Program-made: the position numbers and the translations under genes
Assembly: GCA_965228875.1 (NCBI GenBank)
Contig: OZ245843.1
Span: 726,616-790,615 of the forward strand
Source of the DNA: Thalassobaculaceae bacterium
GTDB lineage: Bacteria; Pseudomonadota; Alphaproteobacteria; Thalassobaculales; Thalassobaculaceae
Reading direction: 5' to 3'
Length of the DNA: 64,000 bases
Notes under the pieces: generated by a model
Databases searched by the model: none
Seen by the model: the letters and a program-made list of their open reading frames with translations, nothing else
Told to the model about the DNA's origin: nothing
In this document: positions 1-64,000 of the stretch, piece by piece
How positions within the stretch are numbered: position 1 is the stretch's first letter
Layout of the letters: every line of letters starts with the position of its first letter

Positions 1-133
1 GGCGTTTCTCCCTTCGATCCCACCTGGACGTTAAGGGACGTAGCTTAAAAGAAAGGTTAACGCCAAGCGGCGCTTCGTGCCTAGCCGTAGGCTGTGCTAG
101 TCTGTGAAATCCCTTCGGATCAAGGAGTTGGCC

Positions 134-1477
134 GTGGCCACCCTGTTGAAGCACCTGGCAAGCGATATCGAAAAGATTCCTGAATTTCGCCTTTATGGCC
201 GGGTGACCGCGGTTCTCGGCATGATGGTCGAGATCGGCGGGGTGGAGCGCGCGCTGTCTATCGGCGACCGATGTTTCGTCCAGGCGAGGGGCAATCGGAT
301 GGTCGCCTGCGAGGTCGTCGGCTTCCGCGACGGCCGCGCTCTCGCCATGCCCTTCGGTCCCCTCGAAGGGGTCGGCATCGGCTCCCGTGCGCAGATCTCC
401 GACGCCGAGCCGGTGATCTATCCCGACGACTCCTGGCTCGGCCGCGTGGTCGACGCCATGGGCCGGGCGATCGACGAGAACGGACCCCTGGCCGAAGGGG
501 CGGAGGCCTATCCGCTGCGCAACAACCCGCCGCCGGCTCATCGGCGCCAGCGGGTGGGCGCCAAGATCGATGTCGGTGTGCGCGCCATCAATCAGTTCAT
601 CTCGATCTGCAACGGCCAGCGCATGGGCATCTTCGCCGGATCCGGCGTCGGCAAGTCGGTCCTGATGGCGATGCTGGCGCGGTTCGCCAGTACGGACGTG
701 TTCGTGATCGGCCTGATCGGCGAGCGCGGCCGCGAGGTGCAGGAGTTCATCCAGGACTATCTCGGTGAGGAGGGCATGCGCCGCTCCGTCGTTGTCGTCG
801 CCACGTCGGACGAGAGCCCGCTCATGCGGCGCCAGGCGGCGTATCTGACGCTGTCGGTCGCCGAGTACTTCCGGGACCGTGGCAAGCAGGTGCTGTGCAT
901 GATGGACAGCGTGACCCGGTTCGCCATGGCGCAGCGCGAGATCGGTCTGGCGACCGGCGAACCGCCAGCGTCCAAAGGGTACACGCCGACCGTGTTCGCC
1001 GAGTTGCCGCGGCTGCTGGAGCGGGCGGGCCCGGGCGTGGCCGAGGGGTCGATCACCGGCCTGTTCAGCGTGCTGGTTGAGGGCGACGACCACAACGAGC
1101 CGATTTCCGACGCGGTGCGCGGCATTCTGGACGGCCACGTCGTGCTGGAACGGGCGATCGCCGACCGGGGCCGCTACCCGGCGATCAACATCCTGCGGTC
1201 GGTCTCGCGGATGATGCCGGACTGCAACACCCAGGAGCAGACGGCCCTGCTGCGCCGGGCCCGGGCGCTGATGTCGACCTACGACGACATGGCCGACATG
1301 ATCCGGCTTGGCGCCTATCGCCGCGGCAGCGATCCCCAGGTGGACGAGGCGATCCGCTACCACGATGCGCTGGAGGGGTTCCTGAACCAGGACAAGGACG
1401 ACAACGCCGATCTCGACGACGGTTACCGGCAGCTTGCGGAGATCCTCGGCTTCGATGCCGAGGCACCGGCCGCGTGA
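134..1477 (+). CDS. fliI: Flagellar export ATPase FliI
   Basis: Walker A GIFAGSGVGKS, GERGREV, DSVTRFAMAQREIG, EGDDHNEP; AAGGAG RBS before GTG at 134; followed by fliJ-like gene. Confidence 0.95.
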   Translation: MATLLKHLASDIEKIPEFRLYGRVTAVLGMMVEIGGVERALSIGDRCFVQARGNRMVACEVVGFRDGRALAMPFGPLEGVGIGSRAQISDAEPVIYPDDSWLGRVVDAMGRAIDENGPLAEGAEAYPLRNNPPPAHRRQRVGAKIDVGVRAINQFISICNGQRMGIFAGSGVGKSVLMAMLARFASTDVFVIGLIGERGREVQEFIQDYLGEEGMRRSVVVVATSDESPLMRRQAAYLTLSVAEYFRDRGKQVLCMMDSVTRFAMAQREIGLATGEPPASKGYTPTVFAELPRLLERAGPGVAEGSITGLFSVLVEGDDHNEPISDAVRGILDGHVVLERAIADRGRYPAINILRSVSRMMPDCNTQEQTALLRRARALMSTYDDMADMIRLGAYRRGSDPQVDEAIRYHDALEGFLNQDKDDNADLDDGYRQLAEILGFDAEAPAA

Positions 1478-1500
1478 TCGGCTAGCGCGGAGCTTCGCCG

Positions 1501-1923
1501 ATGCGGCCGTTCGACACGCTGATCGAGCTGTCCGAGAACCAGCTCGACGAGAAGCGCAAACATCTCGCGGGGCTGGAGGAGACGCTGGCGGCTGCGGTCG
1601 AGCACCGTGCGGCCCTGGACGAGGAACTGGCGCACGAGCAGCAGGTGACGTCCCAGGACACCGCGGTCGGCTTCGCCTACGGCGCCTACGCGAACCACCT
1701 GATCCAGCGGCGCGAACAGGCCGACGCCGCGGTCGCCGAGGCGGAAAAGGCGGTGGAGGAGGCGCGGGAAGTTGTGCGCGAGGCGTTCGCGGAACTGCGG
1801 CGCTATGAGATGGCGCACGAGGCGCGGCTGGAGAAGCTGCGCAAGGAGCAGGAGGCGAAGGCCCAGATGGAGCTGGACGAGATCGCCGGCAACCTGCTCC
1901 GGCGACGGGACGAGCGGATGTGA
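1501..1923 (+). CDS. fliJ: Flagellar export protein FliJ
   Basis: 140-aa coiled-coil protein right after fliI with C-terminal ELDE motif. Confidence 0.8.
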   Translation: MRPFDTLIELSENQLDEKRKHLAGLEETLAAAVEHRAALDEELAHEQQVTSQDTAVGFAYGAYANHLIQRREQADAAVAEAEKAVEEAREVVREAFAELRRYEMAHEARLEKLRKEQEAKAQMELDEIAGNLLRRRDERM

Positions 1924-1991
1924 TCCCGCTAAGCCATTAAGGACAGAGCATAGTCACACGAGAAGATGTTCCCATCTGAACGCGGTTGGCA

Positions 1992-2867
1992 CTATCGGGC
2001 CCGTCGCTCTCCCCAGATGTTGACCATGTTGCCGCAGAAGACCAGCGCCCCGCCGAACAGCACATAGGGGTTCCACGGCTCGGCGTAGAACATGAAGCCG
2101 ATCACGGCGATCAGCGGCAGCCGGATGAAGTCCATTGGCGCCACGACGGCGGCGTCGGCATAGCGCATGGCGTGGGCCACGCACCAGTGCGAGCACAGGC
2201 CGCCGATGCCGATGGCGACGATCCAGACATAGCTCTCGGGCGACGGGTCGACCCACATGCCGAGAGATGGGAGCAGTCCGATCGGCAACTGGATCAGGTT
2301 CATCCAGAAGATGATGGCGAACGGGGTCTCGGTCGATGCCATGTGGCGGGTGAAGACGTAGGTGGCGGCATAGCACATGGCCGCCGCCAACACCGCGAAG
2401 GCGGCGACGTCGATCATCGACGCGCCCGGCCGAACGATGATGAGGATGCCGACGAAGCCCATGGCCACCGCGATCATCCGCCAGCGGGTGAACGGCTCGC
2501 CCAGGAACAGGGCCGCCATGATCGCCGTCCAGATGGGCACGGTGAACTCGATCGAGAACACGGCGGCGAGCGGCAGGAGGCTCAGGCCGTAGACCCATCC
2601 GAACTGGCCGCCGAAATGGATGATGTTGCGGGCCAGGTGCAGGCCGATCCGCTCGGTTCTGATGTTCCTGAAGCCGCGCGCGGCGGCCAGCGCCACGAGC
2701 ACGGCGACGCAGATCATGCTGCGGAACGCCAGCGCCTGGAAAACCGACATTTCCTGGGTCAGTTCGCGACCGGCAAGCGCCATGGTGGTGAAGGAGGCAA
2801 GGGCGCCCATCATCCACAGGACGGCCTTGAGGACGTTGGTCTGCAACGGAACGGTCGGCACGGCCAC
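1992..2867 (-). CDS. DMT/EamA family transporter
   Basis: ~10 hydrophobic segments in two EamA-like repeats (FLGE..., FYAEP); GGAG before GTG at 2867. Confidence 0.9.
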   Translation of the reverse strand: MAVPTVPLQTNVLKAVLWMMGALASFTTMALAGRELTQEMSVFQALAFRSMICVAVLVALAAARGFRNIRTERIGLHLARNIIHFGGQFGWVYGLSLLPLAAVFSIEFTVPIWTAIMAALFLGEPFTRWRMIAVAMGFVGILIIVRPGASMIDVAAFAVLAAAMCYAATYVFTRHMASTETPFAIIFWMNLIQLPIGLLPSLGMWVDPSPESYVWIVAIGIGGLCSHWCVAHAMRYADAAVVAPMDFIRLPLIAVIGFMFYAEPWNPYVLFGGALVFCGNMVNIWGERRAR

Positions 2868-3063
2868 GGGGCGGCTCCATCGGTGGGGCCAGGAACAGAC
2901 ACCCGCAGGCACCGCGCGTCAAGGCGCGGCGCATATGGATGCAGTTATCGGTCAAGTCGTCTAAAATACTGCGAGAACCGCATTTATTCAGGGGCGGGAG
3001 AGCTCGGAGAGGGCGCTAGACAGGTCCGGTCCTGGAGTCGGTTTGGTTGTGGAAGGGGGCGAG

Positions 3064-4536
3064 ATGAGCCTGGCAATCCTATGCGCGTCGGTCCTGATTC
3101 AGTTCGTCGCGGCAACCGTGGCGATCTGGCAGGTGAGACTCACCGGCTACCGGCTGGCCTGGGGGTGTCTGGCGGCCGCGATGGCCATGATGGGCGTGCG
3201 CCGGTCCATCACGATCTACCGGGTGGTCGTGGAGGACAGCGCTTATGCGTTGGATCCGCTTGCCGAATCCGTTGCTCTGGTCATTTCGGTTCTCGTGCTG
3301 ATCGGCGTGATTCTCGTCGGACGGATGTTCCGCGAGGAGAGCCTATCGAGCCGCAAGGCCCTGGAGGCGGCTCTGGAGCAGGCGCAGGAAGCGAACCGGA
3401 TGAAGTCCGAGTTCTTGGCGAGCATGAGCCACGAACTGCGGACGCCGCTGAACGCGGTGATCGGTTTTTCGGAGCTCCTCGAGTCCACGATCAGCGCCAA
3501 CCCGGATCCGACGAAGATCAAGAACTATGGAAGCATCATCGGATCGTCCGGCCGAAACCTCCTGCGGCTCATCAACGACGTTCTGGATTTCGCGAAGATA
3601 GAGGCCGGGAACTTCTCCCTGTCGTCGTCGCCGTTCTCGGTGCAGGAGGAACTGGACAACGTGGAGTCCGCCTTCGAGTACAAGGCCCGAGAGAACAACG
3701 TCAGGATCGTCGGCGAGCTCCGCAATGTCGATTTCTTTGTGAACGGCGATGCGGTCCGGATGCGTCAGGTCATCGGCAACCTGATGGACAATGCGATCAA
3801 GTTCGCGCGTGGTGGAACGGTCAGGATGTCCGCTACCTGCGAACAGGTCGACGACGAGCAGGTGCGGCTCCTGGTGCGCGTCGAGGACGACGGCATCGGC
3901 GTTCCGACGGATCGTCTCGAGGAGATCTTCAAACCCTTCGCGCAGTCGGACAACTCGATTACCCGGCAGTTCGGCGGCACGGGGCTTGGCCTGCCGATAT
4001 CGCGGAACCTCGCCGTGCGCATGGGCGGTGACGTCACGGTCGAAAGCGAGGAGGGCAGGGGCAGCACCTTCACGGCAACGTTCCTGTTCAAGGACCTCAC
4101 CGCAATCCGCGACTCGCTGACTAAGCTGTCGGCGAAGAAGTCGGAGCGTCTCGACCTGAATCTCGACGTCCTTGCGGTCGACGACGTGGGCTCCAACCTC
4201 GACATCGCCGAGAGCATGCTGGCGGAATTCGGATGCCGAACGCACCGGGCGAACAACGGCGAGGAGGCGGTCGCCTGGATGCGTGCCAACACACCCGATC
4301 TGATCCTCATGGACCTGCACATGCCGGTCCTCGACGGCATCAGCGCGGCAAGAGCCATTCAGGACCTCGGCCCCGAGCAGGCGGCCATCCCGATCTACGC
4401 CTGGACCGCGGATGTCATGAGTCAGGACCTGTTGGCGGCGTCGGGCGTGCCGTGGGCAGGGACCATCGTCAAGCCGTCGACCAGCGATGCGATCTACCTT
4501 GCGGCCCGACGCGCGGCGGAGCGCCGTTCGAGCTGA
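3064..4536 (+). CDS. Hybrid sensor histidine kinase (membrane domain, HisKA, HATPase, receiver)
   Basis: H-box SHELRTPLNAVIGF, N-box NLMDNAIKF, G-boxes DDGIG and GGTGLGL, receiver LILMDLHMP. Confidence 0.93.
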   Translation: MSLAILCASVLIQFVAATVAIWQVRLTGYRLAWGCLAAAMAMMGVRRSITIYRVVVEDSAYALDPLAESVALVISVLVLIGVILVGRMFREESLSSRKALEAALEQAQEANRMKSEFLASMSHELRTPLNAVIGFSELLESTISANPDPTKIKNYGSIIGSSGRNLLRLINDVLDFAKIEAGNFSLSSSPFSVQEELDNVESAFEYKARENNVRIVGELRNVDFFVNGDAVRMRQVIGNLMDNAIKFARGGTVRMSATCEQVDDEQVRLLVRVEDDGIGVPTDRLEEIFKPFAQSDNSITRQFGGTGLGLPISRNLAVRMGGDVTVESEEGRGSTFTATFLFKDLTAIRDSLTKLSAKKSERLDLNLDVLAVDDVGSNLDIAESMLAEFGCRTHRANNGEEAVAWMRANTPDLILMDLHMPVLDGISAARAIQDLGPEQAAIPIYAWTADVMSQDLLAASGVPWAGTIVKPSTSDAIYLAARRAAERRSS

Positions 4537-4632
4537 CCTCGCCCCCGCGTCGCCGCTGGGGGGACGCGTGCGAACCCTGTTCGGCGCCGTCTGATCCGTC
4601 GCCGCACCGTGCCGATCGAGGCGGCCCATTTC

Positions 4633-4657
4633 AAAGCGGACCAATTTTGTCCGCAAT
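4633..4657. promoter_or_regulatory. Candidate Rrf2 operator 1 (AAAGCGGACC-N5-TGTCCGCAAT)
   Basis: Imperfect palindrome sharing arms with the 4690-4714 site upstream of the suf operon. Confidence 0.5.
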
Positions 4658-4689
4658 TCGGTTGACCGGTTGTGGTTCGGGATCTATCT

Positions 4690-4714
4690 AAAGCGTACCG
4701 GAAAGGTACGGTTT
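4690..4714. promoter_or_regulatory. Candidate Rrf2 operator 2 (AAAGCGTACC-N5-GGTACGGTTT)
   Basis: 10-bp arms with one mismatch, ending 3 nt before the regulator ATG. Confidence 0.6.
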
Positions 4715-4717
4715 TTG

Positions 4718-5200
4718 ATGTTGCGTCTCAATCGCATGACGGACTACGCGATCGTGATCCTGGGCCATATGGCTCAGGACGTCGGGCGGGTGCGCACGTC
4801 GGCGGCGCTGTCCGAGGCGGCCTCTGTACCTCTGCCGTCCGTGTCCAAGATCTTGAAGATCCTGGCGGGCGCGTCGATGGTGACCGCACACCGCGGGGCA
4901 AAGGGCGGCTATTCGCTCGACCGGCCGGCGGCCCAGGTGACGATGACGCAGATCATTCAGGCCCTTGAGGGGCCGATCGCGCTGACCGCCTGCGTCGATG
5001 GCGCGGCGGACAGTTGCGAGGTCGAGCACTCGTGTTTCATGCGCGGCAATTGGAATCGCGTCAATTCCGCGATACATGCCGCTCTCGATGCGGTGACCCT
5101 GGCCGACATGATGGACCCGAACGGGATGTTCCCGGTTCGCGGCGCCACGGACGAGGGACACCAGGACAAGGCTCGTCCGGCGAGCCCGAACAACGCTTGA
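4718..5200 (+). CDS. Rrf2-family SUF Fe-S assembly regulator (IscR/SufR-like)
   Basis: TDYA...RGAKGGYSL wHTH; three Cys ([12 protein letters not shown]); first gene of suf operon. Confidence 0.92.
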
Positions 5201-5222
5201 GCCGAGATTAGGAGATCTGAGG

Positions 5223-6680
<1,458 letters not shown>

Positions 6681-6711
6681 CGCGCCGCCAAATAAGGACG
6701 GGACAGACGCA

Positions 6712-7467
<756 letters not shown>

Positions 7468-7477
7468 GGGAACCCGA

Positions 7478-8782
7478 ATGAGCGATACATCCTCCCTGCG
7501 ATTGCTGACGGCGGCCCCGAGCGGCGACCCCGGCTGGCTCGCCGACCTGCGCCGGGCCGCGACCGACCAGGCCCGCCGCAGCGGCCTGCCCGGCGTGCGG
7601 ACCGAAGCCTGGAAGTTCACCAACCTCAATGCCCTCAAGGCTCTGGAGCCGGTGCCGGCGACCGGTGCCGCGGACATCGCCCGACCCTCGGCCTTCGCCG
7701 ATCTGGACGCGGTGGAGCTGCGGATCTCCAACGGTCGGCTGGTTCATGCCGATCCCATGCCGCAGGGCGTGGAACTGGTCGATCTCGGCGATCCGGCGTC
7801 GGCGCCGGACTGGGTGGCCGAGACGCTTGGCATGGTGAGCGACAGCGCGCGGCACCCGTTCGCCGCCATCAACACCGGCAGCTTCCAGGGCGGGGTCGCG
7901 CTGCGGATCCGCCAGGGCGCCGCCGTCGAGACTCCGATCCTGTTGCTTGTCGACACCCGGGACGGGGAGGCGACCGTCGCTGCCCATCCGCGGACGCTGG
8001 TCGTCGTCGAGGACGGCGCGCTCGCCGATCTGGTCGAGGTGCATTCCGGCGCCGGGGCCTATGTCAGCAATGCGGTCACCGAGATCGTCGTCGGCCGCGA
8101 CGCCCGGCTCGGCCACTACAAGCTTCAGGCCGACAGCCTGGAGGCGTTTCATATCGCCATGACGGCGGTGCGGTGCGCCGAGTCGAGCACCTACGACAAT
8201 TTCGCTCTGTCGACCGGATCTCGGCTGGCGCGCAACGAGGTGCGGGCGACCCTGGCCGGCCGGCATATCGAGTACCGGGTCAACGGCGGCTACCTAGCCT
8301 GCGGCGATCAGCACCTCGATACGACCACCTTCATCGACCATGCCGAGCCGGACTGCGCCAGCCACGAGTTGTACAAGGGCGTTCTCGCCGAGCGTGCGCA
8401 CGGGGTGTTCCAGGGCAAGATCCTGGTCCGTCCGGATGCGCAGAAGACGGATGGCTATCAGATGAACCGGGCGCTTCTACTGTCGGGCGAGGCGGAGATC
8501 AACTCCAAGCCGGAGCTTGAGATCTACGCCGACGACGTGAAGTGCAGCCACGGGGCCACCGTGGGCGAGCTGGAGGACGACCAGCTGTTCTACCTCATGG
8601 CCCGCGGTATCCCCGAGGAGCGGGCGCGGGCGATGCTGGTGGCGGCCTATGTCGACGAGGCGATCGACCAGATCGGCCGCGAGCCGGTTCGCGAGGCGTT
8701 CCGGGCGGCGGCGGCCGGATGGATGCACGAGCATATCATCGGTGCCGGGGCGACCGGCGCTGCGACGGAAGGAGAGCGCTGA
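7478..8782 (+). CDS. sufD: Fe-S cluster assembly protein SufD
   Basis: EAWKFT, FQGKILV..AQKTDG, KPELEIYADDVKCSHGATVG. Confidence 0.96.
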   Translation: MSDTSSLRLLTAAPSGDPGWLADLRRAATDQARRSGLPGVRTEAWKFTNLNALKALEPVPATGAADIARPSAFADLDAVELRISNGRLVHADPMPQGVELVDLGDPASAPDWVAETLGMVSDSARHPFAAINTGSFQGGVALRIRQGAAVETPILLLVDTRDGEATVAAHPRTLVVVEDGALADLVEVHSGAGAYVSNAVTEIVVGRDARLGHYKLQADSLEAFHIAMTAVRCAESSTYDNFALSTGSRLARNEVRATLAGRHIEYRVNGGYLACGDQHLDTTTFIDHAEPDCASHELYKGVLAERAHGVFQGKILVRPDAQKTDGYQMNRALLLSGEAEINSKPELEIYADDVKCSHGATVGELEDDQLFYLMARGIPEERARAMLVAAYVDEAIDQIGREPVREAFRAAAAGWMHEHIIGAGATGAATEGER

Positions 8783-8784
8783 CC

Positions 8785-10032
8785 ATGCCCGAGGGCTCCG
8801 CGACGCAAGGCCAGGTCTATGATGTCGAGCGTATCCGCGCCGACTTTCCGATCCTGTCGACCACGGTGCACGGCAAATCGCTCGTCTACCTCGACAACGG
8901 TGCCTCGGCCCAGAAGCCGCGTCAGGTGATCGGCCGCATGGCCGAGGTGTACGAGGCCGGCTACGCCAACGTGCACCGCGGTCTGCATTACCTGAGCGAG
9001 AAGGCGACCGACGACTACGAAGGGTCGCGGGAGACCGTCCGTGCCTTCCTCGGCGCCGCGTCGACCTCGGAGATCGTCTTCACCCGCAACACCACCGAGG
9101 CGATCAACCTGGTGGCGTCGAGCTGGGGCCGGGCCAACCTGAAGCCCGGAGACGAGATCATCATCACCTACATGGAGCATCACTCCAACATCGTGCCGTG
9201 GCAGATGCTGCGCGACGAGAAGGGGCTGGTGCTTAAGGCGGTGAAGCCGGGCGCGGGCGGTGCCTTCGACATGGAGGGCTTCAAGGCGCTTCTGACCGAC
9301 CGCACCAGGCTGGTCGCCGTCTGCCATGTCTCCAACGTCCTCGGTACCGTGGTGCCGGTCAAGGAGGTGACGCGGCTGGCCCACGAGGCGGGTGCCGCCG
9401 TGCTGCTCGACGGCAGCCAGGCGGTGCAGCACATCCCGGTCGACGTCAAGGACATCGACTGCGACTTCTACTGCTTTACCGGCCACAAGCTGTACGGGCC
9501 GTCGGGGATCGGCGTGCTCTACGGCAAGGAGGCGGTGCTGGATGCCATGCCGCCATACCAGGGCGGAGGCGACATGATCTCGTCCGTGACGATCGAGTCG
9601 AGCGAGTGGGCTGACCTGCCGGCCAAGTTCGAGGCGGGGACCCCCGCCATCGCGCAGGCGATCGGCCTCGGGGCGGCGATCGACTACGTCACCGGTATCG
9701 GGCTGGACCGCATCGCCGAGCACGAGCGCGACCTGCTGACCTACGCGACCCAACGTCTGGCCTCGGTCGAGGGGCTGACGATCCTCGGTACCGCCGCGGG
9801 CAAGGTGTCGCTGGCGACCTTCACGATGGATTGCGCGCATCCGCACGACATCTCCACCATCGTCGACCAGCAGGGGGTGGCGGTACGCGCCGGTCACCAC
9901 TGCGCCCAGCCGCTGATGGACTTCTACGACGTCGGTTCGACCACGCGGGCGAGCTTTGCGCTCTACAACACCCGCGAAGAGATCGACGCCCTGGTCGAGG
10001 CGCTCGATAAAGTCCGCCAGATCTTCGCCTGA
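8785..10032 (+). CDS. sufS: Cysteine desulfurase SufS
   Basis: YLDNGASAQKP, FTGHKLYGP (PLP Lys), RAGHHCAQPL. Confidence 0.97.
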   Translation: MPEGSATQGQVYDVERIRADFPILSTTVHGKSLVYLDNGASAQKPRQVIGRMAEVYEAGYANVHRGLHYLSEKATDDYEGSRETVRAFLGAASTSEIVFTRNTTEAINLVASSWGRANLKPGDEIIITYMEHHSNIVPWQMLRDEKGLVLKAVKPGAGGAFDMEGFKALLTDRTRLVAVCHVSNVLGTVVPVKEVTRLAHEAGAAVLLDGSQAVQHIPVDVKDIDCDFYCFTGHKLYGPSGIGVLYGKEAVLDAMPPYQGGGDMISSVTIESSEWADLPAKFEAGTPAIAQAIGLGAAIDYVTGIGLDRIAEHERDLLTYATQRLASVEGLTILGTAAGKVSLATFTMDCAHPHDISTIVDQQGVAVRAGHHCAQPLMDFYDVGSTTRASFALYNTREEIDALVEALDKVRQIFA

Positions 10033-10046
10033 GCGAGGCAGTCGCG

Positions 10047-10445
10047 ATGAACCACGAACTCGGCCTTCACGACTTCATGCCCGGAACGGTCGGTCCGGAC
10101 GGGATGGCCCGTGCCGGCGCGCCCCTGACCGATCCGAAGGGGCCGGCGGCCGAGGAGGCGGTGATCGAGGCGCTGAAGACCGTGCACGACCCGGAAATCC
10201 CGGTGAACCTCTACGATCTCGGGCTGATCTACGACATCGAGCGGTTCGACGACGGAACGGTGAAGATCGAGATGACGCTCACCGCCCCGGCCTGTCCGGT
10301 GGCGGGTGAAATGCCGCGGATGGTCGCCGACGCCGTGGCCGAGGCCGAGGGGGTCGGCGAGGTCGAGGTCACGTTGGTCTGGGATCCGCCGTGGACCAAG
10401 GATCGGATGAGCGAAGAGGCTCGACTGGTCCTGGACATGTTCTAG
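10047..10445 (+). CDS. sufT: DUF59 / SufT-like Fe-S maturation protein
   Basis: DPEIPVNLYDLGLIY, MTLTAPACP, WDPPW. Confidence 0.88.
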   Translation: MNHELGLHDFMPGTVGPDGMARAGAPLTDPKGPAAEEAVIEALKTVHDPEIPVNLYDLGLIYDIERFDDGTVKIEMTLTAPACPVAGEMPRMVADAVAEAEGVGEVEVTLVWDPPWTKDRMSEEARLVLDMF

Positions 10446-10473
10446 ACTATCCCCACCTCTAGGGGTGAACCGT

Positions 10474-10495
10474 CGGACCGGGAACCTCCGGTCCG
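10474..10495 (+). other. Intergenic hairpin CGGACCGG-N6-CCGGTCCG
   Basis: Perfect 8-bp inverted repeat between sufT and sufA; no U tract. Confidence 0.5.
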
Positions 10496-10525
10496 GGAAT
10501 GCGAGCGAGAAGGTAGGGATCACAG

Positions 10526-10882
10526 ATGTTCCAGCCTGGAAAGCCACCGATCACACTGACCGAGGCGGCGGCCGATCGGGTCCGTCGTCTTGTGGAGAGT
10601 GCCGGCGATGACGGTGTCATCGGTCTGCGCGTCGGCGTGAAGAACACCGGCTGCTCGGGCCTGTCCTACGTCGTCGAGTACGCCAAGGAGCGCAAGAGGC
10701 TCGAGGACGTGGTCGAGGACAAGGGCGTGAAGATCTTCATCGACCCGACCGCGGTGATGTTCATCCTCGGCTCCGAGATGGACTATTCGGAGACCAAGAT
10801 GTTCTCCGGCTTCGTGTTCAACAACCCGAACGAGACCGGTCGCTGCGGCTGCGGCGAAAGCTTCAGCGTCGCCGCCGGGTAA
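10526..10882 (+). CDS. sufA: A-type Fe-S carrier SufA/IscA
   Basis: TGCSGLSY and RCGCGESF motifs. Confidence 0.93.
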   Translation: MFQPGKPPITLTEAAADRVRRLVESAGDDGVIGLRVGVKNTGCSGLSYVVEYAKERKRLEDVVEDKGVKIFIDPTAVMFILGSEMDYSETKMFSGFVFNNPNETGRCGCGESFSVAAG

Positions 10883-10915
10883 TCGGACGGCAAAGGTCTC
10901 GCGCCACCGGTGCCG

Positions 10916-11545
10916 TCAGTCGAGGCGGTGGACGGCGAGAGCCCGTCGCATCGACGGCAGATCCCAGACCGCCCGTCGCAGGCGGGCGACGCCTGGGCAC
11001 GCCGCCTCGAACCGTTCGGGTGCCGGGTGCCAGGACGCGAGCATCGCCAGATAGATGTCGGCCGCTCCAGCGCGGTCTCCGAACAGGTACGGCGCGTCGC
11101 CGCCGAGCCCGCGCTCGACGACCGCCCATTGCCGATCCAGCGACTCGACCGCCATCGCCCTCGCGCCGTCCCGTGCGGCCGCGTCCGGCACCAGATCCTC
11201 CGTGTGATAGATCCTGAGGCAGGTGGTGTAGAGCGTCGCCGCGCCGTAGGTCACCCACTGCAGGTGCGCCGGCCGTGCCGGGTCTTCCGGCGGCGGCGCC
11301 AGGCCGGGTGCCCTGTCCGCCAGATACAGCACCATCGCTGCCGATTCGATCAGCACCGTTCCGTCCGGCAGGCGTAGCGCCGGCACCGTGCCAAGCGGAT
11401 GGACGTCCCGCAGATAGTCGGCCGACTTGTGCGCCCGGGCACGGGTGTCGACCTCGACCGTGTCATGCGGGGTGCCGGTCTCGATCAGCAGGCAGAGCGG
11501 CGCTAGGGAGCCCGAGCGGCCGCTCCAGTAGAGGGTGTGGTTCAT
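10916..11545 (-). CDS. Glutathione S-transferase family protein
   Basis: HPLGTVPAL, ESAAMVLYLAD, PYLFGD..AADIYL. Confidence 0.9.
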   Translation of the reverse strand: MNHTLYWSGRSGSLAPLCLLIETGTPHDTVEVDTRARAHKSADYLRDVHPLGTVPALRLPDGTVLIESAAMVLYLADRAPGLAPPPEDPARPAHLQWVTYGAATLYTTCLRIYHTEDLVPDAAARDGARAMAVESLDRQWAVVERGLGGDAPYLFGDRAGAADIYLAMLASWHPAPERFEAACPGVARLRRAVWDLPSMRRALAVHRLD

Positions 11546-11653
11546 GGGGCCTTCTTCGAGGTCGCGGGGGGCGATCCGGCCGGTACTCCGGGCCGCCGGG
11601 CGATGTAGAGTACCCGCTCCGGACGCCCGGCCAACCCGTTATGAGGTGAAGCG

Positions 11654-12313
11654 ATGCAGGATTGGATCGATCAGTTCCCGGGCCTGTCCCAGCTTCCCGA
11701 CGACATACGGGCGACGCTGATCGAGCGAAGCCGGGTCGTCGGCCTGCCCCAGGGGTCGGTGATCTTCGGTCCGGGAAAGGCGCCCGACAGCCTGCTGCTG
11801 CTCCTTGATGGCGTGGTGAGGGTCCAGCAGGTCGCCGAGAACGGCAGGGAGATCGTCCTGTATCGCGTGCACGCGCACGAGAGTTGCGTGCTGACCACCG
11901 CCTGCCTGCTGGCGTACGAGGAGTACAGCGCCGAGGGCGTGGCGGAGACCGAGGTGACCGCCGTGGCGATTCCGCGCGGCGTGTTCGATGAGATGATCGC
12001 GGCATCCGGCGTGTTTCGACGCTTCGTCTTCACCGCCTATTCCAGGCGTATCACCGACCTGTTCGTCGTGATCGAGGAGATCGCGTTCCGCCGTGTCGAC
12101 CTGCGGCTGGCTCAGAAGCTGCTGGATCGCCGGGATGCGGCCGGCGACGTCCGTCTCACCCATCACGAACTCGCCACGGAACTCGGCACCGCCCGCGAAG
12201 TGGTCTCGCGTCAGCTCCAGGAGTTCCAGCGGCGCGGATGGGTCACGGCGAGCCGGGGTCGGGTCCACATCGAGAAACCCGACGACCTGGACGCCTTCGC
12301 CCACGCGTCCTGA
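11654..12313 (+). CDS. Crp/Fnr family transcriptional regulator
   Basis: cNMP-like domain (ENGREIVLYRV..ESCVLT) and HTH LGTAREVVSRQL. Confidence 0.93.
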   Translation: MQDWIDQFPGLSQLPDDIRATLIERSRVVGLPQGSVIFGPGKAPDSLLLLLDGVVRVQQVAENGREIVLYRVHAHESCVLTTACLLAYEEYSAEGVAETEVTAVAIPRGVFDEMIAASGVFRRFVFTAYSRRITDLFVVIEEIAFRRVDLRLAQKLLDRRDAAGDVRLTHHELATELGTAREVVSRQLQEFQRRGWVTASRGRVHIEKPDDLDAFAHAS

Positions 12314-12339
12314 CGACGAGAGACGCTATTTCGACCCTG

Positions 12340-12354
12340 GGTGACATAGTCACC
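12340..12354. promoter_or_regulatory. Palindrome GGTGAC-ATA-GTCACC, candidate site for the adjacent Crp/Fnr regulator
   Basis: Perfect 6-bp arms upstream of the DUF2892 gene; repeated at 12673-12691. Confidence 0.65.
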
Positions 12355-12416
12355 GACCCGAGGGGCCGGATCCTGGAAGGTGACGCCATCGCAGTCAGCC
12401 AACCGGAGATGCTGCC

Positions 12417-12629
12417 ATGGCTACGAATGTCGGAACCATCGATCGTGTCCTGCGCCTGGCCCTGGGCCTCGTGCTCGTCGGGCTGCCCGTCCTGACCGAG
12501 TTCGACCTCTGGCAGAACGCGCTCGCCGGGTACGGCGTGCCGGCGCTGGGTGTCGTGCTCGTCCTGACGGCGGCCGTCCGCTTCTGTCCGCTGTATCGGC
12601 TGCTCGGCGTCAACACCTGCCGCGCCTGA
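12417..12629 (+). CDS. DUF2892 (YgaP-like) small membrane protein
   Basis: NVGTIDRVLR...FCPLYRLLGVNTC signature. Confidence 0.9.
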   Translation: MATNVGTIDRVLRLALGLVLVGLPVLTEFDLWQNALAGYGVPALGVVLVLTAAVRFCPLYRLLGVNTCRA

Positions 12630-12672
12630 TCTTCGGTGTGTCCCGAGCGACCCGGAGGAGGCGCGCCATTCT

Positions 12673-12691
12673 TCGGTGACAATGTCACCGA
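12673..12691. promoter_or_regulatory. Palindrome TCGGTGAC-AAT-GTCACCGA, second candidate Crp/Fnr site
   Basis: Perfect 8-bp arms ~60 nt before the YeeE start, as for the first site. Confidence 0.65.
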
Positions 12692-12752
12692 CGCCGTCGG
12701 CGCCCCGAACCATAATTCCACCAACGGACGAAGAACCCGAGGGCACCAGACG

Positions 12753-13184
12753 ATGGAAACCCAGTTCACGCCCATTCTCTCGCTCGCCGGCGGCGCGCTG
12801 ATCGGTCTCGCCGCCGTGGCGCTGATGGCGCTGCACGGGCGCATCGCCGGAGCCACCGGCATTCTGACCGGCTTCGTGTTTCCCCAAGGTCTGTCCGACT
12901 GGTCCTGGCGCGCCCTCATGCTGCTCGGCATGGTCGGCGCGCCGGCGCTCGTCCGGACGGTGACCGGCGAGATGCCGGCACTCGATGTTCCGGTGTCGAC
13001 GGCGGCATTGCTGGTCGGCGGCGTGATCGTCGGGATCGGAGTCACGTTCGCCAGCGGTTGCACGTCCGGGCACGGGGTGTGCGGGATCGCCCGACTCTCG
13101 CCGCGCTCCATCGTCGCCACGCTGATGTTCATGGCCACGACCGCAGCCACGGTCTTCGTCGTTCGCCACGTGGTCGGAGGATGA
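12753..13184 (+). CDS. YeeE/YedE family sulfur-compound transporter subunit
   Basis: GRIAG, GCTSGHGVCGIARLSPRS motif. Confidence 0.92.
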   Translation: METQFTPILSLAGGALIGLAAVALMALHGRIAGATGILTGFVFPQGLSDWSWRALMLLGMVGAPALVRTVTGEMPALDVPVSTAALLVGGVIVGIGVTFASGCTSGHGVCGIARLSPRSIVATLMFMATTAATVFVVRHVVGG

Positions 13185-13188
13185 GTCG

Positions 13189-13650
13189 ATGCGGCTGATT
13201 TCCGCCCTTCTGATCGGTCTCTTGTTCGGCGTCGGCGTGACGATCGCCGGCATGTCCAACCCGGCCAAGGTGCTGAACTTCTTCGACGTCGCCGGAACCT
13301 GGGATCCCAGCCTGGCCTTCGTGATGGCGGGCGCGCTGGCGGTGACCGCCATCGGCTACCGTCTGGTGCTGCGGCGGCCGGCGCCGGTCTTCGGCGACCG
13401 CTTCCAGATTCCGACCCGCAGGGACCTGGACCTGCGGCTCCTCGGTGGATCGGCCGTGTTCGGCGTCGGCTGGGGTATCGCCGGGTTCTGCCCCGGCGGT
13501 GCGCTGTCGGCTCTCGGCACCGGGCGCGGCGACGTCCTGATGTTCGTTGCGGCGGTGGTCGTCGGGATTGCCATCGCCCGCGTCGCCACGAAGGCCGGGG
13601 CAGGCTCTCCCGCCGGCGGAGCCGTCGGCAAACCGACTGAGGAAAAATGA
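13189..13650 (+). CDS. YeeE/YedE family sulfur-compound transporter, second subunit
   Basis: GMSNPAKVLNFFD..WDPSL, FGVGWGIAGFCPG. Confidence 0.92.
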   Translation: MRLISALLIGLLFGVGVTIAGMSNPAKVLNFFDVAGTWDPSLAFVMAGALAVTAIGYRLVLRRPAPVFGDRFQIPTRRDLDLRLLGGSAVFGVGWGIAGFCPGGALSALGTGRGDVLMFVAAVVVGIAIARVATKAGAGSPAGGAVGKPTEEK

Positions 13651-13670
13651 TCGCACCGGAGGAAATCGCT

Positions 13671-14558
13671 ATGACGGACTACCCGATCGACATGACCGTG
13701 ACGCCCGAGGTCGAGGCCTTCTTCGACCCGGCGACCAACACGATCAGCTACGTGGTGAAGGATCCGGGTTCGGCCGCCTGCGCGGTGGTCGACTCGGTGA
13801 TGGACATCGACTATGCCGCCGGCCGCATCACCTACGACCATGCGGACGAGATCATCGCCTATGTCCGCGACAGGGGGCTGACGGTCGAGTGGCTGATCGA
13901 GACCCATGTCCATGCCGACCACCTCTCGGCCGCGCCGTACATCCAGGAGAAACTGGGCGGCAGACTGGGCATCGGCCGGAACATCACGGTGGTTCAGGAC
14001 ACGTTCGGCAAGGTGTTCAACGAGGGCACGGAGTTTCAGCGTGACGGCAGCCAGTTCGACCGGCTGTTCGACGACGGCGACACCTACACGATCGGCGGTA
14101 TGACCGTCTTCGCCATCCACACACCGGGGCACACGCCGGCCTGCATGACCCATGTGGTCGGCGATGCGGCCTTCGTCGGCGACACCCTCTTCATGCCGGA
14201 TGGCGGCAGCGCCCGGGCTGACTTCCCGGGCGGCGACGCCGGCGTTCTCTACGACTCGATCCAGAAGGTTCTGGCCCTGCCCGACGCCATGCGTCTGTTC
14301 ATGTGTCACGACTACGGCCCGAACGGCCGGGAGATCCGGTGGGAGACGACGGTCGGCGAGGAACGGACCCACAACATCCACGTCGGCGGGGGCCGGACGC
14401 GCGCGGAGTTCGTCGCCATGCGCGAGGCGCGCGACGCCACCCTGGCCATGCCGCGACTGATCCTGCCCTCGCTGCAGGTGAACATGCGCGCCGGCAAGCT
14501 GCCGCCGGCGGACAAGGACGGCCGCACTTTCCTGAAGCTTCCCGTCAACGCTCTCTGA
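13671..14558 (+). CDS. pdo: Persulfide dioxygenase (ETHE1/Blh-like MBL fold)
   Basis: ETHVHADHLS, TPGHTPAC, GDTLFMPD.GSARADFPGG, CHDY, MPRLILPSLQVN. Confidence 0.9.
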   Translation: MTDYPIDMTVTPEVEAFFDPATNTISYVVKDPGSAACAVVDSVMDIDYAAGRITYDHADEIIAYVRDRGLTVEWLIETHVHADHLSAAPYIQEKLGGRLGIGRNITVVQDTFGKVFNEGTEFQRDGSQFDRLFDDGDTYTIGGMTVFAIHTPGHTPACMTHVVGDAAFVGDTLFMPDGGSARADFPGGDAGVLYDSIQKVLALPDAMRLFMCHDYGPNGREIRWETTVGEERTHNIHVGGGRTRAEFVAMREARDATLAMPRLILPSLQVNMRAGKLPPADKDGRTFLKLPVNAL

Positions 14559-14609
14559 GCGGATCGATGCGGACGACAGTTTGGGAAAGAGAGAAGGGAG
14601 AACGACGTC

Positions 14610-16304
14610 TTGGAACAGATCAGAAAAATCACCGACGCCCTGTCCGTCAGTCCGCAGGTCACGGTGCCCGAGGTTGCCGCGATCGCCGCTGCAGGTTTTC
14701 GCGCGATCATCTGCAACCGTCCGGACGGGGAGGGGGCCGACCAGCCGACCTTCGAGGAGATCGAGGCGGCGGCGCACGCGGCCGGGATCGAGGCCCGCTA
14801 CCTGCCGGTAGTGTCCGGCAAGGTGCTTGACGAGGACGCCCAGGCCTTTGGCAACGCGATGGAGGCGCTGCCGAAACCGATCTTCGCCTACTGCCGCACG
14901 GGCACCCGCTCGACGACGCTCTGGGCGCTGTCCCAGGCGACGTCGATGCCGCTGCCTGAGATCCTGTCGCGGGCCAGGGCGGCCGGCTACGACATGAGTG
15001 GCGTCGTGCGCCGGATCGCCAATGGCGGCAGAACGCCGACCGATACCGGCGATGCCTTCCACGAGGTGGTGATCGTCGGTGGCGGAGCGGCCGGCATCTC
15101 GGTCGCCGCCAGCCTCATCGCCCGGTCTCCGGGCCTGGACGTCGCCGTGATCGACCCGGCCGACATTCACTACTACCAGCCCGGCTGGACTATGGTCGGC
15201 GGCGGCGTGTTCGATGCCGAGGACACGGCCAAGACCATGGGCTCGCTGATCCCGAGGGGCGTGCGCTGGATCAAGTCGGCGGTAGCCGCCTTCGAGCCGG
15301 AGAACGACGCGGTCATCCTCGACGGCTGCCGGGTGGTGAAGTATCGGCGCCTGATCGTCTGTCCGGGTCTGAAACTGAACTGGAACGGCGTCGAGGGTCT
15401 GGTCGAGACCTTGGGCAAGAACGGCGTCACCTCGAACTACCGCTACGACCTGGCGCCCTACACCTGGGAACTGGTCGATGGGCTGAAGACCGGTCGCGCG
15501 GTGTTCACCCAGCCGCCGATGCCGATCAAGTGCGCCGGCGCGCCGCAGAAGGCGATGTATCTGTCGGCCGACCATTGGCTGCGCACCGGACGGCTCAAGG
15601 ACATCGAGGTCGGGTTCTACAATGCCGGCGGCGTGCTGTTCGGCGTCAAGGAGTACGTCCCGGCGCTGATGGAGTACGTCGAGCGGTACCGCGCGCGGCT
15701 CAACTTCTTCCACACCCTTACGGCCGTCGACGGGGCGGCGAAGAAGGCTTGGTTCACGGTCGCGAAGCCGGGCAGCGCGCCCGAGACGGTCGAGGTCGCC
15801 TTCGACATGCTGCATGTCTGTCCGCCGCAGACCGCCCCCGACTTCATCCGGGTGTCGCCGCTGGCAGACGCCGCCGGATGGGTCGATGTCGATCAGGACA
15901 CCCTTCGGCACAAGACCTACGCGAATGTCTGGAGCCTCGGCGATGCGATGAACGCGCCGAATGCCAAGACCGCCGCCGCGGCGCGCAAGCAGGCGCCGAT
16001 CGTCGCCGAGAATGTGGTGGCGGATCTCCAGGGCCGGTCGCCGACGGCGCATTACGACGGTTACGGCTCCTGCCCGCTGACGGTCGAGCGCGGGAAGATC
16101 GTGCTGGCCGAGTTCGGCTATGGCGGCAAGCTGCTGCCGAGCTTCCCCAACTGGCTGATCGACGGCACCCGGCCGAGCAGGCTGGCCTGGCTCCTCAAGG
16201 AGAAGTTCCTGCCGCCGCTGTACTGGCAGGCGATGCTGCGCGGCCGGGAATGGTTGGCAAAGCCCGAGACGGTGACCGCCGCCCCGCCGAGCGCGACGGC
16301 CTGA
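14610..16304 (+). CDS. sqr: DUF442 sulfurtransferase fused to sulfide:quinone oxidoreductase
   Basis: N-terminal ICNRPDGE...AYCRTGTRS; GGGAAG FAD motif, HYYQPGWT, IKCAGAPQK, YDGYGSCPL; TTG start. Confidence 0.92.
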   Translation: MEQIRKITDALSVSPQVTVPEVAAIAAAGFRAIICNRPDGEGADQPTFEEIEAAAHAAGIEARYLPVVSGKVLDEDAQAFGNAMEALPKPIFAYCRTGTRSTTLWALSQATSMPLPEILSRARAAGYDMSGVVRRIANGGRTPTDTGDAFHEVVIVGGGAAGISVAASLIARSPGLDVAVIDPADIHYYQPGWTMVGGGVFDAEDTAKTMGSLIPRGVRWIKSAVAAFEPENDAVILDGCRVVKYRRLIVCPGLKLNWNGVEGLVETLGKNGVTSNYRYDLAPYTWELVDGLKTGRAVFTQPPMPIKCAGAPQKAMYLSADHWLRTGRLKDIEVGFYNAGGVLFGVKEYVPALMEYVERYRARLNFFHTLTAVDGAAKKAWFTVAKPGSAPETVEVAFDMLHVCPPQTAPDFIRVSPLADAAGWVDVDQDTLRHKTYANVWSLGDAMNAPNAKTAAAARKQAPIVAENVVADLQGRSPTAHYDGYGSCPLTVERGKIVLAEFGYGGKLLPSFPNWLIDGTRPSRLAWLLKEKFLPPLYWQAMLRGREWLAKPETVTAAPPSATA

Positions 16305-16361
16305 GCTTCCTTCGCCGGCCGCCGTCGCGTGGCCGGCCCGTAAACAACCGGACGAAATCCG

Positions 16362-18158
16362 ATGGCCGAAGCATCCAACAGGAAGGCGCGGGGGGCCGCC
16401 CGTTACCTGCCGATCCTCGACTGGGGAGCGCGGTACGACCGCGACGCCCTGGTCAACGACCTGATCGCGGCGGTCATCGTCACCATCATGCTGATCCCGC
16501 AGTCGCTGGCCTATGCGCTGCTGGCGGGGCTGCCGGCCGAGATGGGGCTCTACGCCTCCATTCTGCCGCTGGTAGCCTATGCCATCTTCGGAACCAGTCG
16601 GGCGCTGGCGGTCGGCCCGGTGGCGGTGGTCTCCCTGATGACGGCGGCGGCGGTCGGCAATCTCGATCTCGCCGGCCCGCAGGAATACGCGGCGGCGGCC
16701 ATCGTCCTGGCACTGCTGTCCGGCCTGGTGTTGCTGGCCATGGGCGTGTTCCGGCTCGGCTTCGTCGCCAACTTTCTGAGCCACCCGGTCATCGCGGGGT
16801 TCATCTCCGCATCGGGTCTGATCATCGCCGCAAGCCAGCTCAAGCACATCCTCGGCGTTCCGGCCAGCGGCCACGACCTGTTCGAGCTCCTCGTGTCGCT
16901 GGTCGCGCACCTGCCGCAGGCGAACCCCTACACCCTCGCGGTCGGAGCGGCGGCGACGGCGTTCCTGTTCTGGGTCCGCACGGGGTTGAAACCGTTGCTG
17001 CTGCGCCTGGGCACGGGCGCGCGGCTGGCCGGTGTTCTGACGAAGGCCGGCCCCGTCGCGGCCGTGGCGGCGACGATCGTCGCGACCGGCGTCTTCGGTC
17101 TCGATGCTGCCGGCGTGGCGATCGTCGGAGAGGTGCCGCAGGGTCTACCGCCTATCACCGTCCCGCGGTTCGACCTCGATCTCTGGGGCAGCCTGTTCGG
17201 GTCCGCCGTGCTCATCTCGGTCATCGGCTTCGTCGAGTCCGTCTCCGTGGCCCAGACCCTCGCCGCGAAGAAACGACAGCGCATCGTCCCGGATCAGGAA
17301 CTCATCGGCCTCGGCGCCTCGAACGTGGCGGCGGCGGCGACCGGCGGGTATCCGGTGACCGGCGGTTTCGCGCGGTCGGTGGTGAACTTCGACGCCGGTG
17401 CCGAAACGCCGGCGGCCGGCGCCTTCACCGCGATCGGTATCTGCCTGGCCGCGGTGGCGCTCACCCCGCTGCTGTACTACCTGCCGAAGGCGACCCTGGC
17501 CGCCACGATCATCGTCGCCGTGCTCTCGCTCGTCGACTTCTCGATCCTCAAGCGCACCTGGAGATACTCGCGCGCGGATTTCGCGGCGGTCGTCACCACC
17601 ATGGGCCTCACCCTCTGCTTCGGGGTGGAGATAGGGGTGTCGGCCGGGGTCGCGGTATCGATCCTGCTGTTTCTGTTCAAGACCTCGCGCCCGCATATCG
17701 CCGAGGTCGGCCTGGTGCCGAACACCCAGCATTTCCGCAACATCCGCCGCCACGCCGTTCAGACCGTGCCGAGCGTCCTGACGCTGCGGGTCGACGAGAG
17801 CCTGTACTTCGCCAATGCCCGCTTTCTCGAGGACTACGTCTACGACCGGGTTCAGGGCGATCGCGCGCTCAAGCACGTCATCCTGATGTGCTCGGCGATC
17901 AACGAGATCGACGGCAGCGCGCTGGAGTCCCTGGAGGCGATCAACCACCGGCTCGACCTGATCGGGATCCGCTTTCACCTCTCGGAGGTGAAGGGGCCGG
18001 TGATGGACCGGCTCAGGCGCGCGCACTTCCTCGAGGAAATGACGGGGCGCGTGTTCCTGTCGCAGTTTGAGGCTGCGATGACCCTCGATCCATCCCTTCA
18101 GACCCGTCCGGCCGAGGCTTTGGAAACCGCCCGAGCGGGCGGGCCGCGAGGCGATTAG
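16362..18158 (+). CDS. SulP family anion transporter with STAS domain
   Basis: IPQSLAYALLAG, GGFARSVVN, RVDESLYFANA. Confidence 0.95.
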   Translation: MAEASNRKARGAARYLPILDWGARYDRDALVNDLIAAVIVTIMLIPQSLAYALLAGLPAEMGLYASILPLVAYAIFGTSRALAVGPVAVVSLMTAAAVGNLDLAGPQEYAAAAIVLALLSGLVLLAMGVFRLGFVANFLSHPVIAGFISASGLIIAASQLKHILGVPASGHDLFELLVSLVAHLPQANPYTLAVGAAATAFLFWVRTGLKPLLLRLGTGARLAGVLTKAGPVAAVAATIVATGVFGLDAAGVAIVGEVPQGLPPITVPRFDLDLWGSLFGSAVLISVIGFVESVSVAQTLAAKKRQRIVPDQELIGLGASNVAAAATGGYPVTGGFARSVVNFDAGAETPAAGAFTAIGICLAAVALTPLLYYLPKATLAATIIVAVLSLVDFSILKRTWRYSRADFAAVVTTMGLTLCFGVEIGVSAGVAVSILLFLFKTSRPHIAEVGLVPNTQHFRNIRRHAVQTVPSVLTLRVDESLYFANARFLEDYVYDRVQGDRALKHVILMCSAINEIDGSALESLEAINHRLDLIGIRFHLSEVKGPVMDRLRRAHFLEEMTGRVFLSQFEAAMTLDPSLQTRPAEALETARAGGPRGD

Positions 18159-18267
18159 CGCCGGTGGCGGAGTGGAGCGGTTCCTTTCGATGCCTGGACG
18201 TCGGCGCCAGAAGCTGGATAAAACCAGGACAGGCGCTCTGGCGCGGGGAACATCGGAGGGGAACGGC

Positions 18268-19032
18268 ATGGCACGACCCGTGATCGGCATTCAGTGCAAC
18301 CGCTACATCGCCGAGCGGGTGATCGAGGCCCAGATGACGGGACGGCGGACCATCGACGCGGTCGCCAACGTGGCCGACTGCACGCCTCTCCTGATACCGG
18401 GCATCTCCGAGGCGGTCGACGTAGCCGACCTGCTCCAGGCGGTCGACGGCGTCGTGCTCACCGGCGGGCGGGCGAACGTCCACCCGCGCCACTACGGAGA
18501 GGATCTAACCGACCGGCACGGTGAGATGGACGAGGGCCGCGACGCGGTGGCGCTGCCGCTGGTGCGGGCCTGCGTCGAGGCCGGCGTCCCGATCCTCGGC
18601 CTGTGCAGGGGCATCCAGGAGATCAACGTCGCGTTCGGCGGCACCCTGCACCCGGAGATCGCCGAGCTTCCCGGCAAGCACCGTCACCGCATGCCGAAGG
18701 ACTGCAAGGATCCGGAGATCATCTTCGAACTGCGCGAGCAGGTGCGGCTGCGTCCCGGCGGCGTGCTGGCGGCCATGCTCGGAACCGAGGCCATCGTGAC
18801 CAACTCCCTGCATGGCCAGGCCATTCTGGAACCGGGCGAGCGGATCGTCGTCGAGGGCTGGGCGGCCGACGACACGATCGAGGCGGTATCCGTGGCCGGC
18901 GCGCCGGGCTATGCCATCGGCGTTCAGTGGCACGCGGAATACAACGCCGAGGCGGATCCGGTCAGCCGCAGGCTGTTCGCCGAACTCGGGGCGGCGGCGC
19001 GCGGCCGGCACCGACGCCGCGCCGCGGCCTGA
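18268..19032 (+). CDS. Gamma-glutamyl-gamma-aminobutyrate hydrolase family (peptidase C26)
   Basis: LTGGRANVHP, GLCRGIQE, NSLHGQ, QWHAE. Confidence 0.9.
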   Translation: MARPVIGIQCNRYIAERVIEAQMTGRRTIDAVANVADCTPLLIPGISEAVDVADLLQAVDGVVLTGGRANVHPRHYGEDLTDRHGEMDEGRDAVALPLVRACVEAGVPILGLCRGIQEINVAFGGTLHPEIAELPGKHRHRMPKDCKDPEIIFELREQVRLRPGGVLAAMLGTEAIVTNSLHGQAILEPGERIVVEGWAADDTIEAVSVAGAPGYAIGVQWHAEYNAEADPVSRRLFAELGAAARGRHRRRAAA

Positions 19033-19043
19033 GGGCGGGGCGC

Positions 19044-19832
19044 GTGACGCCGCGCGACAACTGGGGCTGGCAGGCCCGGATCGGCATGTTCATCGTCTCC
19101 AGCGAGGCGGTGCCCGAGGCCGAGTGGTGGGCGATGTGCCCGCCCCATGTCTCCATCCATACCGCGCGGGTCGCCGCCAGGGCGCCCTGGGCCGGCTGGA
19201 ACGCGGAGCGCACCGCCGTGACCCTGGAGCCGGACCTGCGGCGCGGGGCCGAGCATTTCGCCGCCATGCGCCTCGGCGCCGTGGTGATCGGCCACAGCTC
19301 CAGCAGCATCCTGGGCGGGGCCGGCTGGGACGAGGCGGTGGTGGACGCGATCTCCGCGGTCGTGCGGCCCGACACCATCGTCACCACCAACGGGCTCGAC
19401 GGCCAGGCGGCGATGCGGGCCGCCGGGGTGCGCCGGCCGTTCATCGTGCTGCCGCCCTGGTTCAACGCCGCCACCGCCGAGAAGGCGATGGTCTACTACC
19501 GGGGGCTGGGCGTCGAGCCGGTCGGCCCGCTCAGCTACGACCCGGGCCGCGGCTGGCGCGACGTGCCGCACGGCGAGATGTATCCCGAGGGCCTGGGCTT
19601 CGAGCAGCAGGTCGAGCCGCTCTACACCCAGATCCGCAACGCCTGCCCGGCTGAGGCCGACGGCGTCTTCATCGCCGGCACCGGCTTCCGCTGCGTGGCG
19701 ATCCTCGACGCCCTGGAACGCGACCTGCAGCGCCCGGTCCTCTCGGCCAACCAGGTCAGCCTCTGGCACTGCCTGCGCCTCGCCGGCGTGAAGGCGCAGG
19801 TCGAAGGGTATGGCAGCCTGTTCGGGCTGTGA
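19044..19832 (+). CDS. Maleate isomerase / Asp-Glu racemase superfamily protein
   Basis: ARIGMFIVSS, ADGVFIAGT, LERDLQRPVLSANQ..WH.LRLAG, GYGSL. Confidence 0.82.
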   Translation: MTPRDNWGWQARIGMFIVSSEAVPEAEWWAMCPPHVSIHTARVAARAPWAGWNAERTAVTLEPDLRRGAEHFAAMRLGAVVIGHSSSSILGGAGWDEAVVDAISAVVRPDTIVTTNGLDGQAAMRAAGVRRPFIVLPPWFNAATAEKAMVYYRGLGVEPVGPLSYDPGRGWRDVPHGEMYPEGLGFEQQVEPLYTQIRNACPAEADGVFIAGTGFRCVAILDALERDLQRPVLSANQVSLWHCLRLAGVKAQVEGYGSLFGL

Positions 19833-20134
19833 GCTGTTCTCTGGGCGTGTGAAGTGGCGCGGGTGGCGACGACCGTGTCGTTCCGGATAACGGACGTCGG
19901 ATAAAAAAGTCTGGCCGACGACTGGATTGTAAACGAGACGAACAAGACCGCTGTCTTGGTCGATGGCAGGAATGGCCGGGAGGCGGTTGTTTGCATTCGT
20001 CGGCTGCAATGCCGAGCATGCGATCATGCCAAGAGGTCGACGGCGTGACAGTGTCGAAGAAATGCTATGATTTTCAACGATTTCCGTGTTGGAGATCTTC
20101 TGCATTCATCAATTAGAACCGAGGGGGCTATCGG

Positions 20135-21511
20135 TTGAGCGTGCACGATCAGGAGCAGCCGGAAACACCGACGGATCTGGACTTTGCTCACCGCTTGCGG
20201 AGGCGCCTCGCTGCGGTCGCCCCGGGGTGGTGGCTCGTGATCGCGGCCCTAACGATCACCACGGTCCTCTGGGCCATGGGGCGAAGCGCCGTGCCGATGC
20301 CGGGGCCGTTCCGTTCCTGGTTGGATCCGAGTCTTCTGATTTCCGCTTGGTCGATCACTCTTTTTGCCCTTCTCCTCGTCGCGAATACCCGATCACGGAA
20401 GATCGAACCCTTTTTCGGCGGGTTGGACCGGGCCGTCCGTTTACACCGACAACTCGGACCGATCACAGTCGGCTTGATCCTGGTACACGTGGTTCTCTAT
20501 GTTCCACCGCTGTTGGGGTTTGGCGGGTCGCTTGCGGACTTTCTCATTCCCTTCTATTCGCCACGCGGCGCCGAAGGGTTCAATGCTCTTATCCTCTGGC
20601 TGGTCGTCGGCTGGACAGCGCTCGCCTACACCAAGCGCCTGCGCTATGAGCGCTGGCTCAACCTGCATGGCCTCTTCGGACCGATCTTCATCCTGACCTC
20701 CGCGCATGCTTTGGCGGTAGGCCCCACGATCAACGCATACGAACCGTTGCGTTTCTGGATGTGGCTTCTGGTGCTCGTCGGGTCCGGCGCCTGGTTCTAC
20801 CGGGTCGTGCTCTATCGCTGGATTGCCCCCCGTTTCCGGTATTCGGTGCTGCGGGTGGAGCGGACGTCGGAGACTTCGGTGGATGTGGTGATGCGCCCGA
20901 AATCCCGGCGTATGATCTATGAGCCGGGTACCTTCGTCTTCATCAATCGGCCCGACCGGGATCGACGGGAGTTGCATCCCTTCTCAATCTCTTCCTCACC
21001 TGCGGAGAGGGACCTGCGGGTATCGGTTCAGATGGTCGGTGATTTTACCCGTGACCTCCTCAGTCTGAGACCGGGGGATCCGATCGAGGTATTCGGACCT
21101 TTTGGCGGCTTCACGCCCCATCGGTATGGCGGCTACCGCCGTCTGATCTGCGTCGGCTCCGGTATCGGCATCACACCTTTCTTGAGCATGCTCCGCTTTG
21201 AAGGCATCAACAACGACTTCCGGCGGATCTGGCTCTATTACATCGTGAAGGATGCGACAGTCGCGCCATATGACGCCGAGATACAGGAAGCGGTTCCGAA
21301 GGCCGATTCCTACATCGATTACGAACTCTGGAAGACAGCCGAGAAGGGTCGTCCGACCGCCAAGGCACTGTTGGAAGCTACCGAACCCCTCGAAGGGGTT
21401 GCCGTGATGCTGTGCGGCCGCCCGGAGTTCATTCGCGACATGACCCGACAGTTTCGAGAGGCCGGTATTCCGCCCGAAAGGATCATTGCGGAAGACTTCT
21501 ACTTCCATTGA
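20135..21511 (+). CDS. Ferric reductase-like transmembrane domain plus FAD/NAD(P)-binding oxidoreductase
   Basis: GGLDRAVRLHR, WLNLH..AH heme His pattern, HPFSISS, GSGIGITPF, LCG, C-terminal EDF. Confidence 0.88.
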   Translation: MSVHDQEQPETPTDLDFAHRLRRRLAAVAPGWWLVIAALTITTVLWAMGRSAVPMPGPFRSWLDPSLLISAWSITLFALLLVANTRSRKIEPFFGGLDRAVRLHRQLGPITVGLILVHVVLYVPPLLGFGGSLADFLIPFYSPRGAEGFNALILWLVVGWTALAYTKRLRYERWLNLHGLFGPIFILTSAHALAVGPTINAYEPLRFWMWLLVLVGSGAWFYRVVLYRWIAPRFRYSVLRVERTSETSVDVVMRPKSRRMIYEPGTFVFINRPDRDRRELHPFSISSSPAERDLRVSVQMVGDFTRDLLSLRPGDPIEVFGPFGGFTPHRYGGYRRLICVGSGIGITPFLSMLRFEGINNDFRRIWLYYIVKDATVAPYDAEIQEAVPKADSYIDYELWKTAEKGRPTAKALLEATEPLEGVAVMLCGRPEFIRDMTRQFREAGIPPERIIAEDFYFH

Positions 21512-21630
21512 GGAGCGGCCCCGTCATCGGGTAACTGGGTCCGTGCGAAGTTTTCTGTTGCCGGAGGGTCTGGCTCCTGGTTGACGATACTGTGGGGCTT
21601 GATCCGGTGCGCCAGACGTCCGCCCCCAAC

Positions 21631-21696
21631 CCGGATCGCGGATCAGCGGCATGGTGGAGCAGTGGATGCCGCCGCCGCTCAGCCTCATCGTCTCGT
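21631..21696. repeat. Direct repeat copy A, degenerate copy of the amidinotransferase 3' end
   Basis: 62/66 identical to 23212-23277, first 47 nt identical. Confidence 0.92.
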
Positions 21697-21751
21697 CCGA
21701 GCATTTCGTCGGGATGCGCCGCCCCTCCCTCGTGCTGTCGCCCCGGTTCCG

Positions 21752-22657
21752 CTAGGGATCCAGAACGCCGGGCCGGTATGTCGACTTCAGGAAGTCCAGA
21801 AGCGCCCGGATTCGGGGGACGGATTGCCGGCCCGGTTGAACCAGAGCCGTGATCGGTTGCTCCGCCGGGTCGTGTGTCGCCGTCAGGATCGGCACCAGGC
21901 GACCGGCTTCCAGCGCGTCCGCCCCGAGAAAATCGCCCAGCCGAATGATGCCCGCCCCCGCCAGCGCCGCGTGCAGGAGAGTCTCGGCGCTGTCCGACGT
22001 CAGACTGCCGCTTACCGACACGGTGGTCGCTCTGCCGTTCTCCCGGAAGGGCCATGCTGCCTGATGCGGAAAGCCGCTCAGCAGGAGGCAGTTGTGGTCA
22101 TGAAGATCTTGTGCGGATTGAGGCTCTCCGTGCTCCGCCAGATAGGCGGGGCTCGCCGCCAGGACGCGGGTGACTTTGCCCAGCGGGATGGCGAGAAGAT
22201 TGCTGTCGGCCAGGTCGCCCACGCGGATCGTCACATCCGCCTGCCCGGCGATTGGATCGACCCGTTGGTCCGTGACCGCGATGTGGAGCGATATGGAGGG
22301 GAACCGCGCCTGAAACTCGGCGACGACCGGTGCCAGCTTGTGATTGGCGAAGGCCGTGCCGCAGTTCACGCGGATCTGCCCGCGCGGTGTCCCGGCGGCG
22401 TCGGACAGCTCGCCGCTGGCGATCTCGATTGCTTCCAGAATGGATCGCGCGCGCGGCAGGAACGTCTCCCCTTCCGGGGTCAAAGACAGGTGCCGCGTTG
22501 AGCGAAAGAACAGTTTGGCGCCGAGGCGGTCCTCCAGCCGAGAAACCATGCGGGAGACGCCGGACGACGTGTATCCGGTGTCGTATGCCACGGCGGCGAA
22601 CGACCCGCGTTCCACCACGCGCACGAAGGTTTCGATCTCGGGAGCGAGGTGGTTCAT
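21752..22657 (-). CDS. LysR family transcriptional regulator
   Basis: FVRVVERGSFAAVA..SSGVSRMVSRLEDRLGAKLFFRSTRHLSLTPEG. Confidence 0.95.
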   Translation of the reverse strand: MNHLAPEIETFVRVVERGSFAAVAYDTGYTSSGVSRMVSRLEDRLGAKLFFRSTRHLSLTPEGETFLPRARSILEAIEIASGELSDAAGTPRGQIRVNCGTAFANHKLAPVVAEFQARFPSISLHIAVTDQRVDPIAGQADVTIRVGDLADSNLLAIPLGKVTRVLAASPAYLAEHGEPQSAQDLHDHNCLLLSGFPHQAAWPFRENGRATTVSVSGSLTSDSAETLLHAALAGAGIIRLGDFLGADALEAGRLVPILTATHDPAEQPITALVQPGRQSVPRIRALLDFLKSTYRPGVLDP

Positions 22658-22766
22658 CGTTTCAAAACTTCCAGGCAAGTCTGAAGCGCAAATTATGTTG
22701 TATTGCGGAAAATACGTCAACAGTAGGGTGGTCGACATACCTTTGATCACGTCACCGGAATGAAAC

Positions 22767-23156
22767 ATGCCGTTCAACAAGCTTCACGTACCGCAGGCGC
22801 TGCCGACGCAGACCGTCCATCAGATCAACGACCTGCTACACGACAGCCTGGTCGAAACCTGCGCGGTTAATCCCGACGACTACTTCTGCCTCGTTTCCCG
22901 ATACGCACCGCAAGACATGATCCTCCATCCGACCTACCTGGGGGACAGGGACGTGGCTGCGACGATCATCATCGACATCACTCTGTTGGCGGGACGTTCC
23001 GACGATCAGAAGGAAGCGCTCTACGCCGATGTCAGGACGCGGTTGGAGGCCATCGGTTTCCCGCCTCAGAACTCCATCATCTACCTCACGGAGAACGGTC
23101 CGATCGACTGGTCGTTCAGCCCGACGGGTTCCGTGAAGAAGCTGCTCGGCCCGTAA
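22767..23156 (+). CDS. Tautomerase family protein
   Basis: Pro after Met (MPF), GRSDDQKEALY, DWSF; divergent from LysR. Confidence 0.85.
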   Translation: MPFNKLHVPQALPTQTVHQINDLLHDSLVETCAVNPDDYFCLVSRYAPQDMILHPTYLGDRDVAATIIIDITLLAGRSDDQKEALYADVRTRLEAIGFPPQNSIIYLTENGPIDWSFSPTGSVKKLLGP

Positions 23157-23206
23157 GCGGACGACCTGAACGCCGCAAACTCGTCGATGGTCGACCCCCA
23201 GCCCCC

Positions 23207-24214
23207 TTACACCGGATCGCGGATCAGCGGCATGGTGGAGCAGTGGATGCCGCCGCCGTTCAGCATCATTTTCTCGTAATCGATCGTGGTCCACGTCACC
23301 CCGGCGGCCGCCAGCTTGTCGAGGGTCTCGTTGGTGCCGCCCCTCGGCATGATGAGCCGGCCCGGTGCCACGGCGAGCGAGTTGATGATCGCGCGGTTGT
23401 CGGCCGGGCTGATCTCGATGGTCCGGATGCCCTTCTCCTTCAGGGTCTCCAGGAACGAGTAGGGCAGGCGGTCCTGGTCGATCAGGGCGAGGTCCCTGTC
23501 GACCATGAGAAACTGGCCGTCGATATGGATGTCGTGGCCGGGCAGGTCGATCGCCAGCAGCTCCACCCCCTGGGTGGCCAGCACCTCGGCGATCTGCCGG
23601 GCGGCCTCCCGGTTCACGCGGATGCCGCAGCCGACCACAGCCGTCTTGGCATCGAGCCAGGCGAAGCTGCCGCCCTCGAACAGTGCCGTGCCGGTGAGGG
23701 TGCGCAGGATCGGGATGCCGAGCTCGGCCAGCGTGCGGGTGATGGCCAGCACCTCGCCCCGGCGGATGCGCGCACCCATGCGGCTGATGATGGCCCCGCC
23801 CTTGACCATGACGAACGGGTCGCGGGTGTAGCAGGACTTCAGCCGCCCGTCGGTCACGCCCTGGACCTCGAACACCTCCACACCTTCGGCCTTCAGCGCC
23901 GCCACCAGCGCGTCGTGCTGGGCCCGCATCTCGTCGAAATCGGGCACGCTTTCGCTCTGGAAGTACCAGCCGTGCTCGACATTGCCGAAGGAGCCGGTGG
24001 CGGCGATGCGCTGGGTGGGGTCGACCACGTCCATCTCCGGACCCGGCCGATGGACCATGACCGCGCGCAAACGGCCGATATCGTTGTCCACACCCCAGTT
24101 GCGGCCCCAGATGGACGTCATCTCGCCCTCGGTGTGGAAGGCGGGCTCGGCGGGGGCGGCAAAGATCCGGATGGTCTCGTTGTAGACCCAGTGGGCGGAA
24201 GGCTTGTCGGTCAC
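23207..24214 (-). CDS. Amidinotransferase / DDAH / arginine deiminase family protein
   Basis: YTRDP, LFEGG, HID, C-terminal GGGIHCST with catalytic Cys. Confidence 0.88.
   Translation of the reverse strand: MTDKPSAHWVYNETIRIFAAPAEPAFHTEGEMTSIWGRNWGVDNDIGRLRAVMVHRPGPEMDVVDPTQRIAATGSFGNVEHGWYFQSESVPDFDEMRAQHDALVAALKAEGVEVFEVQGVTDGRLKSCYTRDPFVMVKGGAIISRMGARIRRGEVLAITRTLAELGIPILRTLTGTALFEGGSFAWLDAKTAVVGCGIRVNREAARQIAEVLATQGVELLAIDLPGHDIHIDGQFLMVDRDLALIDQDRLPYSFLETLKEKGIRTIEISPADNRAIINSLAVAPGRLIMPRGGTNETLDKLAAAGVTWTTIDYEKMMLNGGGIHCSTMPLIRDPV
23212..23277. repeat. Direct repeat copy B, within the 3' end of the amidinotransferase gene
   Basis: Encodes ...LNGGGIHCSTMPLIRDP; matches 21631-21696. Confidence 0.92.
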
Positions 24215-24581
24215 GGTCGTCCCCTCGGTGGTGGTGGTCGCAAGACGGGTCGGTCGATGGCGCCACTGGCCATCGTCATCGGCGGAGGTGCGGTCTGCTG
24301 TCGGTGCCGGGCAGGGAGCCGGGCGGGGGGACCGGCCACCTTTCGGTTGGAAGCGAAGGGTATTGTCGCAACGGATGTCGCGGCGCGCCAGCCCGATACT
24401 GCAGCGGCGCCCTCGCCGGGCCCGGCCGCTCCGGGCACCAAGATTGTGCGAAAATTCGACGGTTCGGCGCAATTTTTGCGGTCTTCTAACGCCGTTTTGA
24501 CGGCTGGATGACGGCATCTCCCTAGCCTGAGGTCAATCGGCGGCGTCCCGCTGGCGTCGCCCGGACCAGGAGGCTGAGACG

Positions 24582-25793
24582 ATGACCGAACGGACAGAGA
24601 TTGGATCGCGGGGGTGGGGACTCAAGGCGCGGGGCCGAATGCATCGCGTCGCCGTGTCGGGGCTGATGGCCGGGGCCCTGTGCTCGTGCACGGCGCTGAC
24701 CGACCCGTATGTCGTCATGGGGACGGACGTGCCGGCAACGCCGGGTTTCGAGGAGGCGGCCAGGTTCGCCCGCGACAAGGCGGCCGAGTTCGACAGTCGC
24801 GCGGCGGATCTCGCGCGTCTCGATCTCGGCACCGGCAGCCTGATATTCGGCAGTGCGATCGCCGGGCTCGGCTTCGCGGCGTTCGGCGCGCATTCCGATG
24901 CGATCATCGGCGCCGGTCTCGCCGGCGGCGCCGGTGCCGGGGCCAGGAGCTTCGCGCCGATCAGCACGCGCATCGACGCCTACAAGATGGGATCGAGCGC
25001 GCTGCATTGCGCCGTGACCACGATCGCGTTGGGGCTCTCCAGCGACGCCAAGGGACGGACGGGCGACCCGTCCAGCGGAACCGTCTTTCGCGTGGGGCCG
25101 GCCGTCGACGGCGACGACGGCGATCCCCTGCGCGGTTATCTGCAGCAGCTCTCGCGGTCGCGCAACGCGACAGGTCGCAGCCGCTTATCGGGCGATCCGG
25201 GCGCCACGGGACTGAAGGCGCGCGCGGATGCGATGCAGGCGGACGCGGCTCGCTCCGGGCGCGTCGGTCTCGTCGCCGACCTGGCCGACGTCAAGGCCGA
25301 ACTGCGGCTTCTCGACCGGGCGACGCGAAGGGTCGATGCGGCGGCACGAGACCTCGAGTCAGCCACGGCCGCGGCACTCGACACCCGGGGGCAACGCCTG
25401 ATGGGCGCGACGGGAGCCATCATTGCGGCGGTGACGGATCAGATCTCGGCGGCGCGGCTCGATCCCGACGCCGCGGTCAAGGCTCTGCGCTCCGGATCCG
25501 CCGCCATGGCCAAGGAGATCCGCGAGGCGGCGGCGGAGCTGAAGGCAGCCGCGGCCGAGGCCGAGGCCCAGACGGAGAAGACCGACGACGCGCTGTCCGA
25601 TGCCAAGGCAGAGGGCATGGGCGCCGGTGCGGCCGGCGTCGAGGGCGAGGTCGACGCGCTGGCCGGCGAGGTCGCCGGTCAGGCGGCGGAGGTCAGCCGC
25701 GTGGCCCTCATCGCCGAGACGATCCGGGAACTCGTCTCGTTGAGCACCCGATGCCTCGGCGTCGAGGACGGTGGCGACGACGGGGATGGTTGA
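24582..25793 (+). CDS. Hypothetical protein, probable lipoprotein with Gly-rich hydrophobic hairpin and Ala-rich helices
   Basis: AGGAGG RBS; lipobox-like GALCSC; hydrophobic GSLIFGSAIAGLGFAAFG...GAGLAGGAGAG. Confidence 0.65.
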   Translation: MTERTEIGSRGWGLKARGRMHRVAVSGLMAGALCSCTALTDPYVVMGTDVPATPGFEEAARFARDKAAEFDSRAADLARLDLGTGSLIFGSAIAGLGFAAFGAHSDAIIGAGLAGGAGAGARSFAPISTRIDAYKMGSSALHCAVTTIALGLSSDAKGRTGDPSSGTVFRVGPAVDGDDGDPLRGYLQQLSRSRNATGRSRLSGDPGATGLKARADAMQADAARSGRVGLVADLADVKAELRLLDRATRRVDAAARDLESATAAALDTRGQRLMGATGAIIAAVTDQISAARLDPDAAVKALRSGSAAMAKEIREAAAELKAAAAEAEAQTEKTDDALSDAKAEGMGAGAAGVEGEVDALAGEVAGQAAEVSRVALIAETIRELVSLSTRCLGVEDGGDDGDG

Positions 25794-25854
25794 CGGCGAG
25801 GGTTGACGGCGGTCGGCGCCGCCCCAGGCGCAGGTGAGACATCAGGAGGGAACC

Positions 25855-27366
25855 ATGCGTGCGATCGGACTTCTTGCATTCCTGCTCGCTGCGGGCGGTC
25901 AGCTGACCGGCGGGCCGGCGACCGCACAGAGTTTCGGCAGTGGTGGTGGCGGCGGAGCCGGCTCGGGCTTCTCGGGCTCCGTCTCTTCCGGTTTCGTCTC
26001 TTCGGGCTCCGTCAGCTCGATGCCGACAGGTCGAGGAGTGTCGATCCCTCGGCCGGTTGAGGTGGCTCCGCCGGTGGATCGGCGGGTCGCACCGCAGCCC
26101 TCGGGAAGCGAGCGCGTCGCCCCTGTTTCCGGCGGCGACGCCGGCGCGGCGGATTTCAGTCGCGCTCTCGCCGCCGAGGACCTGCGTCGGATCGATCCGG
26201 CCGTCCTCGCGCCGGCCTATGACGTGAGCGTGGACGACGCGAAGCTGCTCCAAAACCTGCAACTCGGGATCGGTGGCGTGCAGGGCGCCAGGCTCCTGCC
26301 GCCGGTACAGGGCTCTGACAATATCGGAATTTCGATCGGCGCCTCGACACTGACCGTCGACAAGACGTTACTGCCGGCCCTTGCCCCGGCGCTGCCGGCC
26401 TTCGTCAAAGCGGCACTGGGGGACTCGACCATCCTGATCCGCCATGGCGATCCGGTCGACGACGTGCCGGCCGAGGTGCTGCCGGTCCCGGTCGTCGGCG
26501 GCGGAGAAGGTTCCGCGGGCTCGGGTGGCGGGGTGGGCCAGCCGGCTAGGGTCTGCGCCAGCGAGGCGGAGTGTCTCCTGCCGACGGTCGCCCTGCATAG
26601 CCGCCACCGGGTGTTCTGCTCGGGCGCGCTGATCGCTCCGAAATGGGTGCTGACCGCCGCCCATTGCCTGTGTGGCCCGGGGATCACCCACGCCACCGCC
26701 GGCAGCCGGGTACCTCTCGGAAATGGCGCCAGTACGCCCAGAGACACCGTGACCGTCAGTCTGAGCAGACGAAAGGTGTTCTTCGACGATCGGTTCTGCC
26801 CGGCCTTCAGGACGAAGCCGGACGATGTGGCGACCTACGCGCTCACCGACCTGGCGCTGGTAGAACTGACCAATCCGCTTCAGGCAGGGACCGTGTCGCC
26901 CTTCGCCACGATCGGTCGGCCCGAAGAGGCCTCGATGAGTTCCATTCTCCAGATCGCCGGGTTCGGCGCGCGGGAGAACGACGTACGGGGCGGCGAGAAA
27001 TACGTCGCCGGAATCGCGGTCTCCAGCGTGGACTGCACCGAAGTCCTCGACGATGGCCATACCGCGGCGGCCCGGTTCGGCTGCGTGGCGGGGCGCGAAC
27101 TCGTGGCGATCGACGGAAGTCTGCGCAAGGACAGTTGCCACGGAGACAGTGGCGCTCCGACCTACACCCGACTGAGCGACGGTCGCCTTGTGGTGGTCGC
27201 GATCGTCTCGCGCGGCCTTCTGGTCGAATGCGGGCCGGGCGGGATCTACACGCTCGTCGCCGCCGACAGGGCGCACGAATGGATTCGCAAGCACGTGCCG
27301 GAGGCCGTGTTTTCCGAAGGAACCGTCGCGGTTGCGGCGGAATTCACCACCAACAACCCAGGCTAG
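25855..27366 (+). CDS. Secreted trypsin-like (S1) serine protease with long N-terminal extension
   Basis: Signal peptide; LTAAHC, DLALVEL, DSCHGDSGAP; AGGAGG RBS. Confidence 0.9.
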   Translation: MRAIGLLAFLLAAGGQLTGGPATAQSFGSGGGGGAGSGFSGSVSSGFVSSGSVSSMPTGRGVSIPRPVEVAPPVDRRVAPQPSGSERVAPVSGGDAGAADFSRALAAEDLRRIDPAVLAPAYDVSVDDAKLLQNLQLGIGGVQGARLLPPVQGSDNIGISIGASTLTVDKTLLPALAPALPAFVKAALGDSTILIRHGDPVDDVPAEVLPVPVVGGGEGSAGSGGGVGQPARVCASEAECLLPTVALHSRHRVFCSGALIAPKWVLTAAHCLCGPGITHATAGSRVPLGNGASTPRDTVTVSLSRRKVFFDDRFCPAFRTKPDDVATYALTDLALVELTNPLQAGTVSPFATIGRPEEASMSSILQIAGFGARENDVRGGEKYVAGIAVSSVDCTEVLDDGHTAAARFGCVAGRELVAIDGSLRKDSCHGDSGAPTYTRLSDGRLVVVAIVSRGLLVECGPGGIYTLVAADRAHEWIRKHVPEAVFSEGTVAVAAEFTTNNPG

Positions 27367-27377
27367 GAGGAAACGTC

Positions 27378-28376
27378 ATGAAACGCATCGCGACCTTTGT
27401 CTTCACCGCCGCCCTGGCGGCTGGCGTGACGGCCGACGCCGTCGCCCAAAGCGCAGAGCGCAGCGCCCGGGCACTCCAGAACGAGACCGCGCGCTCGGTG
27501 TCTCTCAACATGTACCGCACCGGTGCGTCGAAGACGGAGATGGCTCGCTTCGGCCCGCGCATCATCAACGGTCAGCCGGTCGCTCAGGAGTCGGGGGACT
27601 GGGCCTGGGCGGTCTCCATCCAGACCCAGGATGGCCGGCACTTCTGTGGCGGTTCGCTGGTGGCGCCGCGGCTGCAGAACGGCAGCGTGGTGGAGTGGGT
27701 CGGCGATGACCGCAACCCGCTCTGGGTGGTCACCGCCGCACACTGTGTCGTCAACCGAGACGGATCGGTCGTCGATCCTGCCGAGTTGAAGGTGCAGAGC
27801 GGGAACGTGTCCCTGATCGCCGATCCGCGCGTTCGTCAGAACGTGCGCAAGGTCCTGGTGCACGAAGACTACGACAACGTGTCCCTGACCAACGACATCG
27901 CCCTGTTGAAGCTGGAACCGGCGGACTCTGTGCCCAACGACGTCGTCCGGACATCGATCCGACTGGCCGATGGGCTGGACCGGGCCTGGCTGTACAAGGA
28001 CTACGCGGCCCTGACCGTCTCCGGTTGGGGGCGGACACAGAGCGGGCCGATCTCCTCGACCCTGGAGCGCGTGGTCGTGCCGTATGTCGATGCCGGCACC
28101 TGTGCGGACGCCTACGCCATCCAGAACGAGTCCATCGCGCCCGGCATGTTGTGCGCTGGTTTCAGCAGCGGCGGCTACGACTCCTGCCAGGGCGACAGCG
28201 GCGGCGGCCTCGTGTTCCGACCGGCCCGCGTGTTCGGCGACCCGGTGAACGACCCGGTACTGGCCGGCGTGGTGAGCTGGGGGATCGGCTGCGCCCGTCC
28301 GGATCTGTACGGCGTCTATTCCAACGCACTCAGCTTCCGCCGCTGGCTTGAAGTCACGGTGGCGAAGAACAGCTGA
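27378..28376 (+). CDS. Secreted trypsin-like (S1A) serine protease zymogen
   Basis: Signal peptide; R|IING, HFCGGSL, VTAAHC, NDIALLKL, DSCQGDSGG, GVVSWGIGC. Confidence 0.93.
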   Translation: MKRIATFVFTAALAAGVTADAVAQSAERSARALQNETARSVSLNMYRTGASKTEMARFGPRIINGQPVAQESGDWAWAVSIQTQDGRHFCGGSLVAPRLQNGSVVEWVGDDRNPLWVVTAAHCVVNRDGSVVDPAELKVQSGNVSLIADPRVRQNVRKVLVHEDYDNVSLTNDIALLKLEPADSVPNDVVRTSIRLADGLDRAWLYKDYAALTVSGWGRTQSGPISSTLERVVVPYVDAGTCADAYAIQNESIAPGMLCAGFSSGGYDSCQGDSGGGLVFRPARVFGDPVNDPVLAGVVSWGIGCARPDLYGVYSNALSFRRWLEVTVAKNS

Positions 28377-28803
28377 TCGAACCGCAATCCCGCAGGAGTC
28401 GGCCATGATCCATCCCGCCAGATACGCACTTCGCCAGCCGTTGGCGACCGTGCAGAAGCGCGCGGACCCGACGGATCGACGGAGGGGTATCTCCCGGCCC
28501 CTCCGGGTCGGCTTCCTGCGGCTCCGGCACGTGGAGTGGGGAACTGCGGGCCGGGACAAGGGGGCCGGCGGAGGCGTCGCCGGCCCCGCTCTCCTCTGGG
28601 CCGGCACGTCCGCGTCGACACCGGGCTGTCGCGGGCGCGCAACGATCCCTGCGCGACGGAATTCGCGCAGTCAGGGGTATTCCTCCAGCACGAGTTTCAA
28701 AGGCCTTTCTGCATACATTGGCGGCTGCACGGGCCGCAGGCCTTGCCGTAGTAGTATTAATGGCGTCAACCTACCCGCTTTGCAGGGGGGCGCTATCGGA
28801 TCG

Positions 28804-30801
28804 ATGACCAATGATACTGGCATTGCATCTGGCGGCGGGACGGATCGTCCGGTTCGACTGAACCTTCTCGGTGGGTTTCGCCTGGATGTTAATGGCCAGG
28901 CCGTCTTCGGCCTGCCGCTCAAGGCGCGTGCTCTCCTTGCGTATCTCGCGGTCAGTCGCGGGCGGCCCGTCACACGTGACAAGATCGCCGAGCTACTCTG
29001 GCCGGGCCAGGATGCGGACCGGGCCCGGAACAGCCTGCGCCAGCTTCTCTACACCTTCTATCGCACCTGCCCGGGTGAGCTTCGGGTGCTGATCGACCGG
29101 GACGGTGAGCTTTCGATCGATCTCGATCTCGTCGATTGCGATGCGGTGTCGTTGCTGTCCGGCGACGTGGACGGCGAGGTCGAGAAGCTCCGGGCCGTGG
29201 CGGCGCAGTACGACGGCCCGCTGCTCGATGGACTGAAGACCGTTTCCGAGGATTTCGACGACTGGCTTGCGGTCATGCGGTCGGCCCTGGAGGCGCGGGT
29301 GCTGACTCTCTGCGCCGGCCTGGTCGAGGCGGCGATGACGAGCCGGCACTACGCCGATGCGGTTACCGCCGCCGAGCAGATGGTGGCGATCGACCCGCTG
29401 CGCGAGGACAGCCACCGTCTGCTTATGAGAGCCCTTGGCGCGGCCGGGCGCAGGAGCGATGCGATCCGCCATTTTGCCCGCCTACGGGACCTGCTGCGGC
29501 GTGAACTCGATGTCGAACCGGCGCCGGAGACCCGTGCCGTTGTGGATGGTCTGAGCCAGGCGGACGTGCCGGATCGCCCAGTCCCGGCGGCACGCGTTGC
29601 GGACAACCGGCGGCCGATGATCGCCGTTCTGCCGTTCGACCAGTTCGGTGAGAAGGTCCTGGCGAAGCATCTGTCCGACGGGCTGGTCGCGGACGTCATC
29701 TCGCAGTTGTCCGGCCTGAGGGACCTCAGCGTCATCTCCCACGGGTCGACCATGGATCTGCCGGGCGACGCCCGCCCTCTTGAGCTGTCGCGCAACCTCG
29801 GAGCGCGATATGTCGTCCGCGGCGGGGTTCGCCGCGCGCATGATGAAATCCGGCTGACGACGGAACTGGTGGACGGCGAGAGCGGAGCGGTCGTCGGGTC
29901 TTTCATCGCGACCGTATCGGATCGGTTCTCCTTCACGGACCAGGATCGGATCGTGGCCCACACGGTCAACACCCTGGCGCCCAGGGTGCAGGATCTGGAA
30001 CTGCAGCGTATCCGTGGCCGGCGACCGAACAGCCTCTCCGCCTATGAGAAGACCCTGCTGGCCCGCAGTCTGATGACGTCGAGCGACGAGATCGAATACG
30101 CCGAAGCCAAGAGCCTGATAGACGATGTGATCGCCCTCGAGCCGAGCTACGCCGAGGCCTACGCCCTGGCCGCGGACTGGCATGGCGTCTTGATCGCCGA
30201 GGGGCGCGGGGAGACGGAACGCGAAAGCGGGATCGCGGAGGTCGAGCGCCTGGCGCGCACCGCTCTGCGGCTCGACGGCAACAACATTCGCGCGCTGGTG
30301 TTCTACGGCCATCGTCGCTCGCTGTTCCACCGGGACTACGCCGGCGCGAAGGACCTGTTTCGCCGCGCCCTGGAAGTGGCGCCGCATTCCACCGACGCGT
30401 TGCGCTGGAGCAGCCTGACCTACAGTTTCGTCGGTGAGGCGGAAGAGGCGGTCAGGAGAGCCTCCAAGGCACTTGAACTGTCGCCCCGCGATCGCGATGC
30501 GCACAGTTTTCTCCTGGCGCTCTGTCTCGCCCACTACACGGCCGGCGCCTTTGAAACCGCTGCCGATTTCGGTCTCCGCGCGATGGCGACGCCACCGGTG
30601 CTGCCGAGCACCGGTGGCTGGACCGCCGCCTCGCTGGTGGCGGCCGGGCGCGAGCGTGAGGCGCGGGACGTCGCCCGTCTCACCATGGAGATGTCGCCGC
30701 AGCGACGGGTACGCACGATCGTCGCCCGTCACCCTTACGCCGAGGCGGAGCGCCGGGCGGCGTATGGCCGTCACCTGCTGGCGGCAGGATTTCCCGAGTA
30801 G
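28804..30801 (+). CDS. SARP-like wHTH-BTAD regulator with TolB-N-like and TPR domains
   Basis: LNLLGGF..KARALLAYL..RDKIAELLW, DPLREDSHRLLM, IAVLPF..LSVISHGS, TPR-like helices. Confidence 0.88.
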   Translation: MTNDTGIASGGGTDRPVRLNLLGGFRLDVNGQAVFGLPLKARALLAYLAVSRGRPVTRDKIAELLWPGQDADRARNSLRQLLYTFYRTCPGELRVLIDRDGELSIDLDLVDCDAVSLLSGDVDGEVEKLRAVAAQYDGPLLDGLKTVSEDFDDWLAVMRSALEARVLTLCAGLVEAAMTSRHYADAVTAAEQMVAIDPLREDSHRLLMRALGAAGRRSDAIRHFARLRDLLRRELDVEPAPETRAVVDGLSQADVPDRPVPAARVADNRRPMIAVLPFDQFGEKVLAKHLSDGLVADVISQLSGLRDLSVISHGSTMDLPGDARPLELSRNLGARYVVRGGVRRAHDEIRLTTELVDGESGAVVGSFIATVSDRFSFTDQDRIVAHTVNTLAPRVQDLELQRIRGRRPNSLSAYEKTLLARSLMTSSDEIEYAEAKSLIDDVIALEPSYAEAYALAADWHGVLIAEGRGETERESGIAEVERLARTALRLDGNNIRALVFYGHRRSLFHRDYAGAKDLFRRALEVAPHSTDALRWSSLTYSFVGEAEEAVRRASKALELSPRDRDAHSFLLALCLAHYTAGAFETAADFGLRAMATPPVLPSTGGWTAASLVAAGREREARDVARLTMEMSPQRRVRTIVARHPYAEAERRAAYGRHLLAAGFPE

Positions 30802-30863
30802 CCGTCTGACGGCCGGGTTCCGCCGGACCGACAGCGGCAAAACACAGCGAGAAGGAGGGAACG

Positions 30864-31760
30864 ATGTTGGTTCGGATCGATGACGGCGGACAAAGCGGCG
30901 GCCAGAGCGGTGGTCAGAGTGGAGGCCAGAGCGGCGGTCTCATGCTCGGGCGTCCGCTGGACGAACTCGTGGAGGGCCGTCATCTCGGCCTGATCGGCGC
31001 GGCGCTTCCCGGATGGAGCGAGACATTCAAGGTTTCGGACATGCCGATGGTGACCGGCACCCGCTTCCCGATGGGGGGGTGGGACGCGCTGCATCGCGCG
31101 AAGGCGGTCACGGCTGCGTTCCTGGCTACCGGAAACTGGGTCGATGATTGCGATCCGGGCGCGCCGGACGATTCTCCGGACACGTTGCGCAAGGAACTCA
31201 AGGTTCTCGAGACGCTCAGCCGTAACAGCAGCGACAAGCGGGTCGACGAGACCGTGGCCCAAGCCGTCAGCATCCTGCCCTACTGGACCAACCTGCTCCA
31301 GTGCACGAGCTCCTCTCGCCCGGCTACGTGGGCACTGGTGCTGGCGGCCCATGAGATCGCCGCGTCGGTCGGTTCTCACTACAAGTTGCGGTACATGCGG
31401 GCTCGGCCGGCCCAGGTCTACACCAAGCTGGCTCCGAAGATCGCCACGCCCGCGCACCCGTCGTATCCGAGCGGCCATGCGCTGCAGGCATTTCTGATCG
31501 CGCAATGCGTCGTGCGGGCAGCCCCGGGAATGGAACGGCCGGCCGGTGCCCTGGCCGCGCGCATCGCCGAGAACCGCGAGTTCATCGGCGTCCACTATCC
31601 GAGCGATACCGAGGCCAGCAAGTCCATCGCGGCCGCTCTCGAGGGGCATCTCAAGGGGTTCGAGCCCTACGAAGACCTGCATGCGGCCGCCGCCGCCGAG
31701 TGGGGCGGAGCGGACACGGCATCCGGTCCCGTGAGGGACTTGGCGCCGCACGAGCGATAG
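30864..31760 (+). CDS. PAP2 superfamily acid phosphatase / vanadium haloperoxidase-like protein
   Basis: K-x4-R-x-RP, HPSYPSGH, RE..GVHYPSD motifs; N-terminal (GGQS)4. Confidence 0.82.
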   Translation: MLVRIDDGGQSGGQSGGQSGGQSGGLMLGRPLDELVEGRHLGLIGAALPGWSETFKVSDMPMVTGTRFPMGGWDALHRAKAVTAAFLATGNWVDDCDPGAPDDSPDTLRKELKVLETLSRNSSDKRVDETVAQAVSILPYWTNLLQCTSSSRPATWALVLAAHEIAASVGSHYKLRYMRARPAQVYTKLAPKIATPAHPSYPSGHALQAFLIAQCVVRAAPGMERPAGALAARIAENREFIGVHYPSDTEASKSIAAALEGHLKGFEPYEDLHAAAAAEWGGADTASGPVRDLAPHER

Positions 31761-31769
31761 AGCGCGATC

Positions 31770-31794
31770 GGCTCAGATCGAATAGATCTGAGCC
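31770..31794. terminator. Hairpin between convergent genes (GGCTCAGATC-N5-GATCTGAGCC)
   Basis: Perfect 10-bp inverted repeat; no clear U tract. Confidence 0.55.
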
Positions 31795-31821
31795 ATGAAT
31801 CTCGCTCGAAGCCATTCCGCT

Positions 31822-32448
31822 TCAGACCCTTGCCCCTGAATCAGGTTGGGGTCTCTCCTCGAGTGGTTCGGGTCCGGCGACTGCCAGCAACGTGTCGAGC
31901 CGGTCGAGGAATTCGTCGCGCCGCAGAATGCCGGCAAATCCGATCCTCTCGGCCGTCGGCGTGACTGTCAGGGGCAGGAAGAGTTCGTCGGTCGACCGGT
32001 CAGTCCGCAGCCACAGCGCGGCGCTTCGAAGAATGTCGAGTTCGATGAGCACGGGCTCGTAGGATATCGCGTCGGCATCGACCCGCTGCTCGGCCGACGC
32101 GATCGCCGAGACGAGGGCGTCGAAGATCGGCCCGTTGCTCAATCCTGCGAGCCGATGGTTGCCATCGCCGCTGTCCACCTCCAGGAGGGCGACGGGCGCC
32201 TGATCATCGCCGGCATTCAGGATCAGGCGATGACCCGCGGGGATCAGCGACTTCATCACGTCGCTGCCACCGATGTCCACGTCGGGATCCGGCTCCAAGG
32301 CCGGGTGCCAGAACGACACGGAGAAGGATGTGGGGTCGGCGGTGTCGACGGTAGGGAGCAGCAGGGCCCCCTTGTCGACCATCGTCTGCAACTGCCGGGC
32401 GACCGCGTCGACGGCGGCGTCCGGTGCCGGACTCACGATCAGCGCCAT
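31822..32448 (-). CDS. Hypothetical protein, partner of papain-like protease
   Basis: AAGGA RBS, 30 nt downstream of the protease gene on the same strand. Confidence 0.7.
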   Translation of the reverse strand: MALIVSPAPDAAVDAVARQLQTMVDKGALLLPTVDTADPTSFSVSFWHPALEPDPDVDIGGSDVMKSLIPAGHRLILNAGDDQAPVALLEVDSGDGNHRLAGLSNGPIFDALVSAIASAEQRVDADAISYEPVLIELDILRSAALWLRTDRSTDELFLPLTVTPTAERIGFAGILRRDEFLDRLDTLLAVAGPEPLEERPQPDSGARV

Positions 32449-32478
32449 GTCCTTCTCCCTCGAGGCGATCGGCGGGGC

Positions 32479-33174
32479 CTATCGCCGCCTGTCGCTGTAG
32501 TAGGTGTGGGTCCATTCCTTCGACCGCAGCTCCGAATGGATGTCGAGCGCGGCCGCCGGCGCGGGTTGCCGATCCTTCCCGCCCGGATCCCAGACCACGA
32601 AACTGGTGGCATCCCAGTGGTACCCCCAGATGATCACGAAGTGATGGACGGCCCGGCCATGCACCGTACCCCGAAGCTTCAGCCGGATCGGGACCGGGCG
32701 TTTGTGGAAGCCGATCTCGTTGGCAATGTTGTTGAAGCTGTCGAAGTCCGAGTGCTTGGGAAAACGGTGCGGGATGCCGACGGCCGTCAGGGCGTCGCTC
32801 AGATAGTATTCGCGGTTGCAGATCTCCACGACTTGCGGATCGCTGCAATCGACCGTGCCGCCCAGGTCGTCGCGGATTCCGGCCACCTCGCATTGGGTCC
32901 AGGGCCGGCGGTTTGCTGGCGAGCCGTCGATCCGGTGGTAGTAGTCGCTGATCGTCGCGGCGACAGCAGCCCAGCACCAGCGCTCGTGCTTCTGAAGCTG
33001 ACCGACGAAATTTGGCAGTCTGTACTTGTCCTGATCGCCGTCGATGTCCGCCGTGGTCCGAGCCCGCAGACCTGCCCTCGCGGTCATCGGCCGGTCCGCC
33101 AACTCAGGCCGCTGGGCGCTTCGCAATCCAAGGGCGGTCCGTGTCCTGCGAATGGAATCGGGAATGCTGGCCAT
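32479..33174 (-). CDS. Papain-like cysteine protease (C39-like / AvrRpt2-like)
   Basis: Q-x5-C in QKHERWCWAA, HFVIIWGY, VVWDP give Cys-His-Asp. Confidence 0.82.
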   Translation of the reverse strand: MASIPDSIRRTRTALGLRSAQRPELADRPMTARAGLRARTTADIDGDQDKYRLPNFVGQLQKHERWCWAAVAATISDYYHRIDGSPANRRPWTQCEVAGIRDDLGGTVDCSDPQVVEICNREYYLSDALTAVGIPHRFPKHSDFDSFNNIANEIGFHKRPVPIRLKLRGTVHGRAVHHFVIIWGYHWDATSFVVWDPGGKDRQPAPAAALDIHSELRSKEWTHTYYSDRRR

Positions 33175-33657
33175 GGTCCCCACCTCCATTTTCCAACAAT
33201 AGTAGAGTAAGGGAACGGCCGGGTCCTGTCTTTCGCTAATGGATGGTTCCCAGTGTGCTGTCGGATGCTGCGCCTGGGCAAAGGCGACGGACGGACGCAG
33301 ATGACCGTCGACGAACCCGGCCTATCGGTGTCGACCGACTGGCCTACGGGTGACGGTCGCCGTCAGCAGACCGGCGGTTGCCAGCAGGGTGATGGTCAAC
33401 CGCTCGACCCGCAACCCGACGGCCCGTGCCTGCGTCGGGCTAAGGGTGAGGTGCCCCGGCTGACGGGCCAGAGAGGCCATGGAGTGGGGGAGGCGGTCAG
33501 CGGCACTGTCGGTAAGCGAAAACGAGCCACAATACCAGGGCGTGGGTGGCGCGTTCAGCCGAAGGAAGTCACGATACCGGCCAACCAACGCGCTACCCGC
33601 TCGCCGTCGGAGCAGGGGGCTGAAACGTGGGTCGCCGGGCGACCGAAGGGGGAAGAC

Positions 33658-34485
33658 TTGGAAATCGTCGACGCGCAGATTCATATCTGGAGAACCGGCC
33701 TGCCGAGCAATGCGGCCCATTGGCAGATCACGTCGTTCACCGCTGCCGAGGCGATCGCGCTGATGGACGCGGCCGGCGTCGACGCCGCGGTGATCCATCC
33801 GCCGAGCTGGGATCCGGGCGCCGTCGAACTGGCGTTCGATGCCGTGGCGACCTATCCAGGCCGCTTCGCCATTATCGGCACGCTCGATCTCGGCCAGCCG
33901 GAGGAGAGCGCGGCGGCGATGGAGCACTGGCGGGATAAGCCGGGCATGCTCGGCCTGCGGTGCATGTTCCTCGAGGGTGAGGACCGCCGGCGGCTGCATG
34001 CAGGGGAGCTTGAGTGGTTCTGGACCGCGGCCGAGCGGTTCGGCATTCCGATCACGACCCTGGCGACCGGATCGTTCGGGGTGCTGGGCGAGGTCGCGCG
34101 CCGGTATCCCGGCCTGCGGCTGACGATCGACCACCTGGGCGGTATGGGCGGCAACACAACCCTCAAGGACGATGCGGCCATGACCCACATGCCGGACCTG
34201 CTGGAGCTGGCGCGGCTGGACAATGTCGGGGTCAAGGTCACAGGCGCGCCGGGATACTGCAGCGGCGAATATCCTTTCGTCTCGATGCACCCCTACCTGC
34301 GCCGGATCTTCGACGCCTTCGGGCCGGACCGGACGTTCTGGGGCACGGACATCTCAAAGATGCCCTGCTCGTGGCGGCAGTGCGTGACCATGTTCACAGA
34401 GGAACTGCGCTGGCTCGCCGGCGACGATCAGGCACGGGTCATGGGAGGCGCGATCCGCGACTGGTGGGGCTGGCCCGCCGCCTGA
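33658..34485 (+). CDS. Amidohydrolase_2 family protein
   Basis: IVDAQIHIW, IDHLG, FGPDRTFWGTD; TTG start at 33658. Confidence 0.88.
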   Translation: MEIVDAQIHIWRTGLPSNAAHWQITSFTAAEAIALMDAAGVDAAVIHPPSWDPGAVELAFDAVATYPGRFAIIGTLDLGQPEESAAAMEHWRDKPGMLGLRCMFLEGEDRRRLHAGELEWFWTAAERFGIPITTLATGSFGVLGEVARRYPGLRLTIDHLGGMGGNTTLKDDAAMTHMPDLLELARLDNVGVKVTGAPGYCSGEYPFVSMHPYLRRIFDAFGPDRTFWGTDISKMPCSWRQCVTMFTEELRWLAGDDQARVMGGAIRDWWGWPAA

Positions 34486-34797
34486 GTTCCCCGCCTCGGT
34501 CCGAGCGCGTGAGCCGATGGCGGAGAGCGATCTCCGCCACGCGGTCTGGCGTGTCCGATCGCGGGTCACCTCGCCAACCCGGTCCGCTGACCGGCACCTG
34601 GCCACCCGTCCGACGAGCCAGGACCTTGCAGTAGCTCCTCAAAATCAGACTCGACGTTATGCCAACCGCATTCTCCGGGATCGGCAGCCGTGACGGTATC
34701 GCCACCATGAGGCGTCGTGACGCCGTCCGGTGGTCGGGGACCGGCATTGCCGTCCCGCGGCACGGGACCAACAAGAACGAAACCGAGGGAGGACTGC

Positions 34798-36054
34798 ATG
34801 ATCTTGAAGAGTTTGAAGGCCGCGACTGCGGCCGCTCTGTTGCTGGCGGGCGGGAGCGCGTGGGCGGCGGAGCCGTTGAAGGTGGGGGTTTTGGCAACCC
34901 TCGAAGGCACCTACACCGTGCTCGGCGAGGATGGTGTGCGCGGACTGAAGACCGCGCTGAACGTCATGGGCAACACCGGCGGCGGCCGTGAGGTCGAACT
35001 GATCATCGGGGCCACCGATGCAAGCCCGGACAGTGCCGTGCGCGCCGCTCGCAAGCTGGTCGAGCAGGACAAGGTCGATATCATCATCGGCCCGCTCTCG
35101 GGTTCCGAGGGCATCGCAATCCGCGACTACTCGAAGACCCAGCCCCAGGTGACCTTCCTGAACGGCATCTCAGGTGCGCAGGAAACCACCTACGTCACGC
35201 CGTCAGAGAACTTCTTCCGCTTCAACATGGACGGCGCCCAGTGGTCGGCCGGACTCGGCGACTACGTCTACAACGAGAAGGGCTACGAGACCGTCGCCAC
35301 GATCGGCGAGGACTACTCGTTCATCTACACCCAGGTGTTCGGCTTCGTCACCGAGTTCTGCGCCGCCGGCGGCGAGGTCACGGACCGGTTCTGGGTGCCT
35401 CTGGGGACCAAGGATTTCGGCTCGATCATCGCCTCCCTGCCGGATGACGTGGACGCGATCTATCTCGGGCTTGGCGGCGGCGACGCCGTTAACTTCCTGA
35501 ACCAGTATCAGCAGGCCGGCGGCGACGCCAACCTGATCGGCGGCACCATCATGGTCGACGGCACGGTGCTGAACTCCAAGGGCGACGCCAAGCGGGCGCT
35601 CATCGGAACGCCGTCCGCCGGACCGCAGGCCGACACCTGGGACGATCCGAAGTGGCAGGCCTACGTGAAGGCGTATCAGGACTCGTTCCCGCCGGATCAG
35701 CGTTTCCCGAGCCCGTCACTGCTGGGGACCGGTTACTACAACGCCACCACCGCGGCGTTGACCTGCATGAACGAGATCGGCGGCGACCTGTCCGACGGCC
35801 ACAAGGCGTTCCGCCAGTGCCTGACCAACCTCGAGCTCGACGCCCCCAACGGCAAGATCGTGCTGGACAAGAACCGCCAGGCGATCGGCACAAACTTCGT
35901 CTCCGAGGTGGTCGAACTGGCCGACGGGACCCTGGCCAACCAGCTGGTCTCCATCAAGGAGAACGTCAATCAGACGCTCGGAATCGACGAAGCCAGCTTC
36001 GCCGCGATCGGCCTGCCGAGCCGGGACAACCCCGAGTGCAAGGCGACCTACTAG
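34798..36054 (+). CDS. Liv-type ABC transporter substrate-binding protein
   Basis: Signal peptide, LKVGVL, ARKLVEQDKVDIIIGPLSGS, NFFRF. Confidence 0.92.
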   Translation: MILKSLKAATAAALLLAGGSAWAAEPLKVGVLATLEGTYTVLGEDGVRGLKTALNVMGNTGGGREVELIIGATDASPDSAVRAARKLVEQDKVDIIIGPLSGSEGIAIRDYSKTQPQVTFLNGISGAQETTYVTPSENFFRFNMDGAQWSAGLGDYVYNEKGYETVATIGEDYSFIYTQVFGFVTEFCAAGGEVTDRFWVPLGTKDFGSIIASLPDDVDAIYLGLGGGDAVNFLNQYQQAGGDANLIGGTIMVDGTVLNSKGDAKRALIGTPSAGPQADTWDDPKWQAYVKAYQDSFPPDQRFPSPSLLGTGYYNATTAALTCMNEIGGDLSDGHKAFRQCLTNLELDAPNGKIVLDKNRQAIGTNFVSEVVELADGTLANQLVSIKENVNQTLGIDEASFAAIGLPSRDNPECKATY

Positions 36055-36061
36055 AGCACGA

Positions 36062-36090
36062 CCGGTTCGGGCCGACACGGTCCGAACCGG
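36062..36090 (+). terminator. Hairpin after the substrate-binding protein gene
   Basis: CCGGTTCGG...CCGAACCGG perfect 9-bp stem, extendable to 13 bp with one G-U. Confidence 0.55.
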
Positions 36091-36269
36091 ACGCCGTTCT
36101 CTAGCCCATTGAGGGTTGCGCAGACTGACACGATCGGATTTCGACGTGATCGCGGTTTGCTCGCGCGCCCTGCCCACGGCGCGGACCCGGGTCGATGCCC
36201 GGGTCCGCCACCGGCCGGACCCATGGAGCGCCGGCTCACCGACCGCTCGCGGAGCGGCGCAGGACCCTC

Positions 36270-37400
36270 ATGACCCTGATCACCTACCTCAACCGGGTGC
36301 ACTTCGCCGACGGGGTCCTCGAAGAGGCCCTGCGCTCGGAACTCGAACTGAACCGCCGTCGCCGGCCGCTGATCATCGCCGAGAGCGACCACGTCTCGGG
36401 CGCGCTGGCGGACCGGTTCTTCGCCAGTTTCCCGATCCGCACCTCGGCTGAATCCTTCGTCGAGGTGCCGGCCCTGCCGACCGAGGCGGCGGCGATCCGC
36501 ATCGCCGAACGCTACCGCGAGACGGAGCGCGACCATCTCGTCGCCTTCGGGGGCAACCGGGCGATCGACCTCGCCAAGGTGGCCCGCATCGCCATCGCCT
36601 TCGATGAGCCCATGGCGGCGCTGTCCTCGACCGAGGGCGGCACCCAGCGGATCGGCAACGGCCTCCCTGACCTCTACGCGGTACCCGGGATCTCGGGCTT
36701 CGCGTCGGCGATCAGTCACTATGCCCGGGTAAAGGTCGATGACGGCCGCCAGGTCCTGATCACCTCCCGGCACCTGATACCGACGGTTACGATCTGCGAC
36801 CCGACCCTGACTCTCGGCAGCAGCCCGGCCGACAGTTCCAGCGCCGCGTCGGGATCGATCTCGCGTGGGGTCGAATCCTACTTGTCACGGGGGTACAACC
36901 CGCCGGCCGACGGGCTGGCGCTCGACGGCCTGTCGCGGACCGCGCGGTTCCTGTCGCGCGCCGTCATGGACGACGACCTGGAGGCCCGGCGCGAAATGAT
37001 GGCGGGCAGCTTCAACAGCGCCCTGGCTCTTCAGAAAGGCGTTTGCGCGGTCCACGCCATCACCAACGCGCTGGCCTCGGTCTCGCAGGTGGTGGTCGAC
37101 CCGAGCGCGGTCGGTCGGCTGATCGTTCCGCACCTGATCCGGTACTACGGCACCCGGGTCGAGACCAAGCTGCCGGCCCTGCGGTCGGCGCTGGGGCTCG
37201 GCGTGGGTGCCGACATCTCCGACGCCATCGCCGAGCTTCTGGGCGGCCTGCCGCTCCCGAACTCCCTCGGCGAGATGGGCCTCGGAGACGCGGAGATCGC
37301 CGCCGCGTCGGCGGTCGCCAGCCAGGACCGCGCCATCGGCAACAGCCCGCACAGGCTGGACGCGGCCAGCATCGGGACGATCCTGCACGCGGTCCGGTGA
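36270..37400 (+). CDS. Iron-containing alcohol dehydrogenase family protein with degenerate metal site
   Basis: GGNRAIDLAK, ICDPTLTLG, NPPADGLALDG, ALQKG..VH. Confidence 0.82.
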   Translation: MTLITYLNRVHFADGVLEEALRSELELNRRRRPLIIAESDHVSGALADRFFASFPIRTSAESFVEVPALPTEAAAIRIAERYRETERDHLVAFGGNRAIDLAKVARIAIAFDEPMAALSSTEGGTQRIGNGLPDLYAVPGISGFASAISHYARVKVDDGRQVLITSRHLIPTVTICDPTLTLGSSPADSSSAASGSISRGVESYLSRGYNPPADGLALDGLSRTARFLSRAVMDDDLEARREMMAGSFNSALALQKGVCAVHAITNALASVSQVVVDPSAVGRLIVPHLIRYYGTRVETKLPALRSALGLGVGADISDAIAELLGGLPLPNSLGEMGLGDAEIAAASAVASQDRAIGNSPHRLDAASIGTILHAVR

Positions 37401-37553
37401 TTTCGCTCCGCTCGAGGCACGGCACGGGCGCGTAACCGACGGTCTCATTCTTGGCCCGCCGGTCTTGCCACCATCGAATCGGCGGGCCGATACTTCTCCC
37501 TCGGGAGCGCTGTCGTGCAATGAACCGCGCCCCGCGACAGGGAGGAAAGGCGT

Positions 37554-38381
37554 ATGAGCGGCGCTATTTCCGTGCATCACGGCGATTTCGGCCGTGCGGC
37601 TCTGTATGAGCTGGACCGGCCGATCATTACGCATGCCCATCGGGAAGGCCATCTGATCTTCCACATCGACGGGTGCCACGGCAACGTCATCGTCGGCGAC
37701 CGCCGGTATGCGGCCGATCGCAACCAAGCCGTCGCGGTTTCGCCATGGGAGCCACACAGCTTCGAGCCGTCGATACCGGGTGAGGCCTGCCTGTGCCTCG
37801 TACTCTACATCAAGCCGATGTGGTTCCTCGAGGCCAGCCAGTCGGCGGAGTTCGCGTTGAGCTTCGGGCGGTCGACGGTGGAAATGACCGCGAGCGTCCG
37901 ACGCTGGGCGACCCGGTTGACGTCGCTCCTTCTGGACAACCAGGCCTCGGTGCGCTTCGACGGGTTCCTGTTCGAAACCACGCGGCTCTGTTTCGACGAG
38001 TCATGGTCCGGGCTGGACACCAGCCCGTTCCTGCGCAGCCGCAGTGTCCGCTTCAACGATTATCGGGTCCGACGCGCCCTCCGTCTGATGCAGGAGGCGT
38101 TCTCGGAGGATGTGGAGATCGACCATCTGGCGCGGGATGTCGGCCTGTCGCGACCGCATTTTTACAAGCTCTTCAAGATGCAGATGGGCATTCCGCCCAA
38201 CATCTTCCTCAACACCCTACGCACCGAGCAGGCGATCGACGACCTGATGGGGACCCGGAAGTCGGTGACCGATATCGGTTTCGATCTCGGCTTCTCCTCG
38301 CAGGCGAGCTTCACCCGGTTCTTCGCCTCCCATGTCGGAATTCCGCCGACGGAATACCGTCGCGTCGCCCACTTCGCCTGA
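37554..38381 (+). CDS. AraC family transcriptional regulator
   Basis: Cupin HAHREGH; LSRPHFYKLFK...IGFDLGFSSQASFTRFF..GIPPTEYR. Confidence 0.95.
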   Translation: MSGAISVHHGDFGRAALYELDRPIITHAHREGHLIFHIDGCHGNVIVGDRRYAADRNQAVAVSPWEPHSFEPSIPGEACLCLVLYIKPMWFLEASQSAEFALSFGRSTVEMTASVRRWATRLTSLLLDNQASVRFDGFLFETTRLCFDESWSGLDTSPFLRSRSVRFNDYRVRRALRLMQEAFSEDVEIDHLARDVGLSRPHFYKLFKMQMGIPPNIFLNTLRTEQAIDDLMGTRKSVTDIGFDLGFSSQASFTRFFASHVGIPPTEYRRVAHFA

Positions 38382-38615
38382 CGTCGGCGCCCGAGTGTTT
38401 TGGCGATGGCGGGCCAACGCAGAAGACTGCGAGGTACGCCCGATCTGCCACTGATCCGTACCCTCGTTCGAGACGACCGGCCCGCAGAGGTCGGCGAGGG
38501 AGGATGCTGACACCATGCGCCGACTGCCGGGTACACGTGTGGCCGGGCCAAGGGCCGAAGGCTGGGAGCCCCCGGTGGCCGGGACGACTCCACGGTCTGC
38601 GGGGAGTGGGGTGTG

Positions 38616-39629
38616 ATGCGCGCGTTCGCCAGCCGCCATCCGGTCTGGTCGGTCGTCGTCGTCATCGTGGCGGCGGTGCTGCTCTGGCTGATTTTCGCCG
38701 TCTGGCCTAAGGGTCTGGTCGAACTGATCGGGCGCAAGAAGATCTTCCTGAACGCCCTGTTCAACGGCATCACCCTCGGCGGGCTCTACTTCCTGGTCGC
38801 GAGCGGCTTCACCCTGATCTTCGGGCTCATGCGGAACGTCAACCTGGCGCATGGCTCGCTGTACCTGCTGGGCGGCTATGTCGGCTACGTCTTCGCCGAG
38901 TGGACCGGGTACTGGTTGTTGGCCTTCCCGGCGGCGTTCCTGGTCGTCGGTTTCTTCGGCATCCTGCTGCAGCTCTTCGTGTTCCGCCGCATGGAGGGGC
39001 AGGACCTGCGCCAGACGCTGGTGACGATCGGCATCTCCATCGTGATGGCCGACCTGATGCTGTGGATCTGGGGCGGCGACTTCTACAACATCGGCGCGCC
39101 GAGCTGGCTCAGCGGGCCGATGGAGACGTTCCTCGTGACCGGCGTAAAGCGGTCGTCCGGCGATCTCATCTTTCTGAAATATCCGATGGTCCGGATCGTG
39201 ATCTTCGCGGCCTCCGTGGTGGTCGGCGTCGGCATGTGGCTCCTCCTGACGCGCACCCGGGTCGGCATGCTCATCCGCGCCGGGGTCGACGACCGTGAGA
39301 TGCTGTCGGCCACCGGCGCGCGTATCCAGCTGGTCTTTCTCGGCGTCTTCGCCTTTGGCGCCGGGCTGGCCGGTGTGGCCGGCGTGGTCGGCGGAACGTT
39401 CCAGTCGGTGGCGCCGGGCGAGGACATCCGCTTCCTGTTGGCGTCCCTGGTGGTGGTGATCGTCGGCGGCATGGGGTCGATCCCCGGTGCTGCGGTCGGC
39501 GCCCTGCTGATCGGCATGGCCGAGCAGTTCGGGTCCGTCTACTTCCCGACCTACGCGGTGGTCCTGACCTTCCTGATCATGGTGCTCGTCCTGGCGTTCA
39601 AGCCCCAGGGCCTGATGGGGAGGGCGTGA
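38616..39629 (+). CDS. LivH-like ABC permease
   Basis: GFTLIFGLMRNVNLAHG, VVIVGGMGSIPGA, KPQGLMG. Confidence 0.93.
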   Translation: MRAFASRHPVWSVVVVIVAAVLLWLIFAVWPKGLVELIGRKKIFLNALFNGITLGGLYFLVASGFTLIFGLMRNVNLAHGSLYLLGGYVGYVFAEWTGYWLLAFPAAFLVVGFFGILLQLFVFRRMEGQDLRQTLVTIGISIVMADLMLWIWGGDFYNIGAPSWLSGPMETFLVTGVKRSSGDLIFLKYPMVRIVIFAASVVVGVGMWLLLTRTRVGMLIRAGVDDREMLSATGARIQLVFLGVFAFGAGLAGVAGVVGGTFQSVAPGEDIRFLLASLVVVIVGGMGSIPGAAVGALLIGMAEQFGSVYFPTYAVVLTFLIMVLVLAFKPQGLMGRA

Positions 39630-40696
39630 TGGCGGTCTCCGGCGTCACCGGCGGATCGGGCTCCAGGCCGGTTCAGGCCTCGTTCTGGTGGGATCAGGCC
39701 TCGCCGGTCTACCTGGTGGTCGCTGCCGTCCTGCTGCTCATGCCGGCCTTCGCCAGCGATTTCGTCATCTACCAGCTCATGGGCTGGACCTTCATCCTCG
39801 GCATCATCGCCCTCAGCCTGACGTTCCTGGCGGGCTACGGCGGTATGGTCAGCCTGGTGCAGATGTCGGTCGCCGGCATGGCCGGGTACATGGTGGCGAT
39901 CTTCGGCGACAGCGCCATCGCCACCATCAGCCAGGGATGGCCCTGGTACGTGTCGATCCCGCTGGCGCTGATCGTCGCCGTCATCTTCGGCACCCTGGCG
40001 GGCTGGCTCGCGGTCCGCACCGAGGGCATCTACACGATCATGATCACGCTCGCGATCGCGGCGGCGTTCTTCTACTTCACCCGCCAGAACTACGTGATCT
40101 TCAACGGCTTCTCCGGATTCAACGGCGTCCTGCCGCCGCAGCTCTTCGGGGTCGACTGGCGCGGGCCCTCCGCCTTCTACTATCTGACCCTGTTCTGGGC
40201 GACCGTCAGCTACTTCGCGGTCCTGTACATCTCGCGGGCGCCCTTCGGTCTGGCGCTGCAGGGGGTGCGCGACAACCCGCGCCGGATGGCCGCGCTCGGC
40301 TTCAACGTCACGGCGCATCGGGTCGCGGCCTATGCCTTCGCGGCCCTGCTCGCCGCGGTCGGCGGCATTCTGCTGACCTGGCAGTCGGCCCAGATCTCGC
40401 CGGGTACCGCCGGTATCGGGCCGGTGATCGATGTCCTCGTGATCGCCGTGATCGGCGGTCTGCGACATCCGATCGGGCCCTTCATCGGCGCCCTGATCTA
40501 TGTGCTGCTGAAGACCTTCGCGCTCGACGCGCTGGTCGCACTCGGCCTCGGCGGCGAGCGGTTCCAACTGCTGATCGGGGTCGGTTTCCTGGCGATCGTC
40601 TTCTATTCCCCCGACGGGGTGCTCGGGCTCTGGGAACGGCTGAAGGCGTCCCGCGCCCGCGATCCGCTGCGCCAGCGGCAGGGAGGGGCGGAATGA
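39629..40696 (+). CDS. LivM-like ABC permease
   Basis: GYGGMVSL, GIYTIMITLA, GVRDNPRRMAALG, PDGVLG. Confidence 0.93.
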   Translation: MAVSGVTGGSGSRPVQASFWWDQASPVYLVVAAVLLLMPAFASDFVIYQLMGWTFILGIIALSLTFLAGYGGMVSLVQMSVAGMAGYMVAIFGDSAIATISQGWPWYVSIPLALIVAVIFGTLAGWLAVRTEGIYTIMITLAIAAAFFYFTRQNYVIFNGFSGFNGVLPPQLFGVDWRGPSAFYYLTLFWATVSYFAVLYISRAPFGLALQGVRDNPRRMAALGFNVTAHRVAAYAFAALLAAVGGILLTWQSAQISPGTAGIGPVIDVLVIAVIGGLRHPIGPFIGALIYVLLKTFALDALVALGLGGERFQLLIGVGFLAIVFYSPDGVLGLWERLKASRARDPLRQRQGGAE

Positions 40697-41496
40697 GACC
40701 CGCCGTACCCGCCTCTGCCTCGGTTTCCGAACGGCTCTCGGCCACCGGCACCGCCAACGCCCTGGAACTGCGGGGGGTGTCCAAGCTGTTCGGCGCGCTG
40801 GCCGCGCTCGAGGACATCAACCTGACGGTTCGGCCGGGCGAGCGGCGCGCCGTCCTCGGCTCCAACGGCGCCGGCAAGACCACCCTGTTCAACTGCGTGA
40901 CCGGCGACTTCCCGGCGACCACCGGGACGATCCGCTTCTTCGGCGAGGACATCTCCGCCTTTCCGGCCCACGAGCGCATCCGCCGCGGGCTGCGCCGGAC
41001 CTACCAGATCTCGCAGCTCTTCGAAGGGCTGAGCGTGGTCGACAACGTCTATCTGGCCTGCCGGGGCGTGTCCCGCGGCCGCTTCTCGTTCCTGCGGCCG
41101 CGGCGGGACGACGCGCTCATGGCGAGTGCCGACAACCTGGTGCGCGTGGTGCACCTGGAGGAGGCGCGGGATCTGAGGGTCTCCACCTTGTCCCACGGTC
41201 AGCAGCGCCAGCTGGAGATCGCCATGGCGCTTGCCGGCGCGCCGCGCTTCATCCTGTTCGACGAACCGGCCGCCGGCCTCAGCCCGACCGAACGCCGCGA
41301 TCTGGTGGAGATCCTCACCGGCCTGCCCGGACATATGGGGTTCATCGTGATCGAGCACGACATGGACGTCGCGCTGCGTGTCGCGGAGAGCGTGACGATG
41401 ATGCACAACGGCCGGGTCTTCAAGGAGGGGCGGCCGGCCGAGATCGAGGACGATCCCGAGGTTCAGGCGCTCTACCTGGGGGGTGGCGATGCCTGA
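40693..41496 (+). CDS. LivG-like ABC ATP-binding protein
   Basis: [34 protein letters not shown]. Confidence 0.94.
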
Positions 41497-43663
41497 CGCC
41501 ACGACCCCCGTTCTCTCGGTCCACGACCTCAACGTCTATTACGGTCAGAGCCACGCGCTGCAGGGGATCGACCTCGAGCTCGGCGCCGGCGTGCTTTCGG
41601 TCGTCGGGCGCAACGGCATGGGCAAGACGACGCTCTGCAACGCCATCATGGGGCTGACCCCGGTCTCCTCCGGCACCATTTCCGTCGCCGGCCGGAACGT
41701 CGTCGGCGCGAGCCCGGCGGAGATCGCGAACCTGGGCGTCGGGTACGTGCCCCAAGGCCGCCGCCTGTGGCGATCGCTGAGCGTCGACGAACATCTGCGG
41801 CTGGTGGCGCGGCGCGGCGGCGCCTGGACGCCGGAGCGGATCTACGCGACCTTCCCGCGGCTCGCCGAGCGGCGCGGCAACGGCGGCGGCCAGCTCTCCG
41901 GCGGCGAGCAGCAGATGCTGGCGATCTCGCGCGCCCTGCTGCTGAACCCGCGTCTGCTGGTGATGGACGAGCCGACAGAAGGCTTGGCGCCGGTCATCGT
42001 CCAGCAGGTCGAGGAGATGCTGCTCCGTCTCGGCCGCGAGGGCGACATCAGCGTCCTGGTGATCGAGCAGAACATCGGTGTCGCCTGCGCGGTGTCGGAA
42101 CGGGTCGCGATCATGGTGAACGGGCGGATCGCCCGGGTCATGGATGCGGGGGTCCTGGCGGCGGACCGTGACCTGCAGCAGGCGCTGCTTGGCGTCGGGC
42201 GCCATGCCCATGACGAGACGCCGGACAGCCCGGCGCCGCGCGCGTCGCACGAGGCCGCCCCCCGAACCGGAACCTCGGTCACCCGGATCTACCTCTCGAA
42301 CCCGAAGGTGCCCACACGCTGGAGCGCGCCGGTGCCGGTGCGGGTGATCGAGGGCGCGGCCCGAACCACGACGGCGCCGGCCGCTGCATCGGCCGACCGG
42401 GTCGTGACGCCGCTTCGGGCCCGGCGCTCTGGCGGTGGCGGCGCGATCCTGGTGGCCGGCACGCTCGACACCAAGGGGCCGGAACTCCGGCTAATGCGCG
42501 ACGTCCTCAAGGCACGGGGGCTGACGGTGCGGATGGTCGACCTGTCGACGTCGGGCAAGCCCTCCGGCGCCGACGTTCCGCCGCACGCGGTCGCCGCGTT
42601 CCATCCGCGCGGCGTCGCCGGGGTGATAACGGGCGACCGTGGCACCGCCGTCGCCGGAATGACACTGGCGTTCGAGCGCTGGATCCGGGCGCAGGAGGAT
42701 GTGGCCGGCGTCGTATCGGCGGGCGGTTCCGGCGGCACCGCGCTGGTGGCGCCGGCAATGCGCTCGCTGCCGGTCGGCGTGCCGAAGGTGATCGTCTCAA
42801 CCGTCGCCAGCGGCAATGTCGGCCAGTATATCGGCCCGTCCGACATTCTGATGCTGCATTCGGTCGCCGACGTGCAGGGCATCAACTCGATCACCCGTCA
42901 GGTGCTTACCAACGGCGCCGCCGCGCTGGCCGGCATGGTCGAGGCGCGCCGGGCGGAGCAGGCGCGGGGCGACGACAAGCCCGCCGTCGGCCTGACCATG
43001 TTCGGCGTCACCACTCCCTGCGTGCAGCAGGTGGTCGCGCGCCTGCGGGACGATTTCGACTGCCTCGTGTTCCACGCCACCGGAACCGGCGGGCGGGCGA
43101 TGGAGAAGCTGATGGACAGCGGCATGCTGTCTGCGATCCTCGACCTGACCACCACCGAGGTCTGCGACATGGTCGCCGGCGGGGTGTTCGCCGCCGACGA
43201 GGACCGCTTCGGCGCGTCGATCCGTTCCGGCCTGCCGTATATCGGAGCGTGCGGCGCCCTCGACATGGTGAACTTCAACGCGCCGGAGACGGTGCCCGAG
43301 CGGTATCGCGGCCGCCGGCTCTACGAGCACAACCCGCAGATCACCCTGATGCGGACCTCGGTCGAGGAGAACGACCGGATGGGGCGCTGGATCGGCGAGC
43401 GGCTGAACCGCATGACCGGCCCGGTCCGCTTCTTCCTGCCGGAGGGCGGCGTGTCGGCCCTGGACGCGCCGGGAGCGCCGTTCTGGGATCCGGAGGCCGA
43501 CCGCGCGCTCTTCGCCGCCCTGGAGGCGACGGTGCGCCAGACGTCCGCGCGCCAGCTGATCCGGGTTCCGCACAACATCAACGCCGTCGAGTTCAGCGAT
43601 CTCGTCGTGCAGACGTTCCGGAGCCTGCACGCCAGCCGGCTCCATCTGGCCAGCGGGGGATAA
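41489..43663 (+). CDS. LivF-like ABC ATPase fused to Tm-1-like (UPF0261) domain
   Basis: [25 protein letters not shown]; then [41 protein letters not shown]. Confidence 0.9.
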
Positions 43664-43666
43664 GCC

Positions 43667-44494
43667 ATGTTCGAGCGAAGCGAGTTGCTGACCAGGTACC
43701 GCGCCATGATCGCGCGCGGCGAGCCGATCATCGGCGGCGGCGCCGGCACCGGCCTCAGCGCGAAGTGCGAGGAGGCGGGCGGGATCGACCTGATCGTGAT
43801 CTACAATTCAGGCCGTTACCGCATGGCCGGACGCGGGTCTCTCGCCGGCCTGATGCCCTATGGCGACGCGAATGCCGTCGTAATGGAGATGGCCGCCGAG
43901 GTGCTGCCCGTCGTCAGGCGCACGCCGGTTCTGGCGGGCGTCTGCGCCTCCGATCCGTTCCGCCTGATGGACAGGTTCCTCGACCAGATCAGGGCGGCCG
44001 GGTTCTCCGGCGTCCAGAACTTTCCCACCGTCGGCCTGATCGACGGGACGTTCCGGGCCAATCTGGAGGAGACCGGCATGTCCTACAGCCTGGAGGTGGA
44101 CATGGTCCGCATGGCCCGCGCCAAGGACATGCTGACCACGCCCTATGTCTTCTGCGCCGAGGACGCCCGGGCGATGGCCGAGGCCGGCGCGGACATCATC
44201 GTCTGCCACCTGGGCCTGACGACCGGCGGCAGCATCGGGGCGGAGACCGCACTCACCCTGGAGCAATGCCCGGCACTGGTCGACGCCTGGGCGGCGGCAG
44301 CCCTCGAGGTCAATCCGGAAGCCATCGTGCTGGTCCATGGCGGCCCGGTGGCGATGCCCGAGGACGCGGCCTACGTGCTCGCCAACACCACGCACTGTCA
44401 CGGTTTCTACGGCGCCTCCTCGATGGAGCGGCTGCCGACGGAAGTCGCGCTGACGGAGCAAACCAGGAAATTCAAAGCGATCGGTCGCGGCTGA
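43667..44494 (+). CDS. TIM-barrel signal transduction / PEP-hydrolase family protein (Tm-1 C-terminal-like)
   Basis: [62 protein letters not shown]. Confidence 0.9.
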
Positions 44495-44517
44495 CGCGAC
44501 GGCGAAGGAGGCCTCTC

Positions 44518-47500
44518 ATGACTGGGCAACTGATCGGACAACTGATCCTCTGGCTGATCCTGGCGGTCATCGTCATCTTCGTCATCTACTGGGTGATGCA
44601 CTGGCTGTACCGGCGCTCGACCAAGGAGATCGCCTTCGTGCGGACCGGTTTCCTCGGCGAGAAGGTGGTGATCGACGGCGGCGCGTTCGTCTGGCCGATC
44701 ATCCACGACATCACGCCGGTCAACATGAACTCGCTTCAGCTCGCGGTGACCCGCGAGAAGGACGAGGCGCTGATCACCAAGGACCGGATGCGGATCGACG
44801 TCGACGCCGAGTTCTACGTGCGGGTCAAGCAGACCGGCGATGCCGTCAGCCTGGCCGCCTCGACCCTGGGCCGCCGCACCCTGGAGCCCGAGCGTATCCA
44901 CGCGCTGCTCTCCGGAAAGTTCATCTCGGCCCTGCGCACGGTCGCCTCCGAGATGACGATCGAGGAACTGCACGAGAACCGCAACGACTACGTCGCCCGG
45001 GTGCTGAAGGCGGCGCAGGGCGGTCTCGACAAGAACGGCCTGGAACTCGAGAGCGTCGCCATCACCGACATCGACCAGACCGAGATCGAATACTTCAACC
45101 CGTCCAACCGGTTCGATGCCGAGGGCCTGACCACGGTCATCGAGGCCATCGAGGCGCGGCGCAAGCTGCGCAACGACATCGAACAGGACGCGATGATCAA
45201 GATCCGCACGCGCAACCTGGAGGCAGAGAAGCAGGCGCTGGACATCGAGAAGGAGAGCGAGGAGGCCCGGCTCGACCAGGAGCGCGAGATCGAGTTCCGT
45301 CGCGCCCAGCAGCGCGCCGCGCTCGCCCGCGAACGCTCCGAGCGGGAGAAAGAGGCCGAGCAGGCCACGCTCCTCAGCCGCGAGGCCATCGAGACCGCGC
45401 GGATCGCCAACGAACGTCAGATCTCCGAGGCGCGTATCGCCTCCGAACGCGAGGTCCGCCAACGCGAGATCGAACGCCAGCGGGTGATCGACGAGGCCGA
45501 GATCACGACCCTGGAGGCGGTCGAGAAGGCGCGCATCGCCCAGGAGAAGATCCTGACCGAGGAGCGGATCCGCACCCGGCGGGAGACCGAGTCCGCGGAC
45601 ATCGCCGCCCGGGAGGAGATCGAGACCGCCCGCATCGCCCAGGAACTGAAGATCACCGAGGCGCGGATCTCATCCGACCGGCTCACCAGGGAGCGCGAGA
45701 TCGCCCGCAACCTGGCGATCCAGGAGGCGGAGATCGCCGCCCGCGAAGGCGCCGAGAAGCTGCGCATCCTGCAGGAGAAGGCCGTGAGCTCGGCGCGCAT
45801 CAGCTCCGACCAGGAGGTGCGCGCGCTGGAGATCCAGCAGCGTCAGGCCATCGACGAGGCACAGATCGCCAGCGAGAAGGCGACCGAAGCGGCCCGCATC
45901 GCCCGCGAGAAGGCGCTGGCGGCGGAGCGTATCGCCTCCGAGCAGAATACCCGCGCCCTGGAAATCGCGCGACAGCGGACGCTGGATCAGGCGCAGATCG
46001 AGGCGGCGGAGCAGACCTCCAAGGACCGCATCGCCCAGGAGGAGCGTGTCCGCGCCCTGGAGATCGAGCGCAACCGGGCCATCGACGAGGCCGAGATCGC
46101 TTCGCGCGAGGCTGTGGAGAAGGCGCGGATCGCCCAGGACCGTCAGCTCTCCCTGGAACGCATCCAGGCGCAGGAGGAGACCCAGGAGCGCGACGTGGCG
46201 CGCGCACGGGCCGTGGAGGCGGCGGAGATCGCCAAGGCCGAAGCCGTCGAGGCGGCCCGCTTCGCCAAGGAGAAGGCGGTCGCTGCCGAGCGTATCGCCT
46301 ACGAGCAGGACCTGCGCGAGCGCGAGATCGCCCGCAACCGCGCGGTCGACAGGGCCAATATCGAGGCCCAGGAGGAGGTCAACGCCGCCCGCATCGCCGA
46401 GCAGGCGAAGACCCGGGCGGCCGAGATCGCGCGCGACGCCGACCTGCGCAACCGCGAGATCGAGCGCAACGAGGCCGTCGAGGCGGCCGAGATCGCGTCC
46501 CGCCGCTCGGTCGAGCAGAAGCGGATCGCCCAGGAGGCGGAGACGACCGCCGAGAAGATCGCCCGCGACCAGCGCATCCGCGACCTGGAGATCGCCCGCA
46601 ACAAGGCCAACGACGAGGCGCAGATCGCCGCCGAACAGGCGACCGAGGCGGCGCGCGTCGCGCGGAACAAGCGGGTCGAGGCCGAGAAAATCCTGGCCGA
46701 GCAGGAACTGGACGCCCGCAAGCTCGAGCGGCGCAAGGTGCTGGAGCATCTGGAGGTGGAACGCTTGCAGGTCCTGCGCGAGGCCGAAATCTCGAGCCAG
46801 GAGCTGATCGAGCGCGCCCGGATCGCGTCCGAGAAGGGGCTCGACGACGTTCGGATCGAGCACCAGACCGAGCGTCGCCGTCTGGAGATCGAGCGCGAGA
46901 AGGTGGTCGAGGCCGCGCAGATGGAGAAGGCCATCGAACTCTACAAGAAGTCCCTGGATCAGAGCGCGGCCGCGACCGAGGCCGAACTGGCGCGGGTCCG
47001 GGCGACCGAGGCGGCGGAGAAGGTGGAGACCGCCCGCGAGACGGAGATCGCCGCCCGGCGCAAGAGCATCGACATCACCCTGGCGGAGAAGGCGGCGGAG
47101 GAGAAGCGGATCGCGGCCGAGGCCGAACGCATCCGCGCCGGCGTGGAAGCCGAGGCCCAGCGCCTCATCAACGAGGCCGAGAACGTCCTCACCGACGGCT
47201 CCCGCCGCTCGCTGTTCAAGCGCAAGATGCTGGAGCATGTCGAAGGCATCGTTTCCGCCTCCGTCAAGCCGCTCGAGAAGATCAACGAGATCAAGATCAT
47301 GCAGCTCGGTGGCAGCGGCACGACCGGCCTCGGTTGGGCGAATGGCGACGGGCCGAACGGGGAGGGTGGACCCGGCGGCGGCGACTTCGGGGGGCGTGGC
47401 ACCAGTCCGACGGACGAGGTCATCAACTCCGCGCTGCGCTATCGGGTGCAGGCCCCGATGATCGACAGCCTGCTGCACGATATCGGCATCGACGGCTCCA

Positions 47501-47721
47501 ACATCGCCAGCCAGGGCGGGCTGATCCGCGAGGCTTCCGACCTGACGCGCACGGCCGGCGAGCTGAAGCGCATGGGGGCGGGCGACGCCAAGGCCAAGTC
47601 CCAGGGGGGATCAGGGGGCGGCTCTGGCGGTGGTTCTGGAGGCGGATCCGGTCAGAGCTCGGGCGGCGGGGCGGCGAAACGCGGGCGTCGCGGGGCGACC
47701 AAGACCGAGGGGACGAGCTAG
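44518..47721 (+). CDS. Flotillin/SPFH protein with very long coiled coil (1067 aa)
   Basis: N-terminal TM, AFVRTGFLGEKVV.DGG, ALITKDRMR.DV..EFYVRV, NGLELESVAIT, FDAEGLT; C-terminal VKPLEKI..IKI and SALRYR.QAP. Confidence 0.9.
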   Translation: MTGQLIGQLILWLILAVIVIFVIYWVMHWLYRRSTKEIAFVRTGFLGEKVVIDGGAFVWPIIHDITPVNMNSLQLAVTREKDEALITKDRMRIDVDAEFYVRVKQTGDAVSLAASTLGRRTLEPERIHALLSGKFISALRTVASEMTIEELHENRNDYVARVLKAAQGGLDKNGLELESVAITDIDQTEIEYFNPSNRFDAEGLTTVIEAIEARRKLRNDIEQDAMIKIRTRNLEAEKQALDIEKESEEARLDQEREIEFRRAQQRAALARERSEREKEAEQATLLSREAIETARIANERQISEARIASEREVRQREIERQRVIDEAEITTLEAVEKARIAQEKILTEERIRTRRETESADIAAREEIETARIAQELKITEARISSDRLTREREIARNLAIQEAEIAAREGAEKLRILQEKAVSSARISSDQEVRALEIQQRQAIDEAQIASEKATEAARIAREKALAAERIASEQNTRALEIARQRTLDQAQIEAAEQTSKDRIAQEERVRALEIERNRAIDEAEIASREAVEKARIAQDRQLSLERIQAQEETQERDVARARAVEAAEIAKAEAVEAARFAKEKAVAAERIAYEQDLREREIARNRAVDRANIEAQEEVNAARIAEQAKTRAAEIARDADLRNREIERNEAVEAAEIASRRSVEQKRIAQEAETTAEKIARDQRIRDLEIARNKANDEAQIAAEQATEAARVARNKRVEAEKILAEQELDARKLERRKVLEHLEVERLQVLREAEISSQELIERARIASEKGLDDVRIEHQTERRRLEIEREKVVEAAQMEKAIELYKKSLDQSAAATEAELARVRATEAAEKVETARETEIAARRKSIDITLAEKAAEEKRIAAEAERIRAGVEAEAQRLINEAENVLTDGSRRSLFKRKMLEHVEGIVSASVKPLEKINEIKIMQLGGSGTTGLGWANGDGPNGEGGPGGGDFGGRGTSPTDEVINSALRYRVQAPMIDSLLHDIGIDGSNIASQGGLIREASDLTRTAGELKRMGAGDAKAKSQGGSGGGSGGGSGGGSGQSSGGGAAKRGRRGATKTEGTS
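45300..47160 (+). repeat. Intragenic 11-aa (hendecad) / 44-aa tandem protein repeats
   Basis: e.g. DQEVRALEIQQ-RQAIDEAQIAS-EKATEAARIAR-EKALAAERIAS; Ile recurs every 11 residues; boundaries approximate. Confidence 0.8.
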
Positions 47722-48159
47722 ATGGCGCGTGTCTACGTCTCGTCGGTGATCGACGCCCCCGCCGCGCGGGTCTGGGAGCGGGTCAGGGACTTCAACGGCC
47801 TTCCGCGCTGGCACCCGCGGATCCGCGACAGCCGGATCGAGGACGCCCTGCCGTCGGACAAGGTCGGCTGCATCCGCAACTTCAACCTGCAGAACGGGGA
47901 CAACATCCGCGAGCAGCTGCTGGGGTTGAGCGACTACGACCTGTTCTGCACCTACGCGATCCTGGAGAGCCCGATGCCGCTGACCGACTACGTCGCGACG
48001 CTGCGCCTGACGCCCGTGACCGAGGGCGACCGCTGCTTCATCGAATGGTCGGCCGAGTTCTCCTGCGATCCCGCCGACGAGGACGGCCTGGTCGCCGGGA
48101 TCGGCGGCAACGTGTTTCAGGGCGGGTTCGACGCCCTGAAGCGGCATTTCGGAGGCTGA
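47722..48159 (+). CDS. SRPBCC (START-like) family protein
   Basis: SVIDAPAARVWERVRDFNGLPRWHP, VGCIR. Confidence 0.9.
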   Translation: MARVYVSSVIDAPAARVWERVRDFNGLPRWHPRIRDSRIEDALPSDKVGCIRNFNLQNGDNIREQLLGLSDYDLFCTYAILESPMPLTDYVATLRLTPVTEGDRCFIEWSAEFSCDPADEDGLVAGIGGNVFQGGFDALKRHFGG

Positions 48160-48162
48160 GCG

Positions 48163-48621
48163 ATGCCGAGGGTCAGGCGCAGCACGGTCCTGGACGCGCC
48201 GGTGGAGGCGGTCTGGGACGTCCTGCGCGACTTCAACGGCCACGACCGCTGGCATCCCGCCGTTGCCGAGAGCGCAGTCGAGCGCGGCCGGTCCTCCGAC
48301 CAGGTCGGTTGCGTGCGGCGGTTCCGGCTGCAGGACGGCGCGGAACTGCGCGAACAGCTGCTGACCCTGTCCGATCTGGAACAGGCATTCTCCTACTGCC
48401 TGCTCGACACGCCGGTCCCGCTCTTCAACTACGTCGCCCATGTCAGGCTGTTCCCCGTGACCGACGGCGACCGGACGTTCTGGGAATGGGAGAGCCGGTT
48501 CGACACGCCGGCGGGCCGCGATGAGGAACTGGCGGCGATGGTGGGCAACGACATCTATGGCGCCGGGTTCGATGCGATCCGCGCGCATATGGGGCTGGAG
48601 GCGAGCGGTGCTGAGGGTTGA
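48163..48621 (+). CDS. SRPBCC family protein, paralog of the preceding gene
   Basis: VLDAPVEAVWDVLRDFNGHDRWHP, VGCVR, REQLL.LSD shared with neighbour. Confidence 0.9.
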   Translation: MPRVRRSTVLDAPVEAVWDVLRDFNGHDRWHPAVAESAVERGRSSDQVGCVRRFRLQDGAELREQLLTLSDLEQAFSYCLLDTPVPLFNYVAHVRLFPVTDGDRTFWEWESRFDTPAGRDEELAAMVGNDIYGAGFDAIRAHMGLEASGAEG

Positions 48622-49411
48622 AACCTGTCGGACGATCCAGGAGGCGGCCGGAGCGATGGGTACGCGCTCGCGCTTTCTCGGCGGTGGAACGCTGGTGATG
48701 CGCGCCGTTAACGACGGCGACCAGGGTTTCGACCACATCGTGCGGACAACCGATCCGGCCCTGAGGGAGGTCCGCGTCGACGGATCGCGGATCCGGATCG
48801 GCGCCGGGTGCACGATGGCCGATGTCATTGCCTCCCGCGATCTCGGGTTTCTTGCGCCGGCGGCGCGGCTCGTGGGCGGGCCGGCGGTGCGCAACATGGC
48901 GACGGTCGGCGGCAACCTGTTCGCCCCGCATCCCTATGGCGATCTGACGGCGGCGCTGCTGGCGCTCGACGGCGTGGCGCATATGGCCGACGGCCGCGAG
49001 CAGGGGATCGACGCCCTGCTCGGTGCCCGCGAGCGCCCCTCCGGACTGGTGGCGGCGGTGTCGGTGGCGCGACCGCAGGACGGGGAGTTCCGGTTCCGCA
49101 AGGTCAGCCGGGTGAAGCCGAAGGGGGTGTCCGTGATGTCGATCGCGGCGCGGCTGCCGCGCTCGGCAGGGCGGGTCTCCGGGGCCCGGGTCGCCTTCGG
49201 GGCGATGGGGCCGACACCGCTGCGCGCGCCGGCGGTGGAGCGGGCGCTGGAGGGGGCGGCGCTGGATGCGTCCGGCATCGCTGCGGCGCTGGCAGCGGTC
49301 GGGGGCGCCCTGTCGCCGGCGGACGATGCGATCGCGTCGGCCTGGTATCGCCGGGAGGTTGCGGCGGTCCATCTCGGCCGATTGCTGCTCGACGACGGGA
49401 GGGGGCGATGA
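48608..49411 (+). CDS. Molybdenum hydroxylase FAD-binding subunit
   Basis: LGGGTL, VRNMATVGGNL, ASAWYRR. Confidence 0.9.
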   Translation: MLRVETCRTIQEAAGAMGTRSRFLGGGTLVMRAVNDGDQGFDHIVRTTDPALREVRVDGSRIRIGAGCTMADVIASRDLGFLAPAARLVGGPAVRNMATVGGNLFAPHPYGDLTAALLALDGVAHMADGREQGIDALLGARERPSGLVAAVSVARPQDGEFRFRKVSRVKPKGVSVMSIAARLPRSAGRVSGARVAFGAMGPTPLRAPAVERALEGAALDASGIAAALAAVGGALSPADDAIASAWYRREVAAVHLGRLLLDDGRGR

Positions 49412-49890
49412 CCAAGGTTCCGGTGCGGTTCACCCTGAACGGGGCCGAGACCGGCGTGTTCGCCGATCCGGGCGCCAACCTGCTGGATGTGCTGCGGCGG
49501 GGCGCCGGGGACCTCTCGCCCAAATACGGCTGCGGCCAGGGCACCTGCGGCGCGTGCACGGTGCTGATCGACGGGGACGCGCATCTGTCCTGTCTCACGC
49601 TGGCGGAGTCCGCCGAGGGGCGTCGCATCGACACCACCGGCGGCCTGCGTCTCGGCGCGGATCTGCACCCGCTGCAGCGCCGGTTCATGGAAGGGTTCGC
49701 CGCCCAGTGCGGCTACTGCACACCGGGCATGCTGATGGCGGCCAAGGCCCTGCTCGACAGGGAGCCGAACCCGTCGCGCGAGCAGGTGATCGAGGCGATC
49801 TCCGGTAATCTGTGCCGGTGTACCGGATACGAGCCCATTGTCGACGCGATCCTGGCCGCCGCCGGCGATCTGCGGGGGAGGGTGGCCTGA
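49408..49890 (+). CDS. Molybdenum hydroxylase 2x[2Fe-2S] subunit
   Basis: GCGQGTCGACTV, QCGYCTPG, GNLCRCTGY. Confidence 0.95.
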   Translation: MTKVPVRFTLNGAETGVFADPGANLLDVLRRGAGDLSPKYGCGQGTCGACTVLIDGDAHLSCLTLAESAEGRRIDTTGGLRLGADLHPLQRRFMEGFAAQCGYCTPGMLMAAKALLDREPNPSREQVIEAISGNLCRCTGYEPIVDAILAAAGDLRGRVA

Positions 49891-51776
49891 TGTCTTCCGT
49901 GGAGTTCCGCAAGGACCTGTTCGCCAACGAACGGCGCGACGACCTGAACGAGATCGGCAAGCCGACGATCCGCCAGGACATCCTGGGCCACGTCACCGGC
50001 GCGACGAAGTACTACGACGACCACCTGTTCGACGGCCTGCTGCACATGCGCTGCGTGCGGTCGCCGCATCACCATGCCCGCATCCGGCATGTCGACACCT
50101 CGGCGGCGGAACGGATGGAGGGGGTGGTGCGCATCGTCCGCCCGACCGACGTGCCGCGCAACCTCAACACCCTGCTGTCGCTGATCGGTTTCGGCCGCGA
50201 CGACGAGGAACTGCTGGCGACGGCGAAGGTCGCCTATGCGGGCGAACCGGTGGTGGCCGTGATCGCGACCTCGGACCGTCTGGCGCGCGACGCGGCCGCG
50301 GCGGTGCGCGTCGACTGGGAGGTGCTGCCCCACGTGCTGGACGTCGAGGAGGCGCTCAAGCCCGACGCGCCTGTGGTCAACGACGTCTACCCGAACAACA
50401 CCTTCGACTATCACGACCGTTACGATCACCAGAAGCTGCGGTTCGGCGATGTCGAGGCCGCGTTCGCCCGGGCCGACCACATCGTCGAGGGGACCTACCA
50501 GATGTCCCCGATCGAGCAGGCGCCGATGGAGACCTGCGGCGCCATCGCCGCTCCGGAGACCAACGACCGCTTCATCTGTCACACCGCGACCCAGGCCCTG
50601 TTCTTCTCGCTCGGCACCACGGCGAAGCTGCTCGACATGGCGTCGTCGCGGCTGCACTTCGTTGGCGGCACGGTGGGCGGCGGCTTCGGCGGCAAGGTCG
50701 ACAGTCTGGTGGAGCCGATGGCGGTGCTCGGCGCGATCCTGACCGGCCGGCCGGTCAAGTTCATGTGGGACCGCCCGGAGGAGATGCAGGTCGGCGCGCC
50801 GCGCGGCGCCGAGCGCTGGCGGCTGAAGGACGGGGTGATGGCCGATGGCCGCATCGTCGCCCGCAGCCTCACCGGCTTCTTCGACGCCGGCGCCTACACC
50901 CGCCTGTCCTCCTACGCGATCATCAAGGCGACCGGTCACCTGCCGGGGCCGTACACGATCCCGAATGTCGCCTCCAACGTGTTCTGCGTGTTCACCAACC
51001 GCACCCCGGCGACCGCCATGCGTGGCTTCGGCATCACCGGCGTCGACTTCGCCATCGAGTGCCACATGGACAAGGTCGCCGAGACCATCGGCCTGAACCC
51101 GATCGACCTGCGGATCCTGAATGCCTACCGGGACGGCGACATGAAGGCGCACCGGCGCGTCGCCAAGAACACCGCGCTGATCGAGTGCTGCCAGGTGGCG
51201 GCGCAGAAGGCCGGGGTGACCCTGCGACCGGACTCGATGCAGGCCTCCAGCCTGGTCGGCGGCGGCGTCGGCGAGCGGGCGCAGATCCCGGAGACGGTGA
51301 CAGACCAGATGTCACGGATCGGCGAGCGCCGGCGGTCCGAACTGCCGACCGATCCGCTCGTGGGCGCGCACGACAAGGGCAGGGTGGCGGCCGGGGTGAT
51401 GGGGACGCCGATCGCCGCCGCCGAGCCGCAACGCGAGGACATGCGGATCGAGGCGTCCAGGGTCGGTCACGCGGTATCCGGTCCGAGCCCGGCTCCGGCA
51501 TCCCCCGCGCCCACTCCTGCGATACCGCCAGCCGCCGCCCCCGTGACCCCGCGGGCGGTGCCAACTGCAGCGCCCGCGGCTTCCATCTCCCCGGTTCCTC
51601 CGCAACCCGCACCCCCGCAGGGTACACCTGCGCAGGCTGCGCCTCCGCAACCTGCACCTCCGCAACCTGCTGCGACGCCGCCGGCGGCAGCGCCCTACCA
51701 ACCCGAGAAGCCGTTCCAGCAGGGTGTGCGCCGGCCCGGCGTCTCGCGGTTCCTGTCCGGCACGCGGAGGCGCTGA
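49890..51776 (+). CDS. Molybdopterin-binding subunit, N-terminal half, with Pro/Ala-rich tail
   Basis: VTGATKYYDD, RSPHHHARI, VGGGFGGK, DAGAY, AMRGFG. Confidence 0.92.
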   Translation: MSSVEFRKDLFANERRDDLNEIGKPTIRQDILGHVTGATKYYDDHLFDGLLHMRCVRSPHHHARIRHVDTSAAERMEGVVRIVRPTDVPRNLNTLLSLIGFGRDDEELLATAKVAYAGEPVVAVIATSDRLARDAAAAVRVDWEVLPHVLDVEEALKPDAPVVNDVYPNNTFDYHDRYDHQKLRFGDVEAAFARADHIVEGTYQMSPIEQAPMETCGAIAAPETNDRFICHTATQALFFSLGTTAKLLDMASSRLHFVGGTVGGGFGGKVDSLVEPMAVLGAILTGRPVKFMWDRPEEMQVGAPRGAERWRLKDGVMADGRIVARSLTGFFDAGAYTRLSSYAIIKATGHLPGPYTIPNVASNVFCVFTNRTPATAMRGFGITGVDFAIECHMDKVAETIGLNPIDLRILNAYRDGDMKAHRRVAKNTALIECCQVAAQKAGVTLRPDSMQASSLVGGGVGERAQIPETVTDQMSRIGERRRSELPTDPLVGAHDKGRVAAGVMGTPIAAAEPQREDMRIEASRVGHAVSGPSPAPASPAPTPAIPPAAAPVTPRAVPTAAPAASISPVPPQPAPPQGTPAQAAPPQPAPPQPAATPPAAAPYQPEKPFQQGVRRPGVSRFLSGTRRR

Positions 51777-51777
51777 G

Positions 51778-52800
51778 ATGGCCGTACACACCGGGCGCGG
51801 CTTCGCCTGCATCAACTATCCCATCGGCATGAACCTGGGCGGCGACCCGAGCCAGGCCCTGGTGCATTCGACCCCGGACGGCAAGTTCATGGTCACGCTG
51901 AGCGCCATCGATCTCGGTCAGGGCATGAAGTCTGTCACCCGCCAGATCGCCGCCGAGGCGCTCGGCGTGCCGATCGCCGACGTCTATGTCGACACCGCGG
52001 ACAGCGATACCGGGGCCCACGACATGGGCAGCTTCGCCTCGCGCGGCACCCACAGGGTCGGCAATGCGGTGATCCGCGCGGCGACCGAGGCGCGCAACCA
52101 GATGCTTGAGGCGGCGGCCGAGGAGCTTGAGGTCGATCCGGGCGACCTGGAGACAGACGGGGCGGGCAACATCCATGTGCGCGGTGCGCCGGGACGATCG
52201 ATCACGGTCGCCGAAACCGCCATCGCCGCCCAGTTCAAGCAGGGACGGACCTTGTCCGGTCGCGGCATCTTCCTGATCCCGCCGGGCGAGGCCGATCCCG
52301 AGACTGGCGAGATGACGCCGGTGACCTGCTTCGCCCACGCCGCCCTCGTGGTGTCGGTCGAGGTCGACGACGAGACCGGTGAGGTCGCCGTCACCAAGAT
52401 CGATTCCGCCTACGAGGTGGGCCGCGCGTTGAACCCGAAACTGGTGGAACAGCAGCTCATCGGTGGCGCCTGGATGGGGGTCAGCCACGCGCTGTTCGAG
52501 ACCACGGAGCCCTATTACCCGGACCGCTCCCATGGGCCGGTCGACTTCAACGGCTACCTCATGCCGGGGCCGGGTCAGATCGTCCCCCACGACATCGCCA
52601 TACTGGAGCGTCCGGCGGAGGATGCGCCGTTCGGCGGCAAGGGGCCGGGGGAGATGTGCGCCAATCCTGTCCTGCCGGCGATCGCCAACGCGGTCTACGA
52701 CGCGGTCGGCGTGCGCTGCGACAGCCTGCCGATCACGCCGGAAAAAGTGCTCCGCGGTATCCGCGCCAACGGTGGCGCCCGGCGTCGGGGCGCGCTCTGA
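51778..52800 (+). CDS. Molybdopterin-binding subunit, C-terminal half
   Basis: DLGQG, GSFASRGT, VEVDDETGEV, LNP..VEQQL.GG, GKGPGE, AIANAVYDAVG, LPITPEKVL. Confidence 0.92.
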   Translation: MAVHTGRGFACINYPIGMNLGGDPSQALVHSTPDGKFMVTLSAIDLGQGMKSVTRQIAAEALGVPIADVYVDTADSDTGAHDMGSFASRGTHRVGNAVIRAATEARNQMLEAAAEELEVDPGDLETDGAGNIHVRGAPGRSITVAETAIAAQFKQGRTLSGRGIFLIPPGEADPETGEMTPVTCFAHAALVVSVEVDDETGEVAVTKIDSAYEVGRALNPKLVEQQLIGGAWMGVSHALFETTEPYYPDRSHGPVDFNGYLMPGPGQIVPHDIAILERPAEDAPFGGKGPGEMCANPVLPAIANAVYDAVGVRCDSLPITPEKVLRGIRANGGARRRGAL

Positions 52801-53681
52801 TGGCAGTGCGGGCGACAATCGGTGGTATCGGGTCCCCCGACGCCCTGCGCTCGGCGCTGGCCGGGGCCCAGTATCTCGCGGATGACGGCCTGGCGACGGC
52901 AGCCTACCTGGCGCTGGCGCTGGGCAAGCCGCTGCTGCTGGAGGGGGCGCCGGGAGTCGGCAAGACGGAGGCGGCCAAGGCGATTGGCGCCGTGCTGTCC
53001 CGCCATGTGATCCGGCTCCAGTGCTACGAGGGGATCGACGCCGCGGCCGCGCTCTACGAGTGGAACTATCCGCGCCAGATGCTGGCGATCCGCCAGGCCG
53101 GCGAGACCTACGTCAATATCTACGCCGACGAGTACCTGCTGGAGCGTCCGCTGCTCGCCGCCCTGCGCGCGCCGGAACAGAGTCTGCTGCTGATCGACGA
53201 GATCGACCGCTCCGACCAGGAGTTCGAGGCGTTCTTGCTTGAATTTCTGTCCGATTTCTCGATCTCCATCCCGGAGACCGGGACGATCCGCGCCGGCCGC
53301 CATCCGGTCGTGGTCCTGACCTCGAACCGGACCCGCGACCTGCACGAGGCCCTGCGCCGGCGCTGCGTCTATCACTGGATCGACTATCCCGATCCCTCGC
53401 TGGAAGCCGAGATCGTCATGGCGCGGGCAAGCTCGGTGGCGCGTGCGACGGCGGAGGCGGTGGTGGCGGCCGTCGGCCTGCTGCGCCAGGAACCTCTGGT
53501 GAAGCCCCCGGGCGTCGCCGAGACGGTGGAATGGGCGGAGGCCGCGACCCTGCTTCAGGCCCAGGGAAGCCGGTGGCCCGACGCATTCCGCCGTGCCATC
53601 GGCGTGGCAATCAAGGACCAGGACGACCTCACCTACATGGCGCCACGCCTCGACAGGGTGCTGCCGGGAGAGGCGGCATGA
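52800..53681 (+). CDS. MoxR AAA+ ATPase (CoxD-like)
   Basis: LLEGAPGVGKT, RLQCYEGID, LIDEIDR, LTSNRTRDLHEALRRRC. Confidence 0.93.
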   Translation: MAVRATIGGIGSPDALRSALAGAQYLADDGLATAAYLALALGKPLLLEGAPGVGKTEAAKAIGAVLSRHVIRLQCYEGIDAAAALYEWNYPRQMLAIRQAGETYVNIYADEYLLERPLLAALRAPEQSLLLIDEIDRSDQEFEAFLLEFLSDFSISIPETGTIRAGRHPVVVLTSNRTRDLHEALRRRCVYHWIDYPDPSLEAEIVMARASSVARATAEAVVAAVGLLRQEPLVKPPGVAETVEWAEAATLLQAQGSRWPDAFRRAIGVAIKDQDDLTYMAPRLDRVLPGEAA

Positions 53682-54778
53682 CGTTACCCGACGCCGCCAA
53701 ACCGTTCGTCGCGTTCCCGTCGGTGCTGAGAGCGCACGGCTTCGCCGTCGCGCCGGATCAGACCGTCGGCTTTCTGCAGGCAATCGGTCTCCTGGGGCCG
53801 CGCGACATGACCGATATCCGCCGCGCGGCGGTCGCCATGCTGGCGGTGCCGCGCGAGCGGGAGGATGAGTTCGACGCCTTGTTCCGCGCCTTCTTCCTCG
53901 GCCAGAGTCTGCCGGCGGCGCTGCCGGATCGCGAGGAGGAGGAGGTCGAGGCGCATGAGCCGGAAGGCGGCGTGTCGGAGGTCGAGGAGGGCGAGGACAT
54001 CTCCGACACCGGCGCGGAGGCGACCGCCGCGGAGCGTCTGTCCGCCCGTGCGCCGGGTCCGGGGACGGATATGGAGGCGCTCGACGGCTTCTGCCGGGCG
54101 GTGCCGCGCAGGCTTCCGAGGCGGCGCAGCTACCGGCTGGCGCCGAGCCGTCGGCGCGGCGTGCTCGATCTGCGACGTACCCTGCGCGAGGCGGCTCGGC
54201 GGGACGGCGAGGCGACGGTCCTGAAGACCCGTCGGCGCCGCGAGCGCCAGCGGCGGGTGGTTCTTCTGATCGACATCTCCGGTTCGATGAAGGATCGCAC
54301 CGACGATCGTCTTCGCTTTGCCCACGCGCTGGTCCGGGCCGGCGAACGGGTGGAGGTGTTCACACTCGGCACGCGCCTGACCCGCATCTCCGGAGAACTG
54401 CGGGTGCGCGATCCGGACCGCGCCATGGAGCGGGTCGGCCGGCTGGTAGCGGATTTCGACGGCGGCACGCGCATCGGCGAGGCGCTGCAGGCCTTTCTCG
54501 CCGTTCCCCGATATGCCGGATTCGCCCGTGGCGCCGTCGTCCTGGTGCTGTCGGATGGTCTGGAACGGGGCGGGCCTGAGGCGATGGTGGAGGCGATCAG
54601 GCGACTGTCGCGCCTGGCCTGGCGCCTGGACTGGCTGAGCCCGCTCGCCGACGACCCGGCCTACCGGCCGCAGACGTCGGCGTTGTCGGCGGTGCTGCCC
54701 TGGCTCGACGCGCTTGGCGACGGCGCCAGCCTCGCGGCGGTCTGCCGCCACGTTCTGACTCTTGGGAGACAGCGATGA
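53678..54778 (+). CDS. VWA-domain CoxE-like protein
   Basis: DLRRTLR, MIDAS DISGSM, GGTRIG, LSDGLERG. Confidence 0.92.
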   Translation: MTLPDAAKPFVAFPSVLRAHGFAVAPDQTVGFLQAIGLLGPRDMTDIRRAAVAMLAVPREREDEFDALFRAFFLGQSLPAALPDREEEEVEAHEPEGGVSEVEEGEDISDTGAEATAAERLSARAPGPGTDMEALDGFCRAVPRRLPRRRSYRLAPSRRRGVLDLRRTLREAARRDGEATVLKTRRRRERQRRVVLLIDISGSMKDRTDDRLRFAHALVRAGERVEVFTLGTRLTRISGELRVRDPDRAMERVGRLVADFDGGTRIGEALQAFLAVPRYAGFARGAVVLVLSDGLERGGPEAMVEAIRRLSRLAWRLDWLSPLADDPAYRPQTSALSAVLPWLDALGDGASLAAVCRHVLTLGRQR

Positions 54779-55650
54779 TCGATGCGCACCATCACATCTG
54801 GCGCCAGCGGGACCTGCCCTGGCTGCAGGGGGAGGAACAGCCGCGGATTTTCGGCTCCTACGCCTCGATCATGCGCGACTACCTGATCGACGAGTTCCGC
54901 GCCGACCTGGCGGGCACCGGCATCACCCGATCGGTCTACGTCCAGGCGAACTGGCCGCCGGCCGCCTATGTCGACGAGGCGGCCTGGGTCCAGTCGGTCG
55001 CCGACGCCACGGGCTGGCCCAACGCCATCGTCGGGTATGCCGATTTCACCGTGCCGGACGTGCGCCCCCAACTCGAGGCGCTGGCTGCCTTTCCCCGGAT
55101 GCGTGGTATCCGCCAGCAGTTCCATTGGCACGAAAAGCCTCTCTATCGCTTCGCGTCGCGTCCGGATCTAGCCACGGATCCGACGGTGCAGGCCAATGTG
55201 CGCCGGCTGGCGGAGTTCGGCTGGGTGTTCGATCTTCAGGTCTTCGCCGGGCAGATGGCGGGGGCGGCCGAACTCGCGCGGGCCTGTCCGGATGTCACCT
55301 TCGTCCTGCAGCACGCCGGGATGCTCGAGGACACCTCCGACGCCGGCCGGGCGGCGTGGCGTGCCGGAATGGAGGCGCTCGCCGCCTGCCCGAACGTGAA
55401 CACCAAGCTGTCGGCTTTCGGCACGTTCATCCACCGCAACGATCCTGCCTTCATCGCCGAGATGGTGGAGGCGACCGTCGCCCTGTTCGGGGCGGAGCGC
55501 TGCCTGTTCGGCTCCAACTTCCCGATCGAGAAGATATGGACGTCATACGGCGCGCTGTTCGCGGCGTTCCGGGACGCGACGGACGGGCTGCCGGCGGGCG
55601 ATCAGGCGGCGATCTTCGGACGCACGGCGGAACGGATCTACCGGATCTGA
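54775..55650 (+). CDS. Amidohydrolase_2 family lactonase-like hydrolase
   Basis: IDAHHHIW, SVYVQA, LQHAGM, KLS, FGSNFP. Confidence 0.88.
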   Translation: MIDAHHHIWRQRDLPWLQGEEQPRIFGSYASIMRDYLIDEFRADLAGTGITRSVYVQANWPPAAYVDEAAWVQSVADATGWPNAIVGYADFTVPDVRPQLEALAAFPRMRGIRQQFHWHEKPLYRFASRPDLATDPTVQANVRRLAEFGWVFDLQVFAGQMAGAAELARACPDVTFVLQHAGMLEDTSDAGRAAWRAGMEALAACPNVNTKLSAFGTFIHRNDPAFIAEMVEATVALFGAERCLFGSNFPIEKIWTSYGALFAAFRDATDGLPAGDQAAIFGRTAERIYRI

Positions 55651-55702
55651 GCAGAACACGGGGCTGCACCCCGGACCCACGACCTACGGCAGGGAGAGAG
55701 AC

Positions 55703-56551
55703 ATGGCCTTGACCATCCACGTTCTGGACTACGGCGACATCGAACTGGAGACCAGTTTCCTGGTGCTCGGCCATGAATGCGGCCGCACCCGCCGGGTTCC
55801 GGTCTACGGGTTCCTGATCACCGGCGGCCGCTATCCGGTGCTGGTCGACACCGGCTACCGCGACAACGCGATCATGGAATCGCTGGGCATGCGCGGCCTG
55901 CAGTATCACGACAACATGATCGAGAATCAGCTGGCTAGGCACGGCCTGAAGCCGGGGGACATCCGCTACATCCTGCACACCCACCTGCACATCGATCACG
56001 CCGGCAAGGACGACAAGTTCCCGATGAACACGACGGTGGTCATCAACCGCCGGGAGATGGAGTTCTCGGTGTCCGGCATCATGTACCCGCAGTACCCGAA
56101 GCCGGACGTCATGCACCTGGTGGAACGGATCTACGAGCCGGAGGCCATGCGCTTCCTCGACCTGGAGATCACCGGCGCGGAGGAGATCATCCCCGGGGTG
56201 TGGTGCGAACCGGCGGGCGCCCACACCGAAGGCTCGATGAACGTGATCGTCGAGACTGCGGAAGGGCTCGCCTGCATCTGCGGCGACGTGATCTACGACT
56301 TCAACGACCAGATCGTGAACCACGTCCACACCAACAACTGGATGGAGCCGCGGACCACGGGCAACCACTCCGGTTCCAAGCGCGAGGAGAAGGGGGCGAT
56401 CAAGAAGCTCCTGAACAACTACACGTTCCTGCTGCCGATCCACGACCGGCCGGCGCGGATCGAGAATGCCCACGTGGTCGGCAGGCTGGGCATGACCGTG
56501 CCGGGGCCGATGACCGAGACCCTGCCGGCCCGTGACTGGTTCCCGATGTAG
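55703..56551 (+). CDS. MBL-fold N-acyl-homoserine lactonase family hydrolase
   Basis: LVDTG, THLHIDHAG, AHTEGS, CGD, PIHD. Confidence 0.85.
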   Translation: MALTIHVLDYGDIELETSFLVLGHECGRTRRVPVYGFLITGGRYPVLVDTGYRDNAIMESLGMRGLQYHDNMIENQLARHGLKPGDIRYILHTHLHIDHAGKDDKFPMNTTVVINRREMEFSVSGIMYPQYPKPDVMHLVERIYEPEAMRFLDLEITGAEEIIPGVWCEPAGAHTEGSMNVIVETAEGLACICGDVIYDFNDQIVNHVHTNNWMEPRTTGNHSGSKREEKGAIKKLLNNYTFLLPIHDRPARIENAHVVGRLGMTVPGPMTETLPARDWFPM

Positions 56552-56581
56552 GCCGCCCGTCGCGCGCTGGAGGATTCAACC

Positions 56582-58237
56582 ATGTCTCATACCCCCGTCG
56601 ATCCCCGCTTCACCGACCTGATCGATCCCTATGCTCCGGTCACCCGGCTCGGTACCGGTTACATCTTCACCGAGGGTCCGATCTGGCATCCGAGCGAGCG
56701 TCATCTGCTGTTCTCGGACATGCCGGGGGACGTGCGCCGGCGCTGGACGCCCGACGGCGCCGTGCGGGAGGTCCAGCGCCCGTCGAACAAGGGCAACGGC
56801 ATGACCTACGACGCGGATCTCAATCTGCTGGTCTGCGAGCACGCGACGTCCTCGGTGGCGCGGATCCGGCGCAACGGGACGCGGGAGGTGCTGTGCAGCC
56901 ATTTCGAGGGCAAGGAGCTGAACTCGCCCAACGATGTCTGCGTGCATTCCAGCGGACGGATCTACTTCACCGACCCGACCTACGGCCGGCTCGAGCATTT
57001 CGGCGTGCCGCGGCCGCTGCAGCAGGGGTTCCAGGGTGTCTATATGCTGGAGGCGGACCACCGGCCGGGGGACGAGCCGACGCTGGTCTCCGACCGCTAC
57101 ATGTTCCGCCAGCCGAACGGGCTCTGCTTCAGCCCGTGCGAGCGCTGGATGTGGGTGAACGACACCGAGCAGGCCAACATCCGCATGTTCGATGTCGCGG
57201 CCGACGGCAGGCTGGTGAACGGGCGGGTGTTCGCCAGCGGCATCCAGGAGACCCGACGACCGGGCGTGCCCGACGGCATGAAGGCGGACATCGACGGCAA
57301 CGTCTATGTCACCGCGCCGGGCGGCATCTGGGTGTACGCGTTCGACGGTCTCAAGCTCGGCGAGATCGAGATCCCGGAGATGGCCGCCAACCTGCACTGG
57401 GGGACCGACGACTGGCAGACGCTGTTCGTCTGCGCCTGCACCTCGCTGTATTCCGTCCGGCTGCGCAAGCGGGGACGGGTCGAACCGTTCATGGCCGCCA
57501 CGCCGAGCACGACGCGCCCGACCGCTCCGGCATCGACGGCTCCCGCCCCGACCGGGCCTGCCGCGACCGCGTCCGCCCCGACCCCACCCCCGGCTGCGGA
57601 GACCGCCGCTCCCGTGGCCGGCTCCCCGGCCATCGATCCGCGCCGCACCGTGCTGATCCTTCAGGATCTGCAGAACGACGTGATCGTCGACGGCGGCGCG
57701 TTCGCCGCCAGCGGCGCGCCGGAGCATGCCCGGTCGCAGAACGTGGTCGCCAACGCCCGCGACCTGGCGGCGGCCTGTCGCGAGGTCGGTATCCCGGTGA
57801 TCCACGTCTGGATGGTGTGCGAGCCGGGCCACCCGCGGCTCGCCCAGCACGCGCCTCTGTTTCAGGGGCTGAAGGGCGAAAACGCGCTTGTCCGCGGGAC
57901 CTGGGGCGTCCAGCCGGTCGCCGGCCTCGAACCGCAGGACGGCGACCTCGTGGTCGAGAAGATGTCGATGAGCGCCTGGGAGACAAGCCGGCTGGAAAGC
58001 TACCTGCGGCACGGCGGCGCCGACACCATCATCAACTGCGGCGCCTGGACCAATATGTCGGTGGAGCACACCGCGCGGACCGGCGCGGACAAGGGATTCA
58101 GAATCCTCGTACCCGAGGATGCGTGCTCGACGATGAACGCCGACTGGCATCGCGCATCGATCCGATACGCCATGGCCAACGTTGCCACCGTGACGACGGT
58201 TCGCGAGGTCGTCGCTTCCCTGCGCCGATCAGCTTGA
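56582..58237 (+). CDS. SMP-30/gluconolactonase fused to isochorismatase-family domain
   Basis: FTEGPIW, LNSPND, PNGLCFSP, PDGMKADIDGN; Pro/Ala/Thr linker; QDLQND..EK..TARTGADKGF..EDACS. Confidence 0.88.
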   Translation: MSHTPVDPRFTDLIDPYAPVTRLGTGYIFTEGPIWHPSERHLLFSDMPGDVRRRWTPDGAVREVQRPSNKGNGMTYDADLNLLVCEHATSSVARIRRNGTREVLCSHFEGKELNSPNDVCVHSSGRIYFTDPTYGRLEHFGVPRPLQQGFQGVYMLEADHRPGDEPTLVSDRYMFRQPNGLCFSPCERWMWVNDTEQANIRMFDVAADGRLVNGRVFASGIQETRRPGVPDGMKADIDGNVYVTAPGGIWVYAFDGLKLGEIEIPEMAANLHWGTDDWQTLFVCACTSLYSVRLRKRGRVEPFMAATPSTTRPTAPASTAPAPTGPAATASAPTPPPAAETAAPVAGSPAIDPRRTVLILQDLQNDVIVDGGAFAASGAPEHARSQNVVANARDLAAACREVGIPVIHVWMVCEPGHPRLAQHAPLFQGLKGENALVRGTWGVQPVAGLEPQDGDLVVEKMSMSAWETSRLESYLRHGGADTIINCGAWTNMSVEHTARTGADKGFRILVPEDACSTMNADWHRASIRYAMANVATVTTVREVVASLRRSA

Positions 58238-58276
58238 GAGCCGGCCCCTGAACATTCGGGGCGGTGGCGGCCGGTT

Positions 58277-59797
58277 TCAGACGGCACTCCCTTCGGATCC
58301 CTCTCGGTCGGGGTGCTGCGGGTCGAGAATAGAGAAGTCGACATCGGGATAGCCTCTGAAGGCGGCTCTCGCGGATGCAATGATCTCCTTGGGAAGAATC
58401 TGGTAGCCGGCCCCGAACGCCAGGCGTGTCCCGCGCTTCGGGTTGAAGTTGACTTTGCGTGGAGATCGTCCGACGGCCTCGATCGCCGCTTCGATGCGGT
58501 GGAGGTCCATGTGAACATCGTGGAGGCTGGTCAGGTACTTCTGGAGCACGGGTGCCGGACGCTCCACCAGCGTCCTGCTGTCGACCATGAAGCCGTTCAC
58601 GTGGCCGGACTTGATCGCCCGGTACCAGGTTGTGAAGAAATGGAGTAGCTTGGGGAAGTCTTCCGCCATCAGCACGTGAAACTGATCTGCTTCGTCAAGC
58701 GAGACGAAGCGCCGATCCACCGAGTAGTTCATCGCGGCCCGCCAATCGCGGAGACTGACCAATGTGTCGAACACGTTGCGGACCGGCACGAGCGGGCGGA
58801 TGTCAAATTCGGAGAATGCCGATCTAACCAGGGCTGTTGCCGGCGCATGCTGGTGGAGGACCGCATTGCGTGGGAGGTGAGCCAGAAACGTGTCCAGATC
58901 CAAGTCGTCCGAAGTCAGTTTGGCGAAACTCAGGTTAAGAATGGGCAGGCCGAACAGGTCGGCCAGCGTATGGGCGACGAACACCGAGGCCGACTTGGCC
59001 GGCGCGACTACGTAGAACTGCTTGGCGTGTTCGGGAACGGGGTCCGGGTGAAAGTACGCGGCACGCCCAAGCCTCTTCCTGGTCTTGGCGCCGGCGAGGA
59101 TCGCTGCTTTCAGGGCGTAGGTTCCTGGTACACCGGCGTTGCGCAAGAGATCGAGGCCGGTCTCGACGCAGTCGAAGCGCAGCGCCGCCTGCATGACATG
59201 GACAGCGACATCCTCCGACGGCGATCGTTCGACCAGTGCCTCGACGAGCAATCCGGTGGCGTCGGAAACGTTGGCAAGATCGACATCCAGAAGCGCGCGG
59301 GCAATGAGCATGCCGATCAGCGGCTGATTGTTCCGGCAGTAACGACTCAATCGCAGCAGGAGGTCTAACCCGAGCGCATCACCCCCCATCTGGGCCGCGG
59401 CCGTTCCAATCGCGATCACGGCTGAAAGGGAACGGCCCTCGACATTGCGGGGACAACCCCATGCTGCGTGGCTGGCGCCAACAAAGCGCTTGGCGGCTAT
59501 CGGGGGGCGCCGGAGCGCGGACACCTGTGCGGCGACGAGCAGAAGGTCCGGGTCGCCCGGTTCCTTTACCAGAAGGATCCGCAGGTGTTCGTGCGCCCTG
59601 TCGATGTCATTTGCCGACAGCGCACGGTCGAGTGCTTCGATCTCCTGTGACCGGTCTACCTTCGTCCGGTCTCGGAGGGGAGCATTGCCGGCGGAGTGGG
59701 GTGCGTCGTCTGCTGATCTTGAGTCCCGGGACTGTTGAGGCGACAGGTCTGCGGGAGGGTGCGGAGACTGGGACATGGACGATTCCGGGCGGCTCAT
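58277..59797 (-). CDS. Hypothetical protein, helical N-terminus plus sulfotransferase-like P-loop domain
   Basis: AGGAGG RBS; VVAPAKSASVF (5'-PSB-like), VRNVFDTLVS (3'-PB-like). Confidence 0.6.
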   Translation of the reverse strand: MSRPESSMSQSPHPPADLSPQQSRDSRSADDAPHSAGNAPLRDRTKVDRSQEIEALDRALSANDIDRAHEHLRILLVKEPGDPDLLLVAAQVSALRRPPIAAKRFVGASHAAWGCPRNVEGRSLSAVIAIGTAAAQMGGDALGLDLLLRLSRYCRNNQPLIGMLIARALLDVDLANVSDATGLLVEALVERSPSEDVAVHVMQAALRFDCVETGLDLLRNAGVPGTYALKAAILAGAKTRKRLGRAAYFHPDPVPEHAKQFYVVAPAKSASVFVAHTLADLFGLPILNLSFAKLTSDDLDLDTFLAHLPRNAVLHQHAPATALVRSAFSEFDIRPLVPVRNVFDTLVSLRDWRAAMNYSVDRRFVSLDEADQFHVLMAEDFPKLLHFFTTWYRAIKSGHVNGFMVDSRTLVERPAPVLQKYLTSLHDVHMDLHRIEAAIEAVGRSPRKVNFNPKRGTRLAFGAGYQILPKEIIASARAAFRGYPDVDFSILDPQHPDREGSEGSAV

Positions 59798-59852
59798 GTG
59801 CTGTCCTCCTGCTGACCGTCGGGTCCGGTGCGGCCTGAGACGATGATGCACC

Positions 59853-62030
59853 CTACGCATGGAGGATGGGTGAACCCAGGGGGTCGATCGGCGAGAAGTC
59901 GATTCCGGGGAACCGTCGATAGAACTCCTGGGCGTAGGACCGGAACACTTCGGGGAAGACGTCGTAGCCGATCATGTCGGGCAGAGGCGGCCCGAGACGG
60001 GGGTGACGGCGATGGCGCGTCGTACCGGGATTGGAGGCGGCGACGCGAAGTGCCTGTTGAAGATCGGTGTTTTGCGGGACGGACTCATGATGATCAAGGA
60101 GCAGACGGAGGTATCGCGTCTCATTCTTAAGCGCTTCCTGTATGGACGTCAGGGATCCGGGTAGAATTCCATTGGAAAATGCCAATTTCCACCCAACGAA
60201 GAACCGAACGTAAGGCGCAAATCCACGGAGGAATACATGCCAAGCCCGATCAGACAAGGAAAGATCGGTGCCGGGGAGAAGATCTGCGTGTGATTGATTG
60301 CGATCCGCCCAGGTGGTGAATTCGCGGATCAGGTCGTCCCAGACGATACCGATCGAGATATGGGCCGGGATCTGCAACGTCGCCAACAAGGTTACGAGGA
60401 ATGGCGTCGGAGGACTGTGCGACCAGATCACCATGGGCGTATCGTACCGTTCGATCAGGTAGTCGAGGTGGACTGTGGCATAGCCGTCCACCCCGGTGAC
60501 CGCTTCGCGGGCCAGGTTGTCCATCGTCCATCCAATGGCCTTGGCGGCGGCGCGGGCGAAATAGACGGCCTGTGACCTTGGTGGGCCGCTGAGAAAGATC
60601 TTGGGCGCCGGCGGCCGGTCCGGAAGTACATCTCTCATCAGCGCCTGGTGAACGGCATTGCCTGGCGTGCCGACGCTCAGAGCGGAAACGAGCCGGTTGA
60701 GTGGCCTCGGTGAAAGCGTTCGAGCCGCGGCAAGAGCTTGTTCGGTGTGCCCGTCCGCCAGAAGTCTGCGCAGGTAGGAGATCGGGCTCGGGTGCCGTGG
60801 GGCCGGAGCAGGGCTTGGCGGGACGTGCGGTGTCCTGGCTGGCGCGGGATCCTGCATCCAATCCCGATAGGCGAGGCAGGCCGTTTCCAACGGGCTCCGC
60901 GGCTCAAGCCGCGGCTGGACTGGCGTGCTTTCGGTCGCAGGGCCAGGGTCTGGGGGCGATGGCAGGCGGTCTGGATGGTCTGCCAAGAAATGGCGGACGC
61001 TTTCTGCGGTGTCGTCAGCGGAGCAACGCGAAGGATCGAGAACCAGCGCGTTGGCCGTCTTCGTCTGATGAACCATGGAAAGCCAATCGCGACGCCAGGT
61101 CGTGATTGGGAACTCCCAGGTCAGCAACGCGGCATCGTCACCGCAGGCGCCCCAGGCATCCGGGACCGCGTCGGTGATGTCGGCCGGTAGTTCCACGCCA
61201 GGACCATGACCGACGGCCCGCGACGATCGACAGATCAGTACGAAGCGGCTTCCAAATCCATCCAGAATGAACCGGACGAGCGGCGTCGGCGGGGACTCTG
61301 AATAGAACACCGCCAGGTCGTCGACGCTCTCACGAAACAATGACAGCGCGGCACTGCGTTTGAAGATGTCGGGGAAGTCCAGGTGCCTGAACGGTCTGCC
61401 GAGACGTCCGGCGGCAAGCCTCGCAATCGCTTCCGATCCCGTGCCGGGCTCGCCGACGACGACCATCGGGCCGGCAGTTGCTGTCGACTGCCAGCGGTTC
61501 AGGAGATTCAAAGCCAGACCTGACGATACCCGCTTGCGGGCCGGGGGCGGAAGCCGCGCTCCTATCAGAATGACTGTGTCGATGGCCTGGGCCGGTGACT
61601 GTCCATCGCATTCGACCAGAAGGTGCGCCCGCACGGCGGTCCCACGATAGGCCAGTGCGGTCGGCAGTAGGCTGGCCAAAGTGACTCGGTCTTCCCGCCG
61701 CTTTCTCAAGCGGGTCGGCATGATCTCGGACAGAACCGACGAGGCGCGCCGTATCGTCCGATCCTCGAGGATCGAGAGCATAGCGCTCAGGTTGCTCTCC
61801 GAAGGAGCCAGAAGCAGACGGATGTAGGCGGTGAGCATTGGACCGGCCCGTTGTGTCGAGCCAGCGGTGGAATTGATCCAGGCCTGCCACAGTTCAATCG
61901 ACTCAGGTCGGCAGCAGAGGATCCGGTCCAACCATCGGATATAGGTCTTCGATGACGGCGCAGAAGTACCGATCAGCGCGACCATGGCGTCAGCGTCGGC
62001 GGGTTCCGCAAGGATGTCTTTTACTATCAT
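59853..62030 (-). CDS. Hypothetical protein with two degenerate sulfotransferase-like domains
   Basis: VVVGEPGTGS and IFLSGPPRSQA loops; C-terminal FPGIDFSPIDP resembles neighbour's YPDVDFSILDP. Confidence 0.5.
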   Translation of the reverse strand: MIVKDILAEPADADAMVALIGTSAPSSKTYIRWLDRILCCRPESIELWQAWINSTAGSTQRAGPMLTAYIRLLLAPSESNLSAMLSILEDRTIRRASSVLSEIMPTRLRKRREDRVTLASLLPTALAYRGTAVRAHLLVECDGQSPAQAIDTVILIGARLPPPARKRVSSGLALNLLNRWQSTATAGPMVVVGEPGTGSEAIARLAAGRLGRPFRHLDFPDIFKRSAALSLFRESVDDLAVFYSESPPTPLVRFILDGFGSRFVLICRSSRAVGHGPGVELPADITDAVPDAWGACGDDAALLTWEFPITTWRRDWLSMVHQTKTANALVLDPSRCSADDTAESVRHFLADHPDRLPSPPDPGPATESTPVQPRLEPRSPLETACLAYRDWMQDPAPARTPHVPPSPAPAPRHPSPISYLRRLLADGHTEQALAAARTLSPRPLNRLVSALSVGTPGNAVHQALMRDVLPDRPPAPKIFLSGPPRSQAVYFARAAAKAIGWTMDNLAREAVTGVDGYATVHLDYLIERYDTPMVIWSHSPPTPFLVTLLATLQIPAHISIGIVWDDLIREFTTWADRNQSHADLLPGTDLSLSDRAWHVFLRGFAPYVRFFVGWKLAFSNGILPGSLTSIQEALKNETRYLRLLLDHHESVPQNTDLQQALRVAASNPGTTRHRRHPRLGPPLPDMIGYDVFPEVFRSYAQEFYRRFPGIDFSPIDPLGSPILHA

Positions 62031-62136
62031 GGCGAGCCAAGATACTGTAATTCAATATACTTTCGGTCCGCTTGCCGGTCAAGGTGTGTGGGTAGGGCCT
62101 CGTTCACGGGGTGCTAAAGCGGACCGGAGCGAGCCG

Positions 62137-64000
62137 TCATGCGCCCGGGATCTGCCGCATCCGGTCGCCCTTCGGGTCGAAGGCCGCGTGCTCGAGTGTC
62201 CGGGCGGCGTGCCGGACGCCGGCGATGTCCACCTCCACCGTTTCGCCGATCGCATCCATGTCGAGCATCGCGATCGCCACCGGCGCACCGACCCGATAGC
62301 CGTACGCCGCCGACGTGGTGGCTCCGACGATGGCGCTGTCGAGATAGACCGGCTCGTTGCCGATCGGCCAGGCCTCGCCGTCGAATATCAGGGTCGCGGC
62401 CCGCTTCGCCCGGGGAGCGTCGCGCAGGCGTTCGAGAGCGGGCTTGCCGACGAAATCCGAACTCCAGTCGACGGCGAAGCCGAGGCCGAGCTGAAGCGGG
62501 TCGGTGTCGGTGTCGATGTCGTGACCGTAGGCGAGGAAGCCCTTCTCGATGCGCATGGAGGTCTGGGCGAACAGGCCAGCCGGCCGCGCCCCATCGGCGG
62601 CGAGCGCGGCGTAGATCGCCGATGCGTCCTCGGCCCGACAGGTGATCTCCCATCCCGGCTCGCCCACGTAGGAGAGACGGGCGGCCCTGACGGGTCGGCC
62701 GGCGACCGCGCTCTCACCGTGCGCGAAGTATCCGAGTGCGTTCAGGTCGTCGGCGCCGACGGCTGTGGCGATCCGTGCGGAGTCGGGTCCCATTAGAGCG
62801 ATGACCGCATAGGCTTCCGTCTCGTCGCGGATCTCGACCCGCTCGTCCTCCCGCAGATGGCGGCGAAGCCACGCCATGTCGCGGCGGATCGCCGAACTGC
62901 CGACGTAGAGGCGGTAGCTGTCGGGTGTCAGGCGCAGGGCGGTGAGGTCGCTCTCCAATCCGCCACGGGGGTTCAGCATGGCAGTGTAGATCGCGCGGCC
63001 GGGCGCCCGTGTCATGGCGTTGGCGCAGACCCGGTCGAGGAAGACCTCGGCGTCGGGTCCCTCGACGCGGATCTTGCCGAAGGTCGACTGGTCGAAGACC
63101 GCCGCCCCGGTATGCGCGGCGCGAACCTCTTCGCCGACCGCGTCGAACCAGGCGGGCCGGGCGAAGGTCAGCGCCGGGTCGCGGGGGCCGCCGAAATAGA
63201 GCGGACGCTCCCAGCCGTAGACCTGGGCGAAACGCGCGTCGGCGTCCCGCCACTCGCAGTCGAGCGGGGTGCGGCGCAGGTCCCGTGCGGTGCTCATCTG
63301 CCGACCGGGGTAGGTGATCTCGTAGTGCCGGCCCAGGACCTCCGGCACGCGCGCGGCGAGGGCGGAGACGGTGTTGAAGCAGTCGGGGAAGCGGGCGGGG
63401 TCGGCCTCGTGCAGGTCCATCGGCGTGTGGCCGTGCACCATGGCGTGCGCCAGCGCCATGCCGGCGCCGCCGCTTGTGGCGATGCCGACCGAGTTCATGC
63501 CGCAGCCGAGGAACAGCCCGTCCGTCTCCGCCGTCTCGCCCAGCATGAAGGAACCGTCCGGCGTGAAGCTCTCCGGCCCGTTGAGCAGCATCTTGACCTC
63601 GGCGGTCTCCAGCGCCGGCAGACGGTGAAGCGCGTTCACCATCATCGGTTCGAAATGGTCCCAGTCCTCCGGCAGCAGCTGGAAGGCGAAGTCGTCGCCG
63701 AGCCTGTCCGGGTCGATCGGTTTGCCCATCGGCTCGAAACAGCCGACCAGGAGACCGCCGGAATCGTCGCGGATGTACAGGTGGGCATCGTGATCCGAGA
63801 GCGTCGGAACGTTGCCGACGATGCCGTCGATCGGCCGGGTCAGCAGGTAGAAGTGCTCGCAGGGCCAGGCGGGAACGCCGGCGCCGGCGGTGGCGGCAAG
63901 TTTCCGGCTCCACAGGCCGGTCGTCAGGGCGACCGCCCCGGTCTTCAGTCGTCCGCGCGCGGTCTGCAGGGCGACGACGCGCCCGCCGCGTGTCTCGATA
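62137..64000 (-). CDS. GcvT-family FAD-dependent oxidoreductase (sarcosine/dimethylglycine dehydrogenase-like), 5' end outside window
   Basis: CEHFYLL, LLNGPESFTPDG, GWERP, FDQSTFGK, RLSYVGEPGWE, SMRIEKG; frame stays open to the window edge. Confidence 0.92.
   Translation of the reverse strand, partial: IETRGGRVVALQTARGRLKTGAVALTTGLWSRKLAATAGAGVPAWPCEHFYLLTRPIDGIVGNVPTLSDHDAHLYIRDDSGGLLVGCFEPMGKPIDPDRLGDDFAFQLLPEDWDHFEPMMVNALHRLPALETAEVKMLLNGPESFTPDGSFMLGETAETDGLFLGCGMNSVGIATSGGAGMALAHAMVHGHTPMDLHEADPARFPDCFNTVSALAARVPEVLGRHYEITYPGRQMSTARDLRRTPLDCEWRDADARFAQVYGWERPLYFGGPRDPALTFARPAWFDAVGEEVRAAHTGAAVFDQSTFGKIRVEGPDAEVFLDRVCANAMTRAPGRAIYTAMLNPRGGLESDLTALRLTPDSYRLYVGSSAIRRDMAWLRRHLREDERVEIRDETEAYAVIALMGPDSARIATAVGADDLNALGYFAHGESAVAGRPVRAARLSYVGEPGWEITCRAEDASAIYAALAADGARPAGLFAQTSMRIEKGFLAYGHDIDTDTDPLQLGLGFAVDWSSDFVGKPALERLRDAPRAKRAATLIFDGEAWPIGNEPVYLDSAIVGATTSAAYGYRVGAPVAIAMLDMDAIGETVEVDIAGVRHAARTLEHAAFDPKGDRMRQIPGA

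Follow-up and report, generated by a model that had tools for sequence, protein, structure and literature searches.

A probable importer-coupled oxidation and hydrolysis system encoded by a widely conserved operon in a Thalassobaculaceae genome

In the analysed stretch of Thalassobaculaceae DNA (the window, 64,000 nucleotides), the region 33658-58237 holds a copy of a highly conserved operon that has spread horizontally among (mainly marine) Alphaproteobacteria and probably encodes an importer-linked system for oxidation and hydrolysis. This bacterial cluster is real and widely conserved yet uncharacterised. Pfam and NCBIfam searches confirmed the 21 consecutive forward-strand ORFs listed in a preliminary description of this DNA, with every family named there found in its place (Table 1), and the count becomes 22 only when the LivF-UPF0261 ORF is split into two genes. 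The tight packing reported from 38616 onward was also borne out, with intergenic spacing of -14 to +52 nt as far as 58237, and the first four genes, before 38616, lie 140-313 nt apart (refined starts in both cases). Among the cluster enzymes, none passed an NCBIfam equivalog cut-off except through the nameless UPF0261 model, and enzyme functions are therefore known at family level only.

Table 1. Genes of the cluster and of its upstream neighbour, in window coordinates
Feature	Position	Strand	Evidence and remarks
Amidohydro_2 protein	33658-34485	+	Pfam PF04909, 77 bits; neighbour outside conserved unit
Periplasmic substrate-binding protein, HAAT (Liv/Urt-type) ABC importer	34798-36054	+	Peripla_BP_6, 176 bits
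Iron-containing alcohol dehydrogenase family protein (Fe-ADH)	36195-37400	+	Fe-ADH and ADH_Fe_C
AraC-family regulator	37554-38381	+	HTH_18 and HTH_AraC
Two permeases, LivH/UrtB-like and LivM/UrtC-like	38616-40696	+	BPD_transp_2 twice
First ABC ATPase (LivG/UrtD-like)	40693-41496	+	ABC_tran; UrtD 213 bits against 304-bit cut-off
Second ABC ATPase (LivF/UrtE-like) fused to UPF0261/Tm-1-like domain	41483-43663	+	ABC_tran, PF06792 and PF23189
TIM-barrel partner, PEP_hydrolase-like (PEPhyd)	43667-44494	+	PF09370, Mll9387-like, 436 bits
Flotillin, 1067 aa	44518-47721	+	Band_7 aa 41-197, Flot aa 856-991
Two SRPBCC (Polyketide_cyc2) proteins, 145 and 152 aa	47722-48621	+	PF10604, 93 and 78 bits
Four-subunit xanthine-dehydrogenase-family Mo hydroxylase	48608-52800	+	Pfam domains of all four subunits
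FAD subunit	48608-49411	+	FAD_binding_5/CO_deh_flav_C
2Fe-2S subunit	49408-49890	+	Fer2/Fer2_2
Mo N-half, Pro/Ala-rich tail	49890-51776	+	Ald_Xan_dh_C/MoCoBD_1
Mo C-half	51778-52800	+	MoCoBD_2
MoxR-type AAA ATPase	52800-53681	+	AAA/AAA_5
CoxE-type VWA protein	53678-54778	+	VWA_CoxE, 158 bits
Amidohydro_2 protein, lactonase-like	54775-55650	+	152 bits
Metallo-beta-lactamase-fold (MBL) hydrolase, AiiA/4-pyridoxolactonase-like	55703-56551	+	Lactamase_B
SGL (gluconolactonase-like) beta-propeller fused to isochorismatase-like cysteine hydrolase	56582-58237	+	SGL 142 bits, Isochorismatase 154 bits

The preliminary description had called the system an orphan, a label contradicted by the 383 flotillin and 379 Mo-subunit relatives that were found. 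Synteny was inspected around the best 80 of each set, the counts being drawn from related genomes and contigs and so not independent. The best 80 of the 383 flotillin relatives all share the cluster gene order; these loci carried PEPhyd in 80/80 cases, Mo subunits in 61-70 (a count limited by contig ends), the AraC regulator in 61, the Fe-ADH in 45 (flank-limited) and the binding protein in 31 (limited by the 10-kb flank). Metagenome contigs anchored on the Mo subunit, where the flank sufficed, encoded flotillin (24/24), PEPhyd (21/21), UPF0261 (17/17), the two SRPBCC proteins (28/29 and 31/33), MoxR (57/57), CoxE (48/48), Amidohydro_2 (43/44), MBL (39/40) and the SGL-isochorismatase fusion (29/30). 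The shared arrangement is far beyond chance: the order is repeated in 80/80 flotillin-anchored loci and also holds wherever a contig anchored on the Mo subunit had sufficient flank (flotillin 24/24). The proposed co-occurrence of the flotillin and Tm-1/TIM genes with Mo-hydroxylase genes elsewhere withstood neighbourhood analysis from both anchors (Mo subunits in 61-70/80 and flotillin in 24/24). At the upstream edge, the unit had been drawn from 33658, where a gene with a TTG start and a ribosome-binding site begins; this gene had a match in 0/5 other carrier genomes, with none near the cluster in G015, and the conserved unit therefore begins downstream of it.

The start codon of the binding protein is an ATG at 34798 and its N-terminus is signal-like (signal peptide); its top solved relative is 4ZPJ (1.5e-39), followed by 4EY3, 4EVQ, 4EVS and 4F06, which we take to be benzoate-derivative binders. 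The two permease genes overlap by 4 nt and have UrtB and UrtC as top NCBIfam matches, both under cut-off. The Tm-1-like domain, previously listed separately from the Liv importer, proved to form one protein with LivF, the two parts sharing a single ORF in 78/78 related loci. The window's 726-aa fusion comprises the ABC ATPase (aa 1-240) and the UPF0261 domain (aa ~320-720), its ORF has no internal stop and a third-position GC steady at 0.88 across the junction, and its best 120 database relatives are ~720 aa long with the identical three domains. The ~80-aa tether between the parts is predicted to be disordered (pLDDT 27-33) and bears a conserved motif found only in Mo-type clusters.

The UPF0261 part exceeded the NF002673 cut-off (600.9 against 520 bits), and its matches among solved structures were Tm-1 (3WRY, 4e-98) and MarK (9MPY, 9e-57), with the tomato protein the nearer of the two (332 bits versus 196 bits). 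The lysine of GTLDTKG is retained in the window's domain and aligns with GTADTKF of Tm-1. In the MarK report (PMC12624787), MarK is a phenol kinase that converts ATP to ADP, its catalytic activity being the earliest demonstrated for UPF0261, and it functions with neither a TIM barrel nor an SRPBCC partner. The same report describes the wild type as a very poor kinase before an E16K change and Tm-1 as an ATP binder with no known catalysis.

For the TIM barrel, the solved match was 2P10, from its own family (2e-114), and the AF2 model came structurally closest, after 2P10, to TrpA, BX1 and triosephosphate isomerase, which are phosphate-binding barrels. The flotillin, whose gene is preceded by the ribosome-binding site GAAGGAGG, consists in order of an N-terminal membrane helix, the SPFH domain, coiled-coil repeats, the Flot domain and a Gly-rich basic tail; the coiled coil contains about fourteen 44-aa repeats, with 44-residue periodicity over aa 231-860, and by the positive-inside rule it would lie with the SPFH domain on the cytoplasmic face. 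Its ORF measured 879-1168 aa in 75/76 loci, and median gaps were 20 nt to PEPhyd and 0 nt to the first SRPBCC gene (<=60 nt in 75/76). The SRPBCC proteins belong to PF10604, the Pfam search of the cluster giving no CoxG-family match, and are joined as one fusion in locus L120.

The genes for the importer fusion, the TIM barrel, flotillin and the SRPBCC pair form a module of their own that is also paired with another oxidoreductase. In 10/32 PEPhyd-anchored loci, the other components of this module, an SRPBCC protein among them, stood beside a fusion of the second SRPBCC protein to a Zn-dehydrogenase, and Mo hydroxylase was absent; FAA-hydrolase and Zn-dehydrogenase genes were present in such clusters. 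Therefore, flotillin, the SRPBCC proteins and the Tm-1/TIM pair are not accessories of the Mo enzyme, and the flotillin and Tm-1 genes, once read as components of a Mo-hydroxylase operon, are reassigned to the importer module. Flotillin presence follows the ABC-UPF0261 fusion, being detected in 13/13 fused loci versus 0/12 with a stand-alone UPF0261. The flotillin-less label requires 5 changes on the PEPhyd tree, and these loci are therefore not one clade. Stand-alone UPF0261/TIM pairs occupied very mixed gene contexts, sugar-type ABC systems included.

The Mo halves of the hydroxylase are separate ORFs in 62/62 loci. The best solved relatives of the Mo subunit are nicotinate dehydrogenase (the split enzyme 3HRD_A at the top, 2.2e-56), 4-hydroxybenzoyl-CoA reductase and quinoline oxidoreductase, and the top NCBIfam model for the 2Fe-2S subunit was glyceraldehyde dehydrogenase gamma. 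The MoxR-type and CoxE-type proteins presumably serve cofactor maturation. Downstream, the Amidohydro_2 protein (54775-55650) scored 110 bits against the 400-bit cut-off of the L-fucono-1,5-lactonase model and matched 4DLF (7.5e-17), and the MBL hydrolase scored 68 bits for AiiA and 67 bits for 4-pyridoxolactonase, both under cut-off. The SGL-isochorismatase fusion, with 3E5Z and 3KL2 as best solved relatives, adjoins the cluster in 5/5 carrier genomes, and the MBL hydrolase was found at 80-92% identity in 5/5 complete carrier genomes, the top value among three genes searched. A lactonase-like set can be recognized, comprising the fuconolactonase-like Amidohydro_2, gluconolactonase-like SGL and AiiA-like MBL proteins. 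Upstream, the Fe-ADH had 4-hydroxybutyrate dehydrogenase as its top NCBIfam match, at 244 bits below a 500-bit cut-off.

The likely function of the cluster begins with uptake and an ATP-dependent activation step at the membrane, followed by Mo-dependent oxidation and finally hydrolysis. As a whole, we lean towards a conserved operon in which an importer-tethered kinase, TIM barrel, SRPBCC proteins, Mo enzyme and hydrolases would act together on a flotillin scaffold, a reading drawn from sequence. The binding protein and importer would bring in a small organic acid with a hydroxyl or oxo group, our preferred candidate being a phenolic compound or a hydroxylated N-heteroaromatic one, and the tethered UPF0261 domain may phosphorylate it with ATP as it enters, by analogy with MarK on phenols. 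The phospho-intermediate would then be acted on by the phosphate-binding TIM barrel and held and handed over by the SRPBCC proteins, roles that are guesses because MarK works without such partners. The Mo enzyme could subsequently oxidize or hydroxylate the intermediate, with the Fe-ADH and the lactonase-like and amidase-like enzymes completing the conversion and flotillin keeping the machinery assembled at the importer. Overall, the conserved uptake-plus-enzyme unit of the preliminary description stands, without its orphan label, first gene, separate Tm-1 domain and Mo-accessory reading; its further claims of a complete degradation route and a cyclic compound are still conjecture, with no ring-cleaving oxygenase among the cluster genes.

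For the lactonase-like set and the Fe-ADH, a lactone or a sugar acid is as good a fit as a heterocycle, and it is possible, if rather doubtful, that the same operon handles such a substrate, or a polyhydroxy compound of similar type, trapped as a phosphate ester by the importer-tethered kinase. The TIM barrel and lactonases would then work on phosphorylated lactones or acids as intermediates, with the Mo enzyme serving as an aldehyde or lactol oxidoreductase and not as a ring hydroxylase. Consistent with this are the nearest matches of the Amidohydro_2 protein, MBL hydrolase, Fe-ADH and Fe-S subunit given above, the proximity of SGL to the gluconolactonases 3E5Z and 3DR2, the FAA-hydrolase and Zn-dehydrogenase genes of Mo-less clusters, the sugar-type ABC systems and GFO/IDH/MocA oxidoreductases adjoining some stand-alone pairs, and the sugar-phosphate enzymes (TrpA-, TIM-like) neighbouring the TIM barrel. 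However, every lactonase match falls far under its family cut-off, sugar uptake is not typical of HAAT-type importers or of this family of binding proteins, and the presumed benzoate-derivative binders, together with the solved relatives of the Mo subunit, point elsewhere. SRPBCC pockets usually bind hydrophobic ligands, which also argues against a polyhydroxy substrate, and the isochorismatase-type hydrolase suggests an amide.

Other ABC importer ATPases carry C-terminal regulatory domains, and the UPF0261 domain might likewise be a regulatory or sensing appendage rather than a cargo kinase, with ATP or metabolite binding gating uptake and the downstream enzymes forming an ordinary soluble pathway; flotillin would then stabilize the membrane-embedded transporter. 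The domain hangs on a tether predicted to be disordered, an attachment often found for regulatory domains, and the MarK report is compatible with such a role, both in the lack of known catalysis in Tm-1, the nearest solved relative, and in the very poor activity of MarK before E16K. We nevertheless consider a regulatory role unlikely: the lysine that activated MarK is already in the window's domain, 10 loci have the second SRPBCC protein joined to a dehydrogenase, and the TIM barrel and SRPBCC pair accompany UPF0261 even without a nearby importer, a pattern better matched by an enzyme set than by a transporter regulator.

It appears very improbable that these genes make up a pathway already known by a different name, the candidates being those for nicotinate, picolinate, 3-hydroxypyridine, homarine, purine and CO oxidation. 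The preliminary description could not assign it to a described pathway, and we likewise found no characterised pathway matching it; a full-text literature search, with subscription journals and supplements outside its reach, gave no paper that describes the cluster or combines these parts. The CoxE-type and MoxR-type factors recall cox clusters, but the NCBIfam equivalogs for xanthine, CO, 4-hydroxybenzoyl-CoA and aldehyde enzymes all scored under cut-off, and the SRPBCC proteins lack the CoxG-family match. The hom operon for homarine is flavin-based and has no member of the cluster's families. As far as its source describes it, the 3-hydroxypyridine dehydrogenase HpdA, a precedent for the favoured reading, recalls the cluster in having a separate SRPBCC subunit and a kinase-like requirement, but the kinase family differs, being a PEP-utilising/PPDK-like pair, and neither flotillin nor an ABC fusion is part of the system (bioRxiv 10.1101/2020.01.08.898148). 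The resemblance to the nicotinate dehydrogenase of Eubacterium barkeri (3HRD) lies in the best solved match and in the large subunit, which is split there as it is in the window's Mo enzyme.

Reading frames in the window (~68% G+C) were picked by third-position GC and then checked with Pfam and NCBIfam, and gene starts were refined from ribosome-binding sites and upstream stops. All of the protein families listed in the preliminary description, which had read the cluster as an uptake and degradation system for a cyclic compound, were recovered on the + strand (Pfam, NCBIfam), and the tight packing it had reported from 38616 onward was borne out by intergenic gaps of -14 to +52 nt. The first gene 3' of the gluconolactonase-like (SGL)::isochorismatase gene lies on the opposite strand, and promoter and terminator scans returned sites no more numerous than in shuffled sequence. 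Enzyme functions read from these sequences are assigned at family level only.

Genes of the cluster with their positions in the window, and their presence on metagenome contigs selected by the C-terminal half of the Mo-binding subunit (contigs with enough flank)
Gene	Position	Strand	Mo-anchored contigs
Amidohydro_2	33658-34485	+	
Binding protein	34798-36054	+	
Fe-ADH	36195-37400	+	
AraC	37554-38381	+	
Permease 1	38616-39629	+	
Permease 2	39626-40696	+	
ATPase	40693-41496	+	
ATPase::UPF0261	41483-43663	+	17/17 (UPF0261)
PF09370 TIM barrel	43667-44494	+	21/21
Flotillin	44518-47721	+	24/24
SRPBCC protein 1	47722-48159	+	28/29
SRPBCC protein 2	48163-48621	+	31/33
FAD subunit	48608-49411	+	34/35
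2Fe-2S subunit	49408-49890	+	41/41
Mo N-half	49890-51776	+	43/43
Mo C-half	51778-52800	+	
AAA ATPase (MoxR)	52800-53681	+	57/57
VWA_CoxE	53678-54778	+	48/48
Amidohydro_2	54775-55650	+	43/44
Metallo-beta-lactamase (MBL) fold	55703-56551	+	39/40
SGL::isochorismatase	56582-58237	+	29/30

The transport genes form a complete HAAT-family (Liv/Urt) ABC importer set, comprising a Peripla_BP_6 binding protein, two BPD_transp_2 permeases and two ABC ATPases (Pfam). A urea transporter (UrtABCDE) was rejected, with all five equivalog scores under cut-off (e.g. UrtA 54 versus 493, UrtD 213 versus 304). The second, LivF/UrtE-like ATPase is joined to the UPF0261 (Tm-1-like) domain in one reading frame without an internal stop, across whose junction third-position GC is constant at 0.88, and the two parts were a single ORF in 78/78 loci. 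A database search with the junction region retrieved 4016 proteins among 8000 scored candidates; nearly all of the best 120 were ~720 aa long with PF00005, PF06792 and PF23189, and they are publicly annotated as 'ABC transporter permease' or 'Tm-1-like ATP-binding domain-containing protein'. The tether of ~80 aa between the domains holds a conserved motif, RIYxSNPxxPTRW...ART (window 42280-42370, fusion residues ~268-296; alignment of 42 of the best 120 relatives), which is confined to fusions of Mo-hydroxylase clusters and absent from those of Zn-dehydrogenase-type clusters. AlphaFold2 predicted both domains confidently and gave the tether a pLDDT of 27-33; taken with its conservation, the motif looks like a short docking motif within a predicted disordered linker.

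The UPF0261 domain scored 188.6 bits to PF06792 and 302.3 bits to PF23189, and passed the curated UPF0261 model NF002673 (600.9 bits, cut-off 520). The lysine used by MarK-type kinases (MarK K16, tomato Tm-1 K20) is kept, with GTLDTKG in the window aligning with GTADTKF in Tm-1, and the GTxDTK motif was present in 24 of 28 UPF0261 ORFs checked. Its TIM-barrel partner shares 62% identity with Mll9387, a protein solved by structural genomics (2P10). The next structural neighbours were tryptophan synthase alpha, BX1 and triosephosphate isomerase (E ~1e-7 to 1e-8, TM ~0.6), with PEP-mutase-superfamily members ranking lower; judged by predicted fold, these neighbours would suit an enzyme binding a phosphorylated substrate and weakly support the label 'PEP hydrolase'. 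Both SRPBCC proteins are of the PF10604 type, and Pfam returned no CoxG-family match for them. At one flotillin-less locus (L120:4862-7807), the UPF0261 gene is followed by that of a double SRPBCC protein of 304 aa, in which the two are fused, and then by the TIM-barrel gene.

The flotillin was recognized by PF01145 (68 bits) and PF15975 (106 bits), both over cut-off (Pfam). It is not FloT, scoring 35.4 bits against the 700-bit cut-off of the NCBIfam equivalog NF058507, and a role in a defence system was rejected, PADLOC returning no match. Its N-terminus consists of a hydrophobic helix followed by YRRSTKE, and by the positive-inside rule the remainder would be cytoplasmic. Approximately fourteen diverged 44-residue repeats separate the SPFH and Flot domains; these are detectable at protein level only, as Tandem Repeats Finder detected no long repeats in the DNA of the gene. 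Related flotillins span 879-1168 aa, and the gene is tightly embedded, its median distance being 20 nt from the preceding TIM-barrel gene and 0 nt from the first SRPBCC gene that follows.

The oxidoreductase belongs to the xanthine-dehydrogenase family of Mo hydroxylases, with the FAD subunit, the two-cluster 2Fe-2S subunit, MoCoBD_1 and MoCoBD_2 all over Pfam cut-off. Two distinct ORFs encode its Mo-binding subunit, both here and at 62/62 loci, with varying junctions. The best solved match of the N-half was Eubacterium barkeri nicotinate dehydrogenase (3HRD_A, a 425-aa half subunit; 2.2e-56), a moderate similarity at 195 bits, followed by 4-hydroxybenzoyl-CoA reductase and quinoline oxidoreductase; the NCBIfam matches included no curated model of nicotinate dehydrogenase. 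The C-terminus of the N-half (51300-51776) is a Pro/Ala-rich low-complexity tail of ~150 aa just before the C-half gene start. Aerobic CO dehydrogenase (cox) was rejected, as CO_dehy_Mo_lg scored 160 bits against a 991-bit cut-off and the SRPBCC proteins matched PF10604 only, as was homarine catabolism, the hom genes being of flavin, peptidase and aldehyde-dehydrogenase types. Among the lactonase-like hydrolases, Amidohydro_2 matched 4DLF, the SGL domain gluconolactonases and the MBL protein AiiA and 4-pyridoxolactonase, and the isochorismatase-family part fused to SGL is amidase-like; all of these score far under curated cut-offs.

The flotillin was not found in any of the ten same-genus genomes searched (10/10) and is present in a same-family genome (G015), with the cluster genes in identical order. 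A scan of its residues 1-300 against one genome per species returned 383 relatives, of which the best 80 were inspected. These were 80-92% identical and alphaproteobacterial, found within Roseibium, Ruegeria, Silicimonas, Hoeflea, Nitratireductor, Thalassobaculum and many MAGs, among others. The cluster was found at 80/80 of these best loci, with the TIM-barrel gene at 80/80; for the other genes, the ends of contigs and the 10-kb flank were the only limits. Taking the flotillin scan and the junction search together, cultured carriers include members of Roseibium, Ruegeria, Hoeflea, Nitratireductor, Oceaniglobus, Thiosulfatihalobacter and Pikeienuella, for example Roseibium album, Nitratireductor sp. 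XY-223, Ruegeria sp. 2205SS24-7 and Hoeflea sp. AS16. Because this set had been selected by the flotillin, the survey was repeated with the Mo C-half against metagenome contigs (379 relatives, best 80 kept). Both best-80 sets contain many mutually related loci. The co-occurrence elsewhere of flotillin and Tm-1 genes with Mo-hydroxylase genes, on which the preliminary description had made its reading depend, held on 24/24 and 17/17 contigs, respectively. Exceptions within the Mo-anchored set were three contigs (L145, L181 and L197). Two of them encode a close Mo C-half (77-81% identity) and lack some expected genes despite enough flank, namely both SRPBCC genes, MBL and the SGL fusion in L145, and the second SRPBCC gene and the FAD subunit in L181; these may be variant clusters.

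In 5/5 complete carrier genomes, the MBL and SGL::isochorismatase genes lie directly 3' of the Amidohydro_2 gene, with identities of 80-92% for MBL versus 70-76% for the SGL fusion. The opposite end of the cluster had been drawn too widely, as the gene with which it was said to begin (33658-34485) had no match in any of these five genomes. A mobile island was not supported by the flanks, where the genes are of Suf, flagellar and transport types. The absence of the flotillin from the same-genus genomes, together with conflict between the TIM-barrel tree and taxonomy, points to horizontal spread of the cluster.

Elsewhere in the window, 101-1923 and 5112-10882 are ordinary chromosomal context, encoding FliJ alongside a flagellar/T3SS-type ATPase and the full Suf machinery for iron-sulfur assembly (SufB, SufC, SufD, SufS and others). 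An 817-aa ORF (28348-30801, +) has weak SARP/AfsR-like and TPR-type regulator matches, all far under cut-off, and a 236-aa ORF (32479-33189, -) has a borderline match to Peptidase_C70 (AvrRpt2-like papain-fold protease; E 2.9e-4, 21 bits versus a 19-bit cut-off) and none in NCBIfam or PADLOC. Directly 3' of the cluster are two overlapping long ORFs of 527 and 725 aa (58277-59860 and 59853-62030, both -), in a stretch with a G+C of 0.63 versus ~0.69, for which Pfam, NCBIfam and PADLOC gave no match.

A search with the TIM barrel across 401 sampled alphaproteobacterial genomes gave a match in 33, and 32 neighbourhoods were compared. A Mo-type cluster was present in three of these, the window aside. 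Ten loci instead combined the importer genes (permeases, binding protein, ATPase and ATPase::UPF0261) with those of the TIM barrel, a flotillin of reduced length (558-688 aa), SRPBCC and an SRPBCC::Zn-type dehydrogenase fusion, followed in two of the ten by FAA hydrolase, alpha/beta hydrolase and Amidohydro_1 genes. Flotillin was missing from five to six further loci, which encoded UPF0261, TIM barrel and SRPBCC proteins and mostly had no Liv-type importer either, and the remainder held the UPF0261/TIM-barrel pair alone in mixed contexts that offered no consistent substrate clue. In three genomes such stand-alone pairs adjoin FGE-sulfatase genes (L102:8146-9432, L105:8045-9523, L116:14435-15439); in L102 and L105 these genes additionally contain DinB_2 and thus resemble EgtB-type sulfoxide synthases. 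Flotillin was present at 13/13 fused loci versus 0/12 complete loci with a stand-alone UPF0261 gene; where LivF and UPF0261 were separate genes (two loci), it was present in one and absent in the other. Therefore, the SRPBCC pair belongs with the UPF0261/TIM-barrel pair, the flotillin with the importer-tethered form, and the oxidoreductase is the exchangeable part. On the TIM-barrel tree, which has moderate support and whose relatives are not independent, the flotillin-less state requires five changes; flotillin-less loci are thus not a single clade, and by this sequence-based tree the flotillin link appears to have been gained or lost repeatedly.

The fusion, its fixed partners and the exchangeable oxidoreductase suggest a membrane-anchored pathway. 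The importer would bring the substrate into the cell, where the tethered UPF0261 domain would phosphorylate a hydroxyl or oxo group at the expense of ATP; the TIM barrel would process the phospho-intermediate, the SRPBCC proteins would pass it on, and the Mo enzyme would oxidize it; hydrolysis of lactone and amide bonds and a step on an alcohol or aldehyde would follow. The fusion of the second SRPBCC protein to the dehydrogenase in sister clusters supports such a hand-over role. In place of this kinase step, the UPF0261 domain may serve regulation alone. Our preferred substrate is an N-heteroaromatic or phenolic acid bearing a hydroxyl group. Lactones or sugar acids are serious rivals, as three of the cluster hydrolases resemble aldonolactonases. 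The presence of the cluster in hundreds of alphaproteobacterial species and many metagenome contigs indicates that the substrate is probably an environmentally common compound, the identification of which would fill a gap in organic-matter turnover, and the availability of several cultured carriers renders the hypothesis directly testable.

Discussions of bacterial flotillins usually treat them as general organizers of the membrane; the flotillin described here is dedicated to a single operon and tracks the importer fusion across genomes. Most likely, it scaffolds the importer complex. A bolder arrangement, to which we assign a low likelihood, is that the giant flotillin encloses the ABC importer in an SPFH-type cage or barrel on the cytoplasmic face, and that the tethered UPF0261 kinase phosphorylates entering cargo (ABC-driven group translocation). 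The TIM barrel, SRPBCC carriers and Mo hydroxylase would then lie in or at the enclosure, a reactive or membrane-permeant intermediate would be contained, and the tether motif would dock the hydroxylase or the cage. If so, a bacterial flotillin would for the first time have a defined client encoded by its own operon, and the enclosure would be a metabolic compartment of a new, membrane-bound kind. Three poorly understood things meet in one conserved, testable unit, namely the UPF0261/TIM-barrel pair, the dedicated flotillin and the substrate. Full-text literature searches, which covered neither subscription journals nor supplements, found no publication on this arrangement, no work on such a bacterial operon in the UPF0261, PF09370 and Tm-1-like literature, no flotillin within a xanthine dehydrogenase/SRPBCC gene cluster and no operon of flotillin and ABC transporter in Roseobacter.

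SPFH proteins, including flotillin-1/2, are reported to build membrane-attached barrels or domes (flotillin-1/2 barrel, bioRxiv 10.1101/2024.05.09.593390). The window flotillin shares its Band_7/SPFH and Flot domains, its membrane anchor at the N-terminus and its long coiled coil with Bacillus FloT, flotillin-1/2 and HflK/C. Owing to its 44-aa repeats, it is about twice the length of FloT, which in Bacillus has roughly 500 aa (the NCBIfam model has 477 positions), and its gene sits in a catabolic operon instead of being paired with an NfeD gene. The Mo hydroxylase resembles E. barkeri NdhFSLM (3HRD) in having four polypeptides with the Mo-binding subunit split at the same place, and differs in the Pro/Ala-rich tail of its N-half. 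The E. barkeri enzyme is selenium-dependent, and the other genes known for its fermentation pathway do not appear to be in the cluster. With cox clusters, the window shares VWA_CoxE.

Members of the UPF0261/Tm-1 family, like the TIM barrel that partners them, occur widely in all domains of life and, to our knowledge, only one catalytic activity has been demonstrated for the family so far, that of MarK (2025). MarK (Saro_1862; PDB 9MPY), a multiple aromatic kinase of Novosphingobium aromaticivorans, is described in the accessible part of its report as converting ATP to ADP on phenolic hydroxyls, the first enzyme activity for UPF0261 (PMC12624787). The two-part fold family, the GTxDTK lysine and the catabolic operon setting recur in the window; however, MarK is, in that part of the report, a free homodimer without ABC fusion, TIM-barrel partner, SRPBCC protein or flotillin, and its gene is followed by a biotin carboxylase set (PMC12624787). 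The window domain is nearer plant Tm-1 (4e-98 to the tomato protein) than MarK (9e-57). Tomato Tm-1 and plant Tm-1-like proteins, whose known role is viral replicase inhibition, carry UPF0261 fused to a PF09370 TIM barrel (PDB 3WRV-3WRY; PMC5028733). Both halves are present in the window as adjacent genes with a 3-nt gap, but the halves that are one protein in plants are here divided, with UPF0261 on the transporter ATPase and the TIM barrel separate. UPF0261 and the TIM barrel thereby gain a fixed physical address, through the importer ATPase fusion, and fixed partners.

HpdA1-4 of Ensifer adhaerens HP1 is, in the available text, a 3-hydroxypyridine dehydrogenase with a separate SRPBCC subunit that influences localization and is named carbon monoxide dehydrogenase protein, which we take to mean the CoxG type, and it requires a kinase-like pair using ATP and PEP encoded alongside (orf9/orf10) (bioRxiv 10.1101/2020.01.08.898148). 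That pair is of the PEP-utilizing/PPDK family, whereas the window has UPF0261 and PF09370, and the available text mentions neither flotillin nor ABC fusion (bioRxiv 10.1101/2020.01.08.898148). An HpdA-type system proper was rejected, as Pfam found neither PEP-utilizing nor PPDK-like families among the 21 ORFs and the UPF0261/PF09370 pair stands in that position. HpdA is nonetheless the nearest precedent for the proposed pathway.

Follow-up and report, generated by a model that had tools for sequence, protein, structure and literature searches.

The sole characterised enzyme of the UPF0261 family is MarK (multiple aromatic kinase; Saro_1862 of Novosphingobium aromaticivorans, PDB 9MPY), an ATP-dependent kinase of phenols that forms a homodimer, requires K16, binds the phenolic oxygen by G195 and H219 with stacking of H304, has its ATP and phenol sites about 25 Å apart, and, as a lone purified protein, yields stable aryl phosphates (PMC12624787). 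The first-pass annotation of the DNA analysed here, which knew of no assigned bacterial function for this domain, is therefore outdated on that point. Among MarK-related literature since 2024, nothing was found beyond the MarK paper itself. As that annotation correctly stated, tomato Tm-1 carries a UPF0261 domain and a TIM barrel in one chain, and a 2016 study traced both domains to bacteria and reported that they co-evolve (PMC5028733). The reported biochemistry of Tm-1 is limited to ATP binding, and Tm-1L genes occur in nearly all sequenced species of land plants. A solved orthologue of the barrel is Mll9387 of Mesorhizobium loti (PDB 2P10, PF09370; 62% identity to the barrel described below), annotated as a putative phosphonopyruvate hydrolase, whose plasmid record has an unfused UPF0261 partner.

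A similar logic is found in the Lsr system (LsrACDB importer, LsrK kinase, LsrR and the LsrF barrel), in which ABC import and phosphorylation are followed by the action of a barrel enzyme and a regulator on the phospho-product, but its transporter subfamily, kinase fold and barrel are unrelated to those described here and LsrK is a protein separate from the ATPase. To our knowledge, an enzyme covalently joined to an importer ATPase is uncommon. In the open-access literature on UPF0261, PF09370/Tm-1-like proteins, ABC-kinase fusions with flotillin/SRPBCC and enzyme-fused importers, no description of the fusion reported here was found. It is less surprising than it might be, since earlier papers already cover both domains, the way they co-evolve and the activity of one family member as a kinase.

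The features found around the fusion in the window, a stretch of 64,000 nucleotides from a Thalassobaculaceae bacterium (contig OZ245843.1), are listed in Table 1.

Table 1. Features of the fused gene and its neighbours, in coordinates of the window
Feature	Position	Strand	Remarks and basis
Periplasmic binding protein (Peripla_BP_6) of importer	34798..36054	+	Pfam, comparison with solved receptors
Fast-evolving iron-ADH-like protein	36270..37400	+	Pfam, NCBIfam
AraC-family regulator	37554..38381	+	Pfam
LivH- and LivM-type permeases, two overlapping genes	38613..40696	+	Pfam
LivG-type ATPase, motifs intact, overlaps fusion start	40693..41496	+	Pfam, motifs
LivF/UrtE-type ABC ATPase + UPF0261 (Tm-1-like, MarK-family) fusion	41489..43663	+	724 aa; Pfam, NCBIfam, AlphaFold
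ABC ATPase domain, aa 9-236	41513..42196	+	Catalytic motifs complete; Foldseek 1JI0 TM(target) 0.89
Linker, 75 aa, mostly disordered	42215..42439	+	pLDDT <50 at aa 237-281 and 288-314; composition
Conserved 29-aa linker motif	42281..42367	+	PTRW core common to both cluster types; 79% identity, 113 orthologues
UPF0261 N and C subdomains	42443..43627	+	N: predicted ATP site D327-T328-K329; C: predicted hydroxyl pocket G506, H529, H614; roles from PMC12624787
PF09370 TIM-barrel partner (TBST / PEP-hydrolase-like), 275 aa	43667..44494	+	Pfam, fold comparison
Flotillin/SPFH protein, 1067 aa	44518..47721	+	Pfam
Two SRPBCC (Polyketide_cyc2) proteins	47722..48621	+	Pfam
Molybdenum hydroxylase, four subunits (FAD, 2Fe-2S, split Mo)	48617..52800	+	FAD subunit start approximate
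MoxR AAA ATPase + VWA (CoxE-like) pair	52797..54778	+	Pfam
Amidohydrolase_2, metallo-beta-lactamase-fold lactonase-like protein, SMP-30/isochorismatase fusion	54775..58237	+	Pfam, NCBIfam

The fused gene runs from an ATG at 41489 (alternative GTG at 41483) to a TAA at 43663 without internal stops, and Pfam places ABC_tran at aa 25-163 (E 5.8e-24), UPF0261 at aa 319-487 (E 1.2e-55) and UPF0261_C at aa 497-713 (E 2e-90), with 188.6 bits for PF06792 and 302.3 bits for PF23189 against a cut-off of 27. The ATPase motifs are Walker A GRNGMGKT (aa 40), the Q-loop (86), LSGGEQQ (136), Walker B LLVMDE (156), the D-loop (163) and the switch IEQN (192). The reading of the first-pass annotation from letters alone, an intact LivF-type ATPase and a full UPF0261 domain in one frame, thus agrees with both Pfam and the motifs. 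The top NCBIfam matches of the ATPase, UrtE (215.6, cut-off 285.8) and LivF (140.9, cut-off 441), both fall short, and its assignment to the LivF/UrtE type (HAAT) is based on the motifs and on the operon with LivG, LivH, LivM and the binding protein. The Pro/Ala/Arg linker seen earlier was counted as aa 243-317 with 13 A, 10 P and 10 R; its aa 265-293 show 79% identity among 113 close orthologues, compared with 78-82% for the domains and 17% and 25% for the flanking linker stretches. In the AlphaFold model of the whole fusion (mean pLDDT 81), the ATPase and kinase domains show no fixed contact (pTM 0.52, disordered linker). The database label of this protein, 'ABC transporter permease', is a misnomer.

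The UPF0261 domain is closer to Tm-1 than to MarK by bit score (332 vs 196) and Foldseek (E 3e-41 and 5e-32, respectively), and shows the two-subdomain fold of 3WRX with a TM(target) of 0.84. It shares with MarK the fold, 32% identity, a catabolic operon and the equivalents of D14/T15/K16, G195, H219 and H304; D327, K329, G506, H529 and H614 are invariant in 119/119 close homologues and T328 is kept in 118. In all 119, in contrast, the MarK specificity residues F283, I285 and H348 are replaced by M593, N595 and L658, and the fusion differs further from MarK in its attachment to an ABC ATPase and its pairing with a PF09370 barrel. Tm-1/Tm-1L (PDB 3WRV-3WRY) matches in domain content and order, with 43% identity in the structure match and an identical ATP lysine and M/N/L pocket, but there UPF0261 is joined to the barrel, whereas here its fusion partner is the ATPase of a transporter, and a stop codon and a 3-nt gap set the barrel apart. 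The UPF0261 domain of the fusion is, judged from the features it shares with MarK, likely an ATP-dependent small-molecule kinase, and its substrate would differ from those of MarK because the three specificity residues are Tm-1-like. The acetovanillone pathway was rejected as a candidate, since pocket residues and neighbouring genes differ from those of MarK, and Pfam matched none of the 20 genes of the cluster to a biotin-carboxylase or acvCDEF/hpeCBAD carboxylase-phosphatase family. An antiviral role of the bacterial fusion is not implied by its likeness to Tm-1; the metabolic role proposed earlier for the domain pair is likely.

The fusion is linked to an importer: LivG lies directly upstream in 116/117 fused loci, and the fusion is the sole close LivF of its importer. 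The barrel gene, correctly placed 3 nt downstream and named as partner by the first reading (PF09370, E 4.6e-131, 436 bits), follows in 120 of 127 loci; flotillin follows in 118/118 loci with enough flank, and the SRPBCC pair is present in 101/102 (locus sets overlap and are related). Around this fixed core of importer, barrel, flotillin and SRPBCC pair, a molybdenum-hydroxylase module was found in 59 of 102 loci, a quinone-reductase module in 41 (accompanied by FAH, enol-lactonase-like and amidohydrolase genes), both in none and neither in two. The molybdenum hydroxylase of the window has nicotinate dehydrogenase 3HRD as its nearest solved relative. The binding protein shows modest likeness to solved receptors (E 1e-39 to 1e-11), several of which presumably bind benzoates, as partly backed by PMC3223731. 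Uptake of LIV or urea was rejected, as LivF and UrtE are below their cut-offs and the binding protein scores 54 and 40 bits where 493 and 477 are required. A promoter and terminator scan was at chance level (1 promoter-like, 0.8 expected; 5 terminator-like, 3.3 expected).

From MarK and this context we somewhat favour a reading in which an importer-tethered kinase phosphorylates the hydroxyl of an imported ring compound and the barrel is predicted to bind or convert the product. The Liv-type importer would bring the compound in, powered by the fused LivF-type ATPase, and the UPF0261 domain would phosphorylate its hydroxyl from ATP on the cytoplasmic side of the importer. The candidate substrate is a flat hydroxy-aromatic, hydroxy-heteroaromatic or enolic ring, and genomic context suggests, with fair probability, that it is the imported molecule itself and not a later intermediate. 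The barrel may then take the phospho-product, binding and converting it, and in this genome the molybdenum enzyme would hydroxylate the ring and the lactonase/amidase-type hydrolases would open it. In favour of this count the MarK-equivalent residues, the fixed gene core, the barrel genes found elsewhere in genomes whose intact fusion has no adjacent copy, the phosphate-binding relatives of the barrel fold, the barrel paralogues in neighbouring regulators and the co-regulated transcription of the matching cluster in Bradyrhizobium diazoefficiens (all described below or above). Points that count against it are the replaced MarK specificity residues, the higher score with Tm-1, the distance between the two MarK sites, the absence of a fixed interdomain contact in the model, unfused pairs, repeated departures from the fusion, halves decaying singly, the modest receptor likeness and the screening character of the RNA-seq. 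A wider version is speculative and rather unlikely: kinase dimers may bridge two LivFG importers, because UPF0261 is homodimeric in MarK and one protomer would sit on each importer; the always-adjacent flotillin may gather these importers together with the barrel and the SRPBCC carriers; and the whole may perform ABC-based group translocation of a hydroxylated ring compound of plant or algal origin, on which the ancestor of plant Tm-1L, a protein with identical pocket residues, would also have acted.

The most serious rival, though unlikely, is a passive fusion, in which UPF0261 is a pathway kinase for a later cytoplasmic intermediate and an old merger of operon genes fixes only expression ratios. 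The long, variable and disordered linker is consistent with this, although its motif is conserved to the same degree as the domains. So are many unfused pairs, often alone or next to other transporter types, and repeated secondary splits inside the fused clade; on at least three occasions (L053, which retains a linker remnant, L066/L069 and L099) the pair has parted from the fusion. Either half can also persist without the other, since a decayed UPF0261 is still fused to an intact ATPase in four cases (L131, P0139, P0173, P0231) and the reverse holds in P0122. Against a passive merger, the survey of fusion frequency that had been proposed found it in 18 of 400 sampled genomes of the class, retained across 13 families, and also in betaproteobacterial Variovorax, and none of 80 GTDB loci (5 cut or unclear) was seen to carry the orthologous LivF next to an intact UPF0261 encoded by a gene of its own. 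The concern that orthologues might be split and unlinked to transporters thus holds in part: the fusion is conserved and importer-linked, but unfused pairs and secondary splits exist, and 15 of the 33 class genomes with a match lack a full-length fusion. The fusion may have arisen once or twice, as either fits a quick, midpoint-rooted tree of 59 rows (one quarter of the fused GTDB loci kept, no clade test), in which two fused rows, L082 and L101, group among unfused ones on a long branch.

A two-part ATP-dependent hydrolase, in which UPF0261 transiently phosphorylates an enol, lactone or lactam oxygen and the bound barrel cleaves the ring without a free phospho-product, is improbable. Natural fusions of the two domains exist in either order (P0142, P0151, P0260), the domains co-evolve (PMC5028733), lactonase-like hydrolases are plentiful in both cluster types, and the barrel resembles PEP mutase and phosphonopyruvate hydrolase folds. 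In the fold comparison, 2P10 (Z 37.3) was followed by a barrel titled with a conserved phosphate-binding site (Z 19.1, rmsd 3.9, 234 aligned) and by phosphonopyruvate hydrolase (Z 16.3, rmsd 5.1, 233 aligned), and the PEP mutase/isocitrate lyase folds (TM about 0.55, 15-18% identity) were tied with other phosphate-binding barrels. In an ESM Atlas search, the barrel and SRPBCC1 returned only their own families. Counting against such a hydrolase are the stable aryl phosphates released by MarK alone (PMC12624787) and the 6 of 24 sampled fused loci in which no barrel gene directly follows. Where an intact fusion lacks an adjacent barrel, the gene was found elsewhere in 4/4 genomes, and in the one genome whose fused UPF0261 lost its motifs no barrel gene was found; the association of barrel loss with decay comes from that single genome, as a search for loci with a decayed fusion like P0139 returned no full-length decayed copy.

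Quite improbable as well is a regulatory appendage, in which UPF0261 binds ATP and a pathway metabolite to tune the importer, and the barrel and SRPBCC proteins are sensors rather than enzymes. C-terminal regulatory domains are common on ABC ATPases, with feedback inhibition in, for example, MetN and MalK. A decayed UPF0261 remains fused in frame, the K-K-C-G-H loop carried by isocitrate lyases is absent from the barrel sequence, and in 3/3 relatives' loci tested a sigma-54-type regulator encoded next to the cluster has a barrel paralogue as its N-terminal domain, which makes binding of a pathway ligand by this fold likely. The MarK catalytic-type residues, however, are all invariant, the fusion-adjacent barrel keeps many invariant polar residues (H181, H224, S48) absent from the regulator copies, and the UPF0261-barrel pair exists at some loci without any transporter nearby. 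That an assembly error or frameshift merged two genes can be dismissed, since independent contigs carry no indels, 72 of 80 GTDB loci are fused, and Bradyrhizobium diazoefficiens has a 2217-nt gene (bll3382) at the same position.

The fusion is a real and widely conserved gene. Contigs from sequencing runs over the locus list no insertions or deletions in 4/4 runs, one contig (X6) covering all 3.5 kb with 40 substitutions, and those of X2, a possible source sample, and X8 bridging the linker; the check proposed for 42200-42450 was thus made, on assembled contigs rather than raw reads. PF00005 and UPF0261 occur together in 116 of the 119 best homologues, the remaining three being 513-585 aa long and one of them labelled partial.

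The cluster matches bll3369-bll3387 of B. diazoefficiens USDA110, whose gene order and lengths equal those of the orthologous cluster in genome G056 and in which bll3382 is followed after 3 nt by bll3381 (834 nt), as in the fusion-barrel pair of the window; it differs in that the iron-ADH-like gene, which in the window separates the genes of the binding protein and the AraC regulator, is absent from that position. In the accessible parts of PMC6201568 and PMC6759348, these genes are described as a LIV transporter, CO dehydrogenase or polyketide cluster and the fusion is not discussed. CO dehydrogenase was rejected on CoxL TIGR02416 scores (160 and 96 bits vs 991) and a best solved match to nicotinate dehydrogenase, and polyketide synthesis was rejected too, as that label in PMC6201568 was likely taken from the SRPBCC Pfam name. 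Shared Tm-1 pocket residues, an importer with a screenable binding protein, and a culturable, genetically tractable strain that transcribes bll3382/bll3381 make the substrate question directly testable, and would give a setting in which to look for the everyday job of Tm-1-like proteins. The B. diazoefficiens cluster is co-regulated at the transcript level: in RNA-seq that its authors call a screening test, 19/19 genes are transcribed (RPKM 71-278, compared with 12-17 for two upstream neighbours) and drop together 2- to 7.5-fold in a phaR mutant (PMC6201568, PMC6759348).

The frame 41489-43663 encodes a protein of 724 aa in which Pfam confirmed ABC_tran, UPF0261 and UPF0261_C, and its stop lies 3 nt before the start of the PF09370 barrel gene, which bore out the domain calls and the one-frame arrangement of the first-pass annotation. 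The full set of ATPase motifs was intact in the fusion and in the upstream LivG. The AlphaFold model consisted of two independently folded domains and a low-confidence linker (mean pLDDT 81, pTM 0.52), and the modelled domains matched Tm-1, MarK and an ABC ATPase in a structure search. An assembly error at the linker, raised at first pass, was checked against contigs of four public runs, which carried the locus with zero indels and bridged the linker in three. The fusion is real and conserved. One PF06792 gene and one PF09370 gene were found in this genome. No description of the fusion was found in the literature that could be searched; it is made of known parts in a new variation.

The frequency of the fusion, also raised at first pass, was surveyed in several samples. 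Both domains were present in 116 of the 119 best homologues, and the 80 GTDB loci comprised 72 fused, 4 cut by a contig end, 1 unclear and 3 stand-alone; both searches were seeded with the window protein and are therefore biased toward the fused clade. In an even sample of Alphaproteobacteria, full-length matches occurred in 18 of 400 genomes (13 families), with partial matches only in 15 more; the Pseudomonadota sample gave 13 of 400, plus two genomes with a 748-aa fusion (G238) and a decayed fusion (G370). Since none of three same-family genomes matched the fusion, the cluster is patchily distributed. Carriers include Roseibium, Ruegeria, Yoonia and Variovorax.

On one strand, the window carries genes for a binding protein, an iron-ADH-like protein, AraC, LivH, LivM, LivG, the fusion, the barrel, flotillin and two SRPBCC proteins, followed by a four-subunit Mo hydroxylase, MoxR/VWA and three hydrolases. 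Fused loci whose flanks were long enough were tallied in three overlapping sets: LivG directly preceded the fusion in 116/117, and it was followed by the barrel in 120/127, by flotillin in 118/118 and by SRPBCC in 101/102. The redox module was a Mo hydroxylase in 59 loci; another 41 had an SRPBCC-quinone reductase instead, and the two modules never occurred together. Clusters of the second type, with the quinone reductase, bear GntR, FAH, a PcaD-like hydrolase and an amidohydrolase. The split Mo subunits best matched nicotinate dehydrogenase 3HRD (E 1e-56, 8e-42), then 4-hydroxybenzoyl-CoA reductase. The window transporter subunits scored under the cut-offs of LIV and urea transport profiles, and binding proteins of this type are reported often to bind aromatic or other hydrophobic acids in place of LIV (PMC3223731, in part). 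Together, these modules, hydrolases, matches and scores suggest that the cluster breaks down a ring compound. The first Mo subunit has a Pro/Ala-rich C-terminal tail of ~170 aa past its 3HRD-matching part, and a similar stretch joins SMP-30 and isochorismatase domains in another gene. The iron-ADH-like gene, absent from some clusters, evolves much faster than its neighbours (26-71% versus 70-88% identity), and its product is possibly non-catalytic. Upstream of the binding-protein gene lies a second Amidohydro_2 gene, for which the 80 related loci had no counterpart at the same position.

MarK, an aromatic kinase of Novosphingobium aromaticivorans, is presented in PMC12624787 as the first UPF0261 protein with demonstrated activity, a homodimeric kinase for ATP-dependent phosphorylation of phenols. 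By alignment, MarK D14/T15/K16, G195, H219 and H304 correspond to D327/T328/K329, G506, H529 and H614 of the fusion; these were invariant or almost so across 119 close homologues and dominant in the 115 diverse representatives of at least 380 aa among 150 listed. At the positions of MarK F283, I285 and H348, by contrast, the fusion has M, N and L, which it shares with Tm-1 and the majority of the family. Since the ATP/hydroxyl-site residues are kept but the pocket differs, the UPF0261 half, a predicted kinase, likely works like MarK without being a MarK, its pocket being, as judged from sequence, of the mainstream Tm-1 type. We lean slightly toward an importer-tethered small-molecule kinase partnered by a phospho-product-binding barrel: the kinase domain on the importer ATPase would phosphorylate a small molecule, and the barrel would bind the phosphorylated product.

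The first-pass annotation had bound the Tm-1-like pair to the importer. The conserved fusion beside LivG upheld this, but the pair has become detached from the fused gene on at least three occasions, in one case with part of the linker retained (L053, a trace of secondary splitting), and unfused pairs adjoin other importers or none. Four fused proteins (L131, P0139, P0173, P0231) have an intact ATPase and a decayed, motif-less UPF0261, and in P0122 the reverse holds. The tether is therefore favoured, not obligatory. A passive fusion is unlikely.

The barrel shares 62% identity with Mll9387 (2P10). After that protein, its nearest folds were barrels that bind phosphate and members of the PEP mutase/isocitrate lyase group, mostly tied in Z. 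The UPF0261 and barrel families are reported to co-occur and co-evolve (PMC5028733, in part), and are fused in either order in nature. Where an intact fusion lacked an adjacent barrel, one was found elsewhere in the genome (4/4 tested), and none was found in G370, whose fused domain has no motif left; this is suggestive only, because the same four genomes carry unfused UPF0261 copies. At several loci of the second type, a sigma-54-type AAA/HTH_8 regulator adjoining a degenerate barrel carries a divergent barrel as its own N-terminal domain (architecture Pfam-confirmed in 3/3 loci tested), which supports ligand binding by the barrel fold; the protein is probably a regulator sensing a pathway ligand. 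The convergent arrangement of L116 also occurs in L136, L138, L140 and L141. Other UPF0261 architectures were a barrel-first fusion (P0260, 684 aa) and a Cupin_5 fusion (P0141, 626 aa). A coupled hydrolase of UPF0261 and barrel is improbable. UPF0261 as a regulatory domain of the importer is likewise improbable.

The G056 cluster corresponds in gene order and length to bll3369-bll3387 of Bradyrhizobium diazoefficiens USDA110 (for example 524 aa/1575 nt, 967 aa/2901 nt, 277 aa/834 nt and 736 aa/2217 nt), and published bll3385 primers map to LivH of the G056 cluster, one with 3 mismatches and the other with 1; from these we infer that bll3382 is the fusion. All 19 genes are transcribed in tryptone-yeast medium and fall together, 2- to 7.5-fold, upon PhaR loss (PMC6201568, in part), and seven rise 2- to 5-fold upon NasT loss (PMC6759348, in part). 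USDA110 is a tractable model for the cluster.

Coordinates of features in the fusion protein, the window and related loci
Feature	Location	Strand	Remark
ABC_tran	fusion aa 25-163		Pfam
UPF0261	fusion aa 319-487		Pfam
UPF0261_C	fusion aa 497-713		Pfam
BTAD/TPR regulator, PAP2-family protein, two ORFs	window 28348-33189
ORF	window 31822-32448	-	no Pfam hit
ORF	window 32479-33189	+	no Pfam hit; QxxxxWCWAA stretch
Second Amidohydro_2 gene	window 33550-34485
Iron-ADH-like gene	window 36270-37400
First Mo subunit	window 49890-51776		Pro/Ala-rich tail
SMP-30 + isochorismatase gene	window 56582-58237		Pro/Ala stretch
Two long overlapping ORFs (527, 725 aa)	window 58277-62030	-	no Pfam hit; repeated similar segments
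Stand-alone UPF0261 + barrel	L053:9977-12181		part of fusion linker; away from any Liv importer
Barrel-AAA-HTH_8 regulator	L116:818-3052	+	beside second-type cluster
Degenerate 232-aa barrel gene	L116:3074-3772	-	convergent with regulator; beside second-type cluster
Fusion with decayed UPF0261	L131:7656-9698		genome G370

Among the other window genes, the QxxxxWCWAA stretch is presumably papain-like, and the two long overlapping ORFs look sulfotransferase-like by eye.

Follow-up and report, generated by a model that had tools for sequence, protein, structure and literature searches.

A flotillin-family protein with a helical wall stretched about threefold by some fifty 11-residue repeats, encoded in a conserved enzyme gene cluster

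Described SPFH assemblies and the position of the locus

SPFH cages have only recently been solved. The human flotillin-1/flotillin-2 cage (9bq2, 9l3g) has a wall in which 44 parallel helices of 186 aa form a single-layer right-handed barrel, and the wall helix is described as A/E-rich and without heptads (PMC11260169). The claim of the first-pass annotation that SPFH proteins build cages with long helical walls therefore agrees with the solved relatives. The genes of the SPFH2 family, to which YqiK (E. coli) and FloT/YuaG (B. subtilis) belong, are reported normally to have an NfeD2 gene (for example yqiJ or yuaF) as operon partner, and HflK/C is reported in the same source to face the periplasm (PMC2636767). 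The hetero-oligomeric HflK/C cage, which has a short wall, is an example of an SPFH assembly built around a defined membrane client, the FtsH protease (7wi3, 9cz2; PMC13220708). CoxG, a small SRPBCC quinone carrier, is described as lying beside Mo-CO dehydrogenase, an enzyme of the xanthine oxidase family, and as linking this enzyme to the membrane (PMC12202499). In the major vault protein of eukaryotes, an SPFH-like shoulder and a long cap helix belong to a large closed cytoplasmic particle, the body of which consists of repeat domains instead of one helix and which lacks a membrane anchor.

The window analysed here, i.e., the whole stretch of 64,000 nt from a Thalassobaculaceae bacterium (GCA_965228875.1, contig OZ245843.1, positions 726,616 to 790,615), contains a flotillin-family gene at 44518..47721 on the plus strand with a product of 1067 aa. 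This protein has in common with the human flotillin cage the SPFH domain, a long A/E-rich non-heptad helix and a C-terminal strand and cap. However, a wall of 186 aa there corresponds here to a helix of about 690 aa, 550 of which lie in a strict array; an N-terminal transmembrane helix stands in place of lipidation and a hairpin; a further C-terminal motif and a Gly/Ser tail are present; and the protein would at best be a homo-oligomer. The domain order is the same as in YqiK, FloT/YuaG and the SPFH2 family, and the C-terminal motif SALRYRxQAP is common to the YqiK-type flotillins of related genomes. The NCBIfam FloT equivalog NF058507 has a cut-off of 700 bits, of which the protein reaches 35.4; it is a member of the wider family but not a FloT orthologue. 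Unlike in SPFH2 operons, no NfeD partner lies beside the flotillin gene, the neighbours being genes for a PEP-hydrolase-like protein and an SRPBCC protein; the sole NfeD match found genome-wide is 2.3 Mb distant, next to a stomatin-like gene. The genome's own HflK and HflC are encoded elsewhere.

In mainly non-subscription literature, no work joining flotillin with hendecads was found. Among the matches listed there for hendecads, 11-residue repeats, undecads or right-handed coiled coils, none dealt with SPFH, and those listed for bacterial flotillins, cages and operons contained nothing on this repeat-lengthened flotillin subfamily. A START-domain review made no mention of flotillin or SPFH.

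Domain organisation and repeat array

The gene starts with an ATG at 44518, 6 nt behind the Shine-Dalgarno sequence GAAGGAGG (44504..44511, plus strand) and separated by a gap of 23 nt from the TGA stop (44492-44494) of the upstream neighbour. Its own TAG stop (47719-47721) directly adjoins the ATG of the next gene at 47722, with a gap of 0 nt. A hydrophobic N-terminal membrane helix (residues 5-29; 44530..44604, plus strand), modelled by AF2 as helix 3-34, is followed by YRRSTKE, and according to the positive-inside rule (RR..K after the helix) the bulk of the protein after it is probably cytoplasmic. Next comes the SPFH/Band 7 domain (residues 41-197; 44638..45108, plus strand), which matches PF01145 with 68 bits against a cut-off of 23.6 (E 1.4e-18). 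A helical region predicted by AF2 (residues 198-890; 45109..47187, plus strand) leads into the flotillin C-terminal domain (Pfam Flot; residues 856-991; 47083..47490, plus strand), where PF15975 was matched over profile positions 2-124 of 124 with 106 bits against a cut-off of 27 (E 1.6e-30). Within this domain, KPLEKINEIKIMQLGG was aligned by HMMER with the flotillin-1 stretch ending in ...KITLVSSGSG. The conserved C-terminal motif SPTDEV..SALRYRVQAP..D (approximately residues 963-1012; 47404..47553, plus strand) recurs in ordinary YqiK-type flotillins, [AS][LM]RYR being found in 13 of 14 generic flotillins, and for this reason SALRYR was rejected as a docking site for cluster partners. The Gly/Ser-rich tail with its basic end (residues 1020-1067; 47575..47718, plus strand) is modelled as disordered.

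By sequence and fold, the flotillin cage chains 9bq2 and 9l3g are the best solved relatives, the closest PDB sequence being the flotillin-1 chain 9bq2_B (E 3.1e-6), followed by prohibitin, stomatin, erlin, HflK/C and vault protein. Foldseek places the SPFH domain on stomatin, flotillin and prohibitin structures. Matches to Rab family proteins (PDB 5il7, 8r4b, 6hlu; E 3e-5 to 2.5e-4; residues 453-717) were set aside as likely due to repeats or composition. On these sequence and fold matches, the 1067-aa protein is a flotillin-family SPFH protein, as the first-pass annotation had proposed, and the layout given there, with a transmembrane segment, an SPFH domain, a flotillin-type C-terminus, a Gly/Ser tail and a stop codon abutting the next ATG, was recovered in full.

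The helical region (Ala 135, Glu 133, Arg 101 and Ile 66 of 689 residues) lies in a proline-free stretch of 722 residues bounded by prolines 195 and 918, and 79 of 80 orthologues have no proline in this region. In a BLOSUM-based autocorrelation of residues 221-860 against 50 shuffles, each multiple of 11 gave a peak as far as lag 198 (z 9.6-16.6), with lag 44 at the top (z 16.6), followed by 121, 77, 165, 88, 132 and 33; lags that are not multiples of 11 reached z values of at most 5.3. The strict array consists of 50 in-phase hendecads (residues 278-827; 45349..46998, plus strand), and its hydrophobic positions run from 285 to 824. The rows are of four types and make up units of 44 and 33 residues. 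By our own assignment the rows comprise 12 of type A, 10 of type B, 12 of type C, 12 of type D and one unclear, and some 44-residue units are one 11-mer short, which is what had been noted previously. The 11-residue repeats themselves also stand, although the earlier figure of over 600 residues was slightly generous, the strict array amounting to 550. Judged by eye, the repeat phase holds loosely from about residue 234.

Position 8 is I/V/L/M/F in all 47 rows of 11 between residues 289 and 805, position 3 is hydrophobic in 35 of the 47, and Ala is dominant at positions 6 and 9, which leaves bulky hydrophobics only at positions 3 and 8, i.e., every 5.5 residues. The hydrophobic Fourier power is accordingly 8.9 at period 5.5 and 8.2 at 2.75, as opposed to 1.1 at 3.67. 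The sequence thus has the 11-residue period of classical hendecad ropes but lacks their single a-d-e-h hydrophobic core, so that the hendecad coiled coil suggested before cannot be upheld in its classical form. A hydrophobic period of 5.5 residues at two positions corresponds to two seams. Such a pattern is expected of helices packed side by side in a wall, as in the solved flotillin cage, and suggests that this is a wall helix with two seams.

At the DNA level, the highest identity between any two 132-nt repeat units is 71%, and Tandem Repeats Finder returned only short weak arrays in the flotillin gene. The low identity indicates that the repeats are old, and recent DNA slippage was therefore ruled out as the origin of the array. 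A repeat-only search of 1.84 billion representatives gave 91 matches, 16 of which were scanned with Pfam; two of these 16 carry flotillin domains. The long ones among the scanned matches (phage tape-measure, mucin-like, chitin-binding, helicase and STAND proteins, or proteins without a Pfam match) were rejected as homologues at 15-25% identity. Phage tape-measure proteins are long helical proteins that act as rulers, an assembly being as large as their length dictates; their matches to the repeat array are weak and compositional, they are not homologous, and their assembly is a different one.

Length variation among orthologues and gene neighbourhood

The orthologues range from 558 to 1173 aa. 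In the 69 complete orthologous ORFs, the anchor-to-anchor length covers 509-839 residues and falls into two phase classes, 43 in the phase of the query and 25 offset by 8, with one exception; within a class, the lengths of these 68 loci differ by whole multiples of 11. The offset of 8 results from an indel in a separate junction segment outside the array. Of 58 homologues from the database comparison, 49 deviate from the length of the query by exact multiples of 11, and the helix length changed at least 30 times on the 80-row tree. Length variation in this subfamily is thus quantised, and the comparison of repeat numbers among orthologues proposed earlier yields whole 11-residue steps, which fits the suggestion that size is set by repeat number. 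Ordinary YqiK-type flotillins (545-748 aa), which lack a periodic array, have in the same genomes helices of 208-398 residues with a 5.5-period power of at most 0.58. In the present protein, some fifty 11-residue repeats lengthen the helical wall about threefold.

An AraC-type regulator is encoded at 37554-38381. The cluster genes listed in the following are all on the plus strand. Upstream lie LivH-, LivM- and LivG-type ABC importer genes (38613..41496), a 726-aa LivF-type ABC ATPase fused with a UPF0261 (MarK-type kinase fold) domain pair (41483..43663) and, directly before the flotillin gene, a PEP-hydrolase-like TIM-barrel protein (PF09370; 43667..44494). Downstream, the start of SRPBCC protein 1 (47722..48159) adjoins the flotillin stop, followed by SRPBCC protein 2 (48163..48621) and the molybdenum hydroxylase genes (48521..52800) with a FAD subunit, a 2Fe-2S subunit and a large subunit split into two ORFs (49812-51776 and 51778-52800), the starts of the hydroxylase ORFs being the longest possible. 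Both SRPBCC proteins match Pfam Polyketide_cyc2 and not COXG. Their genes lie, in a manner reminiscent of CoxG, between a membrane scaffold and an enzyme of the xanthine oxidase family, whereas CoxG has a membrane anchor of its own and neither SRPBCC protein has one. A Pfam scan of 19 ORFs from 34717 to 56551 revealed no microcompartment or encapsulin shell family.

The enzyme operon setting recognised in the first-pass annotation is conserved in 80 related loci and is not a chance adjacency. The PEP-hydrolase-like gene is present in 79 of the 80, the ABC-UPF0261 gene also in 79 and the SRPBCC pair in 73, and in each of 69 loci SRPBCC1 begins within -1 to +12 nt of the flotillin stop; since the loci were mostly found by similarity to the query flotillin, these synteny counts come from kin. 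The cluster is conserved in Alphaproteobacteria of several orders, and a small number of other Pseudomonadota have it as well. The ABC-kinase fusion occurs in all six flotillin loci with enough upstream DNA and in none of ten flotillin-less clusters. The molybdenum hydroxylase follows downstream in 4 of 4 long forms and 0 of 11 short forms, but as this link corresponds to a single split of the tree it counts as one event, and the correlation of a long wall with the molybdenum enzyme was dropped as evidence. SRPBCC genes are also found in clusters without the molybdenum enzyme. A complex prediction of SRPBCC1 with flotillin residues 36-300, flotillin residues 800-1067 and SRPBCC2 gave a median score of 0.60, as opposed to 0.69 in a control in which the flotillin C-terminal chain was swapped, so that the score speaks neither for nor against binding; it may stem from the flotillin N-terminal part or from SRPBCC2.

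The proposed barrel and its alternatives

From this domain anatomy, array and synteny we infer an oligomer, its barrel geometry and its clients. A flotillin barrel of tunable length that is dedicated to the co-encoded pathway is the best reading, with a probability of roughly 55%. The protein would be a bacterial flotillin of the YqiK/FloT type, held in the inner membrane by one N-terminal helix with the remainder in the cytoplasm. By analogy with the solved SPFH proteins, it would most likely form a large homo-oligomeric ring with its SPFH domains on the membrane, the long helices standing in parallel and in register, each next to its neighbour, so as to make a single-layer right-handed barrel that the C-terminal domains close off. 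The Ile at position 8 and the Val/Ile/Leu at position 3 may provide two seams, one for each neighbouring helix, while the Ala-rich and the charged faces would form the two wall surfaces. Because the period is exactly 11, the seams would stay in register over 550 residues; amplification of the 11-residue unit may have lengthened the wall in this subfamily, and the addition or removal of whole units would change only the length of the barrel. The pathway would be tied to the membrane through the ABC importer with its ATPase-kinase-fold fusion, and the barrel would serve it as a fence or enclosure around the importer, both SRPBCC carriers and perhaps soluble enzymes; the HflK/C cage is the model for a cage that fences a co-encoded importer. 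Points against this reading are the absence of the NfeD partner usual for bacterial flotillins, the poor AF2 monomer model with its broken helix and the existence of related clusters that have no flotillin.

Alternatively, the same elongated ring may be a generic organiser of microdomains, in which case the operon would reflect co-regulation only and the ring would have no contact with soluble enzymes and at most corral the ABC importer. Bacterial flotillins are generally described as microdomain scaffolds, and the sequence of the membrane helix is strongly and, across 44 orthologues, unusually conserved, which fits contacts within the bilayer. Moreover, when the class was sampled evenly, 14 of the 29 loci with a PEP-hydrolase-like gene had no adjoining flotillin, and sister clusters exist with kinase-fold, PEP-hydrolase-like and SRPBCC genes but no flotillin, so that the chemistry runs without it and the scaffold is an accessory to this chemistry. 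We consider this alternative unlikely though deserving of weight, as it leaves unexplained why the lengthening of the wall is restricted to the operon-bound subfamily and why the junction with SRPBCC1 is so tight in every locus measured.

The array could also form a few-stranded rod, an open sheet or a filament, a cytoskeleton-like tether that would hold the C-terminal domain tens of nanometres off the membrane. Such a structure would suit a long, proline-free and strictly periodic helix, and open, nautilus-like SPFH assemblies are among the solved entries (9cz2). However, two seams that are separated by an estimated angle of about 131 degrees and flank an Ala face are unlike a single a-d-e-h core, and the SPFH and cap domains, which drive ring closure in the relatives, are intact, so that we regard this possibility as improbable.

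More doubtful still is a helix folded back into hairpins, which would give a thicker, multi-layer wall of ordinary height and a particle size that is not set by repeat number. The AF2 monomer does split the helix into three segments (198-381, 397-658 and 678-890), but the model (pLDDT 61, pTM 0.26) is too poor for the tertiary arrangement. The breaks at 382-396 and 659-677 have a pLDDT below 50, contain no Gly or Pro and consist of ordinary in-phase repeats, and they are not trusted here. In addition, orthologues differ by odd numbers of units (5, 7, 19, 25, 29), which would shift the arms of a hairpin. A single stable alpha-helix of the ER/K type, a spacer packing against nothing, can practically be discounted: opposite charges are enriched at i,i+3 (z 3.0) and i,i+4 (z 2.7) in this E- and R-rich region, but with 43% charged and 20% bulky hydrophobic residues the charge is not very high, and Ile/Val/Leu kept at one position in every row would be needless in a solvent-exposed helix.

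For the dedicated barrel, the span of 90-100 nm suggested by the first-pass annotation holds only as an upper end that upright helices would reach; as the wall helices of flotillin are strongly tilted, an honest span would be 40-100 nm. In its most far-reaching form, which we hold to be rather unlikely, the barrel would be a closed tube rooted in the membrane, 20-30 nm wide and 40-100 nm long, with a length evolving in 11-residue steps, and would enclose the cytoplasmic face of the importer, the fused kinase-fold domain, the SRPBCC carriers and the molybdenum hydroxylase as a new kind of metabolic compartment, built from an SPFH protein in place of a microcompartment or encapsulin shell, in which processing of the imported compound would precede its entry into the cytoplasm.

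The subfamily is a natural length series from its shortest to its longest member, which makes the idea that helix length sets cage size directly testable. Few clients have been defined for bacterial flotillins, and here a conserved gene cluster suggests them. Should enzymes lie inside the barrel, bacterial cell biology would gain a further type of compartment, and protein engineers a tube of adjustable length.

The flotillin and its repeat array

The flotillin gene, with 1067 codons, lies on the forward strand (window 44518-47721). A gap of 23 nt separates it from the stop of the gene before it, and a strong ribosome-binding site (GAAGGAGG) is placed 6 nt upstream of its ATG. Its TAG stop directly adjoins the ATG of the next gene, SRPBCC1. 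An N-terminal hydrophobic stretch (residues 5-29) is the predicted membrane helix (window 44530-44604, forward strand) and is followed by YRRSTKE, so that according to the positive-inside rule the rest of the protein would be cytoplasmic. Pfam assigns residues 41-197 to an SPFH/Band 7 domain and residues 856-991 to a flotillin C-terminal domain, both well above the curated cut-offs, and the tail is rich in Gly and Ser with a basic end. The domain order and the abutting stop and start codons described in the first-pass annotation are thus confirmed. Among 44 orthologues, the first 30 residues contain 6 invariant and 10 nearly invariant positions, an unusual sequence conservation for the membrane helix that would exceed the needs of a plain anchor.

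The nearest solved chains by sequence are flotillin-1 of two flotillin cage structures, with a match limited to the SPFH domain (E 3e-6). In a fold search with the AF2 model, flotillin cage chains ranked first, followed by prohibitin, stomatin, erlin, HflK/C and the major vault protein; the monomer model itself is poor (pLDDT 61, pTM 0.26) and contains two helix breaks, both of low confidence. The genome encodes three further SPFH proteins, two of which are read as an HflK/HflC pair from their adjacency, while the third is stomatin-like and lies beside the sole NfeD match of the genome. The flotillin studied here thus has no NfeD gene beside it, although such a partner is customary in its family (PMC2636767).

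In the autocorrelation of residues 221-860, every multiple of 11 as far as lag 198 stands out as a peak (z 9.6 to 16.6 compared with shuffled sequences). The strongest lag is 44, and lags 33, 77, 121 and 165 are strong too, a pattern characteristic of 44-residue units from which one 11-mer is sometimes missing; it bears out the grouping proposed at first. When residues 289-805 are written as 47 rows of 11, position 8 is bulky and hydrophobic in every row (Ile in 41) and position 3 in 35; positions 6 and 9 are mostly Ala, and positions 1, 4, 7 and 11 mostly charged. By our own assignment there are four row types, with the consensus EAvEkARIAQE, KalsaERIase, qetRaREIARn and rAiDEAEIAar. The longest unbroken in-phase run comprises 50 rows, proline is absent from residues 196-917, and only five glycines occur in residues 198-895. 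At the DNA level the repeats are old, since 132-nt units share at most 71% identity with one another and Tandem Repeats Finder gave almost no signal on the array.

Helix type and length variation

In a classical hendecad rope, a single core is formed by positions a, d, e and h. The hydrophobic power of the array is 8.9 at period 5.5 and 8.2 at its harmonic of 2.75, but only 1.1 at 3.67, so that of the hendecad coiled coil suggested earlier the 11-residue period holds, whereas the core expected at period 3.67 is missing. The row composition, placed on an 11/3 helix, puts about 131 degrees between the two bulky positions, and of the arcs that separate them one is rich in Ala and the other charged; judged from this pattern, each helix would contact one neighbour on either side. 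The human flotillin wall is likewise built of helices each touching two neighbours: it is a single-layer, right-handed barrel of 44 parallel helices side by side, which spans 186 residues, is A/E-rich and lacks heptads, in a cage with a height of 22 nm and a width of 32 to 19 nm, and the same study relates the variable coiled-coil length of SPFH proteins to complex size (PMC11260169). Ordinary YqiK-type flotillins of related genomes have proline-free helices of 208-398 residues and, unlike the array, no 11-residue periodicity (their power at period 5.5 does not exceed 0.58). As seam drift accumulates with length, an exact period is probably needed once the wall is long, which would explain this contrast.

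The protein search gave 2878 matches among 8000 scored, of which the best 120 are between 606 and 1131 aa long, most often 685-689 aa. Helix length was taken as the distance between two conserved motifs flanking the helix. Of 58 homologues in which it could be measured, 49 deviate from the query by exact multiples of 11, spanning 19 to 41 units; seven of the remainder belong to a class with an offset of 8, and in two the offset is 6, one of these being a frameshifted assembly. Scanning a single genome for each species yielded 125 stretches encoding relatives. Among the 80 kept, 71 carry complete ORFs (844 to 1173 aa), and the 69 that were measurable have helices of 509 to 839 residues, with 43 in the query phase, 25 in the offset class and one off by 2. 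Repeat number thus changes among orthologues largely in whole steps of 11. The offset class reflects an indel in a separate junction segment, as seen in two near-identical proteins whose sole difference is a stretch of 14 residues there. A careful tree built from the first 290 residues (80 rows) shows at least 30 changes of helix length, and sister pairs differ by 7, 7 and 16 units. The query array is long, yet not the longest, as four relatives reach 62 in-phase units. Public entries P0003, P0006 and P0090 and loci L063, L074 and L159 carry frameshifted flotillins that appear as cut-off ORFs or as 'fusions' with the PEP-hydrolase-like or SRPBCC genes; these are presumed to be assembly or gene-calling errors in a repeat-rich, high-GC gene.

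Gene order in related loci

The order is an AraC-type regulator, a LivH/M/G-type ABC importer, the ABC-UPF0261 fusion, a PEP-hydrolase-like TIM barrel, the flotillin and two SRPBCC genes, continued downstream by a molybdenum hydroxylase with CoxD/CoxE-like maturation genes and then lactonase-like hydrolases. It is common to all 80 loci, with the ABC-UPF0261 fusion and the PEP-hydrolase-like gene in 79 each, the SRPBCC pair in 73, the FAD subunit in 70, the two large-subunit halves in 66 and 61, and CoxD and CoxE in 61 each; most missing genes are due to contig ends. In each of the 69 loci measured, SRPBCC1 starts -1 to +12 nt from the flotillin stop, and in 53 of these the distance is -1 to +1.

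Since these 80 loci are kin retrieved via the query, 400 further genomes, sampled evenly from the class, were added. Of these, 30 carry the PEP-hydrolase-like gene, and 29 such loci divide into 15 with a flotillin directly downstream and 14 without. The 14 flotillin-bearing loci covered over longer stretches all keep the core UPF0261 - PEP-hydrolase-like - flotillin - SRPBCC - SRPBCC, and the flotillins measure 558, 559, ~565, ~590, 684, 685, 685, 688, 690, 690, ~740, 956, 1125 and ~1150 aa, the four approximate sizes being gaps between flanking genes rather than ORFs and the ~1150-aa form being frameshifted. Downstream of the sampled forms of up to 740 aa the molybdenum enzyme is absent; four of six scanned loci with 684-690-aa forms have a FAA-hydrolase, an alpha/beta hydrolase and an amidohydrolase there, and the other two have part of this set. 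However, those 558-690-aa forms that were placed on the tree are a separate clade (support 94/81), and the pairing of a long wall with the molybdenum enzyme therefore counts as one event and not as a statistical association. Homologues of the PEP-hydrolase-like protein with 69-84% identity stand without UPF0261, flotillin or SRPBCC genes nearby in loci L162 (genome G110), L164 (G247) and L167 (G079), so this TIM barrel is used in other contexts too.

Neighbouring enzymes and the proposed barrel

The ABC-UPF0261 fusion (window 41483-43663, forward strand; 726 aa) combines an ABC ATPase of the LivF/UrtE type (residues ~10-237) with a complete UPF0261 domain pair (321-717; NCBIfam NF002673, 600.9 bits against a cut-off of 520), which suggests uptake coupled to phosphorylation. 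It is present in 6 of 6 flotillin clusters with enough upstream DNA, as opposed to 0 of 10 flotillin-less clusters. UPF0261 was recently shown to act as MarK, an ATP-dependent kinase of aromatic monomers (PMC12624787). The large subunit of the molybdenum hydroxylase is encoded by two forward-strand genes (49812-51776 and 51778-52800; TGA at 51774-51776, ATG at 51778), and most related loci have the two halves either overlapping by 4 nt or in different frames. Among solved structures this subunit is matched best by the large molybdopterin subunit of nicotinate dehydrogenase (3hrd_A, E 2.4e-56), which places the enzyme with the hydroxylases of the xanthine-oxidase family and not with the CO dehydrogenases. 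SRPBCC1 and SRPBCC2 (47722-48159 and 48163-48621, forward strand) are paralogous, anchor-less and, with mean column identities of 85% and 77% (38 and 40 orthologues), more conserved than the flotillin (60%). Two studies provide precedents: the SRPBCC protein CoxG pulls quinone from the membrane and delivers it to a soluble xanthine-oxidase-family enzyme (PMC12202499), and 3-hydroxypyridine dehydrogenase needs a separate SRPBCC subunit (bioRxiv 10.1101/2020.01.08.898148). Three putative lactonase-type hydrolases in a row (54775-57500, forward strand; Amidohydro_2, metallo-beta-lactamase fold and SMP-30/gluconolactonase fold) hint at a pathway through a lactone. Based on the MarK kinase, the hydroxylase family and the SRPBCC precedents, the cluster looks like a pathway that imports an aromatic or heterocyclic compound and degrades it oxidatively.

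We propose that the protein would assemble into a ring of the flotillin type, seated on the inner membrane at its cytoplasmic side, with a wall lengthened by the hendecad array. The 693 residues from 198 to 890 have a helix contour of ~104 nm at 0.15 nm per residue (~82 nm for the strict array); the 90-100 nm first estimated presupposes upright helices. Wall helices of flotillins are strongly tilted, by an estimated 45 to 65 degrees (from published diameters, assuming ~1 nm between helices), and the barrel height could therefore be anywhere from 40 to 100 nm. Gain or loss of whole units would change the height while the seams stay in register, matching the quantised length variation. The barrel would probably fence or enclose the SRPBCC carriers together with the importer and the kinase-fold domain fused to it, and perhaps also the soluble hydroxylase. 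That it serves the co-encoded pathway we consider somewhat better than an even bet (about 0.55), while a true enzyme-filled compartment seems unlikely. No description of this flotillin subfamily was found in the literature searched, which excluded most subscription journals.

The cluster is tied to the membrane by two features, the transporter-kinase fusion and the flotillin. In the sister clusters L160, L161, L174 and L175 (genomes G188 and G001), SRPBCC directly follows the PEP-hydrolase-like gene, and both the flotillin and the ABC-kinase fusion are absent; these clusters offer a natural 'minus scaffold' comparison.
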